This document shows positions 1-64,000 of a DNA stretch of 64,000 nucleotides, piece after piece. Positions within the stretch are counted from its first letter, which is position 1, and every line of letters begins with the position of its first letter. Under the pieces are notes generated by a model, which saw nothing but the letters and a program-made list of their open reading frames with translations, was not told the DNA's origin and made no database searches. Source of the DNA: an uncultured Anaerolineales bacterium (lineage in GTDB: Bacteria > Chloroflexota > Anaerolineae > UBA2200). The stretch is taken from NCBI GenBank assembly GCA_964478075.1, contig CAYZGO010000007.1, positions 22,975-86,974 of the forward strand. The letters are read 5' to 3'. Position numbers and translations under genes: made by a program.

Positions 1-576
1 GAGAGCGATGGAGGCCGCAATGGGAGTCATCCCTAACAGCAACAAGGCCAGCCATAGATTGATGCTGAACAGCCAGACGGAGAGAATGGCTACCAGCATC
101 ACCTGACTGAGCAGGTCCATAGTCAGGGTCACGATCTGGGCAAAGTCCTGCGTGTCGGACGTTACCCGGCTGACGACCTTGCCGGAGGGGTGCTGGTCGA
201 AGAAGGAGAGGTCGTGCTGGATAGTGGCGTTGAATACATCTTCACGCAACTTCAATACCACGTTCCCCACCACCTCGGCAGAGAACAACTGCCGAACATA
301 GTTGAACGTCCAGGCTGCCACTCCCAGCAGAAGCACACCGCCCGCCAGGAGCCAGAGGCCCTCTGCAGATGGCTCCTGCGCCAGGATGTCAATTGCGTTA
401 GAGATGAGGATCGGACCAGCGGTCCCCGCCACCGATCTCAGCGAGATCATGATGCCAACCAGGATCATCTGCCGGGTGTAGGGACGGAAATAGCCGATGA
501 TGCGGCCGAGTAGCTCTCTGTCGCTATAACTGCGGTCATAGGCCTCGGTGTCGAGGCCATCCAGGACAAAGGGCAT
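1..576 (-). CDS. ABC exporter transmembrane/ATPase subunit, N-terminal part. The start codon is at complement(574..576) and the 3' end runs off the window.
   Basis: The minus-strand translation starts MPFVLDGLDTEAYDR... and has six-TM ABC exporter topology (LVGIMISL..., FDQHPSGKVVSRVTSDTQ). It lies in tandem with the next ABC exporter gene. Confidence 0.7.
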   Translation of the reverse strand, partial: MPFVLDGLDTEAYDRSYSDRELLGRIIGYFRPYTRQMILVGIMISLRSVAGTAGPILISNAIDILAQEPSAEGLWLLAGGVLLLGVAAWTFNYVRQLFSAEVVGNVVLKLREDVFNATIQHDLSFFDQHPSGKVVSRVTSDTQDFAQIVTLTMDLLSQVMLVAILSVWLFSINLWLALLLLGMTPIAASIAL

Positions 577-783
577 TGCTCTCCTTCTGTACTATTCCTC
601 TACTGGTTCGCTACAGCAAGAATGGTCGGTGCCATCCTGAGTCCTTCGCGTTTTGTCATTCTTCGTTGCGCTCAGAATCTTGTTGTTCCACCGGGACAAG
701 AGATTCTTCGGCCATCGCCTCTGGAGAGACTTCCAGCCTTCGGCCTCAGAATGACATGCTATCAAAATCACTGTAGCAGACCT

Positions 784-2538
784 CTATTCGTAGCGCGCGA
801 AGATGCGCCGGTACGCTTCGCAGCGCTCCATCAACTCTTCGTGCGTTCCTTGATCGACCAATTCACCCCGGCGCAGGACCAGGATGCGGTCGGCCCAACG
901 GATCTGGCTCAGGCGGTGGGTGATCAGGAACGTGGTCCGCTGGCTGCTGATGCGCCGCATTGCTCGCTGGATCTGATCCTCGGTGGCGCTGTCAATGGCA
1001 CTGGTACTGTCGTCCAGGATCAGAATGCGAGGATTGGTGAGAAAGGCGCGGGCGATGGCGATTCGCTGCCGTTCCCCGCCGGATAGGGTCACGCCCCGCT
1101 CGCCTACCTCAGCGTTGTAGCCGTCCGCAAAACCGGTGATGAATTTGTGCGCCTGTGCTTCACGGGCCGCCCGTTCGATCTCTTCATGGCTAGCATCGGC
1201 GCAGCCAAAGGCGATGTTCTCCGCCACTGGGCGGGAGAAGAGAAACACATCCTGCTCGATGGTTGAGATTTGCGAACGGAGCGACTCTAGATTCCAGTCG
1301 CGCACATCGATGCCATCCACCAGCACCCGCCCGCTGTCGGCGTCGAATATGCGGTTGATGAGCTGTGTGAGGGTCGTTTTGCCAGATCCCGTTTGTCCAA
1401 CAATGGCAATCGTCTCTCCTCGCCGCGCGGAGAAGCTGATGTCCTTTAATACCAGTTTGCCATCATAGCTGAAGCTGACGCTTTCAAAGGCCACTTCTCC
1501 ACGGATCGGCTGGGCAACGCCCAACTTGTTCTCGTCCAGCTCAGTTTCCGTGCTGATCAGTTCCAAGATGCGTTCAGCGGACGCAATTCCCAACTGCACC
1601 TGGTTGAAGGTGAAGATGGAGATAAAGGTCGGAAAGCGGAGCGCGCCCATCAATCCCATAAAGGTGACCACTTGCCCCAGACTGATGCCGCCCCCGCGCC
1701 AGAGCCACAGTGAGTGCAGCAAGGCACCAGCCCAGGCCGCACTGAAGGCCAGCATCGGCAGGTAGCGAGCCTGGATCTTCCCCTGTTGCACAAAGTAGTC
1801 GCGGTACACTCGCGCGTCACGGGCAAATTTGTTCCATTCTTGCCGCTCCTGGACGTTCGCTTTGACGACTTCAATCCCAGCGATGGCTTCGGCCAGCCCG
1901 GCATTCATCACCCCGAATTGGTCCCGCAGGGCGATGCTGACCGGCTTGAGTCTGCGGTTGTAATCGGCCACCGTGAGGGCAAGCAGGATGACAAAGATGC
2001 ATGGGACAGGCAGCAGCTCGGACTTGAGCCGGCCGATCAGGATGATCGGGACGACAGCGGACATGAGGGAATCCATAATCAGCATCACGCCCGGGCTGAA
2101 CATCAAGTTGAGCATGTGCACATCGTTGGTGGCACGTGCCATGATATCCCCGATCCGCTGCCGTCCGTGAAACGTCTGGCTCTTGCCCAGCAGGCTGATG
2201 TACAGCTCCTCGCGAGCGTCCCGCTCAATGTGCTGGGCCAAGAACTCCATGGTATAGTTGCGTACCAGGCCTGTCAACCCTTGGCCAGCAGCACATGCCA
2301 CGGCGCTCAGCGCCAGGCCCACCAACGCGGCTGTGCGCCAGCCAGGTGTGATAATGAGGTCGAATGCCCGCCCGACAAAGATCTGGATGTAGCTGTAGAA
2401 CCCGTTGTTCAGGACAGTAGCGAGAATTGCGGCCAGAGGGAAAAGTGGGTAGCGCACCAGGTGGGACATGATCCAGCGTACTGGCCCAGAGTGGTTGTAA
2501 TGGTATTCATCTGCAATGGTGAACTCGCGTTTCTCCAC
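784..2538 (-). CDS. ABC transporter ATP-binding/permease protein (type I exporter half-transporter). It is probably the heterodimer partner of the downstream gene.
   Basis: 584 aa. N-terminal TM domain, Walker A GQTGSGKTT, ABC signature LSGGERQRIAIARA, Walker B ILILDD. Confidence 0.9.
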   Translation of the reverse strand: MEKREFTIADEYHYNHSGPVRWIMSHLVRYPLFPLAAILATVLNNGFYSYIQIFVGRAFDLIITPGWRTAALVGLALSAVACAAGQGLTGLVRNYTMEFLAQHIERDAREELYISLLGKSQTFHGRQRIGDIMARATNDVHMLNLMFSPGVMLIMDSLMSAVVPIILIGRLKSELLPVPCIFVILLALTVADYNRRLKPVSIALRDQFGVMNAGLAEAIAGIEVVKANVQERQEWNKFARDARVYRDYFVQQGKIQARYLPMLAFSAAWAGALLHSLWLWRGGGISLGQVVTFMGLMGALRFPTFISIFTFNQVQLGIASAERILELISTETELDENKLGVAQPIRGEVAFESVSFSYDGKLVLKDISFSARRGETIAIVGQTGSGKTTLTQLINRIFDADSGRVLVDGIDVRDWNLESLRSQISTIEQDVFLFSRPVAENIAFGCADASHEEIERAAREAQAHKFITGFADGYNAEVGERGVTLSGGERQRIAIARAFLTNPRILILDDSTSAIDSATEDQIQRAMRRISSQRTTFLITHRLSQIRWADRILVLRRGELVDQGTHEELMERCEAYRRIFARYE

Positions 2539-2981
2539 AGGTTACTCCAGCCAGGGGACAACAGCGGTTTCTATGGAAGAGCAGGGGTATCGTAGCGCTA
2601 TTGTACTGCGAGATCGCTCGCACGCAAAGTGAAGCGGGAGCGCGATAGCTCAGATGCTGGGTCGCTTGGAGGCGGAAAGCCCGGTGCAGTGAACCCAGGG
2701 TCTTCTGGGGGATAGAAATGGGCATCCACCCCTGGTCGTACGCTTCGCGCTTGCTGGTCGCCATCTTCTGCAGTACAATACAAATGCCCACTGGGGGTGC
2801 TCAGCTGCTGCCGCAAGCGTACGTCCAGTCGGCTCCCTGCATGCCCATTCATGAAATGCTGCGTGAGAGCGAAGCTTACCTATGATTGACCAGGCAAACC
2901 AGAGCCGACGTCAGCGATGGCAATTGCAGAGCCCCGGTTGGCTTTTAGCTCCGTCGCATAGCCCACGTAAAGGAGCGCATC

Positions 2982-3785
2982 ATGGACGCCATCACTGTCG
3001 CCATCGAAGCCGCACACAAAGCAGGCGAGCTGATCCTGCAACACTTCCGCCAGCCGCAGGAAATCCGCATGAAAGGACCTGCGGATATCGTTACTCAAGT
3101 GGATCACGATGCTGAAGACGTCATCGTCCGCACTATCCGGCAGGCCTTCCCCGACCACCAATTCCTGGCCGAAGAAGGGCACTCGGCAAGCTGTGACGCG
3201 GACTTTCTGTGGGTCATTGACCCGCTGGACGGAACCCGCAACTACACCGCAGGCATCCCTTTCTTCTGCACGTCCATTGCCCTCACCGTGAAGAGGCGGA
3301 CGGTTCTGGGCGTGATCTACGACCCACTGCGTGAGGAGACCTTTTCTGCAGAAGCAGGGGAAGGCACGTATCTAAACGGTGCAAAGGTCGACTACGTCAA
3401 GAAGACGAGCATGGAGCAGGCAATTGCCTACGTCGGTTTCCTGCCTGCCCGACACGCCGATGACGCCGGTCTGGCGCTCCCCATGTTCACGCGCCTGCGC
3501 CCTGCAGTCTTAGCTATGCGCAAAATGGGCTCGGCTGCACTGAGCCTGGCCTACGTCGCCTGTGGACGATTTGACATTGCTTACCATGACCGGCTGGATG
3601 CCTGGGACATGCTGGCCGGCGCACTGCTCGTGGAGGAGATTGGTGGCGTCGCCACTGACTTCGGAGGCAGGCCCATATCCGTGACCTCGCGGGACATCAT
3701 TGCTGCAAATGCCCCGGCTTTTCATGCTGCCACTTTACGTATTGCCCGACAAGTGCTCGCAGAGGTTGATTCGCCGACTTTGTAG
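2982..3785 (+). CDS. Inositol monophosphatase family protein (IMPase/SuhB-like)
   Basis: 267 aa. Carries the WVIDPLDGTRNY metal-binding motif and the FLAEEG region typical of the IMPase/FBPase fold. Confidence 0.8.
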   Translation: MDAITVAIEAAHKAGELILQHFRQPQEIRMKGPADIVTQVDHDAEDVIVRTIRQAFPDHQFLAEEGHSASCDADFLWVIDPLDGTRNYTAGIPFFCTSIALTVKRRTVLGVIYDPLREETFSAEAGEGTYLNGAKVDYVKKTSMEQAIAYVGFLPARHADDAGLALPMFTRLRPAVLAMRKMGSAALSLAYVACGRFDIAYHDRLDAWDMLAGALLVEEIGGVATDFGGRPISVTSRDIIAANAPAFHAATLRIARQVLAEVDSPTL

Positions 3786-4094
3786 ATACTCTCTTCTCTT
3801 CCTCTGCACGAATCGCGCGTTAATCGACATAACTACTGCATGGCCTGTGCTGGAACCGATTGCAGCTTCTCAAGTGGTGAGCAGAACCGGGCGACTTGTA
3901 GATAACACACCGAAAGGAATGGGCGGGCATCTAGCGATACATCGAGGCGCGCATAAAACGCAACTTTGCCACGTGTGCGGGCGCGAAGGAGGATCTGCGG
4001 GTAGTCCTGGCGGCCTGCCCCGCGCCATCGGCCTGTTGCGCGAAGCCCCAAGCAGTGAAATGGGGCATCCGTACATGCATCACACGGTGTAACC

Positions 4095-6011
4095 ATGACT
4101 CAGGGAAAGCAACAGCTGATCGTCAAGGCGGACTGGGTCTACGCGGTCATCCTAACCGTGCTGGCCGCCATTCCCCGTCTCTGCTGCCTGAACCTGGCCG
4201 AGTTCAAGCTGGACGAGGCCACCCACTACCAGATGGCCTATTATCTTACGCGCGGTGACTGGCGCTGGGTCGGCTCCACAGCATCAATGGGTTTCCCCAA
4301 GCCGCCGCTTTTCGTCTACACACTGGCCCTGCCCATGCAGTTAAGCCACGACCCGCGTGTCGTCACTGGCTTTCTGGGCGTACTGGCAGCGTTAGCGACG
4401 GGCGGCTTCTACTTGATTCTGCGTCGCTTCCTAGGCAAGGGTGCTGCCTTCGGTGCCGCCTTACTCTTTGCCCTGAACCCACAAGCCATACTACACGCCC
4501 GCAAGCTCTTCACGGCAGACCTGATTCCCCCCCTGTGCACGCTATTCCTGGGTGCGGCGGTGGCATTCCTGGAGAGTTCCCCAAAGCGGATTCGGCGGTT
4601 TGCGATGCTGACAGCGTTCACCTTTGGCCTGCTGCTGCTGAACACATTCTCCCCCGTCCTGCTGTTCCCCGCTGTAGGCCTGCTCTTTTGGCAACGACGC
4701 CAGGATCTCAAAGTGCTTGATTGTATGGGAGCGATGGTTGCTTTCAGCTTACCCTTCGTGCCCTACCTCATCCAGGTAGCACCACTTATTCGCAACGCCA
4801 TTGCCAGCACCGGTGGTTCACCCACAAGCCGCCCACCCTTGCTAACATGGATCTGGAGCCTGCTGTATGGAGGCCCGTGGCCCTCGAATGCGTTCAGCAT
4901 AGCCGGTATTACGGCGATAACCATTGGCCTACTTTCACTAGGAGGAATAGCGTGGCTCCTGAATGCAGCACGCAAGCGGGAGACCAGAGCCTGGGCGGCC
5001 TTTTTCCTGGCCTGGTTAGGTCTGGCGCCACTAGTGGCCCTCGTCGTCCCGATTGGAGTCAGACTGCACTACCTGGTTATCCTCTACCCACTGCTGTTCG
5101 TGCTGCCTGGTGCGGGCGTGGAACTGGCGTTCCGCCGGGCAAGATGGCTGGGCTGGAGTGCACTGGCTCTTCTGATCGTGGCCACCGGCTGGCAAGCACA
5201 GATTTGGGTCAACAGCCTGACAGACGTGAGCCGGGGCGTCGAAGGCTATGGCACCCCATTGGGCTACTGGTGGCGTGCGACCGAGCAAGCCCGGGACTTT
5301 GCCGCAGAGCACGAGGCAGCCGAGGTGCTGCTGCTGATGCCAGGAGACCAGCCCTGGGACGAAAAAGCGCACGTCTTAGATGCATTGCTGAGCGATACGC
5401 CGCACCGTGTGATCAACGGACATACCACTGTCCTGTACCCGCCACATACGGCCGTGCTCCTCATTGCCTCCGAAGTGGAAGACGCGATGGCGTTTATCGT
5501 CCCCTGTACTCAGAATCTGGGCAGCCCCCTGAAGGCATCCCCCTTTGGAGGGGCCTACCACTACCGTCTGTGGCCCTCGGATACGTCCGCAGCATCCGCG
5601 TGTACGGCGGGGCTGCAACCGGCATCCGCGCGGTGGGCCTCGGGCGCCCGGCTCCTGGGATACAGCGTGAAAGGGCGCCCCCAACCGGGGGAAACGCTTC
5701 ACGTCATTCTCTACTGGGAAACGACGCAAGGCCCCCTCGGTGAAGACATCCACTGGTTCAATCACCTGCTGGATCAAGAGGAGCGCAAGTGGGGGCAGTT
5801 TGACACTGTAGGCTGGCCCGCTGTGCGCTGGCGGCCCGGAGACCGGGTGATGACCTACTTTGACATCACTATTAGCCCTGAGGCGGAGCCTGGTCCCTAC
5901 CTGCTGCGCGTGGGACAGTACACCTATCCATACCTTGAAAATATCCCGGTCGTAGATGCGGCCGGGAATCCAGTAGATTATGCTGCGGAACTCCCCCTCC
6001 CGACGCCGTAA
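4095..6011 (+). CDS. GT-C fold membrane glycosyltransferase (GT39/ArnT/PMT-like) with a C-terminal soluble domain
   Basis: 638 aa. Multi-TM N-terminal half with the loop-1 acidic motif KLDEATHYQMAYY typical of polyprenyl-phosphate-sugar-dependent GT-C enzymes. Confidence 0.65.
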   Translation: MTQGKQQLIVKADWVYAVILTVLAAIPRLCCLNLAEFKLDEATHYQMAYYLTRGDWRWVGSTASMGFPKPPLFVYTLALPMQLSHDPRVVTGFLGVLAALATGGFYLILRRFLGKGAAFGAALLFALNPQAILHARKLFTADLIPPLCTLFLGAAVAFLESSPKRIRRFAMLTAFTFGLLLLNTFSPVLLFPAVGLLFWQRRQDLKVLDCMGAMVAFSLPFVPYLIQVAPLIRNAIASTGGSPTSRPPLLTWIWSLLYGGPWPSNAFSIAGITAITIGLLSLGGIAWLLNAARKRETRAWAAFFLAWLGLAPLVALVVPIGVRLHYLVILYPLLFVLPGAGVELAFRRARWLGWSALALLIVATGWQAQIWVNSLTDVSRGVEGYGTPLGYWWRATEQARDFAAEHEAAEVLLLMPGDQPWDEKAHVLDALLSDTPHRVINGHTTVLYPPHTAVLLIASEVEDAMAFIVPCTQNLGSPLKASPFGGAYHYRLWPSDTSAASACTAGLQPASARWASGARLLGYSVKGRPQPGETLHVILYWETTQGPLGEDIHWFNHLLDQEERKWGQFDTVGWPAVRWRPGDRVMTYFDITISPEAEPGPYLLRVGQYTYPYLENIPVVDAAGNPVDYAAELPLPTP

Positions 6012-6317
6012 GCAATGAGTGCGCTGTTCAGGGCTTTTCCAGAGGCTGGTTATATTCATCGTGTTCAGCGGCAGTTGCACTGCCGCGGCTCCTGGCGATG
6101 CTACGCCGCTGGTGCAAAGGCCGTGTAGACAACCCCGCAGTGCAACTGCGGGGGAACGTGGGGAAGTCGGCTGACTTTGGAAAGCCCTAGTCTGCTGTTA
6201 CGGACGCTTGGAGTTGTATGGACATTTTGATACAATTCTGGTTCAGACGGCGTATAGCCAAGTCCGACCTCGGACAGGATCACACTGCTGGTGAGGGATT
6301 GAGAAAGGAGTTGGAAG

Positions 6318-6833
6318 ATGAGTGAGGAGACAAAAGAAGGCATGGCTGGGGAAGCAAAGGGTCAGGATGCTCAGACCCAAAAGTCGAGTCAGGAGGAATG
6401 GGCGAACATTGGGCAGCGCATCGAGGCTCAAATAAAACGGGACTTTGCCATGTGGGCGGGCGCAGAAGGGAGCGATAGCTGGGAGGTCATCGGCCGCAAA
6501 TCGGAGGCGAAAATCCGGAGCAAGATGGCCGGCGGCTTGGGCGCTGCCCCTGACGCGAGTTGGGAAGAAATTGGGCGCACAATGGAACAGAAGGTCAGAG
6601 CCGAAATAGCCGGTGGCGTCGGTGCGGAGGAAGGAGCAGAATGGGATGAGATTGGGCGGCGCGTCGAATTCCAGGTCAAGACAGGGCTCGGCAAGTGGGC
6701 TGGTGCCTCTCCCGAAGACGATTGGGCAACCGTCGGTGACAAGATCGGAGCCAAGATCCAGAGAATCCTGGACGATGTCCTGAAGACGGAGAAGAAACCC
6801 GAGGGGACGCAGGGGGCTCCCGAAAGCCCTTGA
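6318..6833 (+). CDS. Small acidic repeat protein of unknown function, with five repeats of about 27 aa each starting W-x-x-I/V-G
   Basis: Strong RBS AAAGGAG 8 nt upstream of the ATG. The protein contains WANIGQRIEAQIKRD, WEVIGRKSEAKIRSK, WEEIGRTMEQKVRAE, WDEIGRRVEFQVKTG and WATVGDKIGAKIQRI. Confidence 0.6.
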   Translation: MSEETKEGMAGEAKGQDAQTQKSSQEEWANIGQRIEAQIKRDFAMWAGAEGSDSWEVIGRKSEAKIRSKMAGGLGAAPDASWEEIGRTMEQKVRAEIAGGVGAEEGAEWDEIGRRVEFQVKTGLGKWAGASPEDDWATVGDKIGAKIQRILDDVLKTEKKPEGTQGAPESP

Positions 6834-6859
6834 GCCCAGGGTGACGAGAGCTAGTGGTC

Positions 6860-7340
6860 TGTCAGTGTTGAAGCAATTGCTTCGTAGTACATTGTTACCT
6901 TAGTTCCGGTAACCTGTCATTCTGAGCTGCGCCATGGCGCATTCGCACCACTCGTTGTGCAAGAAACGGTGATGTGTCATTGCCTTTGGTCCTGGGCTAC
7001 CTTTGTCCCTGGGTCTTTGTCCCTGGGGCCAAAGACCCAGGGGAAGACCCAGGGGAAGACCCAGGGCGAGCGCAGCGAAGCAATCTCCCTCTCACCGACA
7101 GGTGCAGATTGCTTCGTCGCTACGCTCCTCGCAATGACACCACCCGCCCTTGTTTCTTAGTGGCGACCGGAGGGAGCGAAGAATCTCTATTACGTGATAC
7201 AAACGATTTCCATTGAGTAATCGGAGATTCCCTTCGGCCCGGCTCCCTTCGACTTTGCTCAGGGCAGGCAGGGCGGGCTTCGCCTTCGCTGAGCTCCGGC
7301 TCAGAATGACATAACCGTCGAAACTTCGGTAACGCTGTAG
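6860..7340. repeat. Copy A of a structured intergenic repeat element with nested inverted repeats around a GAAGCAATCT...AGATTGCTTC hairpin core
   Basis: The outer inverted repeat is GTCATTCTGAGC (about 6915) paired with GCTCAGAATGAC (about 7300). The inner inverted repeat is GTGTCATTGC paired with GCAATGACAC. The core hairpin is CGAAGCAATCT-N19-AGATTGCTTCG. A tandem GGGGAAGACCCAG tract and a GAAGCAATTGCTTC palindrome (about 6871) are also present. The sequence recurs at 11296-11970 and, degenerate, at 20640-20950. Confidence 0.75.
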
Positions 7341-7453
7341 TGGTGGCGACTCTAGTCGCTCTTCCCGCCTGTTGGGTCACTGAAGTCGCTGCTACGAACC
7401 CTCAATTCAAGTGTGACGGAGCACTAGGTGTTTATCGCTTAGAACGCCAGGCC

Positions 7454-8338
7454 TCAGGTCGTCGCGCCGAGCAGGAACGGCGCGACGACCTGGTTCACCT
7501 GCTCAGCCTGACGCTCGAGCAGAGCGTGCTTCACTCCCTGAATACATGCGTAGCGCGCATTGGGCATGATCCGAATGGCTTCCCTGACTCTCGCTTCGCC
7601 CACCGTGGGGTCATGCTCACCAAAGATGATCAATGTCTCAGTTAGCACGCTGCTCAACAGTTGCTTGATGTTGATCTGCAGCAGGCTGTGGATGACACCA
7701 AAGAAGACCCGTTCATCGTAGCCCTCAGAACTCCTCTCGAGCTCTCCAGCGATCATCCTGGTGTAGTTTCCATATCCTCCTAGCAGCCTGGTGACGTGCG
7801 TATAGAGCGCATTGTTATTGACAAACTTGGCTAGCTTGCGCGTCAATCTGCTGACGTTTATGACCGCATACAGCCCGCTCGCGGCTGTTCCTCGCCTTGT
7901 ACTGTAGGCTGCGAGGGGAGGCGCCACCGGGATGATCTTCCCCACACGATGCGGATAGTCAGCGGCGTACTTGAGAGCGACTAGAGCCCCTACGCACTTG
8001 CCCATGATGTCCACCTTTTCATAACCCATGGAGTCCTGTAACGCGTCTATAATGCTCAGGAACTGATCCACGTGAGTAATGGCCTGCCCAGTCACCTTGT
8101 TGTAAAAGCCTGGAATATCGAGCGTGATCACTTTGTAGCTGGCACTGGCCGGCAGAAAGTTGAGCAGCGACTTGGCATAGCGATGCGGTGTGTGGACGAG
8201 AAGCAGCGGCGAACCCTTGCCTGCGCTCTTAAAGTGCAACTCCTGACCAGCGATGGACAGCATGTGCTCTTCGACGGAGACTTGCCTGGACACAATATCA
8301 TTGCAAGGCCTACATATATCCGTATCTACGAGAGTCAC
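7454..8338 (-). CDS. Alpha/beta hydrolase fold protein whose nucleophile elbow carries Cys (G-K-C-V-G)
   Basis: 294 aa. HTPHRYAKS... then IMGKCVGALVALKYAADYP in the position of GxSxG. C-terminal conserved H (GVKHALL). Confidence 0.6.
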   Translation of the reverse strand: MTLVDTDICRPCNDIVSRQVSVEEHMLSIAGQELHFKSAGKGSPLLLVHTPHRYAKSLLNFLPASASYKVITLDIPGFYNKVTGQAITHVDQFLSIIDALQDSMGYEKVDIMGKCVGALVALKYAADYPHRVGKIIPVAPPLAAYSTRRGTAASGLYAVINVSRLTRKLAKFVNNNALYTHVTRLLGGYGNYTRMIAGELERSSEGYDERVFFGVIHSLLQINIKQLLSSVLTETLIIFGEHDPTVGEARVREAIRIMPNARYACIQGVKHALLERQAEQVNQVVAPFLLGATT

Positions 8339-8471
8339 CTCTTTAGTCCCTATCCGGGAGATAGCGGGCCATCCTCTGCGGAAAACCTCTTACTGAATGA
8401 AACACCACGTCCACACTTTCGTTGCTCCACAGCCGTAGCCCCATGAGTCTTTCAGAGCGGGCATATGTAAA

Positions 8472-8500
8472 CTTGCTAGTAGTGTTGGCCTCCAGTATAA
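8472..8500 (+). promoter_or_regulatory. Sigma70-like promoter TTGCTA-N17-TATAAT upstream of the thiolase gene
   Basis: TTGCTA at 8472-8477, 17-nt spacer, TATAAT at 8495-8500, about 100 nt upstream of the start at 8599. Confidence 0.5.
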
Positions 8501-8598
8501 TGCCTTGCAGGTGTTTCTCAAAACGCCATGACCCAGACACACGTCATGGTCCAATCACATGGTGGGCTGATTGCCCCCACCACCCACGGAGTTAGTCC

Positions 8599-9765
8599 AT
8601 GCGCGAAGCAGTCATTGTCGAGGCAGTTCGCACACCAACAGGCAAGCGCAACGGCCTGCTGCGAGAGTACCACCCGGTCGAACTTGGAGCGATTGTCTTA
8701 CGCGAACTCTTGGTGCGCACCGGGTTGCAAGCTCACCAGATTGACCAGGTTATCATGGGCTGCGTCGGTCAGGTAGGCGAGCAAGGCGCTAACGTAGCAC
8801 GCAACATACTGCTACAAGCCGGATTCCCTGCAAAAGTGCCGGGGACGACGGTAGACTTTCAATGCGGGTCAAGCCAACAGGCCGTGCACCTGGCCGCTTC
8901 CATTATCCAGACCGGAGTGGCCAACATCATCATCGCTGGAGGCGTGGAGAACATGAGCAGGGTGCCCATGGGCAGCCACTTCATGAACGGGCCAGGCACG
9001 CCTTTCACACCAGAAATCATGGAGCGCTACGACATTATCTCACAGGGCCTCTCCGCAGAAGTCATCGCCGAACGCTGGAAGGTCAGCCGAAGGGAACTGG
9101 ACGAAATCGGTTTCCGCAGCCACACGCTGGCCGCACGCGCAACCAAAGCCGGTTGGTTCAAGCGCGAGATCATACCGCTGCAAGCCACGCTGGAAGACGG
9201 CAGCCAGGTAACAGTGGACCGTGACGAAGGCATTCGCTATAACCCATCCCTGGAGAAGATGGCTAACCTGAAGCCAGCTTTCAAAGAAGACGGGGTCGTG
9301 ACTGCGGGGAACTCTAGCCAGATTTTGGATGGAGCGGCAGCTCTGCTGGTGATGGGTCGAGACACAGCTCAATCCCTGGGCCTGTCTCCTCGAATGCGCA
9401 TTGTGGCGCAGTACGTTGTGGGAGTGGATCCGCACAGCATGCTGACCGGCCCTATACCGGCCACGCGGCAGGTTCTGAAGAGAGCAGGCCTGACACTGGA
9501 ACAGATGGACCTTGTCGAAGTCAACGAGGCCTTTGCCTCCGTGGTGGCTGCGTGGCAGCGCGAGCTGCAGCCAGATATGGCACGGGTCAACGTGCAGGGA
9601 AGCGCCATTGCTCTCGGCCATCCGCTTGGCGCGACGGGAGCCAGGATCATGGTCACACTGATACACGCCCTCGAACGCACTGGCGGACGGTATGGCCTGC
9701 AGACCATGTGCTGCGGCGGCGGTCTGGGCACCGCAACCGTTCTGGAGCGAGAGGGCAGCGCCTGA
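8599..9765 (+). CDS. Acetyl-CoA C-acetyltransferase (thiolase)
   Basis: 388 aa. Thiolase N-terminal region with the active-site Cys region (FQCGSSQQA), C-terminal NVQGSAIALGHPLGATGAR and catalytic CCGGGLG. Confidence 0.85.
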   Translation: MREAVIVEAVRTPTGKRNGLLREYHPVELGAIVLRELLVRTGLQAHQIDQVIMGCVGQVGEQGANVARNILLQAGFPAKVPGTTVDFQCGSSQQAVHLAASIIQTGVANIIIAGGVENMSRVPMGSHFMNGPGTPFTPEIMERYDIISQGLSAEVIAERWKVSRRELDEIGFRSHTLAARATKAGWFKREIIPLQATLEDGSQVTVDRDEGIRYNPSLEKMANLKPAFKEDGVVTAGNSSQILDGAAALLVMGRDTAQSLGLSPRMRIVAQYVVGVDPHSMLTGPIPATRQVLKRAGLTLEQMDLVEVNEAFASVVAAWQRELQPDMARVNVQGSAIALGHPLGATGARIMVTLIHALERTGGRYGLQTMCCGGGLGTATVLEREGSA

Positions 9766-9776
9766 AGGTTGGGATG

Positions 9777-11091
9777 TCAGGAGGCCATCATAGCCGGCAG
9801 GGTCGAGCCGGCGTGGGGCATGACAGCCAGCAAAGCTGCCTGCCCCATTTCACTTTGTGCAGCAGCCGGCGCTTCTTGAGCTGAGGCATAAGGCTCAAAA
9901 CCCATGGCCCGCACTAGCCCGGCATCCAGCGAAGAGACGAGAAAGATGCGCACACGCCGTCTTCGTATCTTGGCGATAGCTGCAGCCTTGTGACCGCCAA
10001 GCACAAATCGCTCCTGCAAGCGCCGGAGCAATTCATCGGGCGAATCCGCGCACGTCATCCACTCAGCGAAGCGGGAATGGCCAATGCCCTCTCCACACTC
10101 TGCCACGAGGATGATGATTCCGCCATCCCGAACAGCGTGAGCCGCATTCTCCAACGACTTATGTGCCTGGTACAGGTTAAGGTCCTTAGGCCATCCACCT
10201 GCACTGGCCAGCACAATGCCGGCCTGTTCAGCAAGCGGTACACGGTACAATTCATCAACTTTGCGGCAGCCCTGACGGTGTGCCAGAGTCACATCGCCAG
10301 CCGCAGGTTCCACGATGCGCTGATGGCCATCCAGCACCACGTCGAGAAGAAACGACGGGCCAACGAGTGCTGCGGCTTCCTCAATGTCTTCACGCACAGG
10401 GTTGCCTTCTATGCGTCCAGCAGCCGCGCTGTCCCGCACCATCCAGGAGTGATTGGCGCTGATCGTCTCCAGGCTGCAAACGCAGGGCAGCAGCGCCTTG
10501 GCGCCGCCTGTGTAGCCCGCAAAGTAATGGTATTCGATATTGCCTACGTACACGCGCCAGTCCGCCTCGACAACAGGACGGAACACCTGTACCGGTGTGC
10601 CTCGCCTGGTGTGTCCCACCTCGACAGACTGCTCACGGTTTACGTCCCCACAGCGTATTCGCCTGAAGAGCGCTTTGCCGACCAAGCGGGCCTGTTCTCC
10701 GGCAGTGTGCGGGCGGTGGCTGCCGAGGGCAAAGACGACACGGATGTCCTTTTCACACACGCCCGCTTGTGCAAGCTCGGACAGGAGAAGCGGGAGCAGG
10801 CGAGCGGTAGGGCAGGGTAATATCGCTGACCACGATGGCAACTCGTTGACCACGACGCACCAGCCGGCTCAAGCGAGCCATGCCATAGGGCACCTCGAGC
10901 GCACGGCGGATCAACGCCTCCTCGGAGGCTCGCGCTGAAGACGGCTGCCGTTCAGTGAGCAGCATCACGTCACGTTTCGGCAGCGACACTGTAAGCGTCG
11001 AGTTGCCATAGGCCAAGTTTATGCGGTTCAAGTACACCTCCAGAGTTGTCCTGACCAGGAGTAGTGCCGGCAAGCACATGCCTTGGCACAC
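9777..11091 (-). pseudogene. LarA-like (lactate racemase / DUF2088 family) gene split by a single frameshift near 10825. It is either a pseudogene or a sequencing error.
   Basis: The N-terminal 112 aa (10753..11091) ends ...RGQRVAIVVSDITLPYR. The C-terminal 358 aa (9777..10853) continues ILPCPTARLL...FALGSHRPHTAGEQ and contains the NIEYHYFAGYTGGAKALLPGV motif of the LarA family. The two frames overlap over 10753-10853. Confidence 0.6.
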
Positions 11092-11295
11092 CCATTATAC
11101 GGCGCTATGACTTAGGAACAAGCTGCCCCCCACATCGTGCGCTTTGGCGTTTGCTGCTGCATCTGCTATGCTTGGAAACGGGAGAACGGTAATGGGCAAT
11201 GAGGAGTACACCCCAAGGGTGCAAATCACGACCACGCTGTCCTCCGACACCACACCCGAGGCGGAGCGAGTGCTGATCAACCTGGCCCGACGCAT

Positions 11296-11970
11296 GCCGC
11301 CCTGGCGCATTCGCATCACTCGTTATGCAAGAGCCGGTGATCTGTCACTGCTTTTGGTTCTGGGCCACCTTTGTCCCTGGGGCCACCTTTGTCCCCGGGG
11401 CCAAAGACCCAGGGGAAGACCCAGGGCGAGCGCAGCAACCAAGGGGGGTCCCCGAAGCGAAGCGGAGTGGGGCGAAGCAATCCCCTCTCACCGACAGGTG
11501 CAGATTGGTTCGTCGCTGCGCTCCTACTAAGAAGGTCCAGTGTCGTTGCCTTTGGTCCTGGGGCCAAAGACCCAGGGGAAGACCCAGGGCGAGCGCAGCA
11601 ACCAACGGGAGTCCCCGAAGGGAAGCGGAGTGGGGCGAAGCAATCTCCCTCTCAGCCATAGGTGGAGATTGCTTCCTCGCTGCGCTCGTCGCAATGACAG
11701 ATCGGATGTTCTTACACAATGAGTGGCGCGGATGCGTCATGGAAAACCTCGCAGTGACATCACCCGCCTTTGTTTCTTGGTAGCGACACTTGCATCTGCG
11801 CTGCAAGTTCAGATGAGCGAAGGATCTCAGTCGTAGGGAAGCGAGATTCCCTTCCGCGTAGCGTCTCCCCCGTCAGGGAGTCTTCGCCTCCCTGCGGGGC
11901 GAACGGCGCCGCTCGCGGCGGACGGCGGACGGGCTCAGTGCGGGCTTCACTGCGTTCAGAATGAGAGCCT
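11296..11970. repeat. Copy B of the same structured repeat element, with a duplicated hairpin core and a 3' extension
   Basis: GGCGCATTCGCATCACTCGTTATGCAAGAGCCGGTGATCTGTCACTGC aligns to copy A at 6935-6990. There are two GCGAAGCAATC...AGATTG(G/C)TTC units (about 11470-11510 and 11640-11680), and the tail ACATCACCCGCCTTTGTTTCTTGGTAGCGAC ... GAGATTCCCTTC ... TTCAGAATGAGAGC matches A at 7135-7305. The six-frame ORFs in this region are artefacts of the repeats. Confidence 0.7.
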
Positions 11971-12013
11971 TGTGACTTTTTCAACACAGCCGCCATCTCT
12001 GATTTGACGAAGA

Positions 12014-12042
12014 TGGCATCCAGGCGTATATTATCGAGTAGC
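12014..12042 (+). promoter_or_regulatory. Putative promoter (TTGACG-N17-TATATT) for padR, overlapping an ATCG...CGAT inverted repeat
   Basis: TTGACGAAGATGGCATCCAGGCGTATATTATCGAGTAGCGATAACGAT lies immediately upstream of padR. The ATCGAGTAGCGATAACGAT dyad is a possible operator. Confidence 0.35.
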
Positions 12043-12083
12043 GATAACGATGTCCGATAATAAAATCAGCGAGGAAGGTGTTA

Positions 12084-12448
12084 CTATGTTGCAAGAATTC
12101 TTCCGCGGCTTTATCAAGATTCGCATCCTGCACCACGCCGAAGAAGCGCCGGTATACGGCCTGCAGATGGCCGCGGAACTGGAGCGCCACGGCTACAAGA
12201 ACCTCAGCCCCGGCACGCTCTATCCCGCCCTGCACAGCCTGGAAAGCGCAGGATACCTGACTTCGCAGCGCAGGCTGGCCGCGGGACGGTGGCGCAAGTA
12301 CTATACACTCACGCCCAAGGGGCAAGAAAGGCTGCAACAAATGCGCGTCAAACTGCGCGAACTGGCTGATGAAGTGCTACAGAGTACTGCGCAAAAAGCC
12401 AAACCAAGATCGCCTTTTTTGCGCAATAATCCGGTGCGAGGCGTTTAG
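12084..12448 (+). CDS. PadR family transcriptional regulator
   Basis: Winged-helix PadR signature IRILHHAEEAPVYGLQMAAELERHGY...SPGTLYPALHSLESAGYL...RKYYTLTPKG. RBS AGGAAGG before the ATG at 12084. The longer ORF from 12050 is probably an N-terminal overcall. Confidence 0.8.
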
Positions 12449-12495
12449 CAATCCGTGCACGACGCGGTAGAGCACAAGGAGAACAGGAGGTAACC

Positions 12496-13752
12496 ATGCC
12501 CACGACAACGAACAAGCAAGACGCAGTACCCTGGTGGCGCAAACTAGACCGCAACATCTGGGCGACCAGCCTGACGAGCTTTTTCATGGACATCTCCAGC
12601 GAGATGGTCATCAATCTCGTGCCACTGTTCCTGTCGAACGTACTGGGCGTCAAGACGAACATCATTGGACTCATCGAGGGCGTAGCTGAAGCGACTGCCA
12701 GCCTGCTCAAGGTCTTTTCCGGGTGGCTCTCCGACAAGCTGCGCCAGCGCAAGTGGCTGGCTGTCGCCGGGTACGGCATCTCGACTCTGGCCAAACCCTT
12801 CTTCTACGTGGCCAATTCCTGGCTGGCTGTCGCTGGGGTGCGCTGGGCCGACCGCTTCGGCAAGGGCATTCGCACTGCACCACGCGACGCACTGGTCGCC
12901 GACTCGGTCAGCGAGGAACAGCGCGGCCTGGCCTTTGGCTTCCATCGCGCCGCTGACACTGGCGGTGCGCTGCTGGGCATCCTCATCGCGCTCTTTGTGG
13001 TTTGGTCCAGCCAGACGACGAGTCTGGGCCTGGCCGAAACGAGTTTCCGCACTGTGGTGCTGGTCAGCCTCATTCCGGCCGTGTTGGCAGTGCTCTCGCT
13101 GGCGCTTGGCGCACGAGACGTACCTGTCACCAAGCAGCGTGCCGCACCAAAGTTCGCCTTCCGCAGCCTGGGCAAGCCCTTCATGATCTTTATGCTCATC
13201 GTGGGCCTGTTCGACCTGGGCAACTCCTCAGATGCCTTCCTGATCTTGCGTGCACAGGAGCGCGGCCTGAACGTATTGGGCGTCCTCGGCATGTTGGCCA
13301 CATTCAACCTGGTCTACGCTTTGGTGTCTACGCCCGCAGGGTCACTCTCAGACCGGATCGGGAGACGCAGGCTGCTCGTCGGCGGCTGGCTCATCTACGC
13401 ACTGATCTACTTCGGTTTTGCGCTGGCAGGGCGGGGCTGGCAGGTATGGGCGCTGTATGCCATGTACGGCGTCTACTATGGCCTGACCTATGGCACGGCC
13501 AAAGCCATGGTAGCGGACATTGTGCCACAGGCCCTGCGCGGCACGGCATACGGCACCTATAATGCCATGTTGGGGCTGCTTGATTTCCCGGCCTCACTCA
13601 TCGCGGGGCTGCTGTGGGATGGCCTACCGGCCCTGGGCTGGACGGGGTTCGGCGCGCCAGCGCCGTTCTTCTTCGGTGCAACAATGGCCCTGCTCGCCAC
13701 CATCGCCATGTGGCTGTGGAAGCCGCAGGCAGACGCGAAGGCAACAGCGTGA
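12496..13752 (+). CDS. MFS transporter
   Basis: 418 aa with 12 predicted TM helices and the MFS loop motif GWLSDKLRQRKW. RBS GGAGG present. Confidence 0.8.
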   Translation: MPTTTNKQDAVPWWRKLDRNIWATSLTSFFMDISSEMVINLVPLFLSNVLGVKTNIIGLIEGVAEATASLLKVFSGWLSDKLRQRKWLAVAGYGISTLAKPFFYVANSWLAVAGVRWADRFGKGIRTAPRDALVADSVSEEQRGLAFGFHRAADTGGALLGILIALFVVWSSQTTSLGLAETSFRTVVLVSLIPAVLAVLSLALGARDVPVTKQRAAPKFAFRSLGKPFMIFMLIVGLFDLGNSSDAFLILRAQERGLNVLGVLGMLATFNLVYALVSTPAGSLSDRIGRRRLLVGGWLIYALIYFGFALAGRGWQVWALYAMYGVYYGLTYGTAKAMVADIVPQALRGTAYGTYNAMLGLLDFPASLIAGLLWDGLPALGWTGFGAPAPFFFGATMALLATIAMWLWKPQADAKATA

Positions 13753-13833
13753 TCTAAAGTCCACGGGGACGACAAACCTGCTTTCTGCCAGAAATCGGGT
13801 CTGTAATCTGGGGCAGAGGATACTCTCTCCCCC

Positions 13834-15195
13834 TTGTGCTTGTGCCATCATCTTTATCGAACGTCACGAACAGGTGACGGCTGCGCTCATTGCAACTCTG
13901 TGAAAGGCAGCAATAGAACTGTGCTTCCATCCAAGGCGCTGGGATACATCCGAAATACGTATGAAGAGTACCCTTTGCGGTTCTGGATACTCCTCCTGGG
14001 AACCTTCATAGACCGGCTTGGCGCGGCGCTTGTGTTCCCCTTCCTTACACTGTACATCACGGACAAGTTCGGGGTAGGCATGACCGAGGTTGGATTGGGC
14101 ATTGGCGTCTTTTCGCTGACCAACATGCTAGGCGCTATGCTTGGCGGCGCACTGACGGACCGCGTGGGACGGAAGGTGACCTTGGTCTTTGGACTGGTGG
14201 TCAGCGCCCTGACCAGCTTGCTCCTGGGGATGGCGGACTCGGTCGGAGCCTTGTTTGCCAGCCTATGTATCGTGGGATTGTTCGCCAACGTCGGAGGTCC
14301 CGCGCAGCAAGCGATGGTCGCCGATTTGCTGCCGGACGAGAAACGGGCCCAGGGCTTCAGTCTTCTGCGCGTCGTGGCAAACCTGTCTTTCGCCATCGGT
14401 GCCGCGATTGGAGGGCTGCTGGCTGTCCGGTCCTATCTGTTGCTGTTCATTGCTGATGCTGTGACGAGCTTGATCACTGCCGCCATCGCGTATGCTTTCC
14501 TTGTCGAGACAAAGCCTGCGTCACGTGGCGACGCACGGCACGAGACCATTCTCCAGACACTGCGCGGCTATAGAGTCGTGGCCAGAGACGCCAAGTTCGT
14601 GGCGTTTGGACTCGTCACCATCCTGCCGATAATCGTGTCCCTGCAGATGAACACTACCCTGGGCGTCTACCTGCGGAATACTCGTGGTGTGTCCGCGCAG
14701 AGATTCGGATACATCTTAAGCCTCAACGCAACCATGGTTGTGCTGCTGCAGTTCTACATCACTCGCCGCCTCCAAGGCTGGCCGCCATTCATTGTGATGG
14801 CGGTCGGCTGTCTCCTGTACGGATTGGGGTTCAGTCTGTACGGATTCGTGACAGCCTATGGCCTCTTCTTGCTGGCGATGGCGATCATCACGATTGGGGA
14901 GATGCTGACCTTTCCAACAGCTCAGGCTCTGGTTGCTCGGATGGCACCAGAGGACATGCGCGGGCGGTACATGGCGTCCTTTGGGTTCACCTGGACTATT
15001 GCTGCAGCCGTTGGACCTCTCCTCGCGGGGCTGATCATGGACAGGGCTGATCCGCGTTGGGTCTGGTATTGTGCCGGCCTGGTGGACTTGGTGGCAACCC
15101 TGGGATTCAGCCTGCTGCATCGCTGGATCGGTGTTTCGGTCACCGATGGAGGAACTAGGACGGCTGGCGCCGTGGATGATGCGCGCGCCCTGTAG
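13834..15195 (+). CDS. MFS transporter. The start codon is uncertain and may be downstream.
   Basis: 453 aa with 12-14 TM helices and the MFS motifs LTDRVGRK and GRYMASFG. Confidence 0.75.
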   Translation: MCLCHHLYRTSRTGDGCAHCNSVKGSNRTVLPSKALGYIRNTYEEYPLRFWILLLGTFIDRLGAALVFPFLTLYITDKFGVGMTEVGLGIGVFSLTNMLGAMLGGALTDRVGRKVTLVFGLVVSALTSLLLGMADSVGALFASLCIVGLFANVGGPAQQAMVADLLPDEKRAQGFSLLRVVANLSFAIGAAIGGLLAVRSYLLLFIADAVTSLITAAIAYAFLVETKPASRGDARHETILQTLRGYRVVARDAKFVAFGLVTILPIIVSLQMNTTLGVYLRNTRGVSAQRFGYILSLNATMVVLLQFYITRRLQGWPPFIVMAVGCLLYGLGFSLYGFVTAYGLFLLAMAIITIGEMLTFPTAQALVARMAPEDMRGRYMASFGFTWTIAAAVGPLLAGLIMDRADPRWVWYCAGLVDLVATLGFSLLHRWIGVSVTDGGTRTAGAVDDARAL

Positions 15196-15381
15196 CTCCG
15201 AACGTAACCTGAGCCCTGCAGCCGGGGGCTTCACGGTCTAGTCCCGTAGATAGGCTCACTGACAGGCGATTGCTTGCAGGAGTTCCCGCTTCCCCGGGCG
15301 GCCTTGTGGCGGAGAAGCGGAAGCCTGACCCGATGCTCCCAGCGTATTGTCCCCGAGTTGTGTAGAGTTCTGCGAGCGGTC

Positions 15382-15409
15382 GTAGAGACGTAGCATGCTA
15401 CGTCTCTAC
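15382..15409. terminator. Perfect 28-bp palindrome between the convergent MFS and recQ genes. It is a candidate bidirectional terminator but has no U-tract.
   Basis: GTAGAGACGTAGCATGCTACGTCTCTAC. Confidence 0.4.
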
Positions 15410-15459
15410 AGCTTTGGAATGGACCCAGTCGATACTGTGACGCTCTTGCCAAAGTGTAC

Positions 15460-18400
15460 CTACTGTGCCGTCTTCTTTCGTACTAACGCCAGCAGGTCCG
15501 CCCCATATTTCTCCAGCGTGCGCTTACCTATGCCCTTGATAGCGAGCAACTCGCGTTCGGTACGAGGGCACAGTGCGGCAATGCGTTGCAGCACCGAATC
15601 GTGCGCAATCACGAAGGCTGGCATACTTGCCGCACGGGCCGTCTCTCGCCGCCAGGTACGCAGTCGTTGGAACACCTCGTCATCATCGGCAACGGGTGGA
15701 GCGTCCTCTGATGCGTCTACGCTCTTCTTTTTCCGGCGCGAGGTCGTCTTTCGCTGCGCTGGTGGTCTGGCCGCAGGCTTGGGAGCCAGTGCGTGCAACA
15801 CAGCAGGCTTGCGCAGCGCCTGGTGACCAGCGGAGGTGAGTTCAAGCATCACGCCGCCATGCTCCAGTCGGCGTGTGCGCAGCAGCCTGGCCGTGAGCAG
15901 ACGCTCCAGCATGCGCTTGATCGCCGCGTCGGAGCGAAAGGCCAGCGCCCCGAAAGCAGGCTGTTGGTGCGAAGACTCTGGCGCTTCCGGATGCCCGCGC
16001 AAGATACGTATCAGATTGCCCCGCCCCCAGCCATGGGACGCTGCCAGGCAATGCAGGATAGTCTGGAACTGCTCCCATTCGTCTGGCAGGCCGTGATCCA
16101 GGGGCAGCGGGGCCAGATCCAGACAATTGTCGCAGGCAGTGCATTGTGTGATAGTCCGTCCGCCGAGGTAGGCGCTGATGTGTCCGTGGCGACAGCGCTG
16201 CGTCTTGGCGTAGGCCACGATTTCGGCTACGCGCTGGCCTTGCACCTTCTCGTACTGTTCCAGCAAAACGCTGAGCCGCTCGTGAGCGTCTTCGGGAGGT
16301 GGCAGCACTTCCAGCAGAGGATCGCGCCCCGAAGATCGGCACTCTAACCAGCCAGCATCGGCCCAGGCCAGCAGGCGGCGCTCCAGAATCCTTACATCCA
16401 GATGTGCCTGGCGTCCCACCTCGAACAGATCCAGCCCCAGTGGCTGGCCGGGCCGCAGACGGGCGGCGTGGCAGAACGCTGCCAACTCTGGCTCATCATT
16501 CGGTAGGGCGCTTGTCAGGCGCACGGTTGTCCTTCGCGGCGCATCTTGCCAGCGCCGCAAGAGGCCTACTTGCTGCAGCAAACTGATTGCTACCCGCACC
16601 GGTGTCTCTTCGGCCTGCACGTCGCGCCGCAGGTCGTCAATGGCCACGCGACCAGGCGATGCCCCGTGCAAGTGCCGTTTCACAGAAGCGTAGACCTGAC
16701 GAAGAAAGTCCTCTGGCAGCGCATCTTGCCGTGCGTGCCTGGTAAGAGTGGCCCGATCTGATGAGGCGTACATCAGCACACAGCGGGCAGGCAGTCCATC
16801 GCGCCCGGCACGTCCCGCCTCTTGGTAGTACGACTCTAACGAAGGCGGTGGCACAAAATGCACAATGAAGCGGATATCGGGTTTGTCAATACCCAGGCCA
16901 AAGGCAACGGTGGCCACGATAACACGCACGCGGCCGCTCATAAATTCGTCCTGTACAGCAGCCCGGTTAGGGACGCCAGCGTGGTAGTGGGTTGCGGAGA
17001 TTCCCTGACTGCGCAGCAAAGCTGCCAGTTCCTCGCATCGCACGCGGGTACCAGCATAGACAATCCCTCCGCCAGGCTCACTGCGGCAGAAGGCCAGCAG
17101 GTAGCGCAATTTGTGGTCACTGTTACGCGCGATAAAGACCTCCAGACGCAGGTTGGGCCGCAGCACATCGCCCGCGATGACACGCATATCTCCCATGCGG
17201 CGGATGATGTCACGACGCACTCTGGGCGCGGCAGTGGCTGTCATGGCCAGAAGGGGAGGATTGCCCAACGCCTGGCGAGCTTCAGCGATGTACAGATAAT
17301 CAGGCCGAAAATCGTGGCCCCACATGCTGACGCAGTGCACTTCATCAATCACCAGGCGATTCACGCCAGCACAGCGCAAAGCGTGCAAGAACAATGGCTG
17401 GCGCAGCCGCTCCGGAGCAGCGTAGACCAGCCGGTAGCCGCCAGCTCTGATCCTGCGCAAGCGGCGACATAGTTCGTCACCTCTCAGGGTAGAGTTGATC
17501 GTCGTCGCCAGCCGGCTTGCCTGAGACGGCAGTTTGTCCACTTGATCTTTCATCAAGGCGATAAGTGGAGAGATGACGAGTGTTGTCCCTGATTCGGCCA
17601 ACAGTGCTGGCAGTTGGTAGCACAGCGATTTGCCGCCGCCGGTAGGTAGCACCGCTAACACGTCCTCCCCGCGCATAGCACAGGCCATGATCTCAGCCTG
17701 GCCAGGCAAAAAGTCCTCATGGCCAAAAAAGCGCCTGGCAGCAGCCAGCAGTTGGGCCCTCTCTTGCGACGAGACCGAAACGGTCTCGAAGGAGTCGAGC
17801 GGTTTGGCGGGGGCCTTTGCTCGCTGCGCCACTTGGATTGGCTCTGGCTCTACCTGCCCTGGTAAGTGACGTCCAAACTCAGTCGCTATCGCTTCCTGAA
17901 GGTCGGCCAACTCTGCAGCGTAACGCGTTGCCAGTTCCGTCTCGATGTCGGCAGCGCGGTTTGTCTCTCCGCTGGCCTCAAAATAGGCGTGCAGCCGCCG
18001 TAGGTGGGTCACTGCCAAGGGCTTCTCCGCAGCCGCCGCTTCCTGCAAGCGCACGGCATAGGCGCTGGCGGCTACCCAGTTGCCCTGAACCTGGTGGATG
18101 GCCATCGTACCCAGAAGGTAAGCGCGGCTGTCCGGGCGTATCTCGTTCAGGCGGCGGTATGCGGCGCGGGCGGCTGCGTGATCACCCGCTGCCAATTGAA
18201 CTTCGCCAAGCAGACTCCAGGGCGCAGCTTTGTCTCCTGCTTCTGTAACCAGTGTCCGTGCGATCTCCAGTGCAGCCTGTACGTCATGCCGCGCCAGATG
18301 GATGCGTGCGACGAATGCTTGAGATGACATGGAGGTTCTCAACTGATGCCGTTTGCGCATCGTGTCCAACGCAGCGTCTGGCAAGCCCTCGTTAAGGAAC

Positions 18401-18591
18401 ATCCGTGCCTGCACGTCCAGTAACGAGACCAGACTTGGATTGGCCGGAAGCAGCTCGTCCAGAGAGGCGGCAAGGGCCGCATGGTGCTTCCAGCGCAGAA
18501 GAAAGTACACCAGATGGCTGCGTAGGCGGCCTGGCAACTGCAGCGTTTGTCCTGGAGTCAGGCCGAGTTCGAGCAGAACATCAGCGGGCAT
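15460..18591 (-). CDS. recQ: RecQ-family DNA helicase with an N-terminal helical/TPR-like extension of about 270 aa
   Basis: 1043 aa. Helicase motifs LPTGGGKSLCYQLPALL, DEVHCVSMWGHDFRPDY and the RecQ Zn-binding Cys cluster (CRHGH...CTACDNC). C-terminal HRDC domain (DEVFQRLRTWRRETA...IKGIGKRTLEKYG). Residues 1-270 are helical repeats with no helicase motifs. Confidence 0.85.
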   Translation of the reverse strand: MPADVLLELGLTPGQTLQLPGRLRSHLVYFLLRWKHHAALAASLDELLPANPSLVSLLDVQARMFLNEGLPDAALDTMRKRHQLRTSMSSQAFVARIHLARHDVQAALEIARTLVTEAGDKAAPWSLLGEVQLAAGDHAAARAAYRRLNEIRPDSRAYLLGTMAIHQVQGNWVAASAYAVRLQEAAAAEKPLAVTHLRRLHAYFEASGETNRAADIETELATRYAAELADLQEAIATEFGRHLPGQVEPEPIQVAQRAKAPAKPLDSFETVSVSSQERAQLLAAARRFFGHEDFLPGQAEIMACAMRGEDVLAVLPTGGGKSLCYQLPALLAESGTTLVISPLIALMKDQVDKLPSQASRLATTINSTLRGDELCRRLRRIRAGGYRLVYAAPERLRQPLFLHALRCAGVNRLVIDEVHCVSMWGHDFRPDYLYIAEARQALGNPPLLAMTATAAPRVRRDIIRRMGDMRVIAGDVLRPNLRLEVFIARNSDHKLRYLLAFCRSEPGGGIVYAGTRVRCEELAALLRSQGISATHYHAGVPNRAAVQDEFMSGRVRVIVATVAFGLGIDKPDIRFIVHFVPPPSLESYYQEAGRAGRDGLPARCVLMYASSDRATLTRHARQDALPEDFLRQVYASVKRHLHGASPGRVAIDDLRRDVQAEETPVRVAISLLQQVGLLRRWQDAPRRTTVRLTSALPNDEPELAAFCHAARLRPGQPLGLDLFEVGRQAHLDVRILERRLLAWADAGWLECRSSGRDPLLEVLPPPEDAHERLSVLLEQYEKVQGQRVAEIVAYAKTQRCRHGHISAYLGGRTITQCTACDNCLDLAPLPLDHGLPDEWEQFQTILHCLAASHGWGRGNLIRILRGHPEAPESSHQQPAFGALAFRSDAAIKRMLERLLTARLLRTRRLEHGGVMLELTSAGHQALRKPAVLHALAPKPAARPPAQRKTTSRRKKKSVDASEDAPPVADDDEVFQRLRTWRRETARAASMPAFVIAHDSVLQRIAALCPRTERELLAIKGIGKRTLEKYGADLLALVRKKTAQ

Positions 18592-18615
18592 CGCGGTTCC
18601 TCCTTGGGTAGTACT

Positions 18616-19341
18616 TCACAGATTGTCATAATCCACAGCCACCTCATAGTCTGGCACGACGTGTACACCGACTATCAGCGGCCAATATCGGCCCCGGTAT
18701 CTACGGCCCAGGCCCAGCGCCAGGTATATGTCCGTGGCTTGCAAACGGGCGGCCAATTCAGAGCCGTCGAGCACCAGTTCGCTTCCAGATGCGGCTAACC
18801 AAGCGCGTCCCAGAGCACGCCACTTGATGTCAGTCACGGGGACACCTCGTGCGGAGTTGGCACGCTTGAGTCGCAGGTCGCCCAATCTGAAGCCTATGCG
18901 TGCTTCGTACTTGCCGGAGTAAGGGTCTATTGAAAACAGCGCGTGCACTTCATCGGGGCGGACCAGGCAAAGTGAGCGACTGTGGTGGATAAGCACGTCC
19001 TCTGGGGCACGATCGAGGTGGGTGGCAAAGAAACGGGCGCGCCGCTCGCCTTCCAGGCGGCGCAACAGGCGGGGGCGTTGGTAGATGAAATCGGTGAGCC
19101 AGTCCTCTGTATGCGGCGGGTCAGGGCGGGGCTTCTTGAGGTCCAACGCCACCACGTCGCTGCACTCCACGACGCGCCCCGTCTGGTCGGTCATGTCGCC
19201 CAAGAGCACTGTGTCGTGCTCCTTGACTGGACGCACCCAGCGCAGGCCCGTGGTCGCATCTGGCTGTCGAGTGAATCCGGCCGTGCAAATGCCACTTTGC
19301 ATGCGGGTCATGGCTAGAATCAGGACTTCCTCTGTAGGCAT
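18616..19341 (-). CDS. Hypothetical protein (about 242 aa from the RBS-supported start; the ORF extends to 19428), cotranscribed with recQ
   Basis: RBS GGGAGA before the ATG (MPTEEVLILAMTRMQSGICTAGF...). A 24-nt gap separates it from recQ. No motif I can name. Confidence 0.5.
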   Translation of the reverse strand: MPTEEVLILAMTRMQSGICTAGFTRQPDATTGLRWVRPVKEHDTVLLGDMTDQTGRVVECSDVVALDLKKPRPDPPHTEDWLTDFIYQRPRLLRRLEGERRARFFATHLDRAPEDVLIHHSRSLCLVRPDEVHALFSIDPYSGKYEARIGFRLGDLRLKRANSARGVPVTDIKWRALGRAWLAASGSELVLDGSELAARLQATDIYLALGLGRRYRGRYWPLIVGVHVVPDYEVAVDYDNL

Positions 19342-19447
19342 GGCGCTCTCCCATAAGCACCCAACCTCCCGCAGGTTCAGTTTGCGGTAGAGAATCAGGC
19401 AACTTTGTTGGCCAGCCTCTCGACCCAAACCAACGTGCGGGAGGGTT

Positions 19448-19888
19448 TCACAAGTGTACTACAACTAATTCCGCTATGTGAGCGGCCCAGAACTCGGCCA
19501 CAAGACGGCGGTGGCACTGTTCAGGCGTGGCTTCGTAGCACAGCAGGCAGGGGGCACGGTAACGGGCCAGGATATCGCGCCCCACAGCTTCAGCTTGACG
19601 TTCGGCCAGCAACTCCGTGAAACGGGCTACATAACCCGGCCAATCATGATCCTCACTGTAGGTATCCAGAATCTCAGGTGTGGGTGCCAGTTCCGGGTGA
19701 TGCTCGTAAGCGATAGCAAAACCTTGGCGCAGCAGGAAGGCCAGGTCATCGCGCTTGGTATAGCCGGCCAGGTGAGAGGTGTTGCGCAAGCGGACGTCAA
19801 TGACGGCGTCCACTCCCGCTTTCTGCAGCAGACTGATGAACTCCGCCAGAGGACGGCGTTCGTAGCCAATGGTGTATAATGTAGGCAT
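19448..19888 (-). CDS. DUF488 (YeaO-like) family protein
   Basis: MPTLYTIGYERRPLAEFISLLQKAGVDAVIDVRLRNTSH...GFAIAYEHHPELAP fits the DUF488 N-terminal signature. 146 aa. Confidence 0.7.
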   Translation of the reverse strand: MPTLYTIGYERRPLAEFISLLQKAGVDAVIDVRLRNTSHLAGYTKRDDLAFLLRQGFAIAYEHHPELAPTPEILDTYSEDHDWPGYVARFTELLAERQAEAVGRDILARYRAPCLLCYEATPEQCHRRLVAEFWAAHIAELVVVHL

Positions 19889-19898
19889 GGGCGTCTCC

Positions 19899-20495
19899 CT
19901 AGAGGGGAAGAGTGAGCTGCTGCGCTTCCGGTTTCGCTTCAGTCACTGTCCCATTGGGACGGATGTGAAACACACGGGCTCCGCGTTCCAGCAGAGTCGG
20001 TGTGATGAGCTTGGTGCGGTGACATTTGCGATAGTCACCCTCGCTGCACATCATGGCTACGCGCTCTGACTCGGCCAGTTTGAGGAGCCGTTCGATGCCA
20101 GTCTGATAGGCCGGAGTTTGCGCCAGGCGTTCATAGTTGGGATGCTCCTGACCTGCATCGTAGAGCGCAGGATCAGCAGGCCGCCCGCCGAGGGAATCAC
20201 CCGTGAAGACGTAGCGTATGCCAGCAGCCTCAAGGTCACGACGCAGGCTCTCGCGGTTGAACTGTGGTGCCCACTGACTATACGGCTGGCTGCGCACGTC
20301 CACGACGACGGTGATCCTCTGTCGGCGCAGCAGATCTAGGAAGGCTTCGATTGTGTGATCGCTGTGGCCGATGGAACATATCTGCACGCGGCCTATCGCT
20401 GACTCTTCTGTGATCACGTCCGTGCTCATCGCATTTCCAGCCTCTGGCGCACTCAGTCGTGAACGCATTCTAGCCTGAAAGCGTGCAACCTGCAA
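19899..20495 (-). CDS. DUF488 family protein (second paralog; N-terminal start uncertain)
   Basis: VQICSIGHSDHTIEAFLDLLRRQRITVVVDVRSQPYS...GIRYVFTGDSLGG matches the DUF488 core. A 10-nt gap separates it from the downstream paralog. Confidence 0.65.
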   Translation of the reverse strand: MQVARFQARMRSRLSAPEAGNAMSTDVITEESAIGRVQICSIGHSDHTIEAFLDLLRRQRITVVVDVRSQPYSQWAPQFNRESLRRDLEAAGIRYVFTGDSLGGRPADPALYDAGQEHPNYERLAQTPAYQTGIERLLKLAESERVAMMCSEGDYRKCHRTKLITPTLLERGARVFHIRPNGTVTEAKPEAQQLTLPL

Positions 20496-20639
20496 GTTAC
20501 CGACGTGGTAGCTTCCCTCTCTGGTGTTGGTGCCCTTTCTTCACCGCTGAGCACGCAGCCTCTTACGCTTGAAGCGAAAGAGACGCAGAGTGCGCAGAGG
20601 CTTTGTCCCAAAGGACTCAAGTCCGAAGGATTTCTCGAG

Positions 20640-20950
20640 TTCTCTCAGAGCGTGTCTGAAATTAGCCAGAGTGCCGACTACGGGATACCGCCAAGCATGA
20701 AAATGTCATTGCGAGGAGCGCTTTTTGCGACGAAGCAATCTCGTAGACGGGGGAGATTGCTCACCTGCACTTGCAGCGCAGGTGCAAGCGTCGCTCCGCT
20801 CGCCCTCTTTCTGGCGAGGCTGCGAAGCGTCCCCCGTCAAGCGGTCGCCCGCAGGGCATGCAGAGCACGAACGGCCGGCATCTCTTCGACGGGGCGGCGG
20901 TCTCTGCGGTGAAAGTGAACCGGCTTTCAATTCAACGCAATTGGGGAGAC
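20640..20950. repeat. Degenerate copy C of the structured repeat element, in reverse orientation
   Basis: TGTCATTGCGAGGAGCG...CGACGAAGCAATCTCGTAGACGGGGGAGATTGCT (about 20706-20765) is the reverse complement of the copy A/B core (GCGAAGCAATCT...AGATTGCTTCGTCGCT-CGCTCCTCGCAATGACA). Confidence 0.55.
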
Positions 20951-20966
20951 TGCCGCTGACCTGGAG

Positions 20967-20995
20967 TTGCTAATAGTGTGAATCTGTGTTATAAT
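20967..20995 (+). promoter_or_regulatory. Sigma70-like promoter TTGCTA-N17-TATAAT upstream of the DUF4013 gene
   Basis: TTGCTA at 20967-20972, 17-nt spacer, TATAAT at 20990-20995. GAGGAGGG RBS before the ATG at 21129. Confidence 0.5.
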
Positions 20996-21128
20996 AGCAC
21001 TGAGAAACGCAAAAAGAATCGTTGGTCTTGGACCCACGGAAAGGGGGGATGCAGGGACTCTAGCATTTGATATAGAAGTACTCATCTTTGGCCAGATACG
21101 CGAATTAATTCCTGAGGAGGGATACACA

Positions 21129-21785
21129 ATGGACTTTGGGAAAGCATTTACTTACCTTTTTGATGACGAGGAGTGGGTCACCAAGCTGCTTATTGGGGGC
21201 ATTGTGGCCTTTATCCCTATTGTCAACCTGGCCGTCATTGGCTACGCGGTTAAGGTGCTGAAGAACGTTGCAGATGGTGTGGAACGCCCCCTACCCGCGT
21301 GGAGTGATTTCGGGGATTTCTTTGTGAAGGGGCTCATAGGCTTCCTAGGAGCCCTGCTCTGGGCCCTCCCCATAATTGTCGTGAGCGGCCTGAGCATGAT
21401 GCTCAGCTTTGCACTATACGACACGAGCGCTGAATACGGCGGTCTGCTTGATGTCTGCCTTTGGGGGCTGAACTGTCTGTCGGGGCTTTATGGCTTGTTC
21501 CTGGCCATAGTGCTGCCTGCGGCCTTTGCCAACTATGCTATCAGCAACGAGTTTGGGGCCCTGTTCCGCTTCGGCCAGATAGTCAAGTACATCACATCCA
21601 ACCTGGGTAACTATGTCATCGCTATTCTGCTTGGCTGGGTTGCTCAATTCATTGCTGGTTTCGGTGTGATCTTGTGCCTCATTGGAGTGATCTTTACACA
21701 ATTCTGGGCCAGCCTCGTCAACGCCCACCTCTTGGGTCAAGTATGCCGTCTTAGTGAGATACCAAGCCCGGAGCCAGCAGCCTGA
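21129..21785 (+). CDS. DUF4013 family membrane protein
   Basis: MDFGKAFTYLFDDEEWVTKLLIGGIVAFIPIVNL... with 4-5 TM helices matches the DUF4013 N-terminal signature. Confidence 0.65.
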   Translation: MDFGKAFTYLFDDEEWVTKLLIGGIVAFIPIVNLAVIGYAVKVLKNVADGVERPLPAWSDFGDFFVKGLIGFLGALLWALPIIVVSGLSMMLSFALYDTSAEYGGLLDVCLWGLNCLSGLYGLFLAIVLPAAFANYAISNEFGALFRFGQIVKYITSNLGNYVIAILLGWVAQFIAGFGVILCLIGVIFTQFWASLVNAHLLGQVCRLSEIPSPEPAA

Positions 21786-21877
21786 ACGGTTCTGTGTGAC
21801 TTGACAGGAGACACGGCTCAGGCGAGGACGTCCGCGTCCTCGCCTGTGCCATTTCTAGTGGAGGAGCAAAAGCGACT

Positions 21878-22396
21878 ATGGTTGGCGGGCTACGCACAGT
21901 GGCGGAACTGATGTGCATCGCGGCGCGGACCGCGCCCAAGTCGGCGGGCCAGGACTTTGTAGTGACCAGGATCATTGAGGGAGAGGCCTGCCAAGAGCTT
22001 GGGGAGGCGATGATTCGCTTTGGGGAGCGAACAGGTAAGCGCAACTTTGATCGGGATGGGAACAATGTGAAGAATTCTCCCGTCGTCGTGCTCATTGGCA
22101 TCAAGGATGCCAGATCTCTGGGCCTCAATTGCAGCGCCTGTGGTTCGGAGACGTGCATCAAGCCCAACACTTTTGAGGGAGAATTCCTGGGCCCACAGTG
22201 CGCTTTCCGGCTGCTGGACATGGGCATTGCCCTGGGGTCGGCGGTCAAGACGGCGGGGCTGCTGAATGTGGATAATCGCATCATGTACCGCGCCGGTGTA
22301 GTGGCACGTGAGATGGGCCTCATTGACGCCGATTACGTGATGGGCATTCCCCTGTCCGTGACTGGCAAGAATATCTATTTTGACCGCAAAGCGTAA
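21878..22396 (+). CDS. Ferredoxin-domain-like uncharacterized protein (DUF2148-like)
   Basis: 172 aa with a Cys cluster CSACGSETC...C and the AARTAPKSAGQDF motif. The assignment is from memory of the family and is unverified. Confidence 0.45.
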   Translation: MVGGLRTVAELMCIAARTAPKSAGQDFVVTRIIEGEACQELGEAMIRFGERTGKRNFDRDGNNVKNSPVVVLIGIKDARSLGLNCSACGSETCIKPNTFEGEFLGPQCAFRLLDMGIALGSAVKTAGLLNVDNRIMYRAGVVAREMGLIDADYVMGIPLSVTGKNIYFDRKA

Positions 22397-22409
22397 ACGT
22401 CCAACGAAG

Positions 22410-22438
22410 ATTGACGAAACGTGGCAAATAGGCTATAC
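22410..22438 (+). promoter_or_regulatory. Putative promoter TTGACG-N17-TATACT for the tRNA pair
   Basis: TTGACGAAACGTGGCAAATAGGCTATACT about 10 nt upstream of tRNA-Pro. Confidence 0.45.
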
Positions 22439-22446
22439 TATCTTTA

Positions 22447-22521
22447 GCGGGGTGTGGCGCAGCCTGGTAGCGCGCAGCGTTTGGGACGCTGAAGTCGGAG
22501 GTTCAAGTCCTCTCACCCCGA
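22447..22521 (+). tRNA. tRNA-Pro (anticodon TGG)
   Basis: Cloverleaf folded by hand: acceptor CGGGGTG/CACCCCG, D-arm GCGC-AGCCTGGTA-GCGC, anticodon stem CAGCG/CGCTG with loop TTTGGGA, T-arm GGAGG-TTCAAGT-CCTCT. No encoded CCA. Confidence 0.8.
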
Positions 22522-22562
22522 CAGCAATAGCGGTCGAGCATTTGTGACCGCAGCCTGTGTTT

Positions 22563-22635
22563 GCGGGTGTAGCTCAGTTGGCAGAGCTCCTGCCTTCCAA
22601 GCAGGTTGTCACGGGTTCGAGTCCCGTCGCCCGCT
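22563..22635 (+). tRNA. tRNA-Gly (anticodon TCC)
   Basis: Acceptor GCGGGTG/CGCCCGC, D-arm GCTC-AGTTGGCA-GAGC, anticodon stem CCTGC/GCAGG with loop CTTCCAA, T-arm ACGGG-TTCGAGT-CCCGT. Confidence 0.8.
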
Positions 22636-22703
22636 CCTACTATGTGGAATACGCCTCCAGGCAAGATGCCAGAGCAGGTTGTGGTGGTGAACCCCCAACG
22701 TGC

Positions 22704-24860
22704 TCATGCCCCCTTTGCTCGGCCTCGCCGCAGAAGTTCGTCCGGCACATTCGCCAGGAAGCAGGAGGGCTGGCCCTGAGAGTAGCTCAGATAGAGCAGG
22801 TCTCGAGCACGGGTCATGGCCACGTACAAGCGTCTCCGTTCTCGATCCAGGTAGTCTTCCAGCTCCTCGTTCTGCAATGTAGGGTTATCCCTGGGCACAT
22901 ATAGGCCATCTGTTACACCAAGTACAAACACTACTGTGAATGTCAGCCCTTTTGCGCTGTCAAAGGTGCCATATTTAACAGCGCTCCCCCAATATGAGCT
23001 TGTCGCCTTCTGCAGATCGGACAACTCCACGTGGGGCGACAAGTAGAGTTTGATGAGGTCTGCATAGGGTCGCTGCCAGCGGTAGATGAGGGCAAAATCA
23101 GAATCTGCATACCCTCGCTCTTTCTTCAGGCGAGCGATTTCGCTCATAACCCAACATACTTCGGCGTATGGGGTAGCAAAGCCGTGCAGCCTTGGCACAT
23201 CACCACGCCGCTCGGAGAACTCTGGTTCGGGAGCTTCTCCGTCTGCATCGTCCATGTTGTCGAGACGCACACCCGCCACCATAGCATGCGCCGCGCGCAG
23301 GATTTCCCGCGTATTGCGAAAGCTCTGGGACAGCAGGGCGCCCCGCCCAATGATGTCAATACCCAGCGACTTTAGCGCATAGCCACCGGGATAGATACGC
23401 TGCAGCCCATCCCCGACGAGAAAAAGGTCGTTTGGCCCCGGGGGAACAATCCGACGGATCAGGTGCATGGCGGCCTGGGTCAAGTCTTGGATTTCATCCA
23501 CCACAGCAGCTACGTATGGTACTGGCAGCAGTTCAGGCCGGAACAACCGCAAGGTTTCCAGCACGAAATCGCCATAATCCCACAACCCCCGGCGTTTCAG
23601 ATCTGTCTGATACGCCTTGTACACCGCGTAGACAGCACGACGGTGCGCGTCCCGTAGGGGAGTGCCGCGGCCGCTGCGATCCAGAGCCAAGTACTCGTCT
23701 ATGGTCCGTACGTCTCGTCCCTTAATAGCGTAGCTGATCTCCGAGTAGAAGAACGACCATGGACGAGCCCAAAGGCTCAATCCGGGATAGTGTGGGACGA
23801 TCTGGAAGATCGCATGCTGCACAGCCTGCTGGACAGCCTCCTTGTCCACCACAGGATTCTTGCCTTGACTCACCAGGAAGCGATAGCACCACTGAGCCAC
23901 ACCACTACAATCCACAGCCTCGAGTTCAGGAGCCCCTTCGCCAGCCAGACCTTGCAGCTGATGCCAGGCGACGCCCGCCAGGCGATCGTCGTACGTCAGG
24001 AAAAGGACTTTGCCCCCCGTTTTCAGCGCCTGACGGGCCAGGTTGCGAGCACGGTGAATGGCTACCACGGTCTTGCCGGAACCCACGACCCCTTTCACAC
24101 GGGCTGGGCCGCTGTACGAGCGGGTGGCCAAGGCACGTTGGCGAGGGGTGAGAAAGAGCATCCACTCCTCCATGTTTCCGGCCAAGGCCCGCTGAAACTC
24201 GTCGCCATTGATGAACCGATGTAGATGATAGCCCCCTTGGTGGTGCTCCAGTCTCTGCTGCAGCTGTTTGTCCGGCACGGTCGGCTTTTCCACAACACTC
24301 AGCGCGATTTCCAGTAACTGACCGTACGCTTCGCCAGACAAGAGGCGTTTTACCCATGTTAGCTGCTTGGGATTATCCAGTAGACGCACATTGGGCAGCA
24401 CATACTCTGGTACACCGATGTCCAGCAACTGTTCATCACTATAGTCCGCGAAAAGCGTCCTCGGTTCCCCTTGCACGCCGCGAAGCCGACCGACCAGTCC
24501 GCGCTTCCCTTCCACGGGCTTGGCGCTCACGTGGAGCAGGTCCACCACTTTGACCATGCCGTCCTGAAGTCTGAAGCTCGTTCGCGCTGCGCGCCGGTAC
24601 GCCTCAACCTGCCGATCCACCAGGCACAGCACCATGTCGTAGGGCTCGATGTGCTTCCAGATCAGGCAGTAGGACTCATCCACACGACATGAATAGACTG
24701 CGCGCTCTGCTTGAGGCACCTTCTCGCAATGCAACCCATCAGCCCAGGGATTGTCGAGCATCTGTTCAACGGTGCGCACCAGACTCGTGGAGACAGCAGG
24801 CGGCAATTTGCCCAGGTCTCGCAAGGAATCACGGGTCATGGTCGGTTTCCAGGATTCCAT
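22704..24860 (-). CDS. SF1 (UvrD/PcrA-like) helicase with an N-terminal RelE/ParE-toxin-like domain
   Basis: 718 aa. The N-terminal region (about residues 15-90), LRDLGKLPP...AVYSCRVDESYCLIWKHIEPYDMVLCLVDRQVEAY, has the RelE/ParE pattern (yRvg-dYRiiY...v.vl.v.hR..vY). The helicase core has Walker A GVVGSGKT, DEIQD, VGDGLQRIY, LSQSFRNT, FDSAKGLTFTVVFVLG and LYVAMTRARDLLYL. Confidence 0.8.
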   Translation of the reverse strand: MESWKPTMTRDSLRDLGKLPPAVSTSLVRTVEQMLDNPWADGLHCEKVPQAERAVYSCRVDESYCLIWKHIEPYDMVLCLVDRQVEAYRRAARTSFRLQDGMVKVVDLLHVSAKPVEGKRGLVGRLRGVQGEPRTLFADYSDEQLLDIGVPEYVLPNVRLLDNPKQLTWVKRLLSGEAYGQLLEIALSVVEKPTVPDKQLQQRLEHHQGGYHLHRFINGDEFQRALAGNMEEWMLFLTPRQRALATRSYSGPARVKGVVGSGKTVVAIHRARNLARQALKTGGKVLFLTYDDRLAGVAWHQLQGLAGEGAPELEAVDCSGVAQWCYRFLVSQGKNPVVDKEAVQQAVQHAIFQIVPHYPGLSLWARPWSFFYSEISYAIKGRDVRTIDEYLALDRSGRGTPLRDAHRRAVYAVYKAYQTDLKRRGLWDYGDFVLETLRLFRPELLPVPYVAAVVDEIQDLTQAAMHLIRRIVPPGPNDLFLVGDGLQRIYPGGYALKSLGIDIIGRGALLSQSFRNTREILRAAHAMVAGVRLDNMDDADGEAPEPEFSERRGDVPRLHGFATPYAEVCWVMSEIARLKKERGYADSDFALIYRWQRPYADLIKLYLSPHVELSDLQKATSSYWGSAVKYGTFDSAKGLTFTVVFVLGVTDGLYVPRDNPTLQNEELEDYLDRERRRLYVAMTRARDLLYLSYSQGQPSCFLANVPDELLRRGRAKGA

Positions 24861-25234
24861 ACCGGCGATAGCCTCCTAGTGTAGCAGAAAACGTCCGCCG
24901 CGACTTGAGACACCCGTTCCATTTGACAATCCCGCAGCCAGTCGATGGCCCGACATCTCATGGGATCTGCGGGCTGCACATGATGCTATTATACTGTCCA
25001 GGACTCATCTGGGCAAATCCTCGCGTTCTGGTGATTACCTATATTCCGGTTTTGGGTCCGTCGAGCTTCAATGGGCATCTCTTTGCGGAGCCTTGTTCGC
25101 CTCAGTCAGAGGCCGAAGCCGCCGTTTCGCACTGAAAGGCGATGGCTTACCTAGATTGAGACTGGCGCCAGACTGTAAGAGTCGCTGGATCTGCAGCTCC
25201 GAAAAGATGTGGGTAATCACCGCACAACGGTCTC

Positions 25235-25262
25235 TTGACATTTGTGGTGAACTGGCTATAAT
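25235..25262 (+). promoter_or_regulatory. Consensus sigma70 promoter (TTGACA-N16-TATAAT) heading the glycan supercluster
   Basis: TTGACA at 25235-25240 and TATAAT at 25257-25262, about 80 nt upstream of the NusG-paralog ORF. Confidence 0.6.
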
Positions 25263-25340
25263 CGATCATACACGCGTTATCTATGCGGTTGCTGGGGACA
25301 CTTGGCCCAGTGCTAGCCACGCAGCTCTCACGGTGTACGG

Positions 25341-25970
25341 ATGATCCAGGCCATTTCAATCAGGAAAGCGGTGCTGCATGCTTGGGCGTGTCTCACTCAG
25401 CTCTTGGTCACGTCACACGTAGACTGGAGTGCGAAGGGACCAGGACGTCAGGAGAGGCGAGACGTGGAAGTCTGGTACGCACTGCATACCAAACCACGCA
25501 AAGAGTACCAGGTGCGTGATCTCCTGGAGAGCCGGGGAATGGAGACGTATCTGCCGGTGCTCAAGGTGACCTGTAAAGGACATCTGCGAAAGAGACGCGA
25601 AAAACCTTTCTTCGCTCGCTATCTCTTTGCGCGCATGGACCTCACCAGCGTGCCGCTCTCCTCCCTAAACTGGGCTCCCGGTGTGACCCGCGTGGTCAGT
25701 TTCGGTGGCCAGCCAGCCGTGGTGCAGGATGAGATACTGCAGTGGCTGAAAGACCGGCTGGCGCGGATAGACTCGAGAGATTACCACCAGGGGCTGCCCC
25801 TTCGGCGCGGTGACCGGCTGCGGGTGAAGACCGGGCCGCTGAAGGACATGGAGGTCATCTTCGAGCGGCCACTGTCTTCAGAAGATCGAGCGCAGGTGCT
25901 CATCGAAATGTTGGGTCGCCTCACCGCCTGCCAGATTGATCTACATTGCCTCGAACGGATGGAAAGATAG
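25341..25970 (+). CDS. NusG-paralog transcription antiterminator-like protein (UpxY/LoaP/TaA-type; NGN plus KOW domains). The start may be the GTG near 25453.
   Basis: NGN domain VEVWYALHTKPRKEYQVRDLLESRGMETYLPV...KPFFARYLFARMDL. KOW motif LRRGDRLRVKTGPLKDMEVIFER. It sits at the head of a co-directional polysaccharide cluster rather than in a secE-nusG-rplK context. Confidence 0.75.
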   Translation: MIQAISIRKAVLHAWACLTQLLVTSHVDWSAKGPGRQERRDVEVWYALHTKPRKEYQVRDLLESRGMETYLPVLKVTCKGHLRKRREKPFFARYLFARMDLTSVPLSSLNWAPGVTRVVSFGGQPAVVQDEILQWLKDRLARIDSRDYHQGLPLRRGDRLRVKTGPLKDMEVIFERPLSSEDRAQVLIEMLGRLTACQIDLHCLERMER

Positions 25971-26302
25971 CAGGCCGGGCTGCCACGCCCGGCTGTCCGG
26001 CGGCGTGCCCACTCCGCTTCACGCCGTGGATGCTGCGCGAGCAGCCGCCTCTGCTGACCTTTCGTAGAAGCTCGTGGGCAGTTGAAGGACGCTAACAGCC
26101 GCCCTCTCGCAGATGGGCGGACATACGGCGGGTTGCTTCGATTGGGTCTTTGTTGGGGGCAAACGTGACCCAATGGCGGAGCGTGCCTGACTATCGTTCT
26201 GGTGCCACCTGAGAGAAGGTACCGGAACGGCGGAGCCTGCCTGGGCAACGTGAAGCGTGAAACGTGATGAGGGGCGGGTAGCGAGTGGCGAGGCGGGAGG
26301 AA

Positions 26303-27067
26303 ATGACACAGCCGGTGGGCCGAATGCGGGCCCCCGGCGGCACGTGGGGCAACCTGCGGCTGTACATGGAACGGCAGGCCGCGAGCCCGGCGCGCTACCT
26401 CCTCGAGCAACTCCTGTTCGCCCTTGTGGGCTGGATCCCCACGGTGCTGGGCATCGGACTCAGGGCGCTTGTGTATCGGCTGATCCTCCACATGGACGGA
26501 CTGGCAGCTATCGAGAACGGCGTGCGGCTGCGCTTTTGCAGCCACATCCGTCTGGGCCGCGGCGTGTACATAGACAATGGCGTCTATCTACATGCCTGCC
26601 TGGGCGGCATCGAAATCGGTGAAGGCACCTTTGTGATGCATCACGCCGAGCTCCACGTGTACAATTTCCGCAGCATCCCCCATTCGCACATTCGAATAGG
26701 TCGCAACTGCTTGATCAGCGAGTACAACGTCCTGCGCGGGCAGGGCGGCATCACGATTGGCGACAATGTCTACACCGCCCCTCTGGTGCAGATGCTGGCC
26801 GTTGACCACGTTTATGACGACCCGACGCGGCCCATCATCGAACAGGGGATCACGGCGAACGGGATTGTGATTGAGGACAATGCCTGGATCGGGGCCGGGG
26901 CCATCATCCTCGACGGGGTGCGGGTAGGGAAAGGGGCCGTGGTAGGAGCGGGGGCGGTCGTGACTGAGGATGTGCCACCACACACGGTGGTGGCAGGAGT
27001 TCCAGCCGAGGTGGTGGAACAGATTGAGGGCGCCCCTACATCGGCACGAGGGACGGTGTACTTCTGA
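26303..27067 (+). CDS. Hexapeptide-repeat (left-handed beta-helix) acetyltransferase
   Basis: Repeated [LIV]GxxxxI hexapeptides ([43 protein letters not shown]). RBS GGGAGGAA before the ATG at 26303. Confidence 0.75.
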
Positions 27068-27140
27068 AGGCGAAGGATAGGCGGAGAACTATCGAGAACT
27101 GCTCAGGGAATTGCGCAACCCACGGGAGCTGTGAGCCAAC

Positions 27141-28349
27141 GTGAGCACGCTGTCAGTGGTGATCCCAGCCTACAATGAAGAAGACGGCATTGCCGCCATC
27201 ATAGAGCGCGTGCTGGCGGTGCGGGCGCGGCTGGCTGCGGTCGGTATGGACCTGGAACTGATCGTCGTGGACGATGGCTCCAGCGACCGCACAGTGGAGA
27301 TCGTGCGTCGCTACGACGGTGTCACCCTGGTGTGCCACGAGCGCAACGCTGGCTACGGCGCTGCCCTCAAGACCGGCTTCGCCTCGGCGCACGGCGAGTG
27401 GCTGGGCTTTCTCGATGCCGACGGCACTTATCCGCCGGAACATTTCCCTCAACTGTGCCAGACGGCATTGGAGCAGAGCGGCGATCTTGTGATCGGCTCG
27501 CGTCGCTCAGGTGCCCAGAGCGAGATGCCCCTGCTGCGGCGGATAGGCAATCTCTTGTGGTCTAATCTGGTCAGCCTGGTGGGCAACCATCGGGTCAGTG
27601 ACCCGGCCAGCGGGATGCGGGTCATCCGGCGGACCGCATTGCCCCTGCTCTATCCCCTGCCCGATGGGTTGAACTTTACGCCGGTGATGAGCACGCGGGC
27701 CATTCACGAAGGGCTGAAGATGGTCGAGGTGCCCATCCCCTATCACGAGCGGATGGGTCGTTCCAAGCTGAACGTGGTGAGTGACGGCACCCGCTTCCTG
27801 CAATCCATCGTCTGGACAGCCCTCACCTACAACCCAGTGCGAATCTTCGGCGGCCTGGGGGTGCTCGCGGTCGTGGCCGCGCTGCTGGTGGGGGCCACCA
27901 TGCTTCTCTTTGGAGTGCGCGGCGGCGCACAGCCCTGGCCGGCTTTCCGATTGTACGTGATCTTGGTGCTGGTGGTCGGTGGGGTCAACCTCTTCTCGGT
28001 GGGCACGCTGTTCAACTACCTGGTTTCCCTGTTCCACAAGAGGCCGGTCCGCCAGGGACTGCTGGGCAAACCGCTGTTCAAGACGCCTGTGGAGCGAAAC
28101 TTTATCTGGATGGGGCTGGCAGCGGGTGCCCTTGGCGGGTTGTTCGCCCTGGCAGCCATACGGGAGGGGCTTACGCTGCCCCCTTCGCCTGCCTACCCCT
28201 TCTACCTGTTGACCAGCGGCATGTTGCTCCTGACCGGCTTGCAGCTCATCCTCTCGTGGATCCTGGTGCTGGTTCTGGCTGAGCTGAGCGAGCGCGAAGT
28301 GCAGGTGCAGGACGACATGGAAGGTACGGTGAGGCAAGGCGAGGGATGA
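27141..28349 (+). CDS. GT2 polyprenyl-phosphate sugar synthase-like glycosyltransferase (GtrB/ArnC/DPM1-like) with C-terminal TM helices
   Basis: GTG start. VVIPAYNEEDGI...VVDDGSSDRT...DADGTYPPE (DXD), then four C-terminal TM segments. Confidence 0.75.
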   Translation: MSTLSVVIPAYNEEDGIAAIIERVLAVRARLAAVGMDLELIVVDDGSSDRTVEIVRRYDGVTLVCHERNAGYGAALKTGFASAHGEWLGFLDADGTYPPEHFPQLCQTALEQSGDLVIGSRRSGAQSEMPLLRRIGNLLWSNLVSLVGNHRVSDPASGMRVIRRTALPLLYPLPDGLNFTPVMSTRAIHEGLKMVEVPIPYHERMGRSKLNVVSDGTRFLQSIVWTALTYNPVRIFGGLGVLAVVAALLVGATMLLFGVRGGAQPWPAFRLYVILVLVVGGVNLFSVGTLFNYLVSLFHKRPVRQGLLGKPLFKTPVERNFIWMGLAAGALGGLFALAAIREGLTLPPSPAYPFYLLTSGMLLLTGLQLILSWILVLVLAELSEREVQVQDDMEGTVRQGEG

Positions 28350-29971
28350 CCACGCGGACAAATCTGGAGCCCCAGCCCGGGTTCTCCGAGGTAGATGAGA
28401 TGCCTGGGGAGCCAGCAGCGGAAGCACGGCCAGCGGGGGCGGTGGATGTGCTGCTGGTCAATCCCCCGGCACCCGATGGCGGCATCTGGATCCGCAGTCA
28501 GCACCGCGTCGGCCGGCGCAGCCGGGAAGGAATGATCTGGCCACAGGTGTCGCTGGCGCAGATGGCGGCGCTGTTAGCTCCCGACTACTCCGTCGAGATC
28601 GTGGACGCCATCGCCGAGCGGACGAGCTGGCCGCAGTTCGAGGCGCTTCTGCGACAGAAGCACCCTCGCTATTACGTGACCCAGGTGACGGCGCCAACGC
28701 TGCAGAACGACATGTACGGCACCTTCCTGGCTCGCTCCCTGGGCGCTCGTACCATCGCCTTTGGCACGCACGTCACCCCCATGACGCGGGAGACAATGGG
28801 GCCTTATCCCAGCCTGGACTTTGTGCTGCGCGGTGAGCCAGAGTTGACACTGCTGGAGCTGCTGGGCACTCTCGAGGGGCAAGGCCTGGGGCGCTGGAGC
28901 AAACTGTTTGAGGGCGCGGATGCGGACTGGTCAGAGATTCCGCAGGACGGTCCAGGATCAGGAAGCCCGCGTCTGGAGCCCATCAAGGGGCTCGCCTGGA
29001 GGCGGGATGGCGAGATCGTCATCAACCAAGACCGGCCCTTGATCAAGAATCTGGACCATCTACCCCTGCCCCGCCATGACCTGCTGCCGCTGGATCGCTA
29101 TCGCGTCCCCATGATCAAGGGGCCGTACAGCTTTGTCGTCACGAGCCGCGGCTGTCCCGCTGGGTGCCGTTTCTGCATCAAGCACGTCAGCTACGGCCGC
29201 ACGGTGCGGGTCCGGTCGCCAGAGAACGTGATCGCCGAGCTGAGATTGCTGCGCGACCTGGGGCTGCGCAACGTCCACATGTATGCCGACCTGTTCACCG
29301 TGAATCGGGATCAGGTTATGGGCATTTGCGAGCTGATGCTGGAGGAGGAACTCGATTTCCGCTGGATGTGCAACAGCCGGGTGGACTTTGTGGACGAGGA
29401 GATGCTGCGCCTGATGGCGCGAGCCGGCTGCTGGATGATCGCGTGGGGCATCGAGTCGGCCAACGAAGGGATTCTGCGACGGGTGCGCAAGGGCTACCGG
29501 CCCGGGCGGGCAGCGCAGGCGCTAAGCTGGGCCAGGGCGGCGGGCATCAAGAATTGGGGCTATTTTATCATCGGTCTGCCGGGCGAGACTGACGAGACGG
29601 CGCAGCAGACCATCGAGCTGGCCAAGAGGCTGCCTCTCGACGTGGCCCTGTTCCACATCGCTGCGCCCTATCCAGGCACGCCCTTTTACCAGGAGGCGGT
29701 GGAGAAGGGCTGGTTCCGGGAGGGGACGCGCTGGGAAGATGTGGATATGGACCGCTCCACCGTGCTGGATTACCCAGAGATGCCGGGGGAGCGCATCGAG
29801 TACTGGGCACGGCGGGCGTTTCGGGAGTGGGCCTTCCGGCCGGGGCCGCTCTGGACGTACCTGACCAGCATGGCCAGTCCCGCGACGTTCCGCGCAGCAG
29901 TAAGGATCGGACTGGAGAGCCTGGGGTGGATAAGGGAGACGGAGGAACGGAGGCGGACAGACAGCAAGTGA
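28346..29971 (+). CDS. B12-binding-domain radical SAM protein (class B)
   Basis: The N-terminal cobalamin-binding domain starts at VDVLLVNPPAP. The radical SAM core has CxxxCxxC (SRGCPAGCRFC). 541 aa. ATGA overlap with the upstream gene. Confidence 0.8.
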   Translation: MTTRTNLEPQPGFSEVDEMPGEPAAEARPAGAVDVLLVNPPAPDGGIWIRSQHRVGRRSREGMIWPQVSLAQMAALLAPDYSVEIVDAIAERTSWPQFEALLRQKHPRYYVTQVTAPTLQNDMYGTFLARSLGARTIAFGTHVTPMTRETMGPYPSLDFVLRGEPELTLLELLGTLEGQGLGRWSKLFEGADADWSEIPQDGPGSGSPRLEPIKGLAWRRDGEIVINQDRPLIKNLDHLPLPRHDLLPLDRYRVPMIKGPYSFVVTSRGCPAGCRFCIKHVSYGRTVRVRSPENVIAELRLLRDLGLRNVHMYADLFTVNRDQVMGICELMLEEELDFRWMCNSRVDFVDEEMLRLMARAGCWMIAWGIESANEGILRRVRKGYRPGRAAQALSWARAAGIKNWGYFIIGLPGETDETAQQTIELAKRLPLDVALFHIAAPYPGTPFYQEAVEKGWFREGTRWEDVDMDRSTVLDYPEMPGERIEYWARRAFREWAFRPGPLWTYLTSMASPATFRAAVRIGLESLGWIRETEERRRTDSK

Positions 29972-30684
29972 CTGAGCCGCAACCATCACCGTGGCCGGAG
30001 TATCGCTTCCGTTTCCCCCGCTACAATCGTTGGCTGGCGAACCGCCTGCGGCCGTTCATGGGACAGCGGGTTCTGGAGGTGCAGTGCGGCCTGGGGCACA
30101 TGACGGGGCTGCTGCTGGATCGGGAGTTCCTGGTGGCCGTGGATTCTGTCGCTGAGCACGTGGCCGCTGTGCAGGCCAGGTACGGAGAGCGAGAGGATTT
30201 CGGCGCCGCAGTGCAGGACATGTGCAGCCCGGACGCGCTCAGCTTACGACAATATGGCATTGACACGATCCTGTGTGCCAATCTCCTGGAACATCTGGAC
30301 GACGACCGGGCTCTGGATACAATGGTGGCTATCCTGCCACCTGGAGGAAGGCTGATCACTTTGGTTGCTGCTTTTGAGAGCCTGTTCAATGCGCTGGACC
30401 GGGGTGCAGGGCATCTACGGCGCTATGACAAGGGAGCGTTCGTCGCCCAGCTTGCCAGGCACGAGCTGAGCGTGAACGAGGCTTTCTACGTCAACAGCCT
30501 GGGTCTGCTGGGGTGGTGGGTACGGGGCAGCCTGCTGAGACGGGAGATGCCCTCCGTGAGCCAGTTGCGTCTCTTCGACCGCCTGGTGCCGCTCTGGGGG
30601 GCGGTGGAGAGGCGGATTCCTCCGCCGTTTGGGTTATCCCTGGTCTGTGTGGCAGACAAGCGGCGCGCAGGCATTGGAGGGTAG
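29968..30684 (+). CDS. Class I SAM-dependent methyltransferase
   Basis: GTG start overlapping the upstream TGA. Motif I VLEVQCGLGHMTGLL, motif post-II ILPPGGRLI. Confidence 0.7.
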   Translation: MTEPQPSPWPEYRFRFPRYNRWLANRLRPFMGQRVLEVQCGLGHMTGLLLDREFLVAVDSVAEHVAAVQARYGEREDFGAAVQDMCSPDALSLRQYGIDTILCANLLEHLDDDRALDTMVAILPPGGRLITLVAAFESLFNALDRGAGHLRRYDKGAFVAQLARHELSVNEAFYVNSLGLLGWWVRGSLLRREMPSVSQLRLFDRLVPLWGAVERRIPPPFGLSLVCVADKRRAGIGG

Positions 30685-30687
30685 CGG

Positions 30688-31584
30688 ATGCGCATTCTGG
30701 TGACTGGAGCAACCGGATTCATCGGCAATCACCTGCTGCCAGCCCTGATCCGGGCTGGGCACGAGGTCGTGTGTCTGGTACGGCGCACCAGTGACCTCTC
30801 CGGACTGCAGGGCGTGGACGTCGAGCGGGTGCAAGGGGACATCACCGACAAGGACGCGCTGCTGGCCGCCCTGGACGGTGCAAACGCGGTGGTGCACCTG
30901 GCCGGGGTCAACGTGCCCGAGCTGGAGGCCTGCCGTCAGGTCAATGTAGAGGGCGTGCGGATGCTTATCAAGGCCTGCCGTGAGCGGGGCGTGCGGCGCG
31001 TGGTGGCCAACAGCACTGTCTCGGCCACGCGTGAGCACCTGGGAGCCTACGGGCTGACCAAGAGGCAAGGGGAGGACCTGTGGCAGGCCTCGGGGCTGGA
31101 TGTGACCATCTTGCGCTTGTCCCTGGTTTACGGCCCGGGGGCCAAAGGGATCTTCGCCAAGCTTCTCGGTTACGTGAAGACGCTTCCCGTGGTGCCGCTC
31201 ATCGGGCCTGGGACCTTTGAGGTGCAGCCAGTGTACGTGGGCGACGTGGTGGATGCCATCCTGAGGTGCCTCGAAAGCGGCAAGACAATCGGCAGGACCT
31301 ACGTCCTGGCCGGCCGGGAGGCCACCACGATGAACCAACTCATTGACGCGATGCTGGCCGAGCTGGGGAAACGGAAGCCGAAGCTGCACGTGCCAGTGCC
31401 TGTGGCTACGCTGATGGCCCGGGCGATGGCGCTGGTGCTGCCCAATCCCCCTGTGACGGTGGACAATATCCTGGGCATGAATCAGCCGACAGACTATGAC
31501 ATCTCGGCGGCGGAGCGGGATTTTGGGTTTGAGCCCATGCCGCTGCGAGAAGGGTTGCGAAGGACGGTGGGGGGTGGGCGATAA
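30688..31584 (+). CDS. NAD-dependent epimerase/dehydratase family protein (SDR)
   Basis: MRILVTGATGFIGNHL Rossmann motif and the YGLTK catalytic YxxxK. Confidence 0.8.
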   Translation: MRILVTGATGFIGNHLLPALIRAGHEVVCLVRRTSDLSGLQGVDVERVQGDITDKDALLAALDGANAVVHLAGVNVPELEACRQVNVEGVRMLIKACRERGVRRVVANSTVSATREHLGAYGLTKRQGEDLWQASGLDVTILRLSLVYGPGAKGIFAKLLGYVKTLPVVPLIGPGTFEVQPVYVGDVVDAILRCLESGKTIGRTYVLAGREATTMNQLIDAMLAELGKRKPKLHVPVPVATLMARAMALVLPNPPVTVDNILGMNQPTDYDISAAERDFGFEPMPLREGLRRTVGGGR

Positions 31585-31604
31585 TTGATAATCGATTATC
31601 GATT

Positions 31605-32693
31605 ATGACTTACCAGTCATCACTCATGAATCCACACCACTCACCCTTCAAACACCAACACATTGCCATCATCGGCCTCGGGCGGATGGGCATCGCTCAC
31701 GCAGCACTCCTGAACACCATCGCCAGGGCAAAGCTAGTGGGCTTTTGCGACCTGAGCCGGCGGTTGGGGCGGCAGGCGCGCGGGATGGGCTTTCGTGACG
31801 TGCCTTTCTACACCGATGTGGAGCGCTTGCTGGATGAGACTCAGCCGGATGGCGTTTTCATCTGCACGCCACCCCATACGCACCTGCCCATCGCCCGGCA
31901 GTGCGTGCCGCGGGTGGAGGGGGTCTTTGTGGAGAAGCCGCTGGCGCAGTCACTGGCGGCGGCCCAGGAGATGGTGGCGCTGGTGGAAGGACGGGGGCTG
32001 GTCCATGCCGTTGGCTATCACTATGCCTACGTTCCCATCTTCCAGCGGGCCGGGGAGCTGTTAGGCCAGGGGGTCATTGGCGGGCCAACGGAGGTACGTG
32101 CCTCCATGTTCCTCACCCAGGTGATGGGGCCCAAACGAGCGAGCTGGTGGTACGACCCGGCCAAAGCCGGGGGCGGGGTGGTGATCAGCATCACCTCACA
32201 CCTGCTGGCTTTGCTGCAGGAGTACTTTGGCGCGGTGGCCTGGGCGGAGGCACAAACCCGGCGGCTGCACTCCAAACTGGTCGAGGACGAAGCGACCATC
32301 CGGCTGGGCTTTGCCAGTGACCTGCAAGCAGTGGTGGAAACCTCGTGGAGCGTGCCCGGCTACGAGCGTTCGGCGATAGAGATTGGCATAGAGGGAGAGA
32401 ACGGCACGTTGACGGTGACCGATGGGGAGATTCGCCTCTCGCTGCAGCAGGCTACGAGCGGCTTCCCTGCAGGGGAAAGCCATGTCCCCGTCTCCGACGT
32501 ACCCGACCCGGCCGAGTTTGAGCTGGGTGGGCCGGGTTTCTGGGCCGAGGATGCGGACTTGATAGCGTGCCTGGGCGATGCAGCGGAGCGGGCCCCGCGC
32601 GTGACTTGGCACCAGGCATTGGCGACACAGGCCGTGCTGGACGCGGTGTACGGGTCGGCTGAGAGAGTCGAGAAGGTGGGGCTGGATGGCTGA
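31605..32693 (+). CDS. Gfo/Idh/MocA family oxidoreductase (sugar-nucleotide dehydrogenase-like, WbpB-like)
   Basis: N-terminal Rossmann HIAIIGLGRMG and the EKP motif FVEKPLA. 362 aa. Confidence 0.75.
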   Translation: MTYQSSLMNPHHSPFKHQHIAIIGLGRMGIAHAALLNTIARAKLVGFCDLSRRLGRQARGMGFRDVPFYTDVERLLDETQPDGVFICTPPHTHLPIARQCVPRVEGVFVEKPLAQSLAAAQEMVALVEGRGLVHAVGYHYAYVPIFQRAGELLGQGVIGGPTEVRASMFLTQVMGPKRASWWYDPAKAGGGVVISITSHLLALLQEYFGAVAWAEAQTRRLHSKLVEDEATIRLGFASDLQAVVETSWSVPGYERSAIEIGIEGENGTLTVTDGEIRLSLQQATSGFPAGESHVPVSDVPDPAEFELGGPGFWAEDADLIACLGDAAERAPRVTWHQALATQAVLDAVYGSAERVEKVGLDG

Positions 32694-33471
32694 GTTGGCC
32701 GGATGGATACTCAACGCCGACGGCGCTTCGACCGATGAACTGCGCCGCGGGCTAAGGACCGGGGCGGATGCAGTGATGGGGACATACCGCCCGGAGCTGT
32801 TAGGCGCACTGCGCCAGCTGCGCCGCGAGTTCGACTTTGAGGTCTACCCCGTGGTGCCCAACGCACCAGCCTACGTGCGAGACCTGGCCGACCTGGGGAT
32901 GATGGGAGCGGCTCTGAAGCGGCTCCGGCGGCTGCCGCCGGCCGGCTGGCTGCGACTGGCGGCTTATGGGCTGCGGAATGTGCGCGGCCTGCTGGCGCAG
33001 GACTTTGCGGGGATGCTGGGGGTGATGGTGCTGATGGAGTTGCCGATCTTCTCACCCTTCCAGCCACGGGTGATCTTCCTGCATGCCCAGATGACCGACC
33101 TGATGCTGGCCTGCGGCAACGCGGCCGGCTTCCGGGCCTTCGCCGATCTGGTGCGGGACTACGGGGCGGAACCAGGGCTGGAGACGCGCAACTTTGGACA
33201 CCTGGTGGCGAAGTTGGGCGAGTGGATGGTAGATGTGCCAGTAATCGCTGCGCCGTTCAACCTGAGGGGGTACGGGATGCGCCCGTCGCAGGCGGCATGC
33301 GAGGCGCTGCTGGATCAGGAGAGGACGACAGTGGCGGCGAAGGACGTGCTGGCGAGTGGGGCTGTCACGGGGAGTGAAGCGGCGGAGTACGTGAGAATGC
33401 ATTCCCTGAGTTCGATGGTGCTGGAGCCCGATAACGCGGCTGGTCTCGCCGCCGTCTGGCGGGGGGAGTAA
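32686..33471 (+). CDS. Hypothetical protein (261 aa), translationally coupled inside the glycan operon
   Basis: 8-nt overlap with the upstream stop. No motif I can name. High GC and uniform codon bias. Confidence 0.5.
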   Translation: MAELAGWILNADGASTDELRRGLRTGADAVMGTYRPELLGALRQLRREFDFEVYPVVPNAPAYVRDLADLGMMGAALKRLRRLPPAGWLRLAAYGLRNVRGLLAQDFAGMLGVMVLMELPIFSPFQPRVIFLHAQMTDLMLACGNAAGFRAFADLVRDYGAEPGLETRNFGHLVAKLGEWMVDVPVIAAPFNLRGYGMRPSQAACEALLDQERTTVAAKDVLASGAVTGSEAAEYVRMHSLSSMVLEPDNAAGLAAVWRGE

Positions 33472-33475
33472 CCGT

Positions 33476-34963
33476 ATGCGGTCATATCTGCACGTGAGGT
33501 TGTTACTCACTGGCGGCCTGGTGGGGGCCTTGGCTTGGGCTGTCGTAGTATCGTTCCTGTGCACCGGCCCTGCGGTGGCCCAGAGCGGCGGGTGGAGTGA
33601 GCCCATCAACATCTCCAACACGCCGGGCAACTCCCGTTACCCGGAGATTGCGGCCGATGCGTGGGGCAACGTGCACGTAGTGTGGAGTGAGGATGAGGAC
33701 GGCCAGGGGTGGGGAGAATCCATCTACTACACGATGTGGAATGGCGAGGCATGGACCGAGTCGGTGGACATCTTCTACACCCCGCCAGCGGCTCACATCC
33801 CAGCCGTTGCAGCGGATAGCCTGGGATACGTGCACGTCGTGTGGAACGCGAACAACACGACGAGGTACAGCCGGGCCCGCATCGGCGATGGGCCCTGGTC
33901 GGCGGCTGCCTGGTCAAGGCCCCAAATCCTCAGTACACAGTCCGCTTTTACTACCTATTGGACCGACATCGCTGTTGACGACCAGGGGAACCTACACGTA
34001 GTTTGGACCGAACGGAGCGCGGAGGATGAACTCGAAGATTTGTACTACAGTCGCTCAGTGGATGGTGGACAGTCTTGGTCGCTGCCAATCAACCTTTCCA
34101 GTACTCCTGAGCAACAATCATCTTTTGAACAGATAATCACTGATGCTGAGGGCAATCCACATGTAGTTTGGCTGGAGCTGTCCAGGAGTCGTGCTGGCTG
34201 GGACGAGGGTGACGTTGGGGTTTTCCATAGCTGGTCTAGCGACGGTGGAGAGTCTTGGTTTGCCCCGGAGGAGATGTCGCAGCCAGGGCCGGAGGGGTTT
34301 AGTGGTGCCTATCCGGCAATCATTGCTGACGACCAATACGTTTACACTATCTGGAACGAGCGACGTAATGATCCTAGAAGAGATACCATTTTTGCTAGGC
34401 GATGGGAGGATGGTTGGTGGTCCGACATTGCGGTGGTGACGGACGACTCCGGCATGATAGGGACTAGTGGTATATGGACACGGGTTCGGGGCGTAGCGGA
34501 CGGGGCAGGCAACCTACATCTCGTGTGGGAGACGTGGGATGGCGAGGCTATCACCGTACAGTATGTGTGGTCCGAGGATGGAGGGCAGACCTGGTCGGTG
34601 CCGGTGGCGATCTCGAACCCGTCACCGCCGAGTGAACTCTGGCGAACCGACATTGCAGTCAGCGAGGAGAATCGGTTACATGTGGTGTGGTTTGGGGGCG
34701 GTGACATCTACTACGCCACCTATCAAACTACGGCACGGGCAGAGACGCCGCTTCCCTATGTGGCGAGTACCTCAGCTCCACCTACTGCCACGACCCCAGC
34801 AACGATGCCGTCTCCTACCGCCGTAATAGGCTCAACACCCAATCCAGCCATGGTGCAAGGAGGTGTGCTTCAGAGTTCCTGGTTCCCTTTGCTTGCTGGC
34901 ATTGTTCCGGTGATAGCGCTTGTGTTGCTGGTGATCGCTGTGCGGGGCAGGGCCCGACAGTGA
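33476..34963 (+). CDS. BNR/Asp-box repeat beta-propeller protein (sialidase-like fold) with a signal peptide and a C-terminal TM anchor
   Basis: N-terminal signal/TM. Seven blades marked by h-V-V-W motifs (NVHVVWSE, YVHVVWNA, NLHVVWTE, NPHVVWLE, YVYTIWNE, NLHLVWET, RLHVVWFG). Asp-box SxDxGxTW-like motifs SVDGGQSWS, SSDGGESWF, SEDGGQTWS. A Pro/Thr-rich linker, then WFPLLAGIVPVIALVLLVIAVRGRARQ. Confidence 0.7.
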   Translation: MRSYLHVRLLLTGGLVGALAWAVVVSFLCTGPAVAQSGGWSEPINISNTPGNSRYPEIAADAWGNVHVVWSEDEDGQGWGESIYYTMWNGEAWTESVDIFYTPPAAHIPAVAADSLGYVHVVWNANNTTRYSRARIGDGPWSAAAWSRPQILSTQSAFTTYWTDIAVDDQGNLHVVWTERSAEDELEDLYYSRSVDGGQSWSLPINLSSTPEQQSSFEQIITDAEGNPHVVWLELSRSRAGWDEGDVGVFHSWSSDGGESWFAPEEMSQPGPEGFSGAYPAIIADDQYVYTIWNERRNDPRRDTIFARRWEDGWWSDIAVVTDDSGMIGTSGIWTRVRGVADGAGNLHLVWETWDGEAITVQYVWSEDGGQTWSVPVAISNPSPPSELWRTDIAVSEENRLHVVWFGGGDIYYATYQTTARAETPLPYVASTSAPPTATTPATMPSPTAVIGSTPNPAMVQGGVLQSSWFPLLAGIVPVIALVLLVIAVRGRARQ

Positions 34964-35005
34964 TTCGTAGCGCAATAATGTAGAGACTATTACTGGGAGA
35001 GCAAG

Positions 35006-35647
35006 ATGCCTTCGATTTGGTATTACCATCCTCTTTTGTACGAATTTGGCGCAATCCTCCTCCAGGGGAATCGTTACAACAGAATGCTGTCCCGTGTTGC
35101 AGAGATGATAGGAAAGAACAAGTCAGTGCTTGATCTTGGGGCTGGGACGTGCAGACTTGCTTCAATGCTGGATAGCACGTGCACATATGAGGGCTGGGAC
35201 CTGAACCAAAGGTTCGTGAGTTACTATCAGCGTAAAGGGATAAACGTGAAGTTGATGGACGTGTTTCAGTATAGCTCATACCCGCCTGTTGATTGTATCG
35301 TGTTGTTGAATGTATTCCACCATGTAGCACCGAGGCAGTCAGTCCTGTTGAGACAATGCCTAGAGCACGCGGGAGAGAAGGTTATCGTCTGCGAGCTATT
35401 TCGTAATGTGGAATCTCGCCCAATATATTGGCGGCTGGTCAGGCTTCGCGAGATCCTGGGCTTGGAGAAGCTGATAGGAGATTGGGATGGTGTAAACAGG
35501 GAGTTCGATCGCTATCCGCTAATGAGCAAGGATGAACTCAGAGCTTTCTTGGATAAGCATGGACGGTGCAAAATCACCGAGCTAGATAACATGTCAATGC
35601 TGCTTGTAGTGTACCAAGTTGGCAGAGAAGGAGGGCAGTCGAAATGA
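35006..35647 (+). CDS. Class I SAM-dependent methyltransferase
   Basis: Motif I VLDLGAGTCRLASML. The region has lower GC. 213 aa. Confidence 0.65.
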   Translation: MPSIWYYHPLLYEFGAILLQGNRYNRMLSRVAEMIGKNKSVLDLGAGTCRLASMLDSTCTYEGWDLNQRFVSYYQRKGINVKLMDVFQYSSYPPVDCIVLLNVFHHVAPRQSVLLRQCLEHAGEKVIVCELFRNVESRPIYWRLVRLREILGLEKLIGDWDGVNREFDRYPLMSKDELRAFLDKHGRCKITELDNMSMLLVVYQVGREGGQSK

Positions 35648-37290
35648 GCAAGCGGAACGCCGTTCTTCTCGTATGGCGATACAAGATTCTCCTGGTGGTC
35701 CTTCTGGTTGGTGTTGTTCACATCCTTTCGCTAACAACACAAATCGGAGGTCATGATCAGTCACAATACGTTATGCTGGCGCAGTCCATTGCTGGTGGTC
35801 AGGGGTTTCGACAGCTAAATCTGCCCGGCAACCCACCAGAAAAACTCCGTGTTCCCGGATTCCCCTTGCTCCTTGCTCCGATTGCTTACCTCTGGCCTGG
35901 CTTTCCTGAGAATCTCCTTGGGTTCAGGTTGGTTTCCATTCTGTTCAGCTTGCTTTCTCTGGTAGCTGCATATTACTACTTTGTAAAACGCAAGGGCATC
36001 CAGCCACATATTGCCAGCCTCATGGTTCTACTTCTGGGGTTGAATCCCCTCATGGTCGTGTTTTCCTCGCAGGCAACTTTTTCCGAGATTCCTTACCTCT
36101 TCTTTTCGGTATTAGCTCTCTCGCTGCTGGAGGGGATTGGCGCCAAAAAAGGTGCCCGATATCTTGTAATAGCAGCCTTCGCGATATTGGCGAGCTATTT
36201 CATTCGAGTGGTGGGAATAGCCTTGTTGGCTGCCGGCGTGAGCAACTTTCTTTTAAGAAAAAGGTGGAAAGAGGCTGCAATCATCTTCCTGGTATTGGTC
36301 TTGTTTGTGCTGCCCTGGGCATACCGTAATTCCTCAGCAGGCACTTCGGCATTAACTACGGAACATGTTTGGTATATCCTGCAAAAGGATTATCAGAGAC
36401 CGCATCTTGGGACCATCGGCTTGCAAGACATGGCCCATCGCTTGCTCAACAACATCTGGGGGCATACAACAGAAACTATCTCATGGCTCTTTATCCCTTG
36501 GGCGGTAAATGGTTGGTGGCCAGCTTTTCTGGCCCGTCTTCATTTACAACAACTGGCGTGGACGTCGGCAGCTCTTGGTCTTGCCGTGTCTGGCCCGTGC
36601 ATCCTGGGGTACATTCTGACTTTGAAAGAGAAGTTGACCGTCACTCATCTCTATGTCTTCTTCCTCATAGGCATTATCCTGTTGGCCCCCTGGTACGTGG
36701 AGCGAAACCTGTGGCCGCTGCTGCCTTTCCTGCTCTACTACTTTGCCGTGGGCCTGCGTTGGTTTGTTGAGAGGGCATCGCTTTTGCGGCGCAAGTCGCT
36801 TTCTCTGGCTGCGGCGGCCACTGTGGTCGCTTTGTGTATTATCCTGTTCGGTTTTGCGGCGAGCGACAGACATCTGTTGGCAGCGGGGGCGGCGTATCGA
36901 GCTGGAGAGATTGATGAGTCGGAGAGGGTCTTTGGCGAGATGTGCGAATGGATTCGCAACAATACTTCCCCCGACGATTTGCTCCTTTACCGCTTTCCGG
37001 TCAAAACTTATCTCTACACCAGGCGTAAAGTGATGGGCATTCCCATGATCATAGACCACGACGCGTTCCTCTCTGAGCTGAATCATGCTGGTGTGGACTA
37101 CGTCGTGCTGGAACCTGATCGGCAACAAGGGTATGAGTATGGGTGGTTCGATCAGGTCTACTTGCAGCCAGCCGTGACTGCCTATCCTCAATCTTTTGTC
37201 CCTGTGCACCAGATCGGCACCGATCCCGACCATCCTGCGCTCGTGATATATCGTTTTGAGAGCCTGCCAGCGCTGGGCGAGGAGCAATAA
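35644..37290 (+). CDS. GT-C fold membrane glycosyltransferase (GT39/ArnT-like)
   Basis: 548 aa with about 11 TM helices in the N-terminal 400 aa and a C-terminal soluble domain. ATGA coupling with the upstream gene. Confidence 0.6.
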   Translation: MSKRNAVLLVWRYKILLVVLLVGVVHILSLTTQIGGHDQSQYVMLAQSIAGGQGFRQLNLPGNPPEKLRVPGFPLLLAPIAYLWPGFPENLLGFRLVSILFSLLSLVAAYYYFVKRKGIQPHIASLMVLLLGLNPLMVVFSSQATFSEIPYLFFSVLALSLLEGIGAKKGARYLVIAAFAILASYFIRVVGIALLAAGVSNFLLRKRWKEAAIIFLVLVLFVLPWAYRNSSAGTSALTTEHVWYILQKDYQRPHLGTIGLQDMAHRLLNNIWGHTTETISWLFIPWAVNGWWPAFLARLHLQQLAWTSAALGLAVSGPCILGYILTLKEKLTVTHLYVFFLIGIILLAPWYVERNLWPLLPFLLYYFAVGLRWFVERASLLRRKSLSLAAAATVVALCIILFGFAASDRHLLAAGAAYRAGEIDESERVFGEMCEWIRNNTSPDDLLLYRFPVKTYLYTRRKVMGIPMIIDHDAFLSELNHAGVDYVVLEPDRQQGYEYGWFDQVYLQPAVTAYPQSFVPVHQIGTDPDHPALVIYRFESLPALGEEQ

Positions 37291-37291
37291 C

Positions 37292-38905
37292 GTGGAAGCG
37301 ACAAGCGGCGAAACCGAGGCCACCGATGCCGGTTTGCAGGATGGGGGAGAGAGGAAAGCTCCCGCAGCCCTCTCGGTCAAAATCCTGCGCAACGCCATCG
37401 CCAACTATGGTGGCGTGTTTGTGACCAGGCTGGTGGGCTTCTTGCTGACCCCTTTCATCGTCCACCGGCTGGGCGATACGGCATATGGTATCTGGGCATT
37501 GACGGGGGGCATCGTCGCCTACCTCGGCTTGCTGGACTTGGGTATGTCTGCTTCAGTGGCAAAGTACGTCGCGGAGTATAGGGCCAAGAACCAGCCGCAG
37601 AGCGTGAATGAGATTGTTAGCACCGTCTTCATGCTCTATTGCTTGCTTAGCCTGCTTGTCCTGTTCGCTATACTGGTTCTCTCGCTGTATTTCCCTGCAA
37701 TCTTCAACGTTGAGGGAGGGTATGGCCAAATAGGCCGGGTTGCGCTCTTCCTGGTTGGGATTGACTTTGTGATTATGCTGCCCACCAGCATACTCAACGC
37801 CATCCTGGTGGGCTATCAGCGGTTCGACCTCAACTACCTTGCTGGCATTCTCGCGTTGCTTGTGAAGAGTGTGCTGATTGTTGTTCTGTTGAACCTGGGC
37901 CTTGGCCTTGTTGGGCTGGCGACTACGAGCATTGTGTCAACGTTGCTTCTCACAGCGGCGCGGTTCTGGGCTACGAAGAGGACTGCTCCAAAACTACGCA
38001 TTCATCCCAAGCTCTTCAGACGTGACATTGTGCCATCAGTGGGGAAGTTCAGTCTTGTGGTTTTTGGTCTGCAAGTCACGGGATTGGTAATCTATCACAC
38101 AGACAACATCGTCATTGGGCTGTTTCTCCCTGTGGCGGCCATTACCCCTTTTGCTATTGCTTATAAGCTGGGTATTCTTGTTCGAGACGCTATTGCCCAA
38201 CCTCTAGGTTCGGTCCTTATGCCCGCTTTCTCTGAGCTGGATGGGATGGGCAGGGCCGAGGACAGGGAGAGAATCAGGCGGCTGCTTATTCAAGGGACAA
38301 AGGCCACCTCCGTTTTGGTATTGCCGATTACTGCCTTTCTGATCGTCATGGGAGAACATATCATCCGTTTGTGGGTGGGAAAGGAGTACGTAGGCACAAG
38401 CACACCCGTGCTGTATGCTCTGACTGTCTTCTTCCTCAGTAACGCCCTTTTCAGAACCGGGGCGAATCTGCTTTTTGGCCTCGGCAGACTGAGGCGGTAT
38501 TTGTACGTGTGCACCGGCATGGCTTTAGGCAATCTCCTGCTCAGCACGCTTTTGGTTCAGTTTCTTGGCATAACGGGTGTGGCGATAGGAAGCGCCATTC
38601 CTATGGCTATAGGTTGTGGACTGTTTCTTTTTCCACACGCATGCGAGGTCGTAGGATTGCCCATAAAGAGGTTCTTCGGGGAATCGTTTGTGCCTGCTGC
38701 AATCCCAATCATCCCCACCGTTGTCATCACACTTCTGCTATCCAGATACTGGCCCCCTGTCAACTTGGCTGTTCTGGCCCTTCAGTTCATGATATGTGTC
38801 TCCTCCTATGGACTGATTTATCTGATGTGCATAAGCAAAGAGGAGAGGACCAGCTATGCCGCACGAATGAGGGGATTGAGGCGCATAACGCACGAGAGAA
38901 CGTAG
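37292..38905 (+). CDS. Wzx-like oligosaccharide flippase (MOP/polysaccharide biosynthesis protein family)
   Basis: About 12-14 TM helices and an N-terminal region like flippase helix 1: LRNAIANYGGVFVTRLVGFLLTPFIVHRLGDTAYGIW. GTG start just after the upstream stop. Confidence 0.7.
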   Translation: MEATSGETEATDAGLQDGGERKAPAALSVKILRNAIANYGGVFVTRLVGFLLTPFIVHRLGDTAYGIWALTGGIVAYLGLLDLGMSASVAKYVAEYRAKNQPQSVNEIVSTVFMLYCLLSLLVLFAILVLSLYFPAIFNVEGGYGQIGRVALFLVGIDFVIMLPTSILNAILVGYQRFDLNYLAGILALLVKSVLIVVLLNLGLGLVGLATTSIVSTLLLTAARFWATKRTAPKLRIHPKLFRRDIVPSVGKFSLVVFGLQVTGLVIYHTDNIVIGLFLPVAAITPFAIAYKLGILVRDAIAQPLGSVLMPAFSELDGMGRAEDRERIRRLLIQGTKATSVLVLPITAFLIVMGEHIIRLWVGKEYVGTSTPVLYALTVFFLSNALFRTGANLLFGLGRLRRYLYVCTGMALGNLLLSTLLVQFLGITGVAIGSAIPMAIGCGLFLFPHACEVVGLPIKRFFGESFVPAAIPIIPTVVITLLLSRYWPPVNLAVLALQFMICVSSYGLIYLMCISKEERTSYAARMRGLRRITHERT

Positions 38906-38942
38906 CGCATCATGGAATGCGAGGAGGCGAAGCGAGGAGTAA

Positions 38943-39848
38943 ATGGTTGAGCCAATACGGGAATTGAGGGCCATCTGTCAAAGCAAGGATGAGGAGGAGA
39001 CAGGGTATCTCAAGGTTGTAGCTAGAAGGGCGTCAATACAGGTTACTAGACTACTGCTGCATACGCCTATCACTGGCAACCAAGCGACTTTGCTCTACAT
39101 TGTGACCGGGCTGGTTGCCGGCATATTCTTTGTTCCGGGTAATACGTGGTGCACGATAATTGGGGTCTTTCTCCTCCAATTGTGGTTCGTTATGGACTGC
39201 GTTGATGGAGAAGTGGCGCGCTATCGAAAGACAGCGAGCTTGACTGGCATATACCTTGATGAGTTGTCTCATCACATCGTGCACCCTTATGTCTTCGCTT
39301 GTGTGAGTTTTGGTGTATACAATAGTCTTCATGATGTGAGAGCATTCATGTTTGGTTTCTTGGTCGTCTTGTCCATGAGTTTGTATGCTGCGGTGCAAGA
39401 TTGTCGTGCCAAGGCGATTCTTGACAACTTTCGCAGGGGCTACCTTTTTACCGGAGAGGAGATTTCCAGCGAAAGGACAGGGGACTCGAGCACCTTGCTC
39501 CGCGAGGACTGGCCAGGAAAGGGCAGCTGGGATGCGTCAATTGCAAGGCGCATTGCGAAGAAACTAGGCCTGCTTGTGCTATACAGGCTTGACTTTTTGT
39601 ATCGAGCTCCGGCTTTCAGCAACATCATCACTGCGGCAGCGCTGACGGATTGGTTTGTGCCAGATGTTAGTGCCGGTCCCATCACAATTAACAATGTGTA
39701 TGCGGTGCTCATAGCTTATGCTCTGGTTCTACCCATCGTTGTTGCGGGGACTGCCTATTTGGCTGTTCGAGATAGAACCACCGAATGGGAGTATGGTGTG
39801 TTGTCGTATTGGTTGAGGGAATCGTCGAGAAAGAATAAACATGCCTGA
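38943..39848 (+). CDS. CDP-alcohol phosphatidyltransferase family protein
   Basis: Signature D-x2-DG-x2-AR...G-x3-D-x3-D: DCVDGEVARYRKTASLTGIYLDELSHHIVH. Multi-TM. RBS GAGGAG present. Confidence 0.8.
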   Translation: MVEPIRELRAICQSKDEEETGYLKVVARRASIQVTRLLLHTPITGNQATLLYIVTGLVAGIFFVPGNTWCTIIGVFLLQLWFVMDCVDGEVARYRKTASLTGIYLDELSHHIVHPYVFACVSFGVYNSLHDVRAFMFGFLVVLSMSLYAAVQDCRAKAILDNFRRGYLFTGEEISSERTGDSSTLLREDWPGKGSWDASIARRIAKKLGLLVLYRLDFLYRAPAFSNIITAAALTDWFVPDVSAGPITINNVYAVLIAYALVLPIVVAGTAYLAVRDRTTEWEYGVLSYWLRESSRKNKHA

Positions 39849-40091
39849 AAATAGCCCATACTTGACTGCCCCTGCAGCTATCAACAGGCTTGGAGTGCCG
39901 CCTTGACGGTTGACTGATCGCCAGAGTGTCATGCTTGCGTCTTGAGGAATTGTGTGAGACGCATACTTGAAATCGGTGGCAGTTGAAGAAATGCGCGTGA
40001 GCGGGGGCGCTGGCTTCCACCGGGCGGCCCATTTTTGCGGCAATAGGGAGGCCACGGAGACCTTGCAGGCATATCGGGAGGCAGCGCGCGC

Positions 40092-41375
40092 GTGAATGCC
40101 CTTTTGATTGGGTACGGGGACTTTGAATACGCCGGCATGAAACACGTCTACCACTTTGCCAACGGGCTGGCAGCGCTGGGGCTGCGGGTGATGGTGCTTG
40201 TCCCCGGCGACCCGGGTACAGCGGCGTTGATGGCCGACCCGCCCCGCTTCGAGTTGGTGCCTGTCGGATTTGTCGGCCCTTTCCTGGCGGCGGCCACGCG
40301 CCGGGCGGCCACGCGCTTTGCCCCGGACATCATTCACGCCTGGACGCCACGAAACATCCCGGCCCGCGTGGCCTGGGAACTCAAACGGCGCACCGGGGCC
40401 AGACTGGTGGTGGATTACGAGGACGACGAGGATATGCATTACGAGGCGCACGTCCGGGCGATGGGGAAACGTCTTTCTTCAGCGCTGCGTCGGTTACTCT
40501 GGCCACTGCTGAAGGCACGTCTGATGCTCAAGCCGCTGCTGTGGCCGATGAACTGGAAGGGCGGCGAGCCCTATGGCCCTAAACACCCGCTGACGTACCG
40601 GTTGGTGAACCGGGCCGCCGACGCCTTCACGGCCATCTGCACGCCGCTGAAACAGCGGCTGGAGCGGGAGTGGCCGGGCAAGCCGACCTATTTGCTCTAC
40701 CCCGGCGCCGACCTGCAACGCTTCAGCCCCCAGGCTCATGGCCAACAGGTGCGGCGACGATATGGGCTCAGTGGCCGGAAAGTGCTCCTTTACTCTGGCA
40801 CCGCGAACACGACTATCCTGGATTCTTTACTCGAGGTTCTGCAACAGGTCAGAGCAAGGCATCCAGAAGCCGCGCTGATGCATGTGGGCAACGACGATTT
40901 CCGGGAGGAGGTTGATGCTCTTGTGGACAGTCGAGGGCTCCAGGGGCACATAGTGCTGACCGGCTCGGTGCCCCATCGACAAATACACCTTTACCTTGCT
41001 GCCAGCGATGTCCTCCTGCAGCACAATTACGACCTTTCCAACGAGTACCGGCTGCCCGCCAAACTGCCGGAATACCTGGCCATGGGCCGGCCGGTGGTCA
41101 CCTTCAGCGCGGGAATTGGCCGCCTTCTGCAAGATGGCATAGATGTGCTCAAGGTCAGCACAGACAGGCCGGAGGAAATGGCGGAGAAGGTGCTGCGCAT
41201 ACTGGATGATGAGCAACTGGCCCGCAGGCTGGGGGCCAATGCCCGCCGCAAGGCCGAGGAACTCTTTGACTGGCAGAAGAATGCGCGCACCCTGGCAAGG
41301 ATATATGAAGAAGTTCTGGCCCGGCCCGTTGAAGGGGTGCCCACGCGAGAGCGGCACGAGCGGGGGCTTCGTTGA
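40092..41375 (+). CDS. GT4 (group 1) glycosyltransferase
   Basis: C-terminal GT-B motif with E-x7-E (EYLAMGRPVV) and LLYSGTANT. 427 aa. Confidence 0.75.
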   Translation: MNALLIGYGDFEYAGMKHVYHFANGLAALGLRVMVLVPGDPGTAALMADPPRFELVPVGFVGPFLAAATRRAATRFAPDIIHAWTPRNIPARVAWELKRRTGARLVVDYEDDEDMHYEAHVRAMGKRLSSALRRLLWPLLKARLMLKPLLWPMNWKGGEPYGPKHPLTYRLVNRAADAFTAICTPLKQRLEREWPGKPTYLLYPGADLQRFSPQAHGQQVRRRYGLSGRKVLLYSGTANTTILDSLLEVLQQVRARHPEAALMHVGNDDFREEVDALVDSRGLQGHIVLTGSVPHRQIHLYLAASDVLLQHNYDLSNEYRLPAKLPEYLAMGRPVVTFSAGIGRLLQDGIDVLKVSTDRPEEMAEKVLRILDDEQLARRLGANARRKAEELFDWQKNARTLARIYEEVLARPVEGVPTRERHERGLR

Positions 41376-42127
41376 CCGAACCATCACCGGCTGCCTGGGA
41401 TACGTATTGGCAGGAACTCCAGAAATCGGGCTACGTCAACTACACGCCCGAACTGCTGCGTGCCCTCGAAGCCGTCACCGACCTGCGAGGACAAAGGGTG
41501 CTGGAAATCGGCGGGGGAACGGGGGGCAACAGCAGCCTGCTGGCCCGGAAAGGGGCCGAGGTCTATGTCTTGGACTTTTCTCCCACGGCGCTGAGCATCG
41601 CCTCTCAGACGGCAGAACACGCGGGGGTCCGGTTTCGCTTGATGGAGGCGGATGCGCGGCATATGCCCTTTTCCGACCGATTCTTCAACCTGATCTTCCA
41701 CCAGGGCTTTCTGGAACACTTCCGCAATCCGCTTCCTCTGCTGCAGGAGCAATGGCGCGTGCTGCGAGAGGGGGGACACCTGCTGGTTGATGTGCCCCAG
41801 AAGTTGAATCTGTTCACTGTGAAGAAGCATGTCTTAATGGCGATGCGCAGGTGGGAGTACGGGTGGGAGAGTGAGTTCAGTTACGGCCGCCTGTGCGGGC
41901 TGCTAACGGACGCGGGGTTCGATGTCGTCGAGGCCTACGGACGCGGGTACTATCCCCGTCCCTTCCACAGGCTGCGCCACCTGCACAAGATCGAGGATCG
42001 GCTGGGGCGGAACGGCCTTTTGCCCAGGCGGTTTTGGGAGTGGTACGAGTCCCAATGGCGCCGGTTCGAGGCCGGGCGGGCGCCCCTGTACCTGCTGCAG
42101 TGCATCGGGGTCGTGGCACGGAAATGA
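41372..42127 (+). CDS. Class I SAM-dependent methyltransferase
   Basis: Motif I VLEIGGGTGGNSSLLARKGAEV and motif post-II LREGGHLLV. A TTG or other alternative start overlaps the upstream stop. Confidence 0.7.
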   Translation: MTEPSPAAWDTYWQELQKSGYVNYTPELLRALEAVTDLRGQRVLEIGGGTGGNSSLLARKGAEVYVLDFSPTALSIASQTAEHAGVRFRLMEADARHMPFSDRFFNLIFHQGFLEHFRNPLPLLQEQWRVLREGGHLLVDVPQKLNLFTVKKHVLMAMRRWEYGWESEFSYGRLCGLLTDAGFDVVEAYGRGYYPRPFHRLRHLHKIEDRLGRNGLLPRRFWEWYESQWRRFEAGRAPLYLLQCIGVVARK

Positions 42128-42153
42128 GATTGACTTGATGGAGGAGAAGCGCG

Positions 42154-43359
42154 GTGCGCATCCTGGCGACCAGTTCGTGGTTCCCTTATCCACCCGACAA
42201 CGGGATCAAGCTGCGCATGTACAATCTGTTGAAGCGCTGGGCGCACAACCACGAGATCGCGCTGCTGGCCTTTGCTTCATCCGAGGTAACGGCCAGTCAG
42301 TTGGAAGCGCTTGAGCCATACTGTACCTGGGTGCAGGCTGTTCCCCGCCGATCCTTCCGGCCGCACAGCCTCCGGGCCTGCCTGGGCTTGCTGTCGCCCT
42401 ACCCGCGTTCCTGGGTGGATACCTACAGCCCGGAGATGCGGCGACTGCTGAACACCGTGGTCCAGAACCAGGGATTCGACCTGCTCCTGGCGTTCGAGTT
42501 CGGCACAGCCCCCTACGCCGCGAGGATGGGCAGCGCAACGCCGAAAGTGCTGGACGACCTGGAAATGGGTGTGCTGCGCGACCAATATCGTCACGCCCCC
42601 AACTGGCTCAGACGACTGCGATACGGCCTCACTTGGCTCAAAACAAGGCGTTTCGTCCGGCGCACCCTCGCTCGCTTCGACGGCTGCACCACGGTGTCTG
42701 AGGTGGAACGTAGCATTGTTTTGGAGGTTGCACCAGGTTTCTCGCCCATCGAGGTGGTTCCCAACGGCGTGGATGTGTCGTGGTACCAAGGTGAGTTTGG
42801 CCCCCCGGAGCGAGACACTCTCGTATTCTGCGGCTCATTGACGTGGAGCGCCAACCTGGACGCCATGCGGTTCTTCCTGGAACAGGTATATCCTCTCGTA
42901 AAGCACCGAGTCCCCGAGGTCCGGGTGCGCATCACCGGCCCCTCGGACAGGGCACAGCGAGATAGCCTGCCTGCCGACGAGAGCGTCGAGTTCACAGGCT
43001 GTCTGGATGACGTCCGTGCGGCAGTCGCCCGGAGCTGGGTGAGCATCGCACCGATGCGCGTCGGAGGTGGCACCCGGCTGAAGATTCTCGAGGCTATGGC
43101 CTTGGGGACGCCTGTTGTAGCAACGTACAAAGGCGCCGAGGGACTGAACGTGACCGCTGGTGCGAATATCCTGCTGGCCGATGCTCCGGCGATGCTTGCC
43201 GACCACATTGTCACTCTGTTGCGCGACGTCGAGTTGCGGGAACGGCTGGCGGTGGCAGGACAGCGATTGGTGACTGCACAATACGATTGGGACGTCATCG
43301 CGGCCAGGGCGGAAGCCTTCTTAACGCAGGTTGCAAGGTTAAAAGCACGGCATGATTAG
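42154..43359 (+). CDS. GT4 (group 1) glycosyltransferase
   Basis: KILEAMALGTPVVAT and FCGSLTWSAN motifs of retaining GT-B enzymes. Confidence 0.75.
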   Translation: MRILATSSWFPYPPDNGIKLRMYNLLKRWAHNHEIALLAFASSEVTASQLEALEPYCTWVQAVPRRSFRPHSLRACLGLLSPYPRSWVDTYSPEMRRLLNTVVQNQGFDLLLAFEFGTAPYAARMGSATPKVLDDLEMGVLRDQYRHAPNWLRRLRYGLTWLKTRRFVRRTLARFDGCTTVSEVERSIVLEVAPGFSPIEVVPNGVDVSWYQGEFGPPERDTLVFCGSLTWSANLDAMRFFLEQVYPLVKHRVPEVRVRITGPSDRAQRDSLPADESVEFTGCLDDVRAAVARSWVSIAPMRVGGGTRLKILEAMALGTPVVATYKGAEGLNVTAGANILLADAPAMLADHIVTLLRDVELRERLAVAGQRLVTAQYDWDVIAARAEAFLTQVARLKARHD

Positions 43360-44692
43360 CACCATCCGGCGCAGGCTGCAACATTATGACCGCTACCTGA
43401 CCACCGCTGCAGTGGTGGTGGGCTTGTTGCTGGCCGAGGTGGTAGTGGTACGGCGCATATTGGCCTTCGGGCCTGGCTTCGTCGCAGCGGCAGCGCTTTC
43501 CCTGGTGGGAGCCATAGCCATCTTGTGGAGATTAGAGTTGGGCTTTGCCCTGCTCGGCGGCCTTTCTATGTATGCTAACCCTGCGATCTTCGATGTGCGG
43601 GGGCGGGAGATTGACGTGATCCACCTGGTGGGCGCACTTGTCGTCGTGGTCTGGCTCCTGCGCCGCCTGGTGGTGCAGCGGGACCTGCGCCCGCCCCGCT
43701 CCAGGCTCAATACCCCCCTGCTGACGCTGGTGCTCGTATGGCTTATCACCTGGATCGCCGGCTACACCTTCTGGGACATGCGCGTGCCCACGGCGCAGCG
43801 CCAGCCGCTTTTCTTCGTGACCGAATTTGGCCAGTTGCTCATGTTTATCGGCGTCTTCTGGGCCGTGGCGGATACGGTGAAGGACGAGCGGTGGGCCAAG
43901 CCCATCTGTGCCACGATCACTATCGTCAACGCCTCGACGGCTCTCACGGGCGGCCTGGGCTGGAACCAAACACCGGTCGCACTGGCACTCACCTGCTCGC
44001 TGCTGGCTTTTGGCGAAGCGGACTTCCGCGTGAAGGCAGGATTATGGCTGGTACTTGGCATTTTCCTGTGGGGTCTGATCCGGGTGAATCGCATCCCGGT
44101 CTACCTGGCTAGCATGGCGGTGGTGCTCGTGGTTGCCTTGTTCAAATCCAGGCAGCTCTTCGCACTGTTGCTTATCATCTTCGTCATCCTGGGCGTGGCG
44201 TTCATCAGGCCGCTTTGGGAGGTCGAGACCAGCGTGTTCAGCCGCCTGGAACTGGTCAAGGCGGCTTTGTCCATCTTCCGGGATCATCCTATCCTGGGTA
44301 TCGGGCCGACGCACTATCGCTCCTACGCCATTCTCTACCATCGTGGTCTGGGCTGGCATACGGTAGAGCGTGGGCTATTGTTGCCTCACGACGTGTGGCT
44401 CTACTTCCTGGCGAACGTGGGAATAGTAGGCCTGATTGGAATACTCTGGGTCGTAGGTTCGATGTTGTGGGGTCCTTTTTCCACCTATCGCCGGACAGAG
44501 GACGCCTTCTCCAAAGTCCTGGCAGTGGGTGCCCTGGCCTGCGTGAGTGGTGTGTTGGTTCAGAGTATAGGAGGGCATATGGGCTTCTTGCCGGACTACA
44601 GTCTGTCGTCATTTTACATGGCGCCGGTGTGGATTCTGATGGGGCTGATGGTTGCGAGGAGGCAAGGGACGGTCGAGGAGCAGAATGATTGA
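43352..44692 (+). CDS. O-antigen ligase / Wzy-like polymerase family membrane protein
   Basis: 446 aa with 10-12 TM helices and a periplasmic loop motif (LGIGPTHYRSY). It overlaps the upstream stop. Confidence 0.6.
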   Translation: MISTIRRRLQHYDRYLTTAAVVVGLLLAEVVVVRRILAFGPGFVAAAALSLVGAIAILWRLELGFALLGGLSMYANPAIFDVRGREIDVIHLVGALVVVVWLLRRLVVQRDLRPPRSRLNTPLLTLVLVWLITWIAGYTFWDMRVPTAQRQPLFFVTEFGQLLMFIGVFWAVADTVKDERWAKPICATITIVNASTALTGGLGWNQTPVALALTCSLLAFGEADFRVKAGLWLVLGIFLWGLIRVNRIPVYLASMAVVLVVALFKSRQLFALLLIIFVILGVAFIRPLWEVETSVFSRLELVKAALSIFRDHPILGIGPTHYRSYAILYHRGLGWHTVERGLLLPHDVWLYFLANVGIVGLIGILWVVGSMLWGPFSTYRRTEDAFSKVLAVGALACVSGVLVQSIGGHMGFLPDYSLSSFYMAPVWILMGLMVARRQGTVEEQND

Positions 44693-45623
44693 CCTCTCCA
44701 TTGTCATCGTGAATTGGAACACGCGCGATCTGCTGGCGCAGTGCTTGCAGTCGGTGTACGAGACGGTGCGAGAACTGGAGTTCGAGGTATTCGTGGTGGA
44801 CAATGCTTCGAGCGATGGCAGTACGACGATGGTGAAGAAGGAGTTTCCGCAGGTCAAGCTAATCGAGAACAATGAGAATGTGGGATTTGCCAGAGCGAAC
44901 AACCAGGCAATTGCCCAGAGCCAGGGACGGTACGTCTTGCTCCTGAACAGCGATACGTTGGTGTTGCCAGGCGCAATTGACAGAGTCGTGGCGTTTATGG
45001 ATCAGCATTGGGAGGTAGGCGCAGCCGGTTGTGCGGTGTTGAATCCCGATGGCACGTTGCAACTTTCCCACAAAACCGCCTTTAGCATAGGCAACGAACT
45101 TGTGTATGCAACGTTCCTGGGTCGCTTTGTTGCACAACGGATGCCGTTTCCCAAAGACGTGCTTCAGCACGGGCAGAAGCCTTTCGTCTCTGAATACCTT
45201 GCTGTGGACGCGGTATCTGGTGCCTTCCTGCTGGTCCGCCGTGAGGTGATGGACGAAGTAGGGTTGTTGGACGAACGCTTTTTCATCTACTCCGAAGACG
45301 ATGATTGGTGTTTTCGCATCAGACAGGCGGGGTGGCAAATCTGCTACCTACTGAATGTTCGGATCATCCACTATGGTGGGCAAAGCACGCGTCAAGAAAG
45401 TGCCGAGATGTTCCTCCAACTCTACAAGAATCGGTTTCTGTTCTACCGGAAAAACTATGGGCAGCTCAAAGCGTCTTTCCTGAAATGGGTATTCATTGCT
45501 GAGGCGTGGGTAAAACTGGCTGCGTGGGCCGGAGTATATCTCTCAAGATTGGGCAGGCGTGCAGTAGCCAGGGAGAGGATTTGGGCCCTCTGGAGACTTG
45601 CAACCAAAGGCGTGTGGCTTTGA
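44685..45623 (+). CDS. GT2 glycosyltransferase (rhamnosyl/glycosyl transferase WbbL-like)
   Basis: MIDLSIVIVNWNTRDLLAQCLQS...VVDNASSDGS...DAVSGAFLLVRREV. Confidence 0.75.
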   Translation: MIDLSIVIVNWNTRDLLAQCLQSVYETVRELEFEVFVVDNASSDGSTTMVKKEFPQVKLIENNENVGFARANNQAIAQSQGRYVLLLNSDTLVLPGAIDRVVAFMDQHWEVGAAGCAVLNPDGTLQLSHKTAFSIGNELVYATFLGRFVAQRMPFPKDVLQHGQKPFVSEYLAVDAVSGAFLLVRREVMDEVGLLDERFFIYSEDDDWCFRIRQAGWQICYLLNVRIIHYGGQSTRQESAEMFLQLYKNRFLFYRKNYGQLKASFLKWVFIAEAWVKLAAWAGVYLSRLGRRAVARERIWALWRLATKGVWL

Positions 45624-45687
45624 CATCCCCAAGAGGAAGTGCCCGATATGGAACTTGTGCGCTGCGAATTATGCGGCAGTGATAAGC

Positions 45688-46701
45688 ATGACACGGAATG
45701 AGTGCAAGAAACTGGATCTAGCGGTTGTTATCGTTAACTGGAACACGGGCCAACTCCTACAGCAGTGTGTAGCCTCAATCTATGCCTACGCCCCCCATTG
45801 CAGTTTTGGCGTTTGGGTGGTTGACAATGGCTCCCACGATGGTAGTGCGGAGATGGTGAGGGCAAACTTCCCCAACGTGCATCTCGTCGTTAAGGAAGCC
45901 AATCTAGGGTTTACAAAAGCCTTCAATGATGTTCTTCGTCATACACGTGCCGAGTATGTTGTGTCGTTGCATCCCGATACCGAGGTAATGGCGGGTGCCT
46001 TGCAGGCCATGATCGACTATATGGAGAGTCATCCAGAAGTGGCGACAATAGGCGCCAAGCTGGTATATCCTGATGGAGAATGGAACAAATCGTGGTTCGA
46101 CTTCCCAACGTTAGCGACAGAGCTTTCTAAAGCTCTACTGCTGCACAGGTTGTTTCCTGCAAGCCAGACCCTAAACAGAACTGCTATGACGCCAGGAATT
46201 GCTTCTCAGCGTTGGGCTCACCATGTACTACAATCTGTCGGCTGGGTGTCTTCCGCGTGCCTACTCCTGCGCAGAGAGATCATTCAAACCATTGGTCTAC
46301 TCGATGAGCATTATCTCGTGTGGTGGGCGGATGTTGACTGGTGTTATCAAGTGCACAAAGCTGGCTGGTGCGTACACTACTTGCCTCAAGCCAAAGTCGT
46401 GCACTACGAGAGACGAAGTTTCCGAAGCGGCGCGCAGCATTTTGACCCCCATCTGGCCTATAAAGAGAAGGACTATCTACCAACAGAAATGACATGCCGG
46501 AATATCATTTATTTCTTTCGAAAGAACTATGGACGCCGGGAAGCGGTCTTGTTGCGGGCGATACTGGCCGTCGGATACTTTACTAGAGTGGTTGCCTGTT
46601 GCGCGGCGTTGGCGCTGTTGCCTCCGAGGAGAGTTGAAGCTAGAGAGAGACTCCTGAACTATTGGCAAGGGCTGAGAGTAGCGTTAGCTTATGGTGGATG
46701 A
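45688..46701 (+). CDS. GT2 glycosyltransferase, a tandem paralog of the previous gene
   Basis: LAVVIVNWNTGQLLQQCVASI...VVDNGSHDGS has the same architecture as the upstream GT2. Lower GC. Confidence 0.75.
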   Translation: MTRNECKKLDLAVVIVNWNTGQLLQQCVASIYAYAPHCSFGVWVVDNGSHDGSAEMVRANFPNVHLVVKEANLGFTKAFNDVLRHTRAEYVVSLHPDTEVMAGALQAMIDYMESHPEVATIGAKLVYPDGEWNKSWFDFPTLATELSKALLLHRLFPASQTLNRTAMTPGIASQRWAHHVLQSVGWVSSACLLLRREIIQTIGLLDEHYLVWWADVDWCYQVHKAGWCVHYLPQAKVVHYERRSFRSGAQHFDPHLAYKEKDYLPTEMTCRNIIYFFRKNYGRREAVLLRAILAVGYFTRVVACCAALALLPPRRVEARERLLNYWQGLRVALAYGG

Positions 46702-46827
46702 TGCGGGATTTCTCGTATTCCCCCCAGGCTGACCCAAAAATCGTGCCTACTACGTATTGTGTTCCTTGGCCGCTCAGCATGAGGTGACTTGGTCAGCTTC
46801 GCCCTACGAACGAAGGTGGTGTAATTC

Positions 46828-47640
46828 ATGAACCAGACTGTGCGGACGTTTCTCAAAGAGCGACTGCCTGCTGGCGTAATAGACCAGGTCAGATTGGCCA
46901 GAAACGCTTTGCGCTTACTTTGCTGGCAACTACGACCACCTGATAGCGGTGGCCCCGTCCTGCTGAGCCAGCCGGATCGTCAGTTTGATGTCCTTTTGTG
47001 GAGTTCTTGTGATCAGTTTGAGGTGATTGTACGACCCTTCGTCGAAGAATGCCGTTGGCCTTTGCCTGAGGTATACAATGGTTTCTTTGAAGCTATTGAC
47101 GCTGAATTCTACTATTGTGCGGTTCGAGCCTGGCGTCCCGAAACGATTATTGAGATCGGTTCAGGTTGGGCCACGCGATTTGCTGTACGTGCCCTGGCTA
47201 GAAACGGAGGGGGGCAGATTATCAGTATTGATCCTGAACCACGTCGTGTCTTACCAGCCCAAGTAACTCATATCCAATCAAGGGTGGAGGAAGTCGAGCT
47301 TGGTGCATTTGACCAACTTCAGGCAGGTGACATTCTCTTTATAGATTCCAGTCATAGCAGGCAAGAGGCCGAGTATCATGCAACGCACATTCTTGAGCGT
47401 CTCAAGCCAGGTGTCTTTGTTCATTATCATGACATTATGTATCCTTATCAACGTTGGTCTGATGAGGAAGAGGTGATACTGGATTTTTACCACCATCACC
47501 AGGCATCGTTTGAGGTCCTGACTGGTCTTGCTTTTGTTCGTCACATGTGTCCAGACCTCTGTCTATCGCTTGTGCCATCTTTCCGACGTATGGTGAATCG
47601 TGTGCCAGGCTCGCTTTGGGCGCGTAGGAAGACAGATTAG
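46828..47640 (+). CDS. CmcI/TylF-like class I methyltransferase-fold protein (sugar O-methyltransferase candidate)
   Basis: TIIEIGSGWATRFAVRA...ILFIDSSHSRQE resembles the CmcI-family motif (tIiEiG...GGS; lfiDsdH). Confidence 0.5.
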   Translation: MNQTVRTFLKERLPAGVIDQVRLARNALRLLCWQLRPPDSGGPVLLSQPDRQFDVLLWSSCDQFEVIVRPFVEECRWPLPEVYNGFFEAIDAEFYYCAVRAWRPETIIEIGSGWATRFAVRALARNGGGQIISIDPEPRRVLPAQVTHIQSRVEEVELGAFDQLQAGDILFIDSSHSRQEAEYHATHILERLKPGVFVHYHDIMYPYQRWSDEEEVILDFYHHHQASFEVLTGLAFVRHMCPDLCLSLVPSFRRMVNRVPGSLWARRKTD

Positions 47641-48839
47641 TGCGCATTCTCTTCCTTACCCAGGTCCTTCCTTATTCCCTGGACGCTGGTCCCAAAATCC
47701 GCGCCTACTACGTTCTGCGCTACCTGGCGCAACAGGACGAGGTGACGCTGCTCTCACTCGTGCGGGGAAGCGACAAGCCGGAGCACATCGACCACCTGCG
47801 GCAGTTCTGCCGCGAGGTGCATACCATCCTTATCCACCGGTCCAGAGCCAGAGACGCCGTTTACCTGCTCGGCAGCCTGGTCACAAACCAGCCATTCCTC
47901 ATCCTACGCGATGGCGTCCCGGAGATGTGGGAGCGCGTGCACGAACTGCTAGCAGGAGGCCAATTCGATGTTGTGCACGCCGACCAATTGTGGATGGCTC
48001 AGTATGCCCTACGGGCTAAATGCCGAATCCCAAAGTTGGTGCTGGACGAGCACAACGCCGTCTACACCATCCCCCAGCGCCTGGCCGAGCAAGAACGGAA
48101 CCCGTTCAAACGCCTGCTGCTGGAGCTCGAATGGCGCAAACTGGCTCGTTATGAGGGAGAAGTGTGCCGGCGATTCGACCACGTGATAACGGTGACAGAG
48201 GAAGACAGACAAGCCTTCTCTCGACTCGGGGTTTCCAGTTCTCAGCTCACCACCATCCCCATTTGCATCGACCCTCAGGAAATCGCAGTCGTAAGACGCA
48301 ATGCCGGGGCTCAAGACATCATCCATATCGGCACCATGTTCTGGCCGCCTAACATAGATGGCGTCCTGTGGTTCGCAAAGGAGGTCTTCCCTCTGGTCAG
48401 GCGGCAAATACCTGGGGCCAGATTCTACGTTGTGGGCAAGAATCCGCCCAAGGAAGTTCGCCAATTGTCACACTCATCTTCCATCATCGTCACCGGCTAC
48501 GTGGAAGACCCCACTCCCCACTTTGCCGACAGCGCCGTCTTCATCGTCCCCCTGCGGGCTGGCGGTGGCATGCGGGTGAAGATCCTGAACGCCTGGGCCA
48601 GGGGGGTTCCCATCGTCTCCACCACCATTGGCTGTGAGGGGATAGAGGTCCGGGATGGCCAAGACATCGTGATAGCCGACACGCCCCCAGATTTCGCCCA
48701 GGCGGTGGTCAGGGTGATACGGGATAAGGCATTGGCCCAGCGCCTGGCACAGGCCGGCCGGCAGTGGGTGGAGCAGAGGTACGATTGGCGGACGGTGTAC
48801 CGGAAGCTGGACGAAGTGTATGCAAATCTGGCGAAGTAG
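47640..48839 (+). CDS. GT4 (group 1) glycosyltransferase
   Basis: MRILFLTQVLPYSLDAGPKIRAYYVLRYL... then GT-B C-terminal motifs FIVPLRAGGGMRVKILNAWARGVPIVST. Confidence 0.75.
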   Translation: MRILFLTQVLPYSLDAGPKIRAYYVLRYLAQQDEVTLLSLVRGSDKPEHIDHLRQFCREVHTILIHRSRARDAVYLLGSLVTNQPFLILRDGVPEMWERVHELLAGGQFDVVHADQLWMAQYALRAKCRIPKLVLDEHNAVYTIPQRLAEQERNPFKRLLLELEWRKLARYEGEVCRRFDHVITVTEEDRQAFSRLGVSSSQLTTIPICIDPQEIAVVRRNAGAQDIIHIGTMFWPPNIDGVLWFAKEVFPLVRRQIPGARFYVVGKNPPKEVRQLSHSSSIIVTGYVEDPTPHFADSAVFIVPLRAGGGMRVKILNAWARGVPIVSTTIGCEGIEVRDGQDIVIADTPPDFAQAVVRVIRDKALAQRLAQAGRQWVEQRYDWRTVYRKLDEVYANLAK

Positions 48840-48861
48840 GGTATAGCACACACAAATCGGC

Positions 48862-49815
48862 ATGGCAAAGACTGTGAACTGCAATCTCTGTGGCACGAAC
48901 GATGCTCGGGTCCTCTTTCGACCATCGCGGTCTCCAGGACCTGTTGTCAGGTGCCGGGACTGTGGCCTGGTCTATGTCAGCCCCCGCAAGAATACCAGGG
49001 CGATAATCTTTGAGGGGCCTGAGATTGGGAACTATGCCCCCAGAATGCTTATCAGCTCAGATCTTGGTGATCTGACAGGGTGTTGGGAAAGATCTGCGAT
49101 TGAGGAAGACGAGGCAGAACTGTCAGCTAAGGTAGTCAACGCTCATCGGGCTCTAGACCGCATTGAGCAACTGATGTCTCACAAGGGAACCATGCTCGAT
49201 CTCGGGTGCTTCTGTGGCACGTTTCTCCATGTGGCGGCGGAACGGGGTTGGCGCAGCTACGGGATAGAGCCCCTTGTCGGCCCGGCGATCTACGCGCGTG
49301 GAGAGTTCGGGCTCAACGTCATCACGGACACGCTGCGGGATGACAGCTTCCCGCCAGAGTTCTTCGATGTGGTAACCGCATTTCAGGTCTTTGAGCACCT
49401 TCCTGATCCACTGGGAGAGTTGACAAAGATTCGGCGCATTCTCAAGCCCGGGGGGCTGGTCGTGGTTGAGGTGCCGAACATTGACACCGTTTGGGTGAGA
49501 TTACTGGGCAAGTACCACAGACACTTTGTCCCGGATCACATATACTTCTTTTCGCCACAAACCCTGGAGGCGCTTCTGGCGAAGGCGGGATTCACAGTAA
49601 TGCAGATTCAAGCCTGGCCACGGACACTCAGTCTTCGGAAAGTTGCTCGCTGGACCGGGCGAGTTGGGGGTGTGCCATTCGGCAAAGTCGTTGCGACGGC
49701 CGTGCGTTGCCTTCACCTCCAAAACAGCATGATTACTGTGGATCTTGGAGACGTCATATGCGCCTTTGCTCGCAAGAGTGTAGTTCCTGAAGGAATGTCC
49801 TCGCTTGCCGGGTAA
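48862..49815 (+). CDS. Class I SAM-dependent methyltransferase with an N-terminal Cys4 zinc ribbon
   Basis: CNLCGT...CRDCGLVY zinc ribbon, motif I MLDLGCFCGTFLH and LKPGGLVVVEVPN. Confidence 0.7.
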   Translation: MAKTVNCNLCGTNDARVLFRPSRSPGPVVRCRDCGLVYVSPRKNTRAIIFEGPEIGNYAPRMLISSDLGDLTGCWERSAIEEDEAELSAKVVNAHRALDRIEQLMSHKGTMLDLGCFCGTFLHVAAERGWRSYGIEPLVGPAIYARGEFGLNVITDTLRDDSFPPEFFDVVTAFQVFEHLPDPLGELTKIRRILKPGGLVVVEVPNIDTVWVRLLGKYHRHFVPDHIYFFSPQTLEALLAKAGFTVMQIQAWPRTLSLRKVARWTGRVGGVPFGKVVATAVRCLHLQNSMITVDLGDVICAFARKSVVPEGMSSLAG

Positions 49816-49828
49816 CGGCCGGCGCTAA

Positions 49829-49912
49829 GTGGAGGAGAAGTACGATTGGCACACTGTGTACAGGCGGCTCGGCGTTGTCTACGATACGCTGATGAGGGCG
49901 AGTAGCATGTGA
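49829..49912 (+). pseudogene. Remnant of a GT4 glycosyltransferase 3' end
   Basis: EEKYDWHTVYRRLGVVYDTLMRASSM aligns to the C-termini of the GT4 genes (…VEQRYDWRTVYRKLDEVYANLAK at 48839 and …HHDWRDVTQRLEEVYQEV at 60577). Confidence 0.55.
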
Positions 49913-49954
49913 CTCTGTGCCTGATTCCGGCAGGTCTGACAGAAGGCCATATAT

Positions 49955-50266
49955 ATGCACAGCATCAAAGGTATACGAGGATCAATTCGCTGCCACTCTG
50001 CTTGGCTGTTCCCCACTGGTCTTGTGATTGGGGTACTGGTCCTGTATGGACTCTTTCCCACGACCAATTCCTACTACACCCGTGATCCAATTGACATAGC
50101 TATGCGTCTGAATCAGCACAACTGGACAGCGCTGTTCGACCCGCACCACGTATTGTATGGCCCCCTTGTCATCGCGGCCAACCGATTCGCTTTGGCTCTC
50201 GGGCTGGACAACCTGCTGCGTGTGAATCGGGCTATAAACGAGCCTGTGTCAATAGTCGAGGCATGA
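49955..50266 (+). pseudogene. N-terminal fragment paralogous to the following membrane protein (TM helix plus a Y-x-TRDPID motif)
   Basis: LVIGVLVLYGLFPTTNSYYTRDPIDIAMRL compared with the downstream LIFAAIFLLYIAFLTHGAYITRDPIDYAYAA. It is only 103 aa and ends at the start of the full-length paralog. Confidence 0.5.
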
Positions 50267-51969
50267 TGCGAGAGAAGTTGATTCAGAGCACGGCTTGGAT
50301 TCGGGGTGGGATTGAACGGCGGTTGTTGATGCCAACCCTGATCTTTGCTGCTATCTTCTTACTCTATATCGCCTTCCTCACCCATGGGGCTTACATCACC
50401 CGGGACCCCATCGATTATGCCTATGCTGCCGAAAGCTCCTTGCACTCAGCCCACTCGCCATTCCACTTGCTTTACCAGCCGGTAGGCCGCCTGTTCTATC
50501 TTTTGTGGGGTGTTCTTGGCTATCAAGGCGGGGCAATGTTGCCGATGCAGGTTCTGAATGCTTTGCTGGGGGCATTGGGGGTCGCGCTGTTCTATGTTGT
50601 GCTAAACAAGATCGTTGAAGATCGTTTTGTCGCGCTGGCGACGTCCCTTATGCTAGCCTTCAGTTACAGTTATTGGCGCTACTCCGTGGAAGCGATGCCC
50701 TATGTTCCCATGGTGCTGATTCTGGTGATTTCTCTTGCTCTAATGCTCAGGATATCTCGAATCAACTCCAAGCGAGAGGCTTGCCTCCTGGGGATGGCAA
50801 ACGGCGTGGCAGCTCTTTTCAATGTGGGTTGCGTTTTGCTGTTGCCCGCCGTTGCCGTTGCCATCTGGGCCAGGCGCAAAGGAGTCCGAGATCTCTGCCA
50901 ACGTCTTGCCCTGTATTCCCTGGGTTTGCTTCTGGTAGGCGTGGTTCCATACGTGATCTTTGGGGTCGCAATGCTAGGTATCCGCTCTCCACAAGACGTA
51001 TTGACACAATATGGTCGTGGCACGAGATATTGGCTTGGCGGAGTTAGCCCCCTGTTATCTCTTGTCGGATTAGCAAGCTTGTTTGTAGGTGAGAGCTTTG
51101 CGTTGAGGTTCTTCTCATCGAACCCGACCGCTCGTGCCGGGATTGTTTCCAGCCTTCCTTCTCTTCCCCTGGCCCCTCCAGAGGTCAGCAGGATTTCGAA
51201 CTTGCAGATTATCGCTATTCTTGGGTTCTTGGTGGTAGTGGCACTGGGTCTCCTGGCTTGTGTCGTACATGTAATCAGATTCAGCAAGAGGATTTGGCAC
51301 AATCAACGCCTCCTTCTGATGATATGTGTTTCATGGCTGGCACCGTTTGCGGTCTTTACGGTTTGGGTATCTCCCATGAAGTCACATCACTGGATTGCCA
51401 ACCTGATCCCAATTTGGACAGTGTTTGCCCTGGTCCTCAAAGACATCAAGGATAACGTGTCACATAGGTGGGCCGCTCGTGTGCACTTGCAGTGCCTTAC
51501 GGTGATGTTTGTCTTCTCGCTGTTCCTTGTTAATTTCTTTGGGTCGATCTTGCCTGATCATGATCCCAAAGCCAACTGGAACATGGAACTAGCTTTGCTC
51601 CTGAGCAACTACGTGGGTGAACAGGATTTGATCATGCCTCTCGAAGCCGGTGATTACAAGCATGCTCCTCCGTACATCCGGTACTATGTGCGCTGCGAGG
51701 TGATCCCCGTGCGAGCCTATCTCTTCGACGAAGGGTTGGGGCCCTATATCCGTGGACAAATCGAAGGCAGGCTGTCGGGGGGCGCGCATGTCTATGTTCT
51801 CTTTGACGCTTTTGATTCCGATCAGGGCTATCGCCAAGTATCCAGAGCAACGGGGCTGAGTCACGAGGAGATCCGACGAAGGATTGACGATCTCTTTACT
51901 GGTTATGTTCGCAGGATGGCATTGCAGCAGGATGGAGAGCCATTGCTGTACGAACTCATCCCACAGTGA
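50263..51969 (+). CDS. Polytopic membrane protein, probably a GT-C-like glycosyltransferase/polymerase
   Basis: 568 aa with at least 11 TM helices, a first-loop motif ITRDPIDYAYAAE and a C-terminal soluble domain. Low GC. Confidence 0.5.
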   Translation: MMREKLIQSTAWIRGGIERRLLMPTLIFAAIFLLYIAFLTHGAYITRDPIDYAYAAESSLHSAHSPFHLLYQPVGRLFYLLWGVLGYQGGAMLPMQVLNALLGALGVALFYVVLNKIVEDRFVALATSLMLAFSYSYWRYSVEAMPYVPMVLILVISLALMLRISRINSKREACLLGMANGVAALFNVGCVLLLPAVAVAIWARRKGVRDLCQRLALYSLGLLLVGVVPYVIFGVAMLGIRSPQDVLTQYGRGTRYWLGGVSPLLSLVGLASLFVGESFALRFFSSNPTARAGIVSSLPSLPLAPPEVSRISNLQIIAILGFLVVVALGLLACVVHVIRFSKRIWHNQRLLLMICVSWLAPFAVFTVWVSPMKSHHWIANLIPIWTVFALVLKDIKDNVSHRWAARVHLQCLTVMFVFSLFLVNFFGSILPDHDPKANWNMELALLLSNYVGEQDLIMPLEAGDYKHAPPYIRYYVRCEVIPVRAYLFDEGLGPYIRGQIEGRLSGGAHVYVLFDAFDSDQGYRQVSRATGLSHEEIRRRIDDLFTGYVRRMALQQDGEPLLYELIPQ

Positions 51970-52078
51970 AGGGGGCAGTGTGATCAACGTCGCAGTAGTC
52001 GGCTGTGGCCATTGGATCCTTAAGCGGCTCGGTCACCCTTCGGTCATTTGTGCGCTCAGGGAACAACGGAGGCAGTGA

Positions 52079-53356
52079 GTGAAGCGTACCATAGACGATT
52101 TAGCGATTTTGGGCGGCACGCCCGCTTTCCAAGAGGAGCTGCATGTCGGCCGTCCCAACATCGGCGACCGCGAACGCCTGCTGGAGCGGATCAATGACAT
52201 CCTTGATCGGCGTTGGTTGACCAACAATGGCGTCTACGTCCAAGAGTTTGAGCGCAAGATCGCTGACATGCTCGGCGTCAAGCATTGCATTGCCATGTGC
52301 AACGGCACTGTGGCTTTGGAGATTGCCATTCGCGCTGCCGGACTTGCTGGCGAGGTTATCGTTCCTTCGTTCACCTTTGTCGCTACGGCTCACGCCCTGC
52401 AGTGGCAAGAGATCACCCCTGTCTTTTGCGACATAGACGCCAAGACGTACAATCTGGATCCCTGCCAGGTGGAGCACATGATTACGCCGCGCACCACGGG
52501 CATCATCGGCGTGCACGTGTTCGGCCGGCCTTGCGACGTCGATGCATTGGCGCACGTTGCCCGGCGCCACAACCTGAAGCTGTTGTTCGACGCCGCCCAT
52601 GCCTTCGCTTGCTCGCACAAAGGACAGATGATCGGCGGATTTGGTGATGCTGAAGTGTTCAGCTTTCATGCGACCAAGTTCTTCAACACGTTTGAAGGCG
52701 GAGCTGTCGTAACGAACGACGATGACTTGGCGACGAAGGTGCGGTTGATGAAGAACTTTGGGTTCTGCGGCTATGACAATGTCATCCACATCGGCACTAA
52801 TGGGAAGATGAGCGAAGTGTCGGCCGCTATGGGACTGACCTCACTCGAGAGCTTGGACGAGTTTGTAGCTGCCAATCATCGCAACTATAAGCAGTATCAA
52901 CGTCAACTCGCTGGCATTCCGGGTGTTCATATGGCACCCTACGATGAGAGTGAGCGGTGCAATTATCAGTACATCGTTGTGGAGATTGATGACACAGTCA
53001 CCAAGGTGAGCCGGGATGAGTTACTCGAAGTCCTGCACGCCGAGAACGTCCTGGCCCGCCGGTATTTCTATCCTGGCTGCCATCAGATGGAGCCGTATCG
53101 CTCTTGTTTCCCCCACGCTGGCCTACTGCTGCCCAATACGGAGCGCCTTGTTACACGAGTGATGAGTTTGCCTACGGGTACAGCAGTTGGGCAGGACGAG
53201 GTTAGTCAGATTTGCCAGATTCTGACGCTCGTTCTGGAGAACGGTCCGGCGGTGCATCAACGGATGAACATGTTAGCGCAGGCTGAGCCCTTGAGGCAGC
53301 CCATCTCGTTTGGAGCTTGCGACAATCCGGCACTTGGGCCGGAAACAGGTATCTGA
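52079..53356 (+). CDS. DegT/DnrJ/EryC1/StrS family PLP-dependent sugar aminotransferase
   Basis: PLP-lysine region SFHATKFFNTFEGGAVV and the N-terminal motif of the family. GTG start with RBS GGAGG. Confidence 0.85.
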   Translation: MKRTIDDLAILGGTPAFQEELHVGRPNIGDRERLLERINDILDRRWLTNNGVYVQEFERKIADMLGVKHCIAMCNGTVALEIAIRAAGLAGEVIVPSFTFVATAHALQWQEITPVFCDIDAKTYNLDPCQVEHMITPRTTGIIGVHVFGRPCDVDALAHVARRHNLKLLFDAAHAFACSHKGQMIGGFGDAEVFSFHATKFFNTFEGGAVVTNDDDLATKVRLMKNFGFCGYDNVIHIGTNGKMSEVSAAMGLTSLESLDEFVAANHRNYKQYQRQLAGIPGVHMAPYDESERCNYQYIVVEIDDTVTKVSRDELLEVLHAENVLARRYFYPGCHQMEPYRSCFPHAGLLLPNTERLVTRVMSLPTGTAVGQDEVSQICQILTLVLENGPAVHQRMNMLAQAEPLRQPISFGACDNPALGPETGI

Positions 53357-53374
53357 GGCCGCGGAGGCGAGTCC

Positions 53375-54031
53375 GTGACTGCCACACGAAAACTGGTCAT
53401 CTGGGGCGCTTCAGGCCATGCTTTGGTTGTTGCAGACATCGTTCGTTTGCGGGCAGAGTACGAGCTTGTTGGGTTCTTGGATGATGTGAATCCTGATCGC
53501 ACCAGCGCCGCATTCTGCGGAAGCCGGATCCTTGGGGGCCAAGAACAGCTGGTTCATCTTCGGGAACAGGGAGTTGATTACATAATCTTCGGATTCGGCG
53601 ACTGTAGTGCAAGGTTAGAGTTATCCAAACTGGTGCGAGAGTTGGGGTTCTCACTGGCGACAGCCATTCATCCCAAGGCAACTGTGGCAGCTGATGTATC
53701 AGTCGGGGCAGGGACTGTGATCATGGCAGGGAGTGTTGTCAATCCTGGGGCACAGATCGGAGAGAATGTTATCATCAACACTTGTGCAAGCGTTGATCAT
53801 GAGTGTGTTATAGAGGACGGGGTTCACATTGGTCCAGGTGTTCGGTTGGGGGGGCACGTCAGGGTGGGACGAGCAGCTTGGATAGGGATTGGGGTGACGA
53901 TTAAGGATGCCGTGCACATAGGTCCAGGTTCAGTGATAGGTGCTGGTGCAGTTGTGTTGAGTGATATCCCTGGTGGCGTTGTGGCCCATGGAACGCCAGC
54001 CAGAGTAGTGCGAGAAATCTCGTGCGAATGA
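53375..54031 (+). CDS. NeuD/PglD/WbpD-family sugar N-acetyltransferase (hexapeptide)
   Basis: The N-terminal domain KLVIWGASGHALVVADIVRL...YELVGFLDD is typical of PglD/NeuD. A C-terminal left-handed beta-helix follows. Confidence 0.75.
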   Translation: MTATRKLVIWGASGHALVVADIVRLRAEYELVGFLDDVNPDRTSAAFCGSRILGGQEQLVHLREQGVDYIIFGFGDCSARLELSKLVRELGFSLATAIHPKATVAADVSVGAGTVIMAGSVVNPGAQIGENVIINTCASVDHECVIEDGVHIGPGVRLGGHVRVGRAAWIGIGVTIKDAVHIGPGSVIGAGAVVLSDIPGGVVAHGTPARVVREISCE

Positions 54032-54055
54032 CAACCGTTGATTGGGGGAGCATCA

Positions 54056-55063
54056 ATGACCACAGCCTCTGATTCAGTGGTAGACTATTCAATTGTTATC
54101 CCTGTCTACTTCAATGAGGGGACCTTGACAGAAACCATGTCGTCTATCAAGGACGATGTCCTTGCCCGCAATCCCAATCTTCGTTGCGAGGTCATTTTCG
54201 TTGACGATGGCTCGGGTGATGGCTCGTTGGAGGAGCTGCTCCGACTTTACGAGGAGGATCCGGGGATCGTAAAGGTTATCAAGCTAACGCGAAACTTTGG
54301 GCAGGTTAATGCCCTACTGGCTGGCTTCTCTCACGCCAAGGGAGAGTGTGCTATAGCAATGTCAGCAGACGGCCAAGATCCTGCAGTTCTGATCAATGAC
54401 ATGCTCAGGGCGTATTTTGAGGAACAATGCGAGATTGTGGTCTGCGCCCGGCAGGGGCGTGACGAGTCATGGTATAGAGTTCTGACTTCAAGACTGTTCT
54501 ATGCACTGGTTAGGAAGCTGAGCTTCCCTAATATGCCTGCGGGAGGGTTTGATTTTGTCCTGCTTGGGCGACGGGCCCTGGACGTTCTGCTGAGCAGTCG
54601 AGAGGCGTATCCCTTTCTTCAGGGGCAGATCTTGTGGACTGGGTTCAAAACGAAATTCCTTAAGTATCACAGACTGGAGCGAAAAGCTGGTCAGTCGCGC
54701 TGGACTTTTGGCAAGAAGATCACTTATTTGATTGATGGTGTAATGAGCTACTCATTTCTTCCCATACGCTTGATGTCAGCAATGGGAATCCTGTTTGCGC
54801 TATTAGGACTTCTCTACGCTGTAATCATATTCGTCCTCAAAGTAGCTGGGGGCATACCAATAGAGGGCTGGGCACCGCTGATGATTGTAGTGCTCATAAT
54901 GGGGGGCATTCAGATGCTCATGTTGGGTGTCATTGGCGAATATCAGTGGCGGACGCTGGGCGAAGCGCGCCGCAGACCGCGCTACATCATTGATGAAGTG
55001 TTCGGCGAGGACGCACAGGAGCCGGCGGAACGTGATGAAGGTTCAACAAGCGACAGCGTGTAG
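54056..55063 (+). CDS. GT2 polyprenyl-phosphate sugar synthase-like glycosyltransferase (GtrB/ArnC-like) with C-terminal TM helices
   Basis: YSIVIPVYFNEGTL...FVDDGSGDGS...MSADGQDP, then two TM helices. The in-frame ATG at 54056 with a GGGGGAG RBS is preferred over the TTG at 54038. Confidence 0.75.
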   Translation: MTTASDSVVDYSIVIPVYFNEGTLTETMSSIKDDVLARNPNLRCEVIFVDDGSGDGSLEELLRLYEEDPGIVKVIKLTRNFGQVNALLAGFSHAKGECAIAMSADGQDPAVLINDMLRAYFEEQCEIVVCARQGRDESWYRVLTSRLFYALVRKLSFPNMPAGGFDFVLLGRRALDVLLSSREAYPFLQGQILWTGFKTKFLKYHRLERKAGQSRWTFGKKITYLIDGVMSYSFLPIRLMSAMGILFALLGLLYAVIIFVLKVAGGIPIEGWAPLMIVVLIMGGIQMLMLGVIGEYQWRTLGEARRRPRYIIDEVFGEDAQEPAERDEGSTSDSV

Positions 55064-55188
55064 TGCTATAGCGACAACCGTCCGCAGTGGCGCCCGCGCG
55101 TGTTGCTGTGTACAAACCGCCGCGAAGGCCAGGCGCATGACCGATAGGCGATGCTCTATGCCCCTTGGCTGCAAAGGGTGAGGTGTGA

Positions 55189-57549
55189 GTGAAACGCAAC
55201 ACAGGCAGGCTCCTCGACTTGATCATCAAACACCAGCTTGTGCTGCTTGCCGCCGCTGTCCCCGTGCTGGTCTTGCCGCGTTCCTACCTCTGGAAGTGGC
55301 AGCAGGGCCTTACAACCTATGCGCCCCTGGGGGACGAGGCGGCAGCGGGCCTGAGTCCCCTGACCTGGGCTGCGTTGGGGCTCGTCGCCCTGCCCTGGCT
55401 GCTGCGCCTGGTCCGCCAGCGCCGGTTCAGTCAGCGCACCCCCCTCGACTGGCCCATCGCGCTGACCCTGCTCAGTGCAGCCATCGGGATCTGGCCTTCG
55501 GTGGACCGCCTCTTCAGCGTGGAGCGCTTCCTGGGGCTGGTGGCAGGTGTGGCGCTGTGCTATGGCCTGGTCAACAGCATCAACACCGAAAGGCGACTGC
55601 AGGGGATGGTGGCGCTGTTCCTGGCCGGCGGGGTGGCGCTGGCCCTGCTGGGCTTCGCCCTGACCGACTGGACGGCGGTGAACTCACCGCTGGCGGCTGT
55701 CCTGGCACCGGTCTATGCGATGCTGGCCGGGCTGCCCAAACTGGGGGCCAAGCGACTCAACGACAGCCTCGTGGCCAGCACGCTGATCATCTTTGTGCCG
55801 CTGGCGCTGTGCCTGCTCCTGGCGCCCGTCCGGCGGCGCATCAAGCCGTTCCTGGCGCTGGTGGCTCTGCTGGCCGCTGGCTACACCGTTTTGGCTTGGT
55901 CCCGCGGCGAGCTGCTGGCGCTGGGACTGACGCTGCTGCTCCTGCCCGCCTTAGTCAGGCGCCGCTGGCGCATCCTGCTGCTGGCCATCGCTGGGGCAGC
56001 CGTTGTCGCTCTCGTCATCCTGTTGGCTGTGCAACCCGCTAACCTTTCGGTTAGCAGCCTGCTAGCCCAACTGCGTCCCAGTCGTTGGCAGGTCTGGACG
56101 CGGGCCCTGCTCATGATGCGCGACTATCCCTTGACCGGCATCGGGTTGGACACCTTCCGCATCATCGCCCAGAACGAGTATCCTTACTTCAACTATGCCT
56201 TTAACCAGAGCGAGCATGCCCACAACGTCTTCCTGCAGGCGGGCGTGGATCAGGGAATCCTGGGCCTTATCGCCCTCCTTTGGCTGGTCGTCGCCTTCTT
56301 TCGCATGGTTGCTCGGATCTCAAGTCCCAGGCTCGAGACGCTGGGCCAGTCGGACGATCAGTCATCAGTTATCAGCTATCAGTTATTAGTCATTGGCCTC
56401 TCCGCCGGCTTTACCGCCTTTCTCATCAGCGGCCTGTTCGATCTGCTGGGCGGTCCCCGCGCAGGCCTGGTCCTGTGGGCGCTGTTGGGGTTAGCGGCTG
56501 CAGCGTGCAAACTGTGCCCTGCGCCTGCCGTGAGCCCGTCGAAGGCCATCACGGCTCACGCTTCACGTTTCACGTTTCACGTCTCACGCCTGACGTCTCA
56601 CGCTTCACTCCTAGCGGCAGTCATCGTCCTGGTGCTCGTCGTCGCATTCCTGACCTATCCCATCGTCGCCAGTGCCTACTACGACAATCTCGGGTGCGTG
56701 GAGCGGGGGCGGGGCTGGCTGTGGCGGGAAGCGAGTGAAGAGCAGCGGCGCGCTTGTGCGCAGTCGGCGCTGGCCCACTTCCAGCAGGCGCTGGCGCTGT
56801 GGCCGGGCAACGCCGCTGCCCAACGCCACCTGGGAACCCTGTGCTACCACGCCCAACACCCGGAGGAAGCGGTCGTCCGGCTGCTGGGGATGCCTGGCGC
56901 TGAATACCATCCGGGCTTCCTGGCCTTCTACGATGAGGTGGCAAAGGCCGTGGGTGCCGAAGCTGCTTTGCCTCACCTGGAGCAGGCTGTGGCTCTGGCC
57001 CCCTACGATTTTCTGGCCCATTTGTTCCTGGCCGAGGCTTATCGGGCTGATGGGCGGGTGGCGGAGGCGGTGGATCAGTACGCGGCGGCCGGCATCGAAC
57101 TCGACAGGGTGCTCTGGGATGCGGGGCGAAGGTGCAGGGGCGATGCTTCAACCGAGGAGGCCATGGTGCACTACGAGATCGCCGCGCGCCTCTTTCCTGC
57201 GTCGCCCCTGCCTGGCTACGGCCGGGGAGACTGCCTGCGGGGGCGCGGCTCATACGACGAAGCGGTGGCCGCCTATCAGCAGGCCATCGCTCTGGACAAT
57301 GACAACTCCCTCCGCAAGCACCAGACCCTGCGCTGGATATGCAGCTACCAGCAGGAGTGGGATCGCGCCATCGCCGCCTACGAGCGGGCGGTCCGGCTGG
57401 ACCCCAATAATGCGTCCTACCAGGTGAGGCTGGGCGATCTGTACCGGGATGCCGGCCGGCCTGGTGACGCCAGGGCTGCCTACCAAGCTGCTCTGACCTT
57501 GCGTCCAGATGACGAGTACATCAAGCAGCAGCTTGCTCAGTTGCCGTGA
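55189..57549 (+). CDS. O-antigen ligase/Wzy-like membrane domain fused to a C-terminal TPR-repeat domain
   Basis: 786 aa. N-terminal 12 TM helices with a ligase-like loop (GIGLDTFRIIAQNEY...HAHNVFLQAGVDQG), and a C-terminal region of about 320 aa of TPR repeats (AYQQAIALDNDN, AYERAVRLDPNN, AYQAALTLRPDD). Confidence 0.7.
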   Translation: MKRNTGRLLDLIIKHQLVLLAAAVPVLVLPRSYLWKWQQGLTTYAPLGDEAAAGLSPLTWAALGLVALPWLLRLVRQRRFSQRTPLDWPIALTLLSAAIGIWPSVDRLFSVERFLGLVAGVALCYGLVNSINTERRLQGMVALFLAGGVALALLGFALTDWTAVNSPLAAVLAPVYAMLAGLPKLGAKRLNDSLVASTLIIFVPLALCLLLAPVRRRIKPFLALVALLAAGYTVLAWSRGELLALGLTLLLLPALVRRRWRILLLAIAGAAVVALVILLAVQPANLSVSSLLAQLRPSRWQVWTRALLMMRDYPLTGIGLDTFRIIAQNEYPYFNYAFNQSEHAHNVFLQAGVDQGILGLIALLWLVVAFFRMVARISSPRLETLGQSDDQSSVISYQLLVIGLSAGFTAFLISGLFDLLGGPRAGLVLWALLGLAAAACKLCPAPAVSPSKAITAHASRFTFHVSRLTSHASLLAAVIVLVLVVAFLTYPIVASAYYDNLGCVERGRGWLWREASEEQRRACAQSALAHFQQALALWPGNAAAQRHLGTLCYHAQHPEEAVVRLLGMPGAEYHPGFLAFYDEVAKAVGAEAALPHLEQAVALAPYDFLAHLFLAEAYRADGRVAEAVDQYAAAGIELDRVLWDAGRRCRGDASTEEAMVHYEIAARLFPASPLPGYGRGDCLRGRGSYDEAVAAYQQAIALDNDNSLRKHQTLRWICSYQQEWDRAIAAYERAVRLDPNNASYQVRLGDLYRDAGRPGDARAAYQAALTLRPDDEYIKQQLAQLP

Positions 57550-57649
57550 GAGCCGGAGCTGTTCCCCTCTCCCGAGCTTGGGAGAGGGGCCAGGGGTGAG
57601 GGCCACAGCGGCAAACTCCCCCCAGGTATGCAGCAACCCAAAAACCATC

Positions 57650-58021
57650 ATGCGTGTGCTATTCATCGTCCCTTACGTCCCGAACCTGATACGGGTGCGG
57701 CCCTACAACCTGATCCGGCACCTGGCGGCCCGCGGGCACGAGGTCACGGTTCTGACCTTGTGGTCCAGCGAAGAGGAGCGCGCCGACGGCGAGGCGTTGA
57801 AGCAGCACTGCCACAGCGTCGTCGCCCTGCCGCTGCCCCGCTGGCGCTCCCTGTGGAACTGCCGGCCGGCTTTGCGGACACACGTGGGGCTTCGGGCGAT
57901 CTATTGCCACGCACCAGAGCTTGCCGCCCTGCTCGGGCTCTTTCGCCCACGTACTTCTCCGTGCGCTTCGAGCCCCTTGACTCAGAGAGAGCAAAGGACT
58001 GAGTACCATGGTGATTGCTAA
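57650..58021 (+). pseudogene. Truncated 5' duplicate of the GT4 gene at 59291
   Basis: The first 214 nt (57650-57863) are about 93% identical to 59291-59504 (MRVLFIVPYVPNLIRVRPYNLIRHLAARGHEVTVLTLWSSEEERAD...). The sequence then diverges and runs into the next gene. Confidence 0.65.
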
Positions 58022-59294
58022 GCTTATCTCCTCTATCGCATGTCTAGCAGCCCGCAGACAAGTAATAGTTCTGTTTTGCGCAGCAGCTGTGATCAGGTTG
58101 GCCTATGTAGCTACGCTCCCAAGCAGTCTGCGCTTTGATGAGGCCTACTACCAGGATATGGCAGATCACTTGTTGGCCGGAGACGGTTTTACCTTTTCAT
58201 TCAGTGCGTGGCACACAGGTCTCCCCTGTCGACCCACCTCAGTTCAGGAACCACTGTTTCCAATGCTCCTAGCCGGGGTGTACCATGTATTTGGAATCCA
58301 CAATTATCTTGCGGCTCGCGTCGTTCAATGCATCATCAGCTCGTTTACAGTGATATGTGTCTATGCCATCAGTCTCTTGGCCTTTGATCGACCCAAAGCG
58401 CTACTAGCAGGCTCGTTCGCGGCAATTTACCCGCCTTTGGTATTCTTCAACGGCTACCTTATGACTGAGACGCTCTATATCGCGTTTCTGGCGGGCATGA
58501 TCCTATTTGCGGCTCTGACTGCCAACTCTCAATCAAGGTTGTCTGCTTGCGCCACGGGAGTGCTGTTCGGCCTGGCTTGCTTGACGCGGGGTCTTATCCA
58601 AGCCTTCTTGCCCGGGTTGTTGGTCTGGCTGTGGCTTGCGCTACGTTGCCAGTGGCGTGTTCGGATAGGTACATGCTTACTTGTCATGATAGGGGGCGTC
58701 TTGGCCATCGCCCCTTGGACAATCAGGAATTATGCGGTGCACAAGGCCTTCATTCCCGTCACAACCAAGGGGGGCTGGGTATTGTATTTCTATACCTATC
58801 CCGCTCCTAATCTGAATTTCAATGATAGATGGGACGAGATCCGTATCCCTAGTATGCCCTCTTCTTACACAGAGATACAGCGCAACCAGGAATTCACTCG
58901 CTTGGCAATGAAAAACATCAGAAACAATCCGAGACTGATGGTGCGCTTTGCTGTGGCCAAGCTGGCTGACTTCTGGAATCCGCTCCTGAAGGGTTGGCAT
59001 CCCGTCTTGTCCCTTCTAAACATATGTACGTTCGGCATCGCCACGGCCTTTGCCGCCTCTCGTCTGATACCTGCCTTGCGCCTGCGTCAAGTAGCGCCGA
59101 TTCCACTGCTTCTGTGGTTGATAATTGGGTACTATGCAGCGATGGCCACGCTGTTTACGGGAGGTGGAAAGGCACGTCTCCCTGTTGAGCCCTTCTTGAT
59201 CGTACTTGCAAGTGATGGGGTAGTCGCTTTGCTGCGGAAGAGTGGTTGGCGTTGCAACAGCTTGTCTCGGCATGCCGGGGTGGGCTCGCAATGA
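58008..59294 (+). CDS. GT-C fold membrane glycosyltransferase (GT39/ArnT-like)
   Basis: 428 aa and multi-TM. The first loop LRFDEAYYQDMADHL carries the DE motif of the family. Low GC. Confidence 0.65.
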   Translation: MVIAKLISSIACLAARRQVIVLFCAAAVIRLAYVATLPSSLRFDEAYYQDMADHLLAGDGFTFSFSAWHTGLPCRPTSVQEPLFPMLLAGVYHVFGIHNYLAARVVQCIISSFTVICVYAISLLAFDRPKALLAGSFAAIYPPLVFFNGYLMTETLYIAFLAGMILFAALTANSQSRLSACATGVLFGLACLTRGLIQAFLPGLLVWLWLALRCQWRVRIGTCLLVMIGGVLAIAPWTIRNYAVHKAFIPVTTKGGWVLYFYTYPAPNLNFNDRWDEIRIPSMPSSYTEIQRNQEFTRLAMKNIRNNPRLMVRFAVAKLADFWNPLLKGWHPVLSLLNICTFGIATAFAASRLIPALRLRQVAPIPLLLWLIIGYYAAMATLFTGGGKARLPVEPFLIVLASDGVVALLRKSGWRCNSLSRHAGVGSQ

Positions 59295-60577
59295 GGATAC
59301 TATTCGTCGTCCCTTACGTCCCTAACCTGATACGGGTGCGGCCCTACAACCTGATCCGGCACCTGGCGGCGCGCGGCCACGAGGTCACGGTTCTGACCTT
59401 GTGGTCCAGCGAAGAGGAGCGCGCGGATGCCGAGGCGTTGAAGCAGCACTGCCACAGCGTCGTCGCCTTGCCGCTGCCCCGCTGGCGCTCCCTGTGGAAC
59501 TGCCTGCGAGCACTGCCGACGCCTGTACCACTGCAGGCGGTCTACTGTTGGCAGCCAGCCCTGGCCGAGGAGATCGCTCGTCGTGTATCGCCCGTGCGGC
59601 CGACGCACAGGCAAACCGCAGATTGCATTTCCCCGTCAGGCACGCGTGATAAGCGATACGACGTCGTCCACGTGGAGCACCTGCGCGGCGCCCGCTACGG
59701 CCTTGCAGCCCGCAATGCGCAATCGGCCATCCCCGTCGTCTGGGACTCTGTGGACTGCATCAGCCTCCTGTTCGAGCAAACTCTGCAGAGAGGCCCCAGC
59801 CTGGGCAGCCGCTTGAAAGCCTGGCTGGATTTGGAGAGGACGAGGAGATATGAGGGCTGGCTCGTGAGGCAGTTTGACCGGGTGCTGGTCACCTCACAGG
59901 CAGACCGTCGCGCCCTGCAAGACCTGGCTTTGTGTTCCCTGCAGCCTGCAGCCTTGAGCCTTGAATCTGGGACCATCACCGTCCTCGCCAACGGCGTTGA
60001 CCTCGACCACTTCAAGCCGCTGGACGTCCCCCGGGACCCTGCCACTCTCATTCTGACCGGCAAGATGAGCTATCACGCCAACGTGGCTGCGGCCCTCTAC
60101 CTTGTGCGCGAGATCATGCCTCTGATATGGGCCAGACAGCCGGATGTCAAGCTCCACATCGTCGGCAAGGATCCAGCTAAGGAGATACGGGCAGTGGGCA
60201 GCGATCCACGGGTAACGGTAACGGGCTATGTCCCCGATATGCGGCCCTATCTGGCCCAGGCCACCGTCGCCGTCTGCCCGGTCCTTTACAGCGCGGGCAT
60301 CCAGAACAAGGTGCTGGAGGCGATGGCCATGGGCACACCGGTGGTTGCTACGCCGCAATCCTGTGCCGCCCTGGAGGTTGTCCATGGCGAGAACGTCCTC
60401 ATCGCGGGAGAGCCGGAGGCGTTTGCCCAGCGTGTGCTGGAGCTGCTGGATGATGAGGGGGTAAGGGAGACAATGGGGAGGAATGGCAGGAGGTACGTGG
60501 AGGAGCACCACGACTGGCGAGACGTGACACAGAGGCTAGAGGAGGTTTATCAAGAAGTGATCGGGAGGAGGCAGTGA
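59291..60577 (+). CDS. GT4 (group 1) glycosyltransferase
   Basis: GT-B C-terminal motifs ILTGKMSYHANVAA and VLEAMAMGTPVVAT. ATGA overlap with the upstream gene. Confidence 0.8.
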   Translation: MRILFVVPYVPNLIRVRPYNLIRHLAARGHEVTVLTLWSSEEERADAEALKQHCHSVVALPLPRWRSLWNCLRALPTPVPLQAVYCWQPALAEEIARRVSPVRPTHRQTADCISPSGTRDKRYDVVHVEHLRGARYGLAARNAQSAIPVVWDSVDCISLLFEQTLQRGPSLGSRLKAWLDLERTRRYEGWLVRQFDRVLVTSQADRRALQDLALCSLQPAALSLESGTITVLANGVDLDHFKPLDVPRDPATLILTGKMSYHANVAAALYLVREIMPLIWARQPDVKLHIVGKDPAKEIRAVGSDPRVTVTGYVPDMRPYLAQATVAVCPVLYSAGIQNKVLEAMAMGTPVVATPQSCAALEVVHGENVLIAGEPEAFAQRVLELLDDEGVRETMGRNGRRYVEEHHDWRDVTQRLEEVYQEVIGRRQ

Positions 60578-62046
60578 ACGCCGTAGCTGAATCATCCCCA
60601 CCGAAGACCAGGCCGAGCATATCCCGCAGAGCCCCAAGCCGCCTCCTTGTCGGCACCCTGCTCCTCGGCGACTCTGCAGCGATTGGAGCTGCCTTTGCTG
60701 TGGCTTACGCCGTGCGCTTCAAGACCAGTTTGCCGGTCTTCCAAGCGGTTGTGCCGTCCCTGCAGTTCTATTTCAGTTTGATTCTCATCTTGATCCCTTT
60801 CTGGCTTCTCATCTTCGCCGTATCCGGCCTGTACGACGAGCGCAACCTGTTGGGCGGAACTGGTGAATACGCCAGAGCCTTCAATGCCTGCACTGCGGCA
60901 ATGATGCTCATCATCACGGCCGGTTTCCTGGAGCCGACGTTTGTCATCGCCAGGGGCTGGCTGCTCCTCTCCTGGGGTCTCACATTTCTCTTCGTGGTCA
61001 CGACTCGTTTCTTCCTGCGGCGCGCATTCTACCGCCTGCGGAAGCGAGGTTACTTCCTCTATCGCACCCTGATCATCGGAGCCAATGAGGAGGGGAAGGC
61101 CCTGGCGGAGCAACTGCAGCACTGGCCCGCTTCTGGCCTGCAGTTGGTCGGCTTCGTGGATGACGCCCTGCGGCCAGGGACCGAGGTGCTGAACGGGCTG
61201 CGGGTGCTGGGGCCTACGGAGGAGCTGCAGGCGCTGGTTCAAGAGCACGGGGTGCGCGAGTTGGTCGTCGCTACCACGGCCCTGCCTCGCCGCACGCTGC
61301 TGGGCATATTCCAGCAGTATGGTACCTCGCCCCTCGTCAACATCCGCCTCTCCTCCGGCCTGTTTGAGATCATTACCACCGGCGTGCAGGTCAAGGAGAT
61401 AGCCAACGTTCCCCTTGTGAGCGTCAACCGGCTGCGCCTGACGGGGATCGAGGTGGCGCTGAAAACGATGTTGAACTATGCTATTGTCCTGCCAGGTCTG
61501 ATCGCCATCTCTCCCCTCCTATTGCTCCTCGCCGTGGCGGTCAAGTTGGATTCGCGCGGTCCGGTCCTCCACCGGCGTCGGGTGATGGGGATGGGTGGAC
61601 GGGAGTTTGACGCCTTCAAGTTCCGTACCATGCACATGGACGCCCATGCGATTCTGGAGGCCTACCCGGAGTTGAAGGCAGAGTTGCAGAGCAACTACAA
61701 GCTGAAGGACGATCCCCGGGTGACCCGGGTGGGGCGCTTTCTGCGTCGCTGGAGTCTGGACGAGCTGCCTCAGCTTTTCAACGTGCTCAAGCGGGACATG
61801 AACCTGGTAGGGCCGCGGATGATCTCGCCGCCGGAGGTCAAGGAATACGGCAAGTGGGGGATGAACCTGCTGACGCTGCGGCCGGGGCTCACCGGACTGT
61901 GGCAGGTATCGGGCCGCTCCGACGTGACTTATGAGGAGCGGGTGCGGCTTGACATGCAGTACATTCGCAATTATAGTATCTGGCTGGATCTGCACATTCT
62001 GATTCAGACGATCCCTGCGGTGCTGCACGGTAGGGGGGCACGCTAA
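60574..62046 (+). CDS. Polyprenyl-phosphate hexose-1-phosphate transferase (WbaP/CpsE-like initiating sugar transferase)
   Basis: 490 aa. N-terminal TM helices, a Rossmann-like linker (LIIGANEEG) and the C-terminal bacterial sugar transferase domain (KFRTMHMDA...RVTRVGRFLRRWSLDELPQLFNVLKRDMNLVGPR). Confidence 0.85.
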   Translation: MNAVAESSPPKTRPSISRRAPSRLLVGTLLLGDSAAIGAAFAVAYAVRFKTSLPVFQAVVPSLQFYFSLILILIPFWLLIFAVSGLYDERNLLGGTGEYARAFNACTAAMMLIITAGFLEPTFVIARGWLLLSWGLTFLFVVTTRFFLRRAFYRLRKRGYFLYRTLIIGANEEGKALAEQLQHWPASGLQLVGFVDDALRPGTEVLNGLRVLGPTEELQALVQEHGVRELVVATTALPRRTLLGIFQQYGTSPLVNIRLSSGLFEIITTGVQVKEIANVPLVSVNRLRLTGIEVALKTMLNYAIVLPGLIAISPLLLLLAVAVKLDSRGPVLHRRRVMGMGGREFDAFKFRTMHMDAHAILEAYPELKAELQSNYKLKDDPRVTRVGRFLRRWSLDELPQLFNVLKRDMNLVGPRMISPPEVKEYGKWGMNLLTLRPGLTGLWQVSGRSDVTYEERVRLDMQYIRNYSIWLDLHILIQTIPAVLHGRGAR

Positions 62047-62106
62047 TATCTCGCTGATTGGCCGCGTCGCTCTGTCGCCCATTCGTACAAGAAGGAGAAC
62101 GACTCA

Positions 62107-64000
62107 TGGAATTACGCCAATACTTCGCCGTGGTCTGGAAGTGGCTGTGGCTGATCCTGTTGGGGACAGCGGTGGCGACCAGCCTGAGCTACTACACCAG
62201 CCGCAGTATGCCCCGCATCTACCAGGCCTCTACCACGGTGATGGTGGGGCAGAGCCTGGGCAACACCAACCCCAGCACCGCTGACCTGTGGACCAGCGAG
62301 CAACTGGCGGAGACCTACGCGGAGATGGTGAAGCGGCAGCCCATCCTGCAGGCCACGGCGGATGCCCTGGGCCTCGGTATACCCTACCAATGGCTAAAAG
62401 GACAGGTGACCGTCAACCTGGTCTCAGGCACTCAACTGATGGAGATTCACGTACGGGATACCGACCCGACGCGCGCTGCCGTCATCGCTGACGAGATCGC
62501 GCACCAGCTTGTGCTGCAAAGTCCCACCGGGCCAGAGAAGGCGCAGGAGCAGTACCGGCAGTTTGCCCAGGCGCAGATTGAGGATCTCCAGAGCAGAATC
62601 CAGGAGACGCAGGCACAGATGATCGAGCTCCAGGACGCCATGGACGCCGAGACCAGCGCCACGGGGCTGGCCAACAAGCAGGCACAGATGGCGACCCTGC
62701 AGAACCAACTCAACACCTATCAAGCCAATCTGGCGCCGCTGCTCAACTTCTTCCGGGGCAGCGCCACCAACTACGTTGACGTCATTGAACCGGCCATAGT
62801 GCCCACCAGCCCCATCGGCCCCAGGACAATGCAGAACGTCCTCCTGGCAGCCACCGTAGGGCTGATCCTGGCTGTGGGCGCGGCCTTCCTCCTGGAGTAC
62901 TTGGACGACACCATCAAGACGCCGGACGACATCCAGCAGGCTCTGGGCCTCTTTACCATGGGGGCCATCACCCGCATCAGCGGCGACAGGATCGAGGACA
63001 AACTCGTCACGACTGCCCACCCCAGGTCGCCCATCGCCGAGGCTTACCGCGCCCTGCGCACCAACCTGCAGTTCTTCGCAGTGGACAAGCCATTGAAGAC
63101 TCTGTTGGTCACGAGTGCCAATCCCATTGAAGGCAAGAGCCTCACTGCCGCTAACCTGGGGGTGGTCATGGCCCAGGCGGGCATGTCAGTCATCCTCGTG
63201 GACTCTGATCTGCGGCGACCTGTCCTGCACAGGGTCTTCCAACTCACCAAAGAAGAGGGGCTGACCAACGCTCTTCTGCAAGGCATCTCTGTCTCCGATG
63301 GCTACCTTCAGGCAACCGAGGTAGAGAATCTGCGTGTGATGACCAGTGGCCCCGTGCCCCCCAACCCTTCGGAGCTCTTGGCGTCAGAGCGCATGAGCGG
63401 ACTGATCGAGCACCTCAAAAAACAGGCGGACGTGCTGCTTTTCGACAGCCCGCCCTGTCTGGCTGTGACCGACGCCGCCGTGCTGTCCAGCCAGGTAGAC
63501 GGAGTGCTGCTGGTGGTTGACGCCGGGGTCTGTCGGCGGGAGTTGGCCGTACGGGCGGTGGATGGGCTGAGCAAGATCGGGGGCAACATCCTGGGTGCGG
63601 TATTGAACAAGCTCTCCCCTCGTGGGGCAGGCTCCTATTACTATTACTACTACTACTCGGAGGAAGGTGACGAGACGAAGCGCCGCAAGAGCAAGGGCTT
63701 CCGCAGTCGCCTGGCGTCGTCGCCGCTGCTGCGGTCAGTGATCAGCTTGTTCCGTCGAGGCAAGAAGCCGTCTGCGGCCGGCATAGCTTCTTCAAGTCGC
63801 GCTGCCCCGCGTGCACCCAGGCCAGAAGCAGGCAAGAGCAGACAAGAGGTTGCCCTCGCCGGCCAGCCGGCCGGTGTAGAGTCTACTTACGCCCAGGGCA
63901 TGGCCCACTACTTCAGCCGCGAGTGGAAGCAGGCACGTGAGTGTCTCCTGCAGGCAAAGGAAATGAACCCGACGCTCCCGGGCATTGACGATCTCCTGGC
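62107..64000 (+). CDS. Wzc-like polysaccharide co-polymerase / BY-tyrosine kinase, 3'-partial (runs off the window)
   Basis: Wzz-like N-terminal TM plus periplasmic coiled-coil. Walker A SANPIEGKSLTAANLG, Walker A' VLLFDSPP, and a C-terminal tyrosine cluster GSYYYYYYYSEEG followed by a further extension of about 110 aa. RBS AAGGAG present. Confidence 0.85.

Follow-up and report, generated by a model that had tools for sequence, protein, structure and literature searches.

We identified a NusG paralog at the head of a glycan cluster of at least 38 kb and, in the 314-nt gap between it and the next gene, a conserved element that occurs twice in tandem and in which a hairpin directly precedes a core resembling the ops site of RfaH. 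The paralog is specialised and distinct from the housekeeping NusG, and the element exists and is strand-biased, positioned and covarying. We read the window (the whole stretch of 64,000 nucleotides analysed) as a Chloroflexota (Anaerolineae-like) version of RfaH/UpxY-type operon-specific elongation control and give this reading a probability of about 60%.

The cluster starts with two features:

25235-25262, + strand: sigma-70-type promoter TTGACA-N16-TATAAT (12/12 in scan)
25464-25970, + strand: specialised NusG paralog (NusG-SP) of 168 aa, NGN plus beta-barrel KOW, RfaH-like (Pfam, NCBIfam, homologs, PDB, AF2)

The promoter, which an earlier note on this DNA had described as near-consensus, in fact matches all 12 consensus positions on the plus strand (TTGACA at 25235-25240, a 16-nt spacer and TATAAT at 25257-25262; promoter scan and direct reading). 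It is the sole 12/12 match in the 40 kb scanned, the chance expectation being ~0.02 per 64 kb, and its predicted transcription start at ~25268-25270 would give a leader of ~195 nt before the paralog gene. The same note had recognised the first gene as an NGN+KOW NusG paralog starting at 25341. Pfam, NCBIfam and AlphaFold2 support the identity, but the start is the GTG at 25464, nine nt downstream of an AGGAG ribosome-binding site (25450-25454), because the 96 homologs are mostly 161-185 aa long and one of 99% identity has exactly 168 aa; positions 25341-25463 are an extension of the ORF ahead of the true start.

The NusG NGN domain was found with an E value of 7.7e-18 (Pfam), and the protein aligns full-length to the NCBIfam models of RfaH, UpxY, NusG and LoaP. 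In the model comparison that had been proposed as a check, RfaH scored best with 93 bits, followed by UpxY (75), NusG (49) and LoaP (46), all below the respective cut-offs of 144.5, 100, 135.7 and 125 bits. Among solved structures, E. coli RfaH is the best match (E 6e-20, NusG structures reaching ~1e-12; PDB comparison), and the AlphaFold2 model shows an NGN domain and a five-strand beta-barrel KOW with a mean pLDDT of 80.9. Residue K10 is almost invariant in the homolog alignment of the family; in the RfaH lineage it is a DNA-binding residue of early origin, and NusG has a phenylalanine there (PMC7593976). The counterparts of RfaH R73 and E48 are not conserved, and recognition must therefore differ in detail from that of RfaH. 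The 5' neighbours of the gene are a divergent UvrD-like helicase, tRNA-Pro, tRNA-Gly, DUF4013 and RecQ, and annotation of the neighbourhood within the window found no secE, rplK or rplA, in agreement with the claim that this is not the housekeeping nusG. A displaced housekeeping copy would share the NGN+KOW architecture, but the TIGR00922 (NusG) score of 48.6 bits against a cut-off of 135.7, the far better match to the RfaH structure than to any NusG structure, the missing neighbours and the consistent association of the family with glycan genes leave that idea a negligible chance.

At least 557 species genomes carry a relative of the paralog. We examined 80 loci, nearly all of them from Chloroflexota, and the relatives with names come almost exclusively from MAGs of Anaerolineae or other Chloroflexota. 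In 40 of 64 related loci, glycan genes could be recognised in the same direction within 10 kb downstream of the paralog; they lie downstream but on the opposite strand in only 1 of 64, and within 3 kb upstream in only 8 of 65. The usual place of the gene is the 5' end of glycan clusters, and the same arrangement is repeated in metagenome loci L085 and L086. The model scores, the homolog taxonomy and the 40 loci bear out the earlier proposal of a specialised NusG paralog that is linked to a long glycan cluster of a Chloroflexota organism and lies outside the characterised RfaH, UpxY and LoaP lineages. Control of long operons of the RfaH/UpxY type probably exists across this phylum, for which it had not been described. 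The specialised-paralog reading gains independent support from the ops-like cis element, which the earlier note did not contain:

26141-26189, + strand: ops-like element copy 1, hairpin 26141-26174, core GGCGGAGCGTG at 26175-26185, then CCTG (PWM, covariance model, folds)
26196-26243, + strand: ops-like element copy 2, hairpin 26196-26228 with 11 outer pairs, core GGCGGAGCCTG at 26229-26239, then CCTG (PWM, covariance model, folds)

Both copies have the layout of a covarying hairpin followed directly by GGCGGAGC-N-TG, the cores beginning at 26175 and 26229, and they are the only two matches in a PWM scan of the whole window. Copy 1 scored 26.9 bits with the PWM and 20.1 bits (E 0.14) with covariance model R1, which was built from six other loci with the window left out; the corresponding values for copy 2 were 30.1 and 39.8 bits (E 3.5e-6). 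The hairpin of copy 1 is present in the MFE and centroid folds, and that of copy 2 was recovered repeatedly. The predicted pauses are at T 26184 and at T 26238, the latter 65 nt ahead of the next start codon.

Across related loci, 33 of the 88 regions that follow the paralog contain GGCGGAGC, compared with 7 of the 87 that precede it, and in 1.39 Mb the PWM gave 62 matches on the paralog strand versus 3 on the opposite strand. All 45 element instances have a pyrimidine at position 10, and 40 of them have G at position 11. RNA polymerase pauses at the consensus G-10/Y-1/G+1, and the element agrees with it when G1 is placed at -10. The 36 nt upstream of the core had a mean folding z-score of -1.68 compared with 0.01 for a control segment (p 6e-10). 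In the hairpin alignment 86.9% of the cells were paired versus 66.6% in shuffles, compensatory changes were seen in 11 of 11 pairs, and the covariation score was 0.375 versus 0.154 in shuffles and 0.04-0.07 in slid controls, in an alignment fitted to the model structure and thus biased towards it. The hairpin is strand-specific because of its G-U pairs.

The element is found near about half of the related paralog genes, the other half or so having no detectable copy within 20 kb, and the closest relatives carry tandem pairs of sites. In seven loci (L021, L025, L030, L035, L050, L055, L064) it lies upstream of the paralog, in eight (L043, L049, L052, L054, L056, L060, L063, L066) ~5 kb away from it and ahead of a conserved triad of genes, and in L078 it heads a divergent glycan operon on the other strand. 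Since the same invariant core occurs at sites without an adjacent paralog gene, the paralog would probably, like RfaH, control a small regulon in trans and not its own operon alone.

Copies on some metagenome contigs without a paralog within several kb, together with one hairpin-plus-core ahead of phage terminase-like genes on a human gut contig, could also be taken to mean that the element is unrelated to the paralog and is instead an alternative-sigma promoter, a riboswitch-like or protein-binding leader RNA, or an EAR-like RNA-only antiterminator. We consider this very improbable. A metagenome scan seeded with the element, in which contigs were short and many matches were chance ones within coding sequence, nevertheless returned the paralog in 32 of 120 loci, mostly starting 580-750 nt upstream of the core. 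GGAAC ahead of some cores could mimic an ECF -35 box, but it is not conserved and the eight invariant bases would sit in the promoter spacer; the spacing does not fit the GG-N10-GC of sigma-54; no Rfam family matched at E up to 10; and the core is nearly identical to known loading sites of NusG paralogs.

The hairpin also bears on the mode of recruitment. In a LoaP-like mode the nascent RNA, hairpin plus single-stranded GGCGGAGC, would recruit the paralog in place of the non-template DNA, and the paralog would serve chiefly to carry RNA polymerase through intrinsic terminators. In favour of this mode, support for the hairpin is strong and it is strand-specific, LoaP itself has been proposed to be recruited by an RNA hairpin (PMC11685472), and the core is hardly stable when folded as DNA, although its 0 to -1.4 kcal/mol as an 11-nt single strand is uninformative and E. 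coli ops itself reaches only -0.9. However, it is the single-stranded core that is invariant and not the hairpin, and this core is similar to those of ops and opsX, which are read as DNA; a pause that leaves the core within the transcription bubble agrees with the Y10-G11 step, which is conserved and at constant distance; the LoaP model gave the weakest of the four family scores; and consensus scans of the window showed no terminator after the element. We therefore regard RNA-based recruitment as unlikely.

Under the RfaH/UpxY-type reading, the strong sigma-70 promoter would drive the paralog and transcription would go on into the 314-nt spacer, where the nascent RNA of each of the two tandem recruitment modules would fold as a hairpin. 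RNA polymerase would pause 10-15 nt after the hairpin, at the pyrimidine-G step of GGCGGAGC-N-T|G, presenting GCGGAGC on the exposed non-template strand. The NGN domain may then recognise the paused complex, displace housekeeping NusG from the polymerase and remain bound, with less pausing and less premature termination (Rho-type or intrinsic) across a long and compositionally mosaic cluster as the expected outcome. Such RfaH/UpxY-like loading on paused polymerase, with processivity through the cluster as its result, is to us the most likely mechanism; pausing, non-template DNA recognition, antitermination and a single transcript are its inferred parts.

The closest parallels are with RfaH, which provides the best-scoring model, the best structure and the shared K10. 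The cis core GGCGGAGCNTG equals E. coli ops GGCGGTAGnnTG minus one T, and the non-template hairpin of E. coli ops is GCGGTAGC (PMC11685472). JUMPstart consists of a stem-loop and ops (PMC2864571), and a stem-loop likewise lies directly upstream of the window core; the targets of both proteins are long surface-polysaccharide clusters, and the single invariant core recurs at a number of sites, including ones distant from the gene, which suggests a trans-acting regulon. Unlike RfaH, the paralog stays below the family cut-off, lacks conserved R73 and E48 counterparts, has a KOW predicted as a beta-barrel and not the alpha-hairpin of RfaH, usually has a strong promoter of its own and a place next to its target, has tandem site pairs in its closest relatives and belongs to another phylum. 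With UpxY, the second-best model though also below cut-off, it shares its place at the head of a polysaccharide locus. In the opsX site of Bacteroides, YGCGNAGCR with its core GCGNAGC comes after a pause RNA hairpin, and GCGGAGC in the window fits GCG-N-AGC (PMC11685472). In contrast to UpxY/opsX, the window sites are 3' of the paralog gene and not in its 5' leader, no UpxZ-like gene lies between the paralog and the next gene in the window, and the core is invariant across genomes and not locus-specific. LoaP of Bacillus and other Firmicutes is similarly a specialised paralog whose gene adjoins a biosynthetic operon of great length, and a hairpin in the leader is implicated in its recruitment. 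Its model gives the weakest family score here (46 bits against the cut-off of 125), its targets are polyketide and not glycan genes, and the window differs further in its conserved single-stranded core, which resembles ops, and in showing no leader terminator.

The concept itself is not a first, as bioinformatic surveys had noted uncharacterised NusG paralogs adjoining cell-envelope genes in many bacteria (PMC7593976, PMC7819879). Among the NusG-SP clusters of Wang et al. 2020 (PMC7593976), RfaH-like proteins similarly lie beside glycosyltransferase, epimerase and exopolysaccharide genes. In the available parts of that survey's text and supplements, ~95% of the RfaH-model matches are from Proteobacteria, Chloroflexi are unmentioned, and no cis element is described for the uncharacterised NusG-SP groups. 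New here are the two tandem conserved hairpin-plus-core elements in the gap after the paralog.

The earlier count of more than 30 co-directional genes agrees with our 33 plus-strand ORFs from 25464 to 64000, the paralog and 32 more, and Pfam matched none of the ten longest ORFs on the minus strand of this region. The predicted Wzx, two Wzy-like proteins, WbaP-like enzyme and Wzc BY-kinase are all present (Pfam, NCBIfam, motifs):

26303-29971, + strand: conserved triad (Pfam, NCBIfam)
26303-27067, + strand: left-handed beta-helix acetyltransferase of the triad (Pfam, NCBIfam)
27141-28349, + strand: GT2 of the triad, resembling polyprenyl-phosphate sugar synthases (Pfam, NCBIfam)
28346-29971, + strand: radical SAM enzyme of the triad; best NCBIfam matches B12-binding radical SAM families, HpnJ-like
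29827-34963, + strand: GC-rich module with methyltransferase, NAD-dependent epimerase, GFO/IDH/MocA oxidoreductase, 261-aa protein and BNR-repeat protein (Pfam)
35006-39848, + strand: lower-GC module with methyltransferase, 548-aa multi-pass membrane protein, Wzx and CDP-alcohol phosphatidyltransferase (Pfam, NCBIfam)
37256-38905, + strand: Wzx flippase (Pfam; NCBIfam WZX_like)
40092-49815, + strand: glycosyltransferase block of GT4, methyltransferase, GT4, Wzy, GT2, GT2, methyltransferase, GT4 and methyltransferase (Pfam)
43352-44692, + strand: Wzy polymerase (Pfam)
49955-55063, + strand: 103-aa ORF, PMT_2/GT-C, DesI-like aminotransferase, NeuD/PglD-family acetyltransferase and ArnC/PgfS-like GT2 (Pfam, NCBIfam)
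50263-51969, + strand: PMT_2/GT-C glycosyltransferase (Pfam)
55189-60577, + strand: Wzy_C+TPR, truncated GT4, second PMT_2/GT-C and full GT4 (Pfam)
55189-57549, + strand: Wzy_C+TPR protein (Pfam)
57509-58021, + strand: truncated GT4 fragment (Pfam)
58008-59294, + strand: second PMT_2/GT-C enzyme (Pfam)
59246-60577, + strand: full GT4 (Pfam)
60574-62046, + strand: polyprenyl-phosphate hexose-1-phosphate transferase, WbaP/WcaJ-type priming enzyme (Pfam, NCBIfam)
62106-64000, + strand: Wzc-like chain-length regulator fused to BY-kinase, with Wzz, GNVR, P-loop, Tyr7 cluster and TPR tail (Pfam, NCBIfam)

The triad recurs in many related loci with 52-72% identity, often straight after the ops-like element. 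The GC-rich module (GC 0.59-0.67) includes the 261-aa protein, which had no family match in Pfam, and the BNR-repeat protein, which has a C-terminal membrane anchor; the lower-GC module has a GC of 0.48-0.54. Between 49955 and 55063 the NCBIfam scores were 559 bits for DesI, 213 for the NeuD family (above cut-off) and 202 for PgfS. The priming enzyme was identified by Bac_transf (E 2.4e-58) and TIGR03025 (397 bits, cut-off 296), and the Wzc-like protein, inside whose gene the window ends, by TIGR01007 (198 bits, above cut-off), a Walker A motif and the Tyr7 cluster at 63636-63656. The product would be a Wzx/Wzy-dependent polymer with side-branch modification by polyprenyl-phosphate-sugar and GT-C enzymes.

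The plus-strand orientation noted earlier holds for all 33 ORFs, but the genes are not mostly overlapping: overlaps make up 15 of the 32 junctions, roughly half, the others being gaps of 3-73 nt (11 cases) or 109-314 nt (6 cases). The six long gaps, the alternation of GC in blocks of ~0.63-0.67 and 0.48-0.56 (modules overall 0.48-0.67), an 11/12 promoter-like TTGACA-17-TATAGT at 61949-61977, ~130 nt before the Wzc start codon, and the tightest linkage of the element across genomes to the triad, not to any given distal gene, would all suit a mosaic of independently transcribed, co-oriented modules, in which control by the paralog and its sites would reach no further than the first, GC-rich one (triad and neighbours). 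In consensus scans, moreover, terminator-like sites were not enriched within the cluster, an enrichment that would have created a need for antitermination. On the other hand, the scans found no promoter-like site of at least 9/12 in the internal gaps and no terminator-like site in the plus-strand gaps; the overlapping and short junctions form a chain uninterrupted by minus-strand genes; and the pathway needs both ends expressed together because the priming enzyme and Wzc sit at the far end. Several operons thus seem to us a possible but rather doubtful arrangement. Within the distal part of the cluster, a 257-nt direct repeat (57650-57906 and 59291-59547, 89% identical) lies on both sides of the second PMT_2 gene.

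The gene that heads the cluster (25464–25970, plus strand) is predicted to encode a specialized, nonhousekeeping NusG (NusG-SP) of the NusG/Spt5 superfamily, with an NGN domain (Pfam, E 7.7e-18) followed by a KOW domain. The comparison with NusG, LoaP, and UpxY models proposed in the earlier note was run with the curated NCBIfam profiles, and all scores were below the cut-offs: the RfaH model TIGR01955 scored highest (93.2 bits, cut-off 144.5), and the others were NF006534 for RfaH (71.5, cut-off 124), NF033644 for UpxY (75.4, cut-off 100), TIGR00922 for NusG (48.6, cut-off 135.7), and NF033641 for LoaP (46.3, cut-off 125). The alignments to TIGR01955, NF033644, TIGR00922, and NF033641 extended from end to end. 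By these models, the paralog is placed outside RfaH, UpxY, and LoaP and in a family of its own. The low TIGR00922 score bears out the earlier reading that this is not the housekeeping nusG, as does the context: the neighbors are a UvrD-like helicase gene and tRNAs, and the locus lies outside a secE-nusG-rplK neighborhood. Searched with a profile of the family, the best solved relative was Escherichia coli RfaH (E 6e-20), with NusG proteins at about 1e-12. An AlphaFold2 model based on 26 family members gave an NGN fold and a KOW domain forming a five-strand β-barrel (residues 118–165, pLDDT 80.9), not the α-hairpin of autoinhibited RfaH; as a single prediction, this is compatible with fold switching. 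In RfaH, E48, I93, and F130 serve the autoinhibited α-helical KOW that refolds, while K10 and R73 contact DNA, K10 (phenylalanine in NusG) having been gained early in the lineage and R73 later (PMC7593976). Within the paralog family, K10 is nearly invariant and the F130 counterpart is conserved; the counterparts of E48 and R73 are lysine and proline, respectively. Judging by every sequence feature that could be tested, the paralog looks as though it acts like RfaH, UpxY, and LoaP.

The earlier note had rightly seen an NGN and KOW protein in the first gene but had started it at 25341. We place the start at the GTG at 25464, because homologs are 161–185 aa long, one at 99% identity being exactly 168 aa, and because an AGGAG lies at the proper distance upstream; the predicted leader is then about 195 nt. 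The promoter, previously described as near consensus, is a 12/12 match to the sigma-70 type (TTGACA at 25235–25240, 16-nt spacer, TATAAT at 25257–25262), located in the intergenic region past the divergent UvrD-like helicase gene. It was the sole 12/12 match in a scan of 40 kb, with a chance expectation of about 0.02 perfect matches per 64 kb. An alignment of nine close relatives revealed no conserved signal in the 195-nt leader, only −10-like boxes. In three related loci, a small ORF (72–88 aa) whose nucleotide and protein sequences are both conserved directly precedes the paralog (L083, 3207–3452; L085, 9611–9877; L086, 9626–9844); the window is without it.

The priming phosphoglycosyltransferase, Wzx flippase, Wzy polymerase, and Wzz/Wzc co-polymerase were all matched by family models within the one locus, in agreement with the Wzx/Wzy-dependent glycan, WbaP-like priming enzyme, and Wzc proposed earlier. 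From its gene content, the cluster is predicted to encode a Wzx/Wzy-dependent pathway combined with extracytoplasmic decoration via polyprenyl-phosphate-sugar and GT-C enzymes.

Genes of the glycan cluster (position, strand, product, and supporting models)
26303–29971, plus strand: hexapeptide acetyltransferase, GT2 resembling polyprenyl-phosphate sugar synthases (AglJ/ArnC/DPM-like), and radical SAM enzyme, together the "triad" (Pfam, NCBIfam)
Cluster, plus strand: five class-I methyltransferases and one Methyltransf_24 protein (Pfam)
Cluster, plus strand: epimerase, GFO oxidoreductase, and BNR-repeat protein (Pfam)
Cluster, plus strand: Wzx (Polysacc_synt_3/WZX_like) and CDP-alcohol phosphatidyltransferase
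Cluster, plus strand: four GT4 and one truncated GT4 copy
Cluster, plus strand: three GT2 besides that of the triad, one ArnC/PgfS-like
Cluster, plus strand: two Wzy_C proteins, one with a TPR tail
Cluster, plus strand: two PMT_2-type GT-C enzymes and an additional 548-aa multipass membrane protein
Cluster, plus strand: DesI-like aminotransferase and NeuD/PglD-family acetyltransferase
Cluster, plus strand: WbaP/WcaJ-type priming transferase (Bac_transf; TIGR03025, 397 bits, above cut-off)
To the window end, where the gene is cut, plus strand: Wzc-like co-polymerase/BY-kinase (Wzz, GNVR, and TIGR01007; Walker A motif, Tyr7 cluster)

The best NCBIfam matches of the triad radical SAM enzyme are B12-binding families (HpnJ-like), and its pairing with a GT2 is reminiscent of HpnI/HpnJ acting on a lipid-linked sugar. 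Past its Tyr7 cluster, the Wzc-like protein has over 110 further residues (63636–64000), running into a basic low-complexity stretch and a TPR repeat. TPR-tailed extensions past the Tyr cluster are unusual among BY-kinases; the Wzc homolog in L082, a related locus, has a TPR tail as in the window.

The 314-nt spacer between the paralog and the acetyltransferase gene carries an ops-like element, a hairpin followed by a short core, that is absent from the earlier note. Among k-mers counted in the flanks of 88 paralog genes, GGCGGAGC was found in 33 downstream vs. 7 upstream regions. The spacer contains two copies with cores 54 nt apart, GGCGGAGCGTGCCTG at 26175 and GGCGGAGCCTGCCTG at 26229, and similar tandem pairs are present in L012 and in the closest relatives (L081, L083, L085, and L086); L030 and L035 carry such pairs ahead of the gene. 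A position weight matrix gave 62 matches on the strand of the paralog vs. 3 on the other (1.39 Mb), and its only two matches in the 64-kb window were the spacer copies. The element lies on the sense strand, behind the promoter or the paralog and ahead of the first biosynthetic gene. Eight core bases served to find the 45 instances, and we report conservation for positions beyond those eight: position 10 is a pyrimidine in 45/45 (T in 41), position 11 is G in 40/45, positions 12–13 are mostly CC, and position −3 is A in 37/45.

Upstream of every instance is a hairpin of approximately 7–13 pairs that ends 0–5 nt ahead of G1. The 36 nt preceding the core had a mean folding z-score of −1.68 relative to shuffled sequences, compared with 0.01 for a control segment (P = 6e-10). 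A covariance model was seeded from six loci in one register, without the window, because a gapless MAFFT alignment of the 45 instances failed to capture the hairpin. The model gave 45 plus-strand matches, and the held-out window copies scored 39.8 bits (copy 2, E 3.5e-6) and 20.1 bits (copy 1, E 0.14). In the resulting alignment, which, as a caveat, was itself fitted to this model, 86.9% of the cells were paired vs. 66.6% in shuffles, double changes were seen in 11/11 hairpin pairs, and the covariation score was 0.375 in comparison with 0.154 in shuffles and 0.04–0.07 in slid controls. G–U pairs are frequent, and the hairpin is thus specific to the sense strand. A gathering-threshold Rfam scan of the whole window returned only two tRNAs, with no match at 24800–27200, and a permissive scan of that interval (E up to 10) gave only four weak chance matches; neither JUMPstart (RF01707) nor Chloroflexi-1 matched the window element. 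With both scans empty for it, the element is outside the curated Rfam families. Readings as a sigma-54 or ECF promoter were rejected for wrong spacing and because the invariant bases would land in a promoter spacer. Folded as single-stranded DNA, the core, like ops itself, is too short to be informative.

Published loading sites share this anatomy. E. coli RfaH reads a nontemplate hairpin GCGGTAGC within GGCGGTAGnnTG at a pause, and the approximately 40-bp sites of Bacteroides UpxY (opsX) consist of a NusA-stimulated pause RNA hairpin and a YGCGNAGCR core (PMC11685472); JUMPstart similarly joins a stem-loop to ops (PMC2864571). The Chloroflexota core, GCGGAGC, equals ops minus one T and fits the GCG-N-AGC of opsX. 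While the 12-nt GGCGGTAGnnTG defines the leaders targeted by RfaH, the one-base-shorter GGCGGAGCNTG stands here instead, and the exact E. coli core GGCGGTAG was found in none of the 175 flanking regions.

The elemental pause consensus is G−10/Y−1/G+1. With T10 as the RNA 3′ end, G1 takes position −10 and G11 position +1, and the core fits this consensus; the hairpin then ends 10–15 nt behind the predicted pause, a distance comparable with that in hairpin-stabilized pauses. On this fit, RNA polymerase would pause at the core, stabilized by the upstream RNA hairpin, and the paralog would load at the paused complex in the manner of RfaH and UpxY. Given the shared two-part anatomy, the ops- and opsX-like core, the fit to the pause consensus, and the hairpin distance, an RfaH/UpxY-like loading site is the best explanation of the element, with a probability of roughly 0.6. 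Its main mechanistic rival, which we regard as rather unlikely, is recognition of the element as RNA, in the manner of LoaP; the paralog differs from LoaP in having glycan genes as neighbors, not a polyketide or antibiotic cluster. The setting resembles that of UpxY in that the paralog is the first gene of its cluster, but upxZ does not come next: there are 314 noncoding nucleotides and then the acetyltransferase gene. As the paralog has its own strong promoter and the sites lie after its gene, the factor is predicted to be made independently of them.

A protein search for the paralog gave 96 homolog clusters at 49–99% identity; the few with a taxon name were from Anaerolineae or Chloroflexota, and many carry the automatic JGI name "transcriptional antiterminator RfaH." At least 557 loci in one-genome-per-species GTDB contigs encode a relative, and the 80 retained represent Anaerolineae, Chloroflexia (Chloroploca, Viridilinea), Ardenticatenia, Caldilineae, Thermoflexales, and Ktedonobacterales. 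The cluster proteins of the window served as the BLASTP reference for labeling neighboring ORFs, which makes the glycan counts lower bounds: a same-strand glycan gene was found within 10 kb downstream in at least 40/64 loci and within 3 kb in at least 34/64, one within 3 kb upstream in only 8/65, and an opposite-strand one downstream in only 1/64. Two metagenome contigs annotated with Pfam (L085 and L086) are laid out likewise, with GT2, Wzy, Wzx, GT4, and other genes downstream of the paralog. The position at the cluster head is not universal: in L082 (7800–10501), a 74–75% identical relative starts 17 nt past a Wzc+TPR gene, at the 3′ end of another, co-directional glycan cluster. A degenerate core, GGGGGAGGGTGCC, lies about 1 kb beyond that paralog. 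The triad is retained at 52–72% identity in many related Chloroflexota loci, exceeding the conservation of the paralog itself (the window, L021, L030, L035, L043, L049, L052, L054, L056, L060, L066, L135, L164, L173, L177, L195, and L198), and very often has the element directly upstream.

Of 84 genome loci, 38 have the element near the paralog (−600 to +800 nt), mostly 60–320 nt past the stop codon. The arrangements vary: the element can occupy the leader that precedes the paralog, an arrangement also seen in UpxY loci (L021, L025, L030, L035, L050, L055, L064, and L065); it can be about 5 kb on, directly before the triad, with WbaP and other genes after the paralog (L043, L049, L052, L054, L056, L060, L063, and L066); it can precede the triad several kilobases upstream of the paralog (L036 and L047); or it can head a divergent Wzc/Wzx/GT4 operon on the opposite strand (L078). 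Downstream, it is followed variously by genes for epimerases, Wzc, PglD/DegT, or Wzy, by the triad, or by the paralog itself. In the approximately 46 related loci without the element, k-mer enrichment, a relaxed pattern, and a second covariance model recovered no variant core.

A metagenome scan seeded with GGAANGGCGGAGCNTGCCYG alone returned 120 loci, 32 of which carry the paralog, mostly starting 580–750 nt upstream of the core, and in many the triad is just downstream of the core. Many other matches are chance ones inside long ORFs, and the scan therefore gives no clean estimate of the regulon size; the 76 loci without labeled neighbors had a mean hairpin z-score of −0.4. Some noncoding copies have the typical ATGTCGGAA arm and no paralog within 1–7 kb (L108, L122, L156, L175, L178, and L196). 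The occurrence of the invariant core also at unlinked sites argues for the paralog acting in trans. Two human gut metagenome contigs (L092 and L115, oriented positions 1989 and 4275) show a strong hairpin (z about −4) followed by GGAATGGCGGAGCATGCCTG a short distance upstream of phage-like genes, and of the ORFs that come next, the second resembles a terminase large subunit by eye; the stretches of 6.8 and 11.5 kb contain no NusG-SP ORF. These copies are either due to chance or a similar loading site of a phage late operon in another phylum.

Uncharacterized NusG paralogs are known to adjoin envelope-biogenesis genes in many bacteria, and approximately 95% of RfaH-model hits are in Proteobacteria; Chloroflexi are unmentioned in the texts of these surveys or the supplements examined (PMC7593976, PMC7819879). 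A full-text literature search combining NusG-paralog and antitermination terms with Chloroflexi or Chloroflexota had no match, and papers naming both RfaH and Chloroflexi were off this topic. The association of the paralog with a glycan cluster is a further instance of the published pattern, and even as an annotation-level example only, it would still belong, with good support, to a known class. The element combining a hairpin with GGCGGAGC appears undescribed, as do its tandem layout and its conservation across many Chloroflexota lineages. More tentatively, and with odds that we put below even, the Chloroflexota may have a phylum-wide, RfaH-like trans-acting regulon whose loading site combines a pause hairpin with an invariant GGCGGAGC-N-TG, the GCG-N(1–2)-AGC core being common to ops and opsX and the code shared or convergent across three phyla. 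If so, recognition of small nontemplate-strand hairpins by NusG paralogs would be ancient or reached repeatedly, contradicting the published view that DNA recognition arose late and is peculiar to the RfaH lineage, and the triad would be the most conserved target of the regulon.

To our knowledge, operon-specific NusG paralogs are the main known route to expressing very long, foreign-looking surface-polysaccharide and antibiotic clusters, and we know of mechanistic work on three lineages only. The window and its relatives give a candidate protein–site pair for a fourth, deeply branching phylum, and as the protein is small and the 40- to 50-nt site combines a clear pause signature with an invariant 8-nt core, the evolution of ops recognition becomes directly testable in vitro or with reporters. 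For annotators, the element offers a cis marker of glycan operon starts in Chloroflexota, a phylum abundant in wastewater sludge, sediments, and soils, environments in which its sheaths and exopolymers are important.

From the paralog to the window end, 33 plus-strand ORFs follow one another. The ten longest minus-strand ORFs within the cluster had no Pfam match, leaving real minus-strand genes unsupported and the earlier claim of a single direction in place. The stop and start codons, said to be mostly overlapping, do overlap at 15 of the 32 junctions; the remainder are gaps, 11 of 3–73 nt and 6 of 109–314 nt. Consensus scans of the internal gaps gave no promoter-like or terminator-like site. 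A TTGACA-17-TATAGT (11/12) lies at 61949–61977, within the 3′ end of the WbaP-like gene and about 130 nt ahead of the Wzc start codon, and might serve the kinase gene as an internal promoter. The GC content forms a mosaic, with 0.60–0.67 at approximately 26–34, 40–44, and 55–64 kb (except for a PMT_2 gene at 58008–59294, 0.53) and 0.48–0.56 at 35–40 and 44.6–55 kb (except for a GT4 gene at 47640–48839, 0.60), which suggests that the cluster was put together from modules of differing origin. Given the 109- to 314-nt gaps, the GC mosaic, and the 11/12 site, transcription may also start within the 38 kb. A 257-nt direct repeat (57650–57906 and 59291–59547, 89% identical) flanks the lower-GC PMT_2/GT-C gene, and the N terminus of a GT4 is thus encoded twice, in a fragment (57509–58021) and in a full gene (59246–60577); the arrangement resembles the outcome of an insertion into the GT4 gene, or of a duplication around it, with a 170-aa truncated copy left behind. 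A tRNA-Pro(TGG) and a tRNA-Gly(TCC) are located at 22448–22637, about 2.6 kb upstream of the cluster promoter and separated from it by the divergent UvrD-like helicase gene, and may be relevant to the acquisition of the mosaic cluster.

Follow-up and report, generated by a model that had tools for sequence, protein, structure and literature searches.

The window, the whole 64-kb stretch of DNA that was analysed, carries a glycan operon in which the gene of a radical SAM enzyme directly follows that of a GT2 polyprenyl-phosphate glycosyltransferase. The genes of this operon, and the parts of the radical SAM protein that bear on its interpretation, are:

25341–25970, + strand: transcription antiterminator paralogue of the NusG/RfaH type, heading the glycan operon (65 bits for Pfam NusG; RfaH 92 and UpxY 74 bits in NCBIfam, both below cut-off)
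26285–27067, + strand: hexapeptide-repeat sugar O-acetyltransferase, first gene of a conserved trio (59 bits for Pfam Hexapep; WbbJ and WcaF of NCBIfam subthreshold)
27141–28349, + strand: GT2 polyprenyl-phosphate glycosyltransferase of the ArnC/DPM synthase/GtrB type, with four C-terminal membrane helices (Pfam Glycos_transf_2 112 bits)
28346–29971, + strand: radical SAM enzyme of class-B architecture, 541 aa, the gene under study (sequence, Pfam, NCBIfam, homologues, AlphaFold model)
28442–28873, + strand: its N-terminal Rossmann (B12-binding-like) domain, residues ~33–176 (AlphaFold strands; PF02310 14–16 bits)
28484–28528, + strand: basic loop specific to the family, W48-I-R-S-Q-H-R-V-G-R-R-S-R-E61, linking strand 1 to helix 1 (invariant in 30 homologues)
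28991–29023, + strand: beta-hairpin after the Rossmann domain, residues 216–226 (AlphaFold strands 216–220 and 223–226)
29135–29623, + strand: radical SAM core, residues 264–426 (PF04055; aligns with AprD4 and QCMT/MgmA)
29144–29176, + strand: [4Fe-4S]/SAM cluster motif SRGCPAGCRFC (C270, C274, C277), invariant across the family
29681–29935, + strand: C-terminal helical domain, residues ~446–530, common to the HpnJ clade (HpnJ HMM alignment 210–530)
29968–30684 (alternative start GTG 29926), + strand: class I SAM methyltransferase, a locus-specific neighbour (Pfam Methyltransf_25/12/11, 31–33 bits)
35644–37290, + strand: polytopic membrane protein with at least nine hydrophobic segments and a soluble C-terminus, a candidate GT-C transferase using polyprenyl-phosphate sugar (hydropathy profile; no Pfam match)
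50263–51969, + strand: GT-C (PMT_2/TMEM260-like) glycosyltransferase, candidate polyprenyl-phosphate sugar user (Pfam TMEM260-like 26, PMT_2 25 bits)
55189–57549, + strand: membrane protein resembling O-antigen ligases (Wzy_C), its C-terminus carrying TPR repeats (Wzy_C 76 bits in Pfam, TPR as well)
58008–59294, + strand: GT-C (PMT_2) glycosyltransferase, candidate polyprenyl-phosphate sugar user (Pfam PMT_2 42 bits)

Judged by its homologues, the open reading frame at 28346–29971 is not a product of chance: more than 6,000 are found, the best 120 clusters being 65–100% identical, and relatives are present in at least 574 species genomes, with 60–83% identity between classes of Chloroflexota. 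The protein passes the Pfam threshold for Radical_SAM (PF04055, 97.5 bits against a gathering score of 29.5), and the cysteines of S267-R-G-C270-P-A-G-C274-R-F-C277, whose codons start at 29153, 29165 and 29174, are invariant in all 30 homologues compared. The earlier note, which had read a radical SAM gene with this motif here and had offered a missing three-cysteine cluster as one ground for abandoning its reading, is borne out on this point. It had also described ATGA overlaps on both sides of the gene. The upstream one stands, the stop codon of the GT2 gene (TGA, 28347–28349) being shared with the start codon of the radical SAM gene (ATG, 28346–28348). The downstream one does not; the methyltransferase starts either at GTG 29968, in a GTGA overlap with the TGA at 29969–29971, or at GTG 29926, the gene caller's choice in locus L001, with an overlap of 46 nt.

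Across 84 related loci, mostly from Chloroflexota, the conserved unit consists of the O-acetyltransferase, the GT2 and the radical SAM gene, often followed by the Wzy_C/TPR membrane protein. Among the 67 related loci that have an upstream flank, 66 carry the GT2 gene directly 5′ of the radical SAM gene, with a 4-nt overlap in 11 of 59 and a spacing within 50 nt in about half, and the O-acetyltransferase lies 5′ of the GT2 in nearly all related loci. The position directly behind, and overlapping, a polyprenyl-phosphate sugar synthase, which had been noted from this stretch, is confirmed. The GT2 itself has what is expected of a polyprenyl-phosphate glycosyltransferase: a catalytic domain, juxtamembrane and transmembrane helices (four hydrophobic segments within residues 231–385) and homology to ArnC, its most similar solved structure (1.1e-21, residues 3–299), PfDPMS (1.4e-16) and GtrB (7.6e-16). 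Its best NCBIfam models (AglJ, dolichyl-phosphate hexose transferase and ArnC) all score below cut-off. The O-acetyltransferase has an N-terminal hydrophobic stretch at residues ~39–64, and its closest solved structures are maltose and galactoside O-acetyltransferases. Genes of the GDP-heptose pathway flank the trio in about 30% of well-flanked loci; none was found in the window, so the link to heptose rests on other genomes.

Further out, in 36 of 54 loci the Wzy_C/TPR gene comes immediately after that of the radical SAM enzyme, and the protein encoded in the window is the orthologue of this usual follower (39% identity over 595 aa to the protein of locus L003). The NusG paralogue is found 5′ of the trio in loci L003, L005 and L007, and in 12 loci by clustering. 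The class I methyltransferase behaves differently: none of the 80+ other loci has a homologue of it beside the radical SAM gene. This flanking methyltransferase is no conserved partner of the radical SAM enzyme in the orthologous family, in which the conserved neighbours are the O-acetyltransferase on the 5′ side and the Wzy_C/TPR protein on the 3′ side. The methyl theme is nonetheless rescued in part by a sister family, 38% identical, in which a class I methyltransferase always follows or is fused and in which, in Bacteroidota, a GT2 of the orthologous type (35% identity, 2.6e-57) again lies 5′. The methyltransferase in the window is not a specific orthologue of those of the sister family, to which its similarity is only generic, because other methyltransferases of the operon are at least as similar to them.

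The N-terminal domain raises the question of cobalamin. In the AlphaFold model (pLDDT 72.8, pTM 0.77) strands at 35–39, 83–87, 109–113, 135–139 and 159–161 alternate with helices, and the hairpin follows; this is the layout given for class 1 cobalamin-dependent radical SAM enzymes, a five-stranded Rossmann domain and then a beta-hairpin, N-terminal to the barrel, the hairpin being a mark of these structures (PMC13331322). Foldseek matches of the model include AprD4, QCMT/MgmA, TsrM, OxsB, CysS and TokK. The B12-binding domain proposed from this stretch is thus supported at the level of fold and family, since 29 of 30 family members match PF02310 at E≤0.1 (best 2.3e-6) and sister-family proteins carry precomputed matches, but not at the curated threshold, the protein reaching 14.4–16.2 bits over residues 63–172 against a gathering score of 32.1. 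This is the lowest score among the relatives scored (BchE 84, MoeK5-like protein 57, HpnJ 20.7). Moreover, the class-B fold alone is not decisive, because its best match, AprD4, works without cobalamin. Neither a cobalamin riboswitch (Rfam finds two tRNAs only) nor B12 genes among the flanking ORFs occur in the 64-kb window, a stretch of a size that is uninformative on this point. Use of cobalamin by the enzyme is a prediction. The basic loop in the same domain recurs in the sister family as IRxxxRxGRxSxExMIWPQ, whereas HpnJ, the MoeK5-like protein and BchE lack it.

To which characterised enzymes is this protein closest? It passes no curated threshold at the family level in NCBIfam or Pfam, and assignment to any such family was rejected, every score lying below its cut-off. 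The best NCBIfam model is HpnJ (TIGR03471), which aligns to residues 210–530 with 212.8 bits against a cut-off of 577.6, the next model reaching 152; AprD4 (NF033070) gives 114.4 bits against 500, over the core only, PhpK 122 against 600, TIGR04014 (the QCMT/MgmA family) 119 against 360, and TIGR04295 (B12_rSAM_oligo, a radical SAM family of polysaccharide loci) 53.5 against 400. The closest solved structure is AprD4 (sequence 1.6e-31, profile 3.1e-35, Foldseek E 2e-25, TM 0.75 on target) and the second best QCMT/MgmA (1.4e-27; Foldseek 4e-19); in the sequence and profile searches the alignment covers only the radical SAM core and never the N-terminal domain. The top BLAST score among relatives of characterised type belongs to the MoeK5-like protein (177 bits, 32.5% over 406 aa), and similarly distant relatives act elsewhere, an ApyD-like protein (165 bits) and a radical SAM protein of a Clostridium RiPP cluster (162 bits) on peptides and BchE on tetrapyrroles. 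A neighbour-joining tree of HpnJ, the MoeK5-like protein, BchE, the ApyD-like protein and other relatives is star-like and hence resolves no characterised sister. On a small sampling, HpnJ groups with a Lawsonia protein at 100% support, and the family falls outside their clade; the protein neither reaches the HpnJ cut-off nor is encoded in a hopanoid locus. The protein is a real radical SAM enzyme of a family that is so far uncharacterised.

It is informative to compare this system with those that it most resembles. HpnJ shares the three-part architecture and full-length homology (30% identity, 2e-51, the BLAST alignment extending to residue 533), including the C-terminal domain and a W-x-C-N motif; its B12-domain signature is likewise weak, and its gene, next to hpnI, adjoins and translationally overlaps glycosyltransferase-pathway genes that load a sugar onto lipid. 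The differences lie in the GT2, which here is of the ArnC/DPMS type and has no BLAST similarity to HpnI beyond the common fold, in the acetyltransferase that replaces the HpnK deacetylase (the part of the operon that was scanned holds neither HpnK nor other hopanoid genes), and in two elements that this family has in addition, the basic loop and an insertion spanning residues ~177–212. MoeK5 was compared through a Streptomyces clavuligerus protein that we take to be its orthologue from synteny (epimerase, AsnB, GT, AsnB-like, radical SAM) and the moe gene order. MoeK5 is also a class-B radical SAM enzyme that modifies a first sugar on its lipid carrier, and the MoeK5-like protein is ~40% identical in the core. 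It differs in having a canonical B12-binding domain and in that the similarity stops at residue 455, before the C-terminal domain; the MoeK5 gene belongs to an antibiotic cluster, and the carrier there is a phosphoglycerate lipid.

AprD4 (PDB 6FD2), the radical SAM 1,2-diol dehydratase that serves in the making of apramycin, resembles the protein in acting on a sugar and in its Rossmann-like N-domain, but is only 23% identical and has no cobalamin. Its substrate is a soluble aminoglycoside and it has a dedicated reductase partner. QCMT/MgmA (PDB 9CCB) is a true cobalamin-dependent C-methylase with the same class 1 layout; its substrate, however, is a protein (a glutamine of methyl-coenzyme M reductase) and the identity is 21%. 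The Arn pathway offers an analogy of pathway layout only, in that the product of an ArnC-type GT2 is modified on the carrier, then flipped and transferred by a GT-C enzyme; the modifying enzyme there, ArnD, acts on undecaprenyl-phosphate-Ara4FN and is a deformylase, not a radical SAM enzyme.

Two of the nearest characterised relatives work on lipid-linked monosaccharides right after the glycosyltransferase step, and because the pairing of GT2 and radical SAM genes is kept in 66 of 67 loci, modification of a lipid-linked sugar is a reasonable prediction. In hundreds of Chloroflexota species the enzyme beside this sugar-loading GT2 probably remodels the sugar that the GT2 has loaded, polyprenyl phosphate being the presumed acceptor. 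Of the earlier proposal that the glycan or its lipid carrier is modified, the first part is reasonable in this form; nothing was found in support of a methylated polyprenol. The three nearest characterised relatives all act on sugars but with differing chemistries (ring contraction by HpnJ, C-methylation by the MoeK5-like protein, dehydration by AprD4), and C-methylation, which the earlier note had predicted, is not established when the best HMM is that of HpnJ, the best structure is AprD4 and one relative in three is a methylase.

Nonetheless, a radical modification of the lipid-linked sugar made by the GT2, with C-methylation as its single likeliest outcome, is the reading that we tentatively prefer, at somewhat less than an even chance. 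Its firm ground is the domain architecture, the cluster motif and the conservation of the gene pair; the lipid acceptor, the sugar substrate, the use of cobalamin and the transfer of a methyl group are inferred. On the cytoplasmic side of the membrane, the GT2 would move one sugar from a nucleotide sugar, possibly GDP-mannose or GDP-heptose, to polyprenyl phosphate. SAM would then be reductively cleaved at the [4Fe-4S] cluster of the radical SAM enzyme, and the 5′-deoxyadenosyl radical would take a hydrogen off a carbon of the lipid-linked sugar, to which methylcobalamin in the N-domain may donate a methyl group, giving a C-methyl-branched sugar. The membrane-anchored O-acetyltransferase would decorate the same intermediate, and the flipped product would go to an extracytoplasmic transferase (a GT-C or the Wzy_C/TPR protein) and so onto the glycan. 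We lean towards methylation because the class-B enzymes characterised so far are mostly methylases (PMC9204698), MoeK5 is listed in the literature as the moenomycin C-methylase, QCMT is the second-best structure, a methyltransferase accompanies the sister family, and one overlaps the gene in the window. Against this reading stand family scores that all stay below their cut-offs, a best HMM and a best structure that both belong to non-methylases, the lowest PF02310 score, a window with neither cobalamin riboswitch nor B12 genes, the star-like tree and the lack of conservation of the adjacent methyltransferase in the orthologous family.

The same evidence can be read in other ways. If the enzyme works like HpnJ, the pyranose would open and reclose carbon to carbon, leaving a five-membered carbocycle (a cyclitol) on the lipid phosphate; this parallels proposals for HpnJ on the glucosamine of bacteriohopanetetrol and for calditol synthase, and the proposed chemistry has been summarised (PMC13459092). 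The rank of HpnJ as top curated family (213 bits, the runner-up having 152), homology that, unlike that to the MoeK5-like protein, continues through the C-terminal domain, B12-domain scores that are degenerate in both proteins and a GT2 neighbour that loads sugar onto lipid in both cases all fit this idea, as does the occurrence of HpnJ-like radical SAM genes in non-hopanoid glycan clusters, such as that on a Lawsonia plasmid (376 bits to the HpnJ model). However, the score is far under the HpnJ cut-off, the family branches outside the 100%-bootstrap clade, the GT2 is unrelated to HpnI beyond the fold, and an acetyltransferase stands in place of an HpnK-type deacetylase. A phospho-cyclitol would, moreover, no longer be a glycosyl donor, which would be hard to square with the presence of GT-C genes and with polyprenyl-phosphate sugars usually serving as donors. 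We regard a ring contraction as unlikely, though worth serious consideration.

A dehydration of the AprD4 kind, in which a vicinal diol (in a heptose, maybe the exocyclic C6-C7) loses a hydroxyl to give a keto-deoxy sugar that a nearby reductase turns into a deoxy sugar, would need no cobalamin. Among solved structures AprD4 comes closest in both sequence and fold, and its Rossmann-like N-domain binds no cobalamin (PMC12931638), in keeping with the weak PF02310 score here; an SDR and a GFO/IDH/MocA oxidoreductase lie just 3′ of the methyltransferase in the window, and an SDR cluster lies 3′ of the trio in 16 loci. Yet the AprD4 model falls far short of its cut-off and aligns to the core only, the conserved trio includes no reductase, and the N-domain is recognisably homologous to B12-binding domains in both the family and the sister family; we find this course decidedly improbable. 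It is also worth considering that the enzyme may act not on the product of the GT2 but on something else made in or near the operon, such as a nucleotide sugar that has yet to be transferred, the finished glycan, the chain of the polyprenol, or a peptide or protein. Adjacency of genes identifies no substrate, and there are the equally distant relatives that act on peptides or tetrapyrroles. Weighing against this, the GT2–radical SAM pairing is near-universal, on the same strand and often overlapping, across phyla as well as in the sister family, the conserved neighbourhood of the trio shows neither precursor-peptide nor RiPP genes, and we know of no characterised class-B enzyme that methylates a polyprenol carrier; a substrate of this kind seems rather improbable.

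Radical SAM enzymes of this architecture are already known to edit the sugars of antibiotics (GenK, MoeK5, AprD4) and the head groups of hopanoids (HpnJ). For the branch of envelope glycan synthesis that runs through polyprenyl-phosphate sugars, we know of no characterised member, and a literature search for radical SAM enzymes that work on sugars linked to polyprenyl or undecaprenyl phosphate, on heptose, or within O-antigen clusters returned nothing relevant. One can imagine, more doubtfully, that the trio, present in hundreds of Chloroflexota and in modified form in Bacteroidota and Desulfobacterota, makes a new lipid-linked heptose or hexose whose carbon skeleton is rebuilt on the carrier by radical chemistry, with a C-methyl branch or by ring contraction to a carbocycle, as a general step towards envelope glycans. 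If so, radical editing of sugars at the level of the carrier would be a general and so far undescribed step of bacterial envelope glycan synthesis. The family is tied to one glycosyltransferase and is therefore a well-defined target; its chemistry would inform us about the envelope of a major, poorly cultured phylum and would tell if a B12 domain so degenerate can still employ cobalamin. The names that its members receive automatically ("BchE", "YgiQ" and "B12-binding domain-containing radical SAM protein") are uninformative for the family.

The open reading frame at 28346–29971 (+) is a real gene under strong constraint. As the earlier note proposed, it encodes a radical SAM protein, 541 aa long, in which the motif SRGCPAGCRFC lies at S267–C277 (29144–29176), and it scores 97.5 bits against the Pfam Radical_SAM model (cut-off 29.5). 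At E ≤ 1e-10 it has over 6,000 homologues, of which the top 120 clusters share 65–100% identity with it and come from Anaerolineae-type metagenome bins; the three cluster cysteines plus ~130 further positions are invariant across a 30-sequence alignment. The ATGA overlaps described on both sides of the gene are found upstream only: its ATG at 28346 sits on the TGA (28347–28349) of a family 2 glycosyltransferase (GT2) gene at 27141–28349, a true ATGA overlap, whereas the class I methyltransferase gene downstream has two possible starts: GTG 29968, which would make a GTGA overlap, and GTG 29926, which a gene caller chose on a metagenome contig of identical sequence.

The family to which this protein belongs is uncharacterised, and no NCBIfam model scored against the window protein passed: HpnJ gave 213 bits (cut-off 578), followed by ApyD (152), BchE (144), PhpK (122), the QCMT family (119) and AprD4 (114). 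Real proteins for direct comparison were taken from annotated plasmids and chromids.

BLAST scores of comparison proteins against the window protein
MoeK5-like protein, S. clavuligerus: 177 bits, 32.5% over 406 aa
HpnJ: 171 bits, 30% identity, residues 44–533
Lawsonia glycan-cluster enzyme: 169 bits
ApyD-like protein: 165 bits
Clostridium RiPP enzyme: 162 bits
BchE: 129 bits

We infer the MoeK5-like label from gene order: the S. clavuligerus neighbourhood runs epimerase, asparagine-synthase-type amidotransferase, glycosyltransferase, second degenerate amidotransferase and then radical SAM, matching what we take to be the moe order, moeE5-F5-GT1-H5-K5. A bootstrapped neighbour-joining tree is star-like, with the window family as its own clade (100%) and HpnJ plus the Lawsonia protein as a separate clade (100%); no characterised sister of the window family is resolved in it. 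A search through all of 1.84 billion representatives gave 7,301 relatives at E ≤ 1e-30, of which the family itself makes up a few 50% clusters and beyond which lies a cloud of ~470-aa class-B (cobalamin-dependent type) enzymes at 30–38% identity. The cluster motif CxxxCxxC has disappeared from three relatives (P0123, P0131 and P0137; 51%, 40% and 38% identity), which keep the rest of the fold; in P0123 the region reads RSCPIDHEDSI. These representative sequences, which come without gene context, therefore look like catalytically dead paralogues.

The enzyme may bind cobalamin, as proposed: its architecture fits, whereas its domain signature falls below the curated cut-off. As modelled by AlphaFold from the family alignment (pLDDT 72.8, pTM 0.77), the protein is class-B-like, with a Rossmann fold of five strands, a beta-hairpin at 216–226, the radical SAM barrel and, at the C terminus, a helical domain; PMC13331322 describes a Rossmann fold with a hairpin as the layout of class 1 cobalamin-dependent radical SAM enzymes. 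Foldseek against the PDB ranked AprD4 first (E 2e-25), then QCMT/MgmA, TsrM, OxsB, CysS and TokK. QCMT (PDB 9CCB) is a true B12 methylase, and AprD4 does not bind cobalamin, yet falls within the same similarity network (PMC12931638). The B12-binding model PF02310, however, gives the window protein only 14–16 bits against a cut-off of 32.1, although at E ≤ 0.1 it recognises 29 of the 30 family members (best 2.3e-6). With the same model BchE scores 84, the Clostridium RiPP-cluster enzyme 82, the MoeK5-like protein 57, the Lawsonia HpnJ-like protein 48 and true HpnJ 20.7; because its score is the lowest, the window protein has the most divergent N-terminal domain of the set, and HpnJ is closest to it in this weakness.

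A relative is present in at least 574 genomes (scan of one genome per species), mostly Anaerolineae, Caldilineae, Ardenticatenales and Thermoflexales; a small number are bins that carry the label Acidobacteriota or another name. Gene context was counted over 84 non-redundant loci, by tblastn and by clustering of de novo ORFs. The placement of the radical SAM gene after a polyprenyl-phosphate sugar synthase gene is confirmed and general: the GT2 gene lies immediately 5′ in 66 of the 67 loci whose upstream flank spans 3 kb or more, with a 4-nt overlap between its stop and the radical SAM start in 11 of 59 loci and a spacing of ~50 nt or closer in roughly half. A hexapeptide acetyltransferase gene lies 5′ of the GT2 gene in essentially all 67 (48 called; in another 16 an ORF called on the antisense strand masks it), completing a trio. 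Of the 54 loci that have downstream flank, 36 carry, directly 3′ of the radical SAM gene, a gene for a 610-aa Wzy_C/TPR membrane protein; its orthologue in the window (39% identity) is 25 kb downstream at 55189–57549, so that variable glycan genes are, in effect, inserted between the two. The neighbouring methyltransferase gene does overlap the radical SAM gene in the window, as claimed, but neither it nor the SDR and GFO/IDH/MocA genes that come after it have counterparts 3′ of the radical SAM gene in the other compared loci.

A sister family (P0134 and relatives; ~510 aa), found in bins of Bacteroidota and Desulfobacterota, has 38% identity to the window protein and shares with the window family an otherwise unique loop, IRxxxRxGRxSxExMIWPQ. 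Its radical SAM gene is followed by a class I methyltransferase gene in five of five loci, overlapping it in L098, and in P0331 (L100 1–2139; 712 aa) and P0318 (776 aa) the radical SAM protein and a C-terminal class I (UbiE/Methyltransf_11) domain form one polypeptide. Two sister loci have a 5′ GT2 gene whose product shares 35% identity (2.6e-57) with the window GT2, and the window order of GT2, radical SAM and methyltransferase thus mirrors the canonical order of the sister family. The similarity of the window methyltransferase to those of the sister family is generic only, and we do not regard it as one of that type. An LPG_synthase_TM (flippase-like) gene, a candidate flippase for a modified lipid-linked sugar, occurs in sister loci L098 and L099 and in hpnI/J/K loci L088 and L092; the window yielded no homologue.

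What does the enzyme act on? It has the cluster motif and a class-B-like architecture, and its gene is tightly and conservedly paired with that of a polyprenyl-phosphate-type GT2. Across both its catalytic and its membrane parts, this GT2 most closely resembles ArnC, P. furiosus DPM synthase and GtrB, and it ends in four hydrophobic segments; the acetyltransferase is similar to maltose and galactoside O-acetyltransferases and to WcaF/WbbJ, and its N terminus carries a hydrophobic segment. We infer that the radical SAM enzyme would act on the lipid-linked monosaccharide made by the GT2, at the cytoplasmic face, since its nearest characterised relatives are all sugar-modifying and since HpnJ and MoeK5 work on lipid-linked monosaccharides; that its substrate is something other than the GT2 product is distinctly unlikely. 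The modified sugar would then be flipped and transferred by a GT-C or Wzy_C-type protein, and the operon has three GT-C-like genes. As to the reaction, the earlier note predicted an unusual modification of the glycan or its lipid carrier, with a C-methylated sugar or a methylated polyprenol as examples. The class prior, the similarity to MoeK5 and QCMT, and the methyltransferase fusion of the sister family favour C-methylation, whereas the top matches to HpnJ and AprD4 and the degenerate B12 signature count against it, and we consider it the likeliest single reaction, though somewhat short of an even chance. An HpnJ-like ring contraction, to which the top NCBIfam match (213 bits) points, seems unlikely, though worth keeping in view; an AprD4-like dehydration, for which the top PDB match in Foldseek argues, is very unlikely; other chemistry takes up the remainder.

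The identity of the sugar may be hinted at in other loci. Where flanks were good on both sides, heptose-type genes lie within 9 kb of the trio in 12 of 40 loci, flanking it directly in eight of the 12; their best family matches are GmhA, HddA, GmhB and mannose/heptose-1-phosphate nucleotidyltransferase. One locus (L082) reads nucleotidyltransferase, GmhA, GmhB, acetyltransferase, GT2, radical SAM, HddA-like kinase. This suggests that the sugar loaded by the GT2 may derive from GDP-heptose, a donor that fits because the GT2 is DPM-synthase-like. No heptose pathway genes were found within the 64-kb window.

What the earlier note observed thus stands, and its interpretation holds in part. That class-B-type radical SAM enzymes edit lipid-linked sugars is already known from HpnJ and MoeK5, and the radical SAM trio is a clean, testable target, not a surprise. 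In the literature searched we found no description of the conserved three- to four-gene module. The HpnJ-like gene of a Lawsonia intracellularis plasmid (L089 5554–7017; TIGR03471 score 376 bits, short of the cut-off) lies within a plasmid glycan cluster beside genes for a GmhA-like SIS protein (32% identical to Chloroflexota GmhA), GT2 and DUF2304 proteins, a second radical SAM protein and seven annotated methyltransferase ORFs; no hopanoid genes are annotated around it in the 12.8-kb stretch examined.

The trio lies in a very large single-strand glycan super-cluster (25341–63600, +), headed by a NusG/RfaH paralogue and including several GT4 and GT2 genes.

Features of the super-cluster and the rest of the window
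2982–3785: inositol monophosphatase
22704–24860 (−): UvrD-like helicase
29968, 35006, 41372, 46828, 48862 (+): five class I methyltransferases
31605–32693: GFO/IDH/MocA (inositol-dehydrogenase-like)
37256–38905 (+): Wzx
43352–44692 (+): Wzy
52079–53356: DegT aminotransferase, second carrier-sugar branch
53375–54031: PglD-like N-acetyltransferase, second carrier-sugar branch
54038–55063: second polyprenyl-phosphate GT2 (PgfS 202 bits, ArnC 149 bits), second carrier-sugar branch
60574–62046 (+): phosphoglycosyltransferase
from 62106 (+): Wzz/BY-kinase-like gene

Gene content, including the five methyltransferases, predicts a heavily methylated polymer. The Arn-like layout of 52079–55063 suggests an amino sugar on a carrier, and a CDP-alcohol phosphatidyltransferase family gene within the glycan operon (38943–39848) suggests a phospho-alcohol substituent or lipid anchor. 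A BNR/sialidase-repeat protein (33476–34963) has hydrophobic segments at both ends, and BNR proteins of similar type are encoded 3′ of the trio in five loci (L021, L029, L045, L075 and L077); the 261-aa protein encoded just before it (32686–33471) has no family match. On the other strand, 15460–20495, a possible island for repair or defence, encodes a 1,043-aa RecQ-type helicase with TPR and HRDC domains, then DuOB (dual OB) and DUF488 proteins. Genes for tRNA-Pro(TGG) and tRNA-Gly(TCC) lie at 22448–22637, ~2.7 kb 5′ of the NusG paralogue, separated from the glycan cluster by the UvrD-like helicase gene.

Follow-up and report, generated by a model that had tools for sequence, protein, structure and literature searches.

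Characterised GT-C glycosyltransferases of the PMT_2 type take polyprenyl-phosphate monosaccharides as donors at the outer face of the membrane, and the PMT_2 family also includes ArnT-type lipid and glycan transferases. The general mechanism, in which a synthase makes a lipid-phosphate sugar that is flipped and then used by a GT-C enzyme, is established (PMC11127046), and such three-component systems, which glycosylate Wzx/Wzy- and ABC-type glycans extracytoplasmically, are widespread, multi-GT-C loci included (PMC11127046; PMC8035078). Because three-component systems are well described, the system reported here belongs to a known kind, and the initial annotation, which had called its scheme more elaborate than typical EPS loci, overstated its novelty. 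The system lies in the window, by which we mean the whole stretch of 64,000 nucleotides analysed, from an uncultured Anaerolineales bacterium; all features below are given in window positions and are on the + strand.

The glycan-assembly operon (26285..62046, about 36 kb) occupies a single strand downstream of a NusG/RfaH/UpxY-like antiterminator gene (25341..25970; Pfam NusG; NCBIfam RfaH at 92 bits and UpxY at 74 bits, both below cutoff). The Wzx/Wzy context attributed to the cluster proved real. It comprises a MOP/Wzx-family flippase (37256..38905; Pfam Polysacc_synt_3 at 72 bits, Polysacc_synt, and MatE), a Wzy protein with a Wzy_C domain (43352..44692), a second Wzy_C (O-antigen ligase/polymerase-like) membrane protein with a C-terminal TPR (55189..57549), which is part of the conserved core, and an initiating polyprenyl glycosylphosphotransferase (PGT) of the WbaP/EPS_sugtrans type (60574..62046; TIGR03025, 397 bits against a cutoff of 295.55). 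The first Wzy gene sits in a nine-gene cytoplasmic assembly block (40092..49815) with three GT4 genes (40092..41375, 42154..43359, and 47640..48839), three methyltransferase genes (41372..42127, 46828..47640, and 48862..49815), and two GT2 genes, GT2s1 (44652..45623) and GT2s2 (45598..46701). No hydrophobic segments were predicted in GT2s1 and only one in GT2s2 (residues 317-335); both differ from GtrB/ArnC-type enzymes in lacking the paired C-terminal transmembrane (TM) helices. Profile matches further identified two SAM methyltransferases (29827..30684, with Pfam methyltransferase domains and a true start probably near 29968, and 35006..35647), an SDR epimerase/reductase (30688..31584; best NCBIfam match HpnA-like), a GFO/IDH/MocA sugar oxidoreductase (31605..32693), a CDP-alcohol phosphatidyltransferase-family membrane protein that may serve phospho-alcohol decoration (38943..39848), and a fourth GT4 (59246..60577). 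A search of the operon for GtrA, SMR, and EamA flippases found none, leaving the MOP/Wzx protein as its sole flippase candidate; a third component is therefore either lacking or shared. That one MOP protein has to cover both repeat-unit and lipid-monosaccharide export counts against the scheme we propose below.

An open reading frame check recovered all six glycosyltransferase genes of the initial annotation, two GT2s and four polytopic proteins, where it had placed them, with a single deviation, an alternative TTG start at 54038 rather than the ATG at 54056 for GT2b. Sequence and architecture confirm both GT2s as predicted polyisoprenyl-phosphate glycosyltransferases, as does the modelled fold for GT2a, and both align along their full length with ArnC, GtrB, and DPMS, including the TM helices, in agreement with their earlier description as polyprenyl-phosphate sugar synthases. 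GT2a (27141..28349, 402 aa; Pfam Glycos_transf_2, 112 bits) has a DPMS-type architecture with four predicted C-terminal hydrophobic helices (about 241-259, 273-291, 322-340, and 354-372). It matched ArnC over residues 3-299, spanning both TM helices (phmmer, 1e-21), as well as DPMS 5mlz (1e-16) and GtrB (1e-15), and the DAD motif of ArnC aligns with D92-A-D94. The best 25 PDB matches of its AF2 model (pLDDT 72; Foldseek) were all ArnC, GtrB, or DPMS. GT2b (54038..55063, 341 aa) is of the GtrB/ArnC type, carries two C-terminal TM helices, and matched GtrB 5ekp over residues 6-325 (4e-60).

All four polytopic proteins, three in the cluster and one outside, were likewise confirmed as GT-C enzymes of the PMT_2 type, none falling into a non-glycosyltransferase family, by Pfam or family-wide matches together with a model of GTC1. 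The sequence of GTC1 itself (35644..37290) had no significant Pfam match; 9 of its 15 homologues matched PMT_2, and the best 44 Foldseek matches of its AlphaFold model (pLDDT 87) were GT-C structures only. It has about 9-11 TM helices, with Asp38 in the loop after TM1. GTC0 (4095..6011), 20 kb upstream of the operon, is related to the GTC1 family (hhalign, 97.9%), and 25 of 29 members of its own family matched PMT_2. GTC2 (50263..51969) narrowly passed the gathering score for TMEM260-like proteins (26.0 against 24.2 bits), with PMT_2 and PMT slightly below cutoff, and reached only 70% against the GTC1 family (hhalign). GTC3 (58008..59294) matched PMT_2 at 42.1 bits (gathering score 26.1). The cluster thus holds three GT-C genes to two lipid-sugar synthases, a mismatch that also counts against the proposed scheme.

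The claim that GT2 and GT-C enzymes pair here for additional extracytoplasmic glycosylation is supported in part: conserved synteny backs it for GTC2 and GT2b, but not for GT2a, a member of a separate triad. Judged by sequence and gene order, GTC2, a DegT/DesI-like NDP-4-keto-6-deoxyhexose aminotransferase (52079..53356; Pfam DegT, 378 bits; NCBIfam DesI, 558.9 bits against a cutoff of 650), a NeuD/PglB/VioB-family N-acetyltransferase (53375..54031; TIGR03570, 213.5 bits against 160.8), and GT2b form a conserved Arn/Gtr-like cassette. Two other metagenomic loci repeat the order GTC2-DegT-(N-acyl enzyme)-GT2b at 60-88% identity, each time together with GT4, Wzy, and PGT genes. A formyltransferase takes the place of the acetyltransferase in L089 (GTC2 82%, DegT 88%, and GT2b 82% identical), and MaoC, a hexapeptide transferase, and an EamA-like small membrane protein take it in L090 (60%, 77%, and 70%). 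Since only the N-acylating enzyme is swapped and the rest is kept, the cassette probably exports an N-acylated 4-amino-4,6-dideoxyhexose to the outer side of the membrane. No dTDP-glucose 4,6-dehydratase to supply DegT was identified in the window, a further point against the proposed scheme. Just upstream lies a pseudogene scar (49955..50266), the truncated N-terminal remnant of a GTC2-like gene (BLASTP, 37% over 71 aa, E 2e-8), whose YTRDPID motif corresponds to YITRDPID of GTC2.

Recombination has also marked GTC3, a low-GC insert between the two copies of a direct repeat of 257 nt (57650-57906 and 59291-59547, 89% identity). A GT4 5' fragment before it (57509..58021) duplicates the beginning of the GT4 gene at 59246 (86% amino acid identity over 92 residues). 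No lipid-sugar synthase gene adjoins GTC3, and of 80 loci with GTC3-like genes only 2 have a polyisoprenyl-phosphate glycosyltransferase gene nearby. GC content is 51-53% and GC3 57-60% in GT2b and the three in-cluster GT-C genes, against 61-65% and 77-81% in the core genes. The core is conserved and rich in GC, and these low-GC cassettes entered it by recombination.

GT2a, by its conservation, is not specific to the decoration machinery of this cluster; its gene takes the central place in a triad conserved across Chloroflexota in varied neighbourhoods. Upstream is a hexapeptide-repeat (LbH) acyl/acetyltransferase gene (26285..27067; Pfam Hexapep; sugar O-acetyltransferase-like NCBIfam matches, all below cutoff), and downstream, with its start overlapping the GT2a stop by 4 nt, is a gene for an HpnJ/AprD4-like radical SAM enzyme (28346..29971; Pfam Radical_SAM; NCBIfam HpnJ, 212.8 bits against a cutoff of 577.6; PDB AprD4 6fd2, 1.6e-31). 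At least 576 GT2a relatives occur in genome contigs (49-72% identity). Among 83 GT2a loci, the hexapeptide transferase homologue lies upstream in 67 (median identity 64%) and the radical SAM gene downstream in 61; genes for Wzy_C-TPR (19-32 loci), BNR proteins (10-14 loci), and PGTs recur 3' of the triad. Only about 5 of the 83 have a GT-C gene less than 10 kb from GT2a, which we estimate, with GT-C gene number and genome size assumed, to be no more than chance, so a pairing of GT2a with a GT-C is suggested only by local adjacency. Between the triad and GTC1 lie genes for a protein with no Pfam or NCBIfam match (32686..33471) and a BNR/sialidase-like beta-propeller protein (33476..34963; Pfam BNR_4 and BNR_2), which is probably extracytoplasmic because it has hydrophobic segments at both termini. 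BNR genes adjoin GTC1 homologues in three other loci (L085, L086, and L087), in the first two of which an 82% identical homologue of 32686..33471 lies upstream.

We consider it fairly probable that the locus, of mosaic origin, combines Wzx/Wzy assembly with three-component outer-face sugar addition by a GTC2-GT2b cassette and carries GT2a as a separate module. The WbaP-type enzyme would initiate a repeat unit on polyprenyl phosphate, the four GT4s and the two GT2s without a GtrB-type TM pair would elongate it, and the methyltransferases and the CDP-alcohol transferase would modify it before export by the MOP flippase and polymerisation or ligation by Wzy or Wzy_C-TPR. For the outer-face route, a membrane-anchored GT2 would load one sugar onto polyprenyl phosphate, the lipid-sugar would be flipped, and a GT-C would move the sugar to the exported acceptor. 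By the logic of the Arn pathway, the cassette would transaminate and then N-acetylate an NDP-4-keto-6-deoxyhexose; the product, probably a sugar of the Qui4NAc or Fuc4NAc type, would be put on polyprenyl phosphate by GT2b and delivered outside by GTC2. GT2a would be a second lipid-sugar synthase, whose product may supply GTC1 and/or GTC3. The analysis establishes the family and fold membership of the enzymes, their architecture, the synteny, and the mosaic composition of the locus; sugar identity, donor-acceptor pairing, and the polymer as acceptor are inferred.

For GT2a, there is a slightly less than even chance that it is no donor synthase for these GT-Cs, the triad being an independent housekeeping pathway of Chloroflexota, for example one that, AglJ-like, starts or modifies a conserved glycolipid or glycan of the envelope on polyprenyl phosphate, with variable EPS genes inserted alongside. 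The wide retention of the triad, the chance-level frequency of GT-C genes near it, and its GC content, unlike that of the GT-C genes, argue for this, as does the best NCBIfam match of GT2a, AglJ, an initiating dolichyl-phosphate hexosyltransferase. However, GTC3 homologues lie immediately 3' of GT2a-radical SAM and in the same orientation at three loci, L045, L081 (Roseiflexus), and L166, radical SAM paralogues and BNR proteins co-occur with GTC1 homologues, and the triad and GTC1 share one unbroken gene string in the window. That the GT-C genes are non-functional, decaying recombination passengers is very improbable: pseudogene scars adjoin GTC2 and GTC3, but each of the three in-cluster GT-C genes is an open frame of full length that encodes the conserved Asp of the loop, and the GTC2 cassette is kept at 60-82% identity elsewhere.

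The acceptor and the donor can each be read differently. It is rather unlikely that the GT-Cs use lipid-monosaccharides as protein O-glycosyltransferases, like actinobacterial and eukaryotic PMT or TMEM260, acting not on polysaccharide but on proteins of the surface or S-layer or anchored in the membrane, of which the probably exported BNR protein would be an example. All four fall in PMT_2/PMT/TMEM260-like families, whose name-giving members O-mannosylate proteins, and BNR genes repeatedly adjoin GTC1 homologues; streptococcal GtrB-type systems that glycosylate Ser/Thr-rich protein regions offer a precedent (PMC12041528). Yet PMT_2 also holds ArnT-type transferases, the genes lie within a polysaccharide operon, L089 and L090 have GT4, Wzy, and PGT genes along with the Arn-like cassette, and no Ser/Thr-rich acceptor candidate was identified. 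We regard as improbable that at least one GT-C takes polyprenyl-diphosphate-linked oligosaccharides, like STT3/PglB oligosaccharyltransferases, ligases, or polymerases, instead of monophosphate-linked monosaccharides, in which case the number of GT2 synthases would be irrelevant to it. The surplus of GT-Cs over synthases would fit, and in Foldseek the GTC1 model scored best against STT3, AglB, and PglB (E 4e-9 to 3e-6), with ArnT slightly behind; at the sequence level, however, the GT-C proteins and families match PMT_2, PMT, and TMEM260 and not STT3, neither a WWDYG-type motif nor an STT3 Pfam match was seen in them, and the two Wzy_C proteins already fill the polymerase and ligase roles.

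On our preferred reading of Wzx/Wzy assembly with outer-face sugar addition, the decoration encoded here is a known kind of bacterial glycan modification, ordinary though unusually dense, and the uncharacterised GT2-radical SAM triad is the more novel lead.

The plus-strand ORFs between positions 26285 and 62046 form a string nearly without gaps, preceded by a NusG/RfaH/UpxY-like gene (25341..25970), and this operon is a Wzx/Wzy-type glycan locus. It encodes, all on the plus strand, an initiating phosphoglycosyl transferase (PGT) of the WbaP/EPS type (60574..62046; TIGR03025, 397 versus a cutoff of 295.55), a MOP/Wzx flippase (37256..38905; Polysacc_synt_3, 72 versus 23), a Wzy of the Wzy_C family (43352..44692) and a Wzy_C protein with a C-terminal TPR (Wzy_C-TPR, 55189..57549); the Wzy_C scores of two operon proteins were 41.6 and 75.6 against a cutoff of 31.7. 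Four GT4s, two further GT2s, six methyltransferases and a CDP-alcohol transferase were also present, and no chain-length regulator was found within the window. Outside the operon, two minus-strand stretches (15460..20495 and 22704..24860) look like a candidate anti-phage defense island, with a RecQ-family helicase that has N-terminal TPR and HRDC (PADLOC DpdF, 518 bits; PsyrT, 358 bits), a DuOB-domain protein (PDC-M45A, 38 bits), a DUF488 protein (PDC-M45B, 184 bits) and a UvrD/GajB-like helicase nearby. Also on the minus strand, a LarA-like ORF (9777..10853) covers only positions 67 to 200 of the 204-position Lar_N domain model and may be N-terminally truncated or misstarted.

The initial annotation had described two of the operon's GT2s as polyprenyl-phosphate sugar synthase-like, and this assignment was borne out by the presence of C-terminal TM anchors and by full-length similarity to GtrB and ArnC. 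All the ORFs that it named were present as stated, position 54056, its start for the second GT2, being an internal ATG of that gene. The two proteins, GT2a (27141..28349, 402 residues) and GT2b (54038..55063, 341 residues), begin with a PF00535 (Glycos_transf_2) domain (112 and 88 bits, respectively) and end in four and two TM helices, as judged by hydropathy; their alignments with ArnC and GtrB extend through the TM helices. GT2b matched GtrB (5ekp) with an E value of 4e-60 over residues 6 to 325, essentially its whole length, and also matched ArnC (3e-39) and the PgfS model (202 bits). The alignment of GT2a with ArnC (E value, 1e-21) ran from the catalytic domain across the juxtamembrane stretch and on through both TM helices. 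Its AlphaFold model was of moderate confidence (pLDDT, only 72); the best 25 Foldseek PDB matches of this model were all ArnC, GtrB or archaeal dolichyl-phosphate-mannose synthase-type (DPMS) structures, and the four-TM DPMS 5mlz aligned with GT2a over 397 columns. The DAD motif of ArnC aligned with D92-A-D94 of GT2a, and GT2b, read by eye, has the motif S-A-D111-G-Q-D-P, in which the second Asp and the Gln are kept. Since neither protein reached any NCBIfam equivalog cutoff, we consider them family members and not orthologues of named enzymes. GT2a and GT2b are thus members of the polyisoprenyl-phosphate glycosyltransferases (PI-P GTs), predicted from their sequences to load polyprenyl monophosphate with one sugar taken from an NDP-sugar. 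The GtrB-type C-terminal TM pair was absent from both other operon GT2s, one of which (44652..45623) has no hydrophobic segment and the other (45598..46701) a single one, at residues 317 to 335.

Next, we looked into the polytopic proteins that had been proposed as GT-C transferases, namely, GTC1 (35644..37290), GTC2 (50263..51969) and GTC3 (58008..59294) in the operon and GTC0 (4095..6011) outside it. Each has 8 to 12 hydrophobic segments, the expectation for GT-Cs being about 8 to 13 TM helices. The Pfam model PMT_2 matched GTC3 (42.1 bits versus a cutoff of 26.1), and the TMEM260-like model narrowly matched GTC2 (26.0 versus 24.2 bits), with PMT_2 and PMT falling just under cutoff over the same residues. 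GTC1 had no significant Pfam match itself. Because direct searches of PDB sequences with GTC1, GTC2, GTC3 or the GTC1 family profile returned no GT-C entries, we turned to a comparison of folds and to Pfam scans of whole families. PMT_2 matched 9 of 15 GTC1 homologues and 25 of 29 sampled members of the GTC0 family (4,018 representatives at an E value of ≤0.001), so GTC1 and GTC0 are placed by curated GT-C models only via their families. GTC1, the one protein whose GT-C fold was checked by a structure model (pLDDT, 87; pTM, 0.87), was predicted to be all-helical with a C-terminal alpha/beta domain, and its first 44 Foldseek PDB matches were GT-C enzymes only, including STT3, AglB, PglB, ArnT, ALG, AftD, DPY19, Pmt, PimE and Emb (E values down to 4e-9; TM-scores of 0.5 to 0.6). 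Aligned by hhalign to the GTC1 family, GTC3 reached 97%, GTC0 97.9% (family to family) and GTC2, more weakly, 70%. Just after TM1, at the place of the acidic residue that GT-Cs conserve in their first extracytoplasmic loop, acidic residues align with one another (GTC1 D38, GTC2 D48, GTC3 D43-E44 and GTC0 D40-E41), D40 being invariant across the GTC0 family. The proposal of GT-Cs therefore held, on Pfam and family matches and on the fold of GTC1, and none of the proteins was reclassified into a non-GT family. A protein identical to GTC1 is also encoded in the MAG assembly GCA_034430235.1. An extreme array of one synthase and many GT-Cs was observed in a metagenomic locus (L088, 5719..20228), where eight polytopic genes lie in tandem behind a GT2 with a GT2_TM_C domain. 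They comprise one GT87, one PMT_2-like gene and six that Pfam did not match, and at least five of them have GTC1-like N-terminal similarity.

The base composition of the operon is split. The core genes, that is, those for the hexapeptide transferase (26285..27067), GT2a, a radical SAM enzyme (28346..29971), Wzy_C-TPR, the last GT4 and the PGT, have a GC content of 61 to 65% and a GC3 of 77 to 81%, whereas GTC1, GTC2, GTC3 and GT2b have values of 51 to 53% and 57 to 60%, respectively. A 257-nt direct repeat with 89% identity (57650-57906 and 59291-59547) brackets the low-GC gene for GTC3; its upstream copy duplicates the beginning of the downstream GT4 gene (59246) and leaves a 170-residue GT4 fragment (86% amino acid identity over 92 residues), so that the repeat has the look of a scar left by recombination or insertion. 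A 103-codon ORF (49955..50266) immediately before the intact GTC2 gene resembles the GTC2 N terminus, including the YxTRDPID loop motif, and is what remains of a truncated GT-C paralogue. Given the GC split and the two scars, the GT-C genes and GT2b look like cassettes that recombined into a conserved locus.

One such cassette (50263..55063) consists of GTC2, a DegT aminotransferase, a NeuD/PglB/VioB acetyltransferase and GT2b. Close homologues of GTC2 numbered only two in a collection of 5.8 billion proteins (82% and 60% identity), and both of their loci retain the cassette. In the first (L089), the order is GTC2 (82%), DegT (88%), a Formyl_trans_N enzyme, GT2b (82%) and then a Wzy_C-TPR gene; in the second (L090), it is GTC2 (60%), DegT (77%), an EamA-like membrane protein of 125 residues, a MaoC dehydratase, a hexapeptide transferase and GT2b (70%). 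This synteny supports GT2b and GTC2 as a genetically linked pair of putative synthase and GT-C. The window acetyltransferase passed the NeuD/PglB/VioB cutoff (213.5 versus 160.8), and the aminotransferase came near the DesI model (558.9 versus a cutoff of 650), DesI acting on dTDP-4-keto-6-deoxyglucose. GT2b would accordingly be the enzyme that loads an N-acetylated 4-amino-4,6-dideoxyhexose onto polyprenyl phosphate, and GTC2 would then move this sugar to an acceptor at the outer face. The position of the N-acetyltransferase is exchanged in the relatives, for a formyltransferase in L089 (13130..13840) and for the substitutes spanning 13066..14549 in L090, which implies that strains switch the N-acyl group while keeping the amino sugar that bears it; the relatives' sugar would be an N-formylated or otherwise acylated version.

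The genomic surroundings of GT2a are of another kind. A genome scan recovered GT2a relatives (49 to 72% identity) in at least 576 genome stretches, almost all from Chloroflexota, including Anaerolineae, Thermoflexia, Ardenticatenaceae, Caldilineales, Roseiflexus and Chloroflexus. Among 83 fetched loci, many of them on truncated contigs, a homologue of the hexapeptide transferase lay upstream in 67 and a homologue of the radical SAM enzyme downstream in 61; the window copy of the radical SAM gene starts with a 4-nt overlap onto the stop of GT2a. The gene following this triad is often Wzy_C-TPR (clustering gave 32 such loci, and phmmer with the window protein gave 19). BNR proteins (one of roughly 900 residues often follows), a PGT and SIS, GHMP kinase and HAD genes recur nearby, and the last three, which precede the triad in some lineages, appear to be heptose-pathway-like.

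A GT-C gene was found within 10 kb of GT2a in only about 5 of the 83 loci, and on this ground we dropped the idea of an obligatorily linked GT-C for GT2a; the frequency is no more than chance if each genome holds, as we assumed, some tens of PMT_2-type genes. In the reverse test, we took 80 metagenomic loci that surround distant relatives of GTC3; only 2 contained a full-length PI-P GT, both being GT2a orthologues, a result that is suggestive but not significant. A GTC3-like gene directly follows the GT2a and radical SAM genes on the same strand in three loci (L045, L081 from Roseiflexus and the metagenomic L166). Close GTC1 homologues adjoin BNR proteins, radical SAM paralogues and a homologue (82%) of the window gene 32686..33471, and the neighborhoods of two more distant homologues (P0009 and P0011) gave no information. 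In one locus (L085, 3..1687), the 82% homologue of 32686..33471 is apparently split, its N-terminal part being fused into a 492-residue ORF and its C-terminal 62 residues lying about 1.1 kb on, in a 55-residue ORF. Of the synthase and GT-C pairings initially suggested, that of GT2b with GTC2 is therefore backed by synteny, whereas that of GT2a is better accounted for by the membership of GT2a in a conserved Chloroflexota module.

What the triad does may be approached through its radical SAM enzyme, whose best family match was HpnJ (TIGR03471) and whose best solved relative was AprD4 (1.6e-31). HpnJ and AprD4 both remodel amino-sugar rings, with the sugar attached to a larger molecule. Membership of the triad in the hopanoid system HpnI/HpnJ/HpnK was rejected, as the HpnJ score of 212.8 bits was far short of the cutoff of 577.6 and GT2a is not HpnI-like. 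The triad occurs throughout the Chloroflexota, whereas squalene-hopene cyclase is conserved there only at low levels (10.1101/2025.07.29.667474). We found no literature on the GT2 and radical SAM pair or the triad in Chloroflexota, and the preprint on hopanoids does not treat the triad. Rather unlikely in our judgment, and put forward tentatively, is that the triad is an undescribed pathway in which the radical SAM enzyme acts on a sugar carried by a lipid phosphate, remodeling it before its use outside the membrane for a phylum-wide envelope glycoconjugate. Such remodeling would be a deoxygenation, a ring contraction or a C-methylation, and the consumers of the product would be GTC1 and/or GTC3-type GT-Cs or the Wzy_C-TPR protein.

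Either synthase product would have to reach the outer face. A search of the operon for a GtrA-, SMR- or EamA-type flippase, taken as any ORF of 75 to 220 residues with at least three TM helices, found none, and the EamA-like gene of L090 had no homologue in the window. In the Citrobacter system, a MATE-family protein flips a lipid-monosaccharide (PMC11127046). By analogy, the MOP protein adjoining GTC1 (37256..38905) could flip lipid-monosaccharides, in which case its Wzx role would be shared or ceded.

We then compared the locus with known systems. The Gtr systems, which glucosylate O-antigens in Shigella and Salmonella, consist of the flippase GtrA, the Und-P-Glc synthase GtrB and a GtrC-type GT-C, with CsbB/GtcA/YfhO and GacI/GacL as Gram-positive analogues. 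The window resembles them in that GT2b is a full-length GtrB homologue, in that its Wzx/Wzy-type locus also holds GT-C genes and in the predicted logic of a lipid-monophosphate sugar donor with transfer at the outer face (PMC11127046, PMC8035078); it differs in having no GtrA/GtcA flippase gene in the operon, in GT-Cs that are PMT_2/TMEM260-like and not of the GtrC or YfhO families, in a sugar that is probably an N-acetylated amino-dideoxyhexose and not glucose, in its Chloroflexota host and in the three GT-Cs per operon. The Arn system, which adds aminoarabinose to lipid A, comprises the aminotransferase ArnB, the formyltransferase ArnA, ArnC, ArnD, ArnE/F and ArnT, and the cassette is like it in order and chemistry (an aminotransferase, an N-acyl or N-formyl transferase and an ArnC-like GT2, with a GT-C), including the Formyl_trans_N enzyme and the EamA-like small membrane protein of its two relatives. 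By analogy, the conserved aminotransferase, lipid-sugar synthase and GT-C with an exchangeable N-acylating enzyme appear to follow the logic of ArnB/ArnA/ArnC/ArnT. Orthology to Arn was nevertheless rejected, every score being far below the equivalog cutoff (ArnC model, 149 versus 529; ArnB, 215 versus 631; ArnT, 17 for GTC3 versus 567); the window also lacks an ArnD deformylase, its DesI-like aminotransferase points to a 6-deoxyhexose and not to arabinose, and lipid A is an unlikely acceptor in this lineage.

Systems that pair a dolichyl- or polyprenyl-phosphate mannose synthase with PMT for protein O-mannosylation (Ppm1/Pmt of Actinobacteria; archaeal DPMS) share with the window the four-TM DPMS-type architecture of GT2a and GT-Cs in the PMT_2 superfamily, but the window shows no sign of mannose or protein acceptors, and the radical SAM enzyme coupled to GT2a has no counterpart there. 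With the polyprenyl-phosphoribose/GT136 systems and mycobacterial DPA/Emb-Aft arabinosylation (Kelly et al. 2024, PMC11127046), the window has in common tailoring enzymes between lipid-sugar synthesis and GT-C transfer, multi-GT-C loci and a MATE/MOP-family protein that can act as a lipid-monosaccharide flippase; its synthase, however, is a GT2 using an NDP-sugar and not a PRPP-dependent phosphoribosyltransferase, and the GT-C families differ. The view that the scheme is more elaborate than typical loci was overstated: extracytoplasmic glycosylation by three components, in which one enzyme makes a lipid-monophosphate sugar, a flippase turns it over and a GT-C transfers the sugar at the outer face, is well established. 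It is known from O-antigens of the Wzx/Wzy and ABC types, from wall polymers of Gram-positive bacteria, from membrane proteins of streptococci and from mycobacterial arabinan, and several GT-Cs in one locus have been noted (PMC11127046, PMC8035078, PMC12041528). We conclude that the window locus belongs to a kind of system already known, here in a phylum that has been little studied.

Chloroflexota abound in sludge, sediments and hot springs, and to our knowledge their envelope glycans are almost unstudied. These results suggest that they share the logic of outer-face decoration by lipid-monophosphate sugars with O-antigens, teichoic acids and mycobacterial arabinan, and that the decoration genes travel as cassettes whose N-acyl group is swapped between strains, a pattern consistent with diversifying selection on surface antigens, e.g., by phage. 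The cassette offers a defined candidate set (aminotransferase, acyltransferase, GT2 and GT-C) for making polyprenyl-P-Qui4NAc-type donors, and the conserved GT2 and radical SAM triad gives a testable starting point in the search for a core component of the Chloroflexota envelope.
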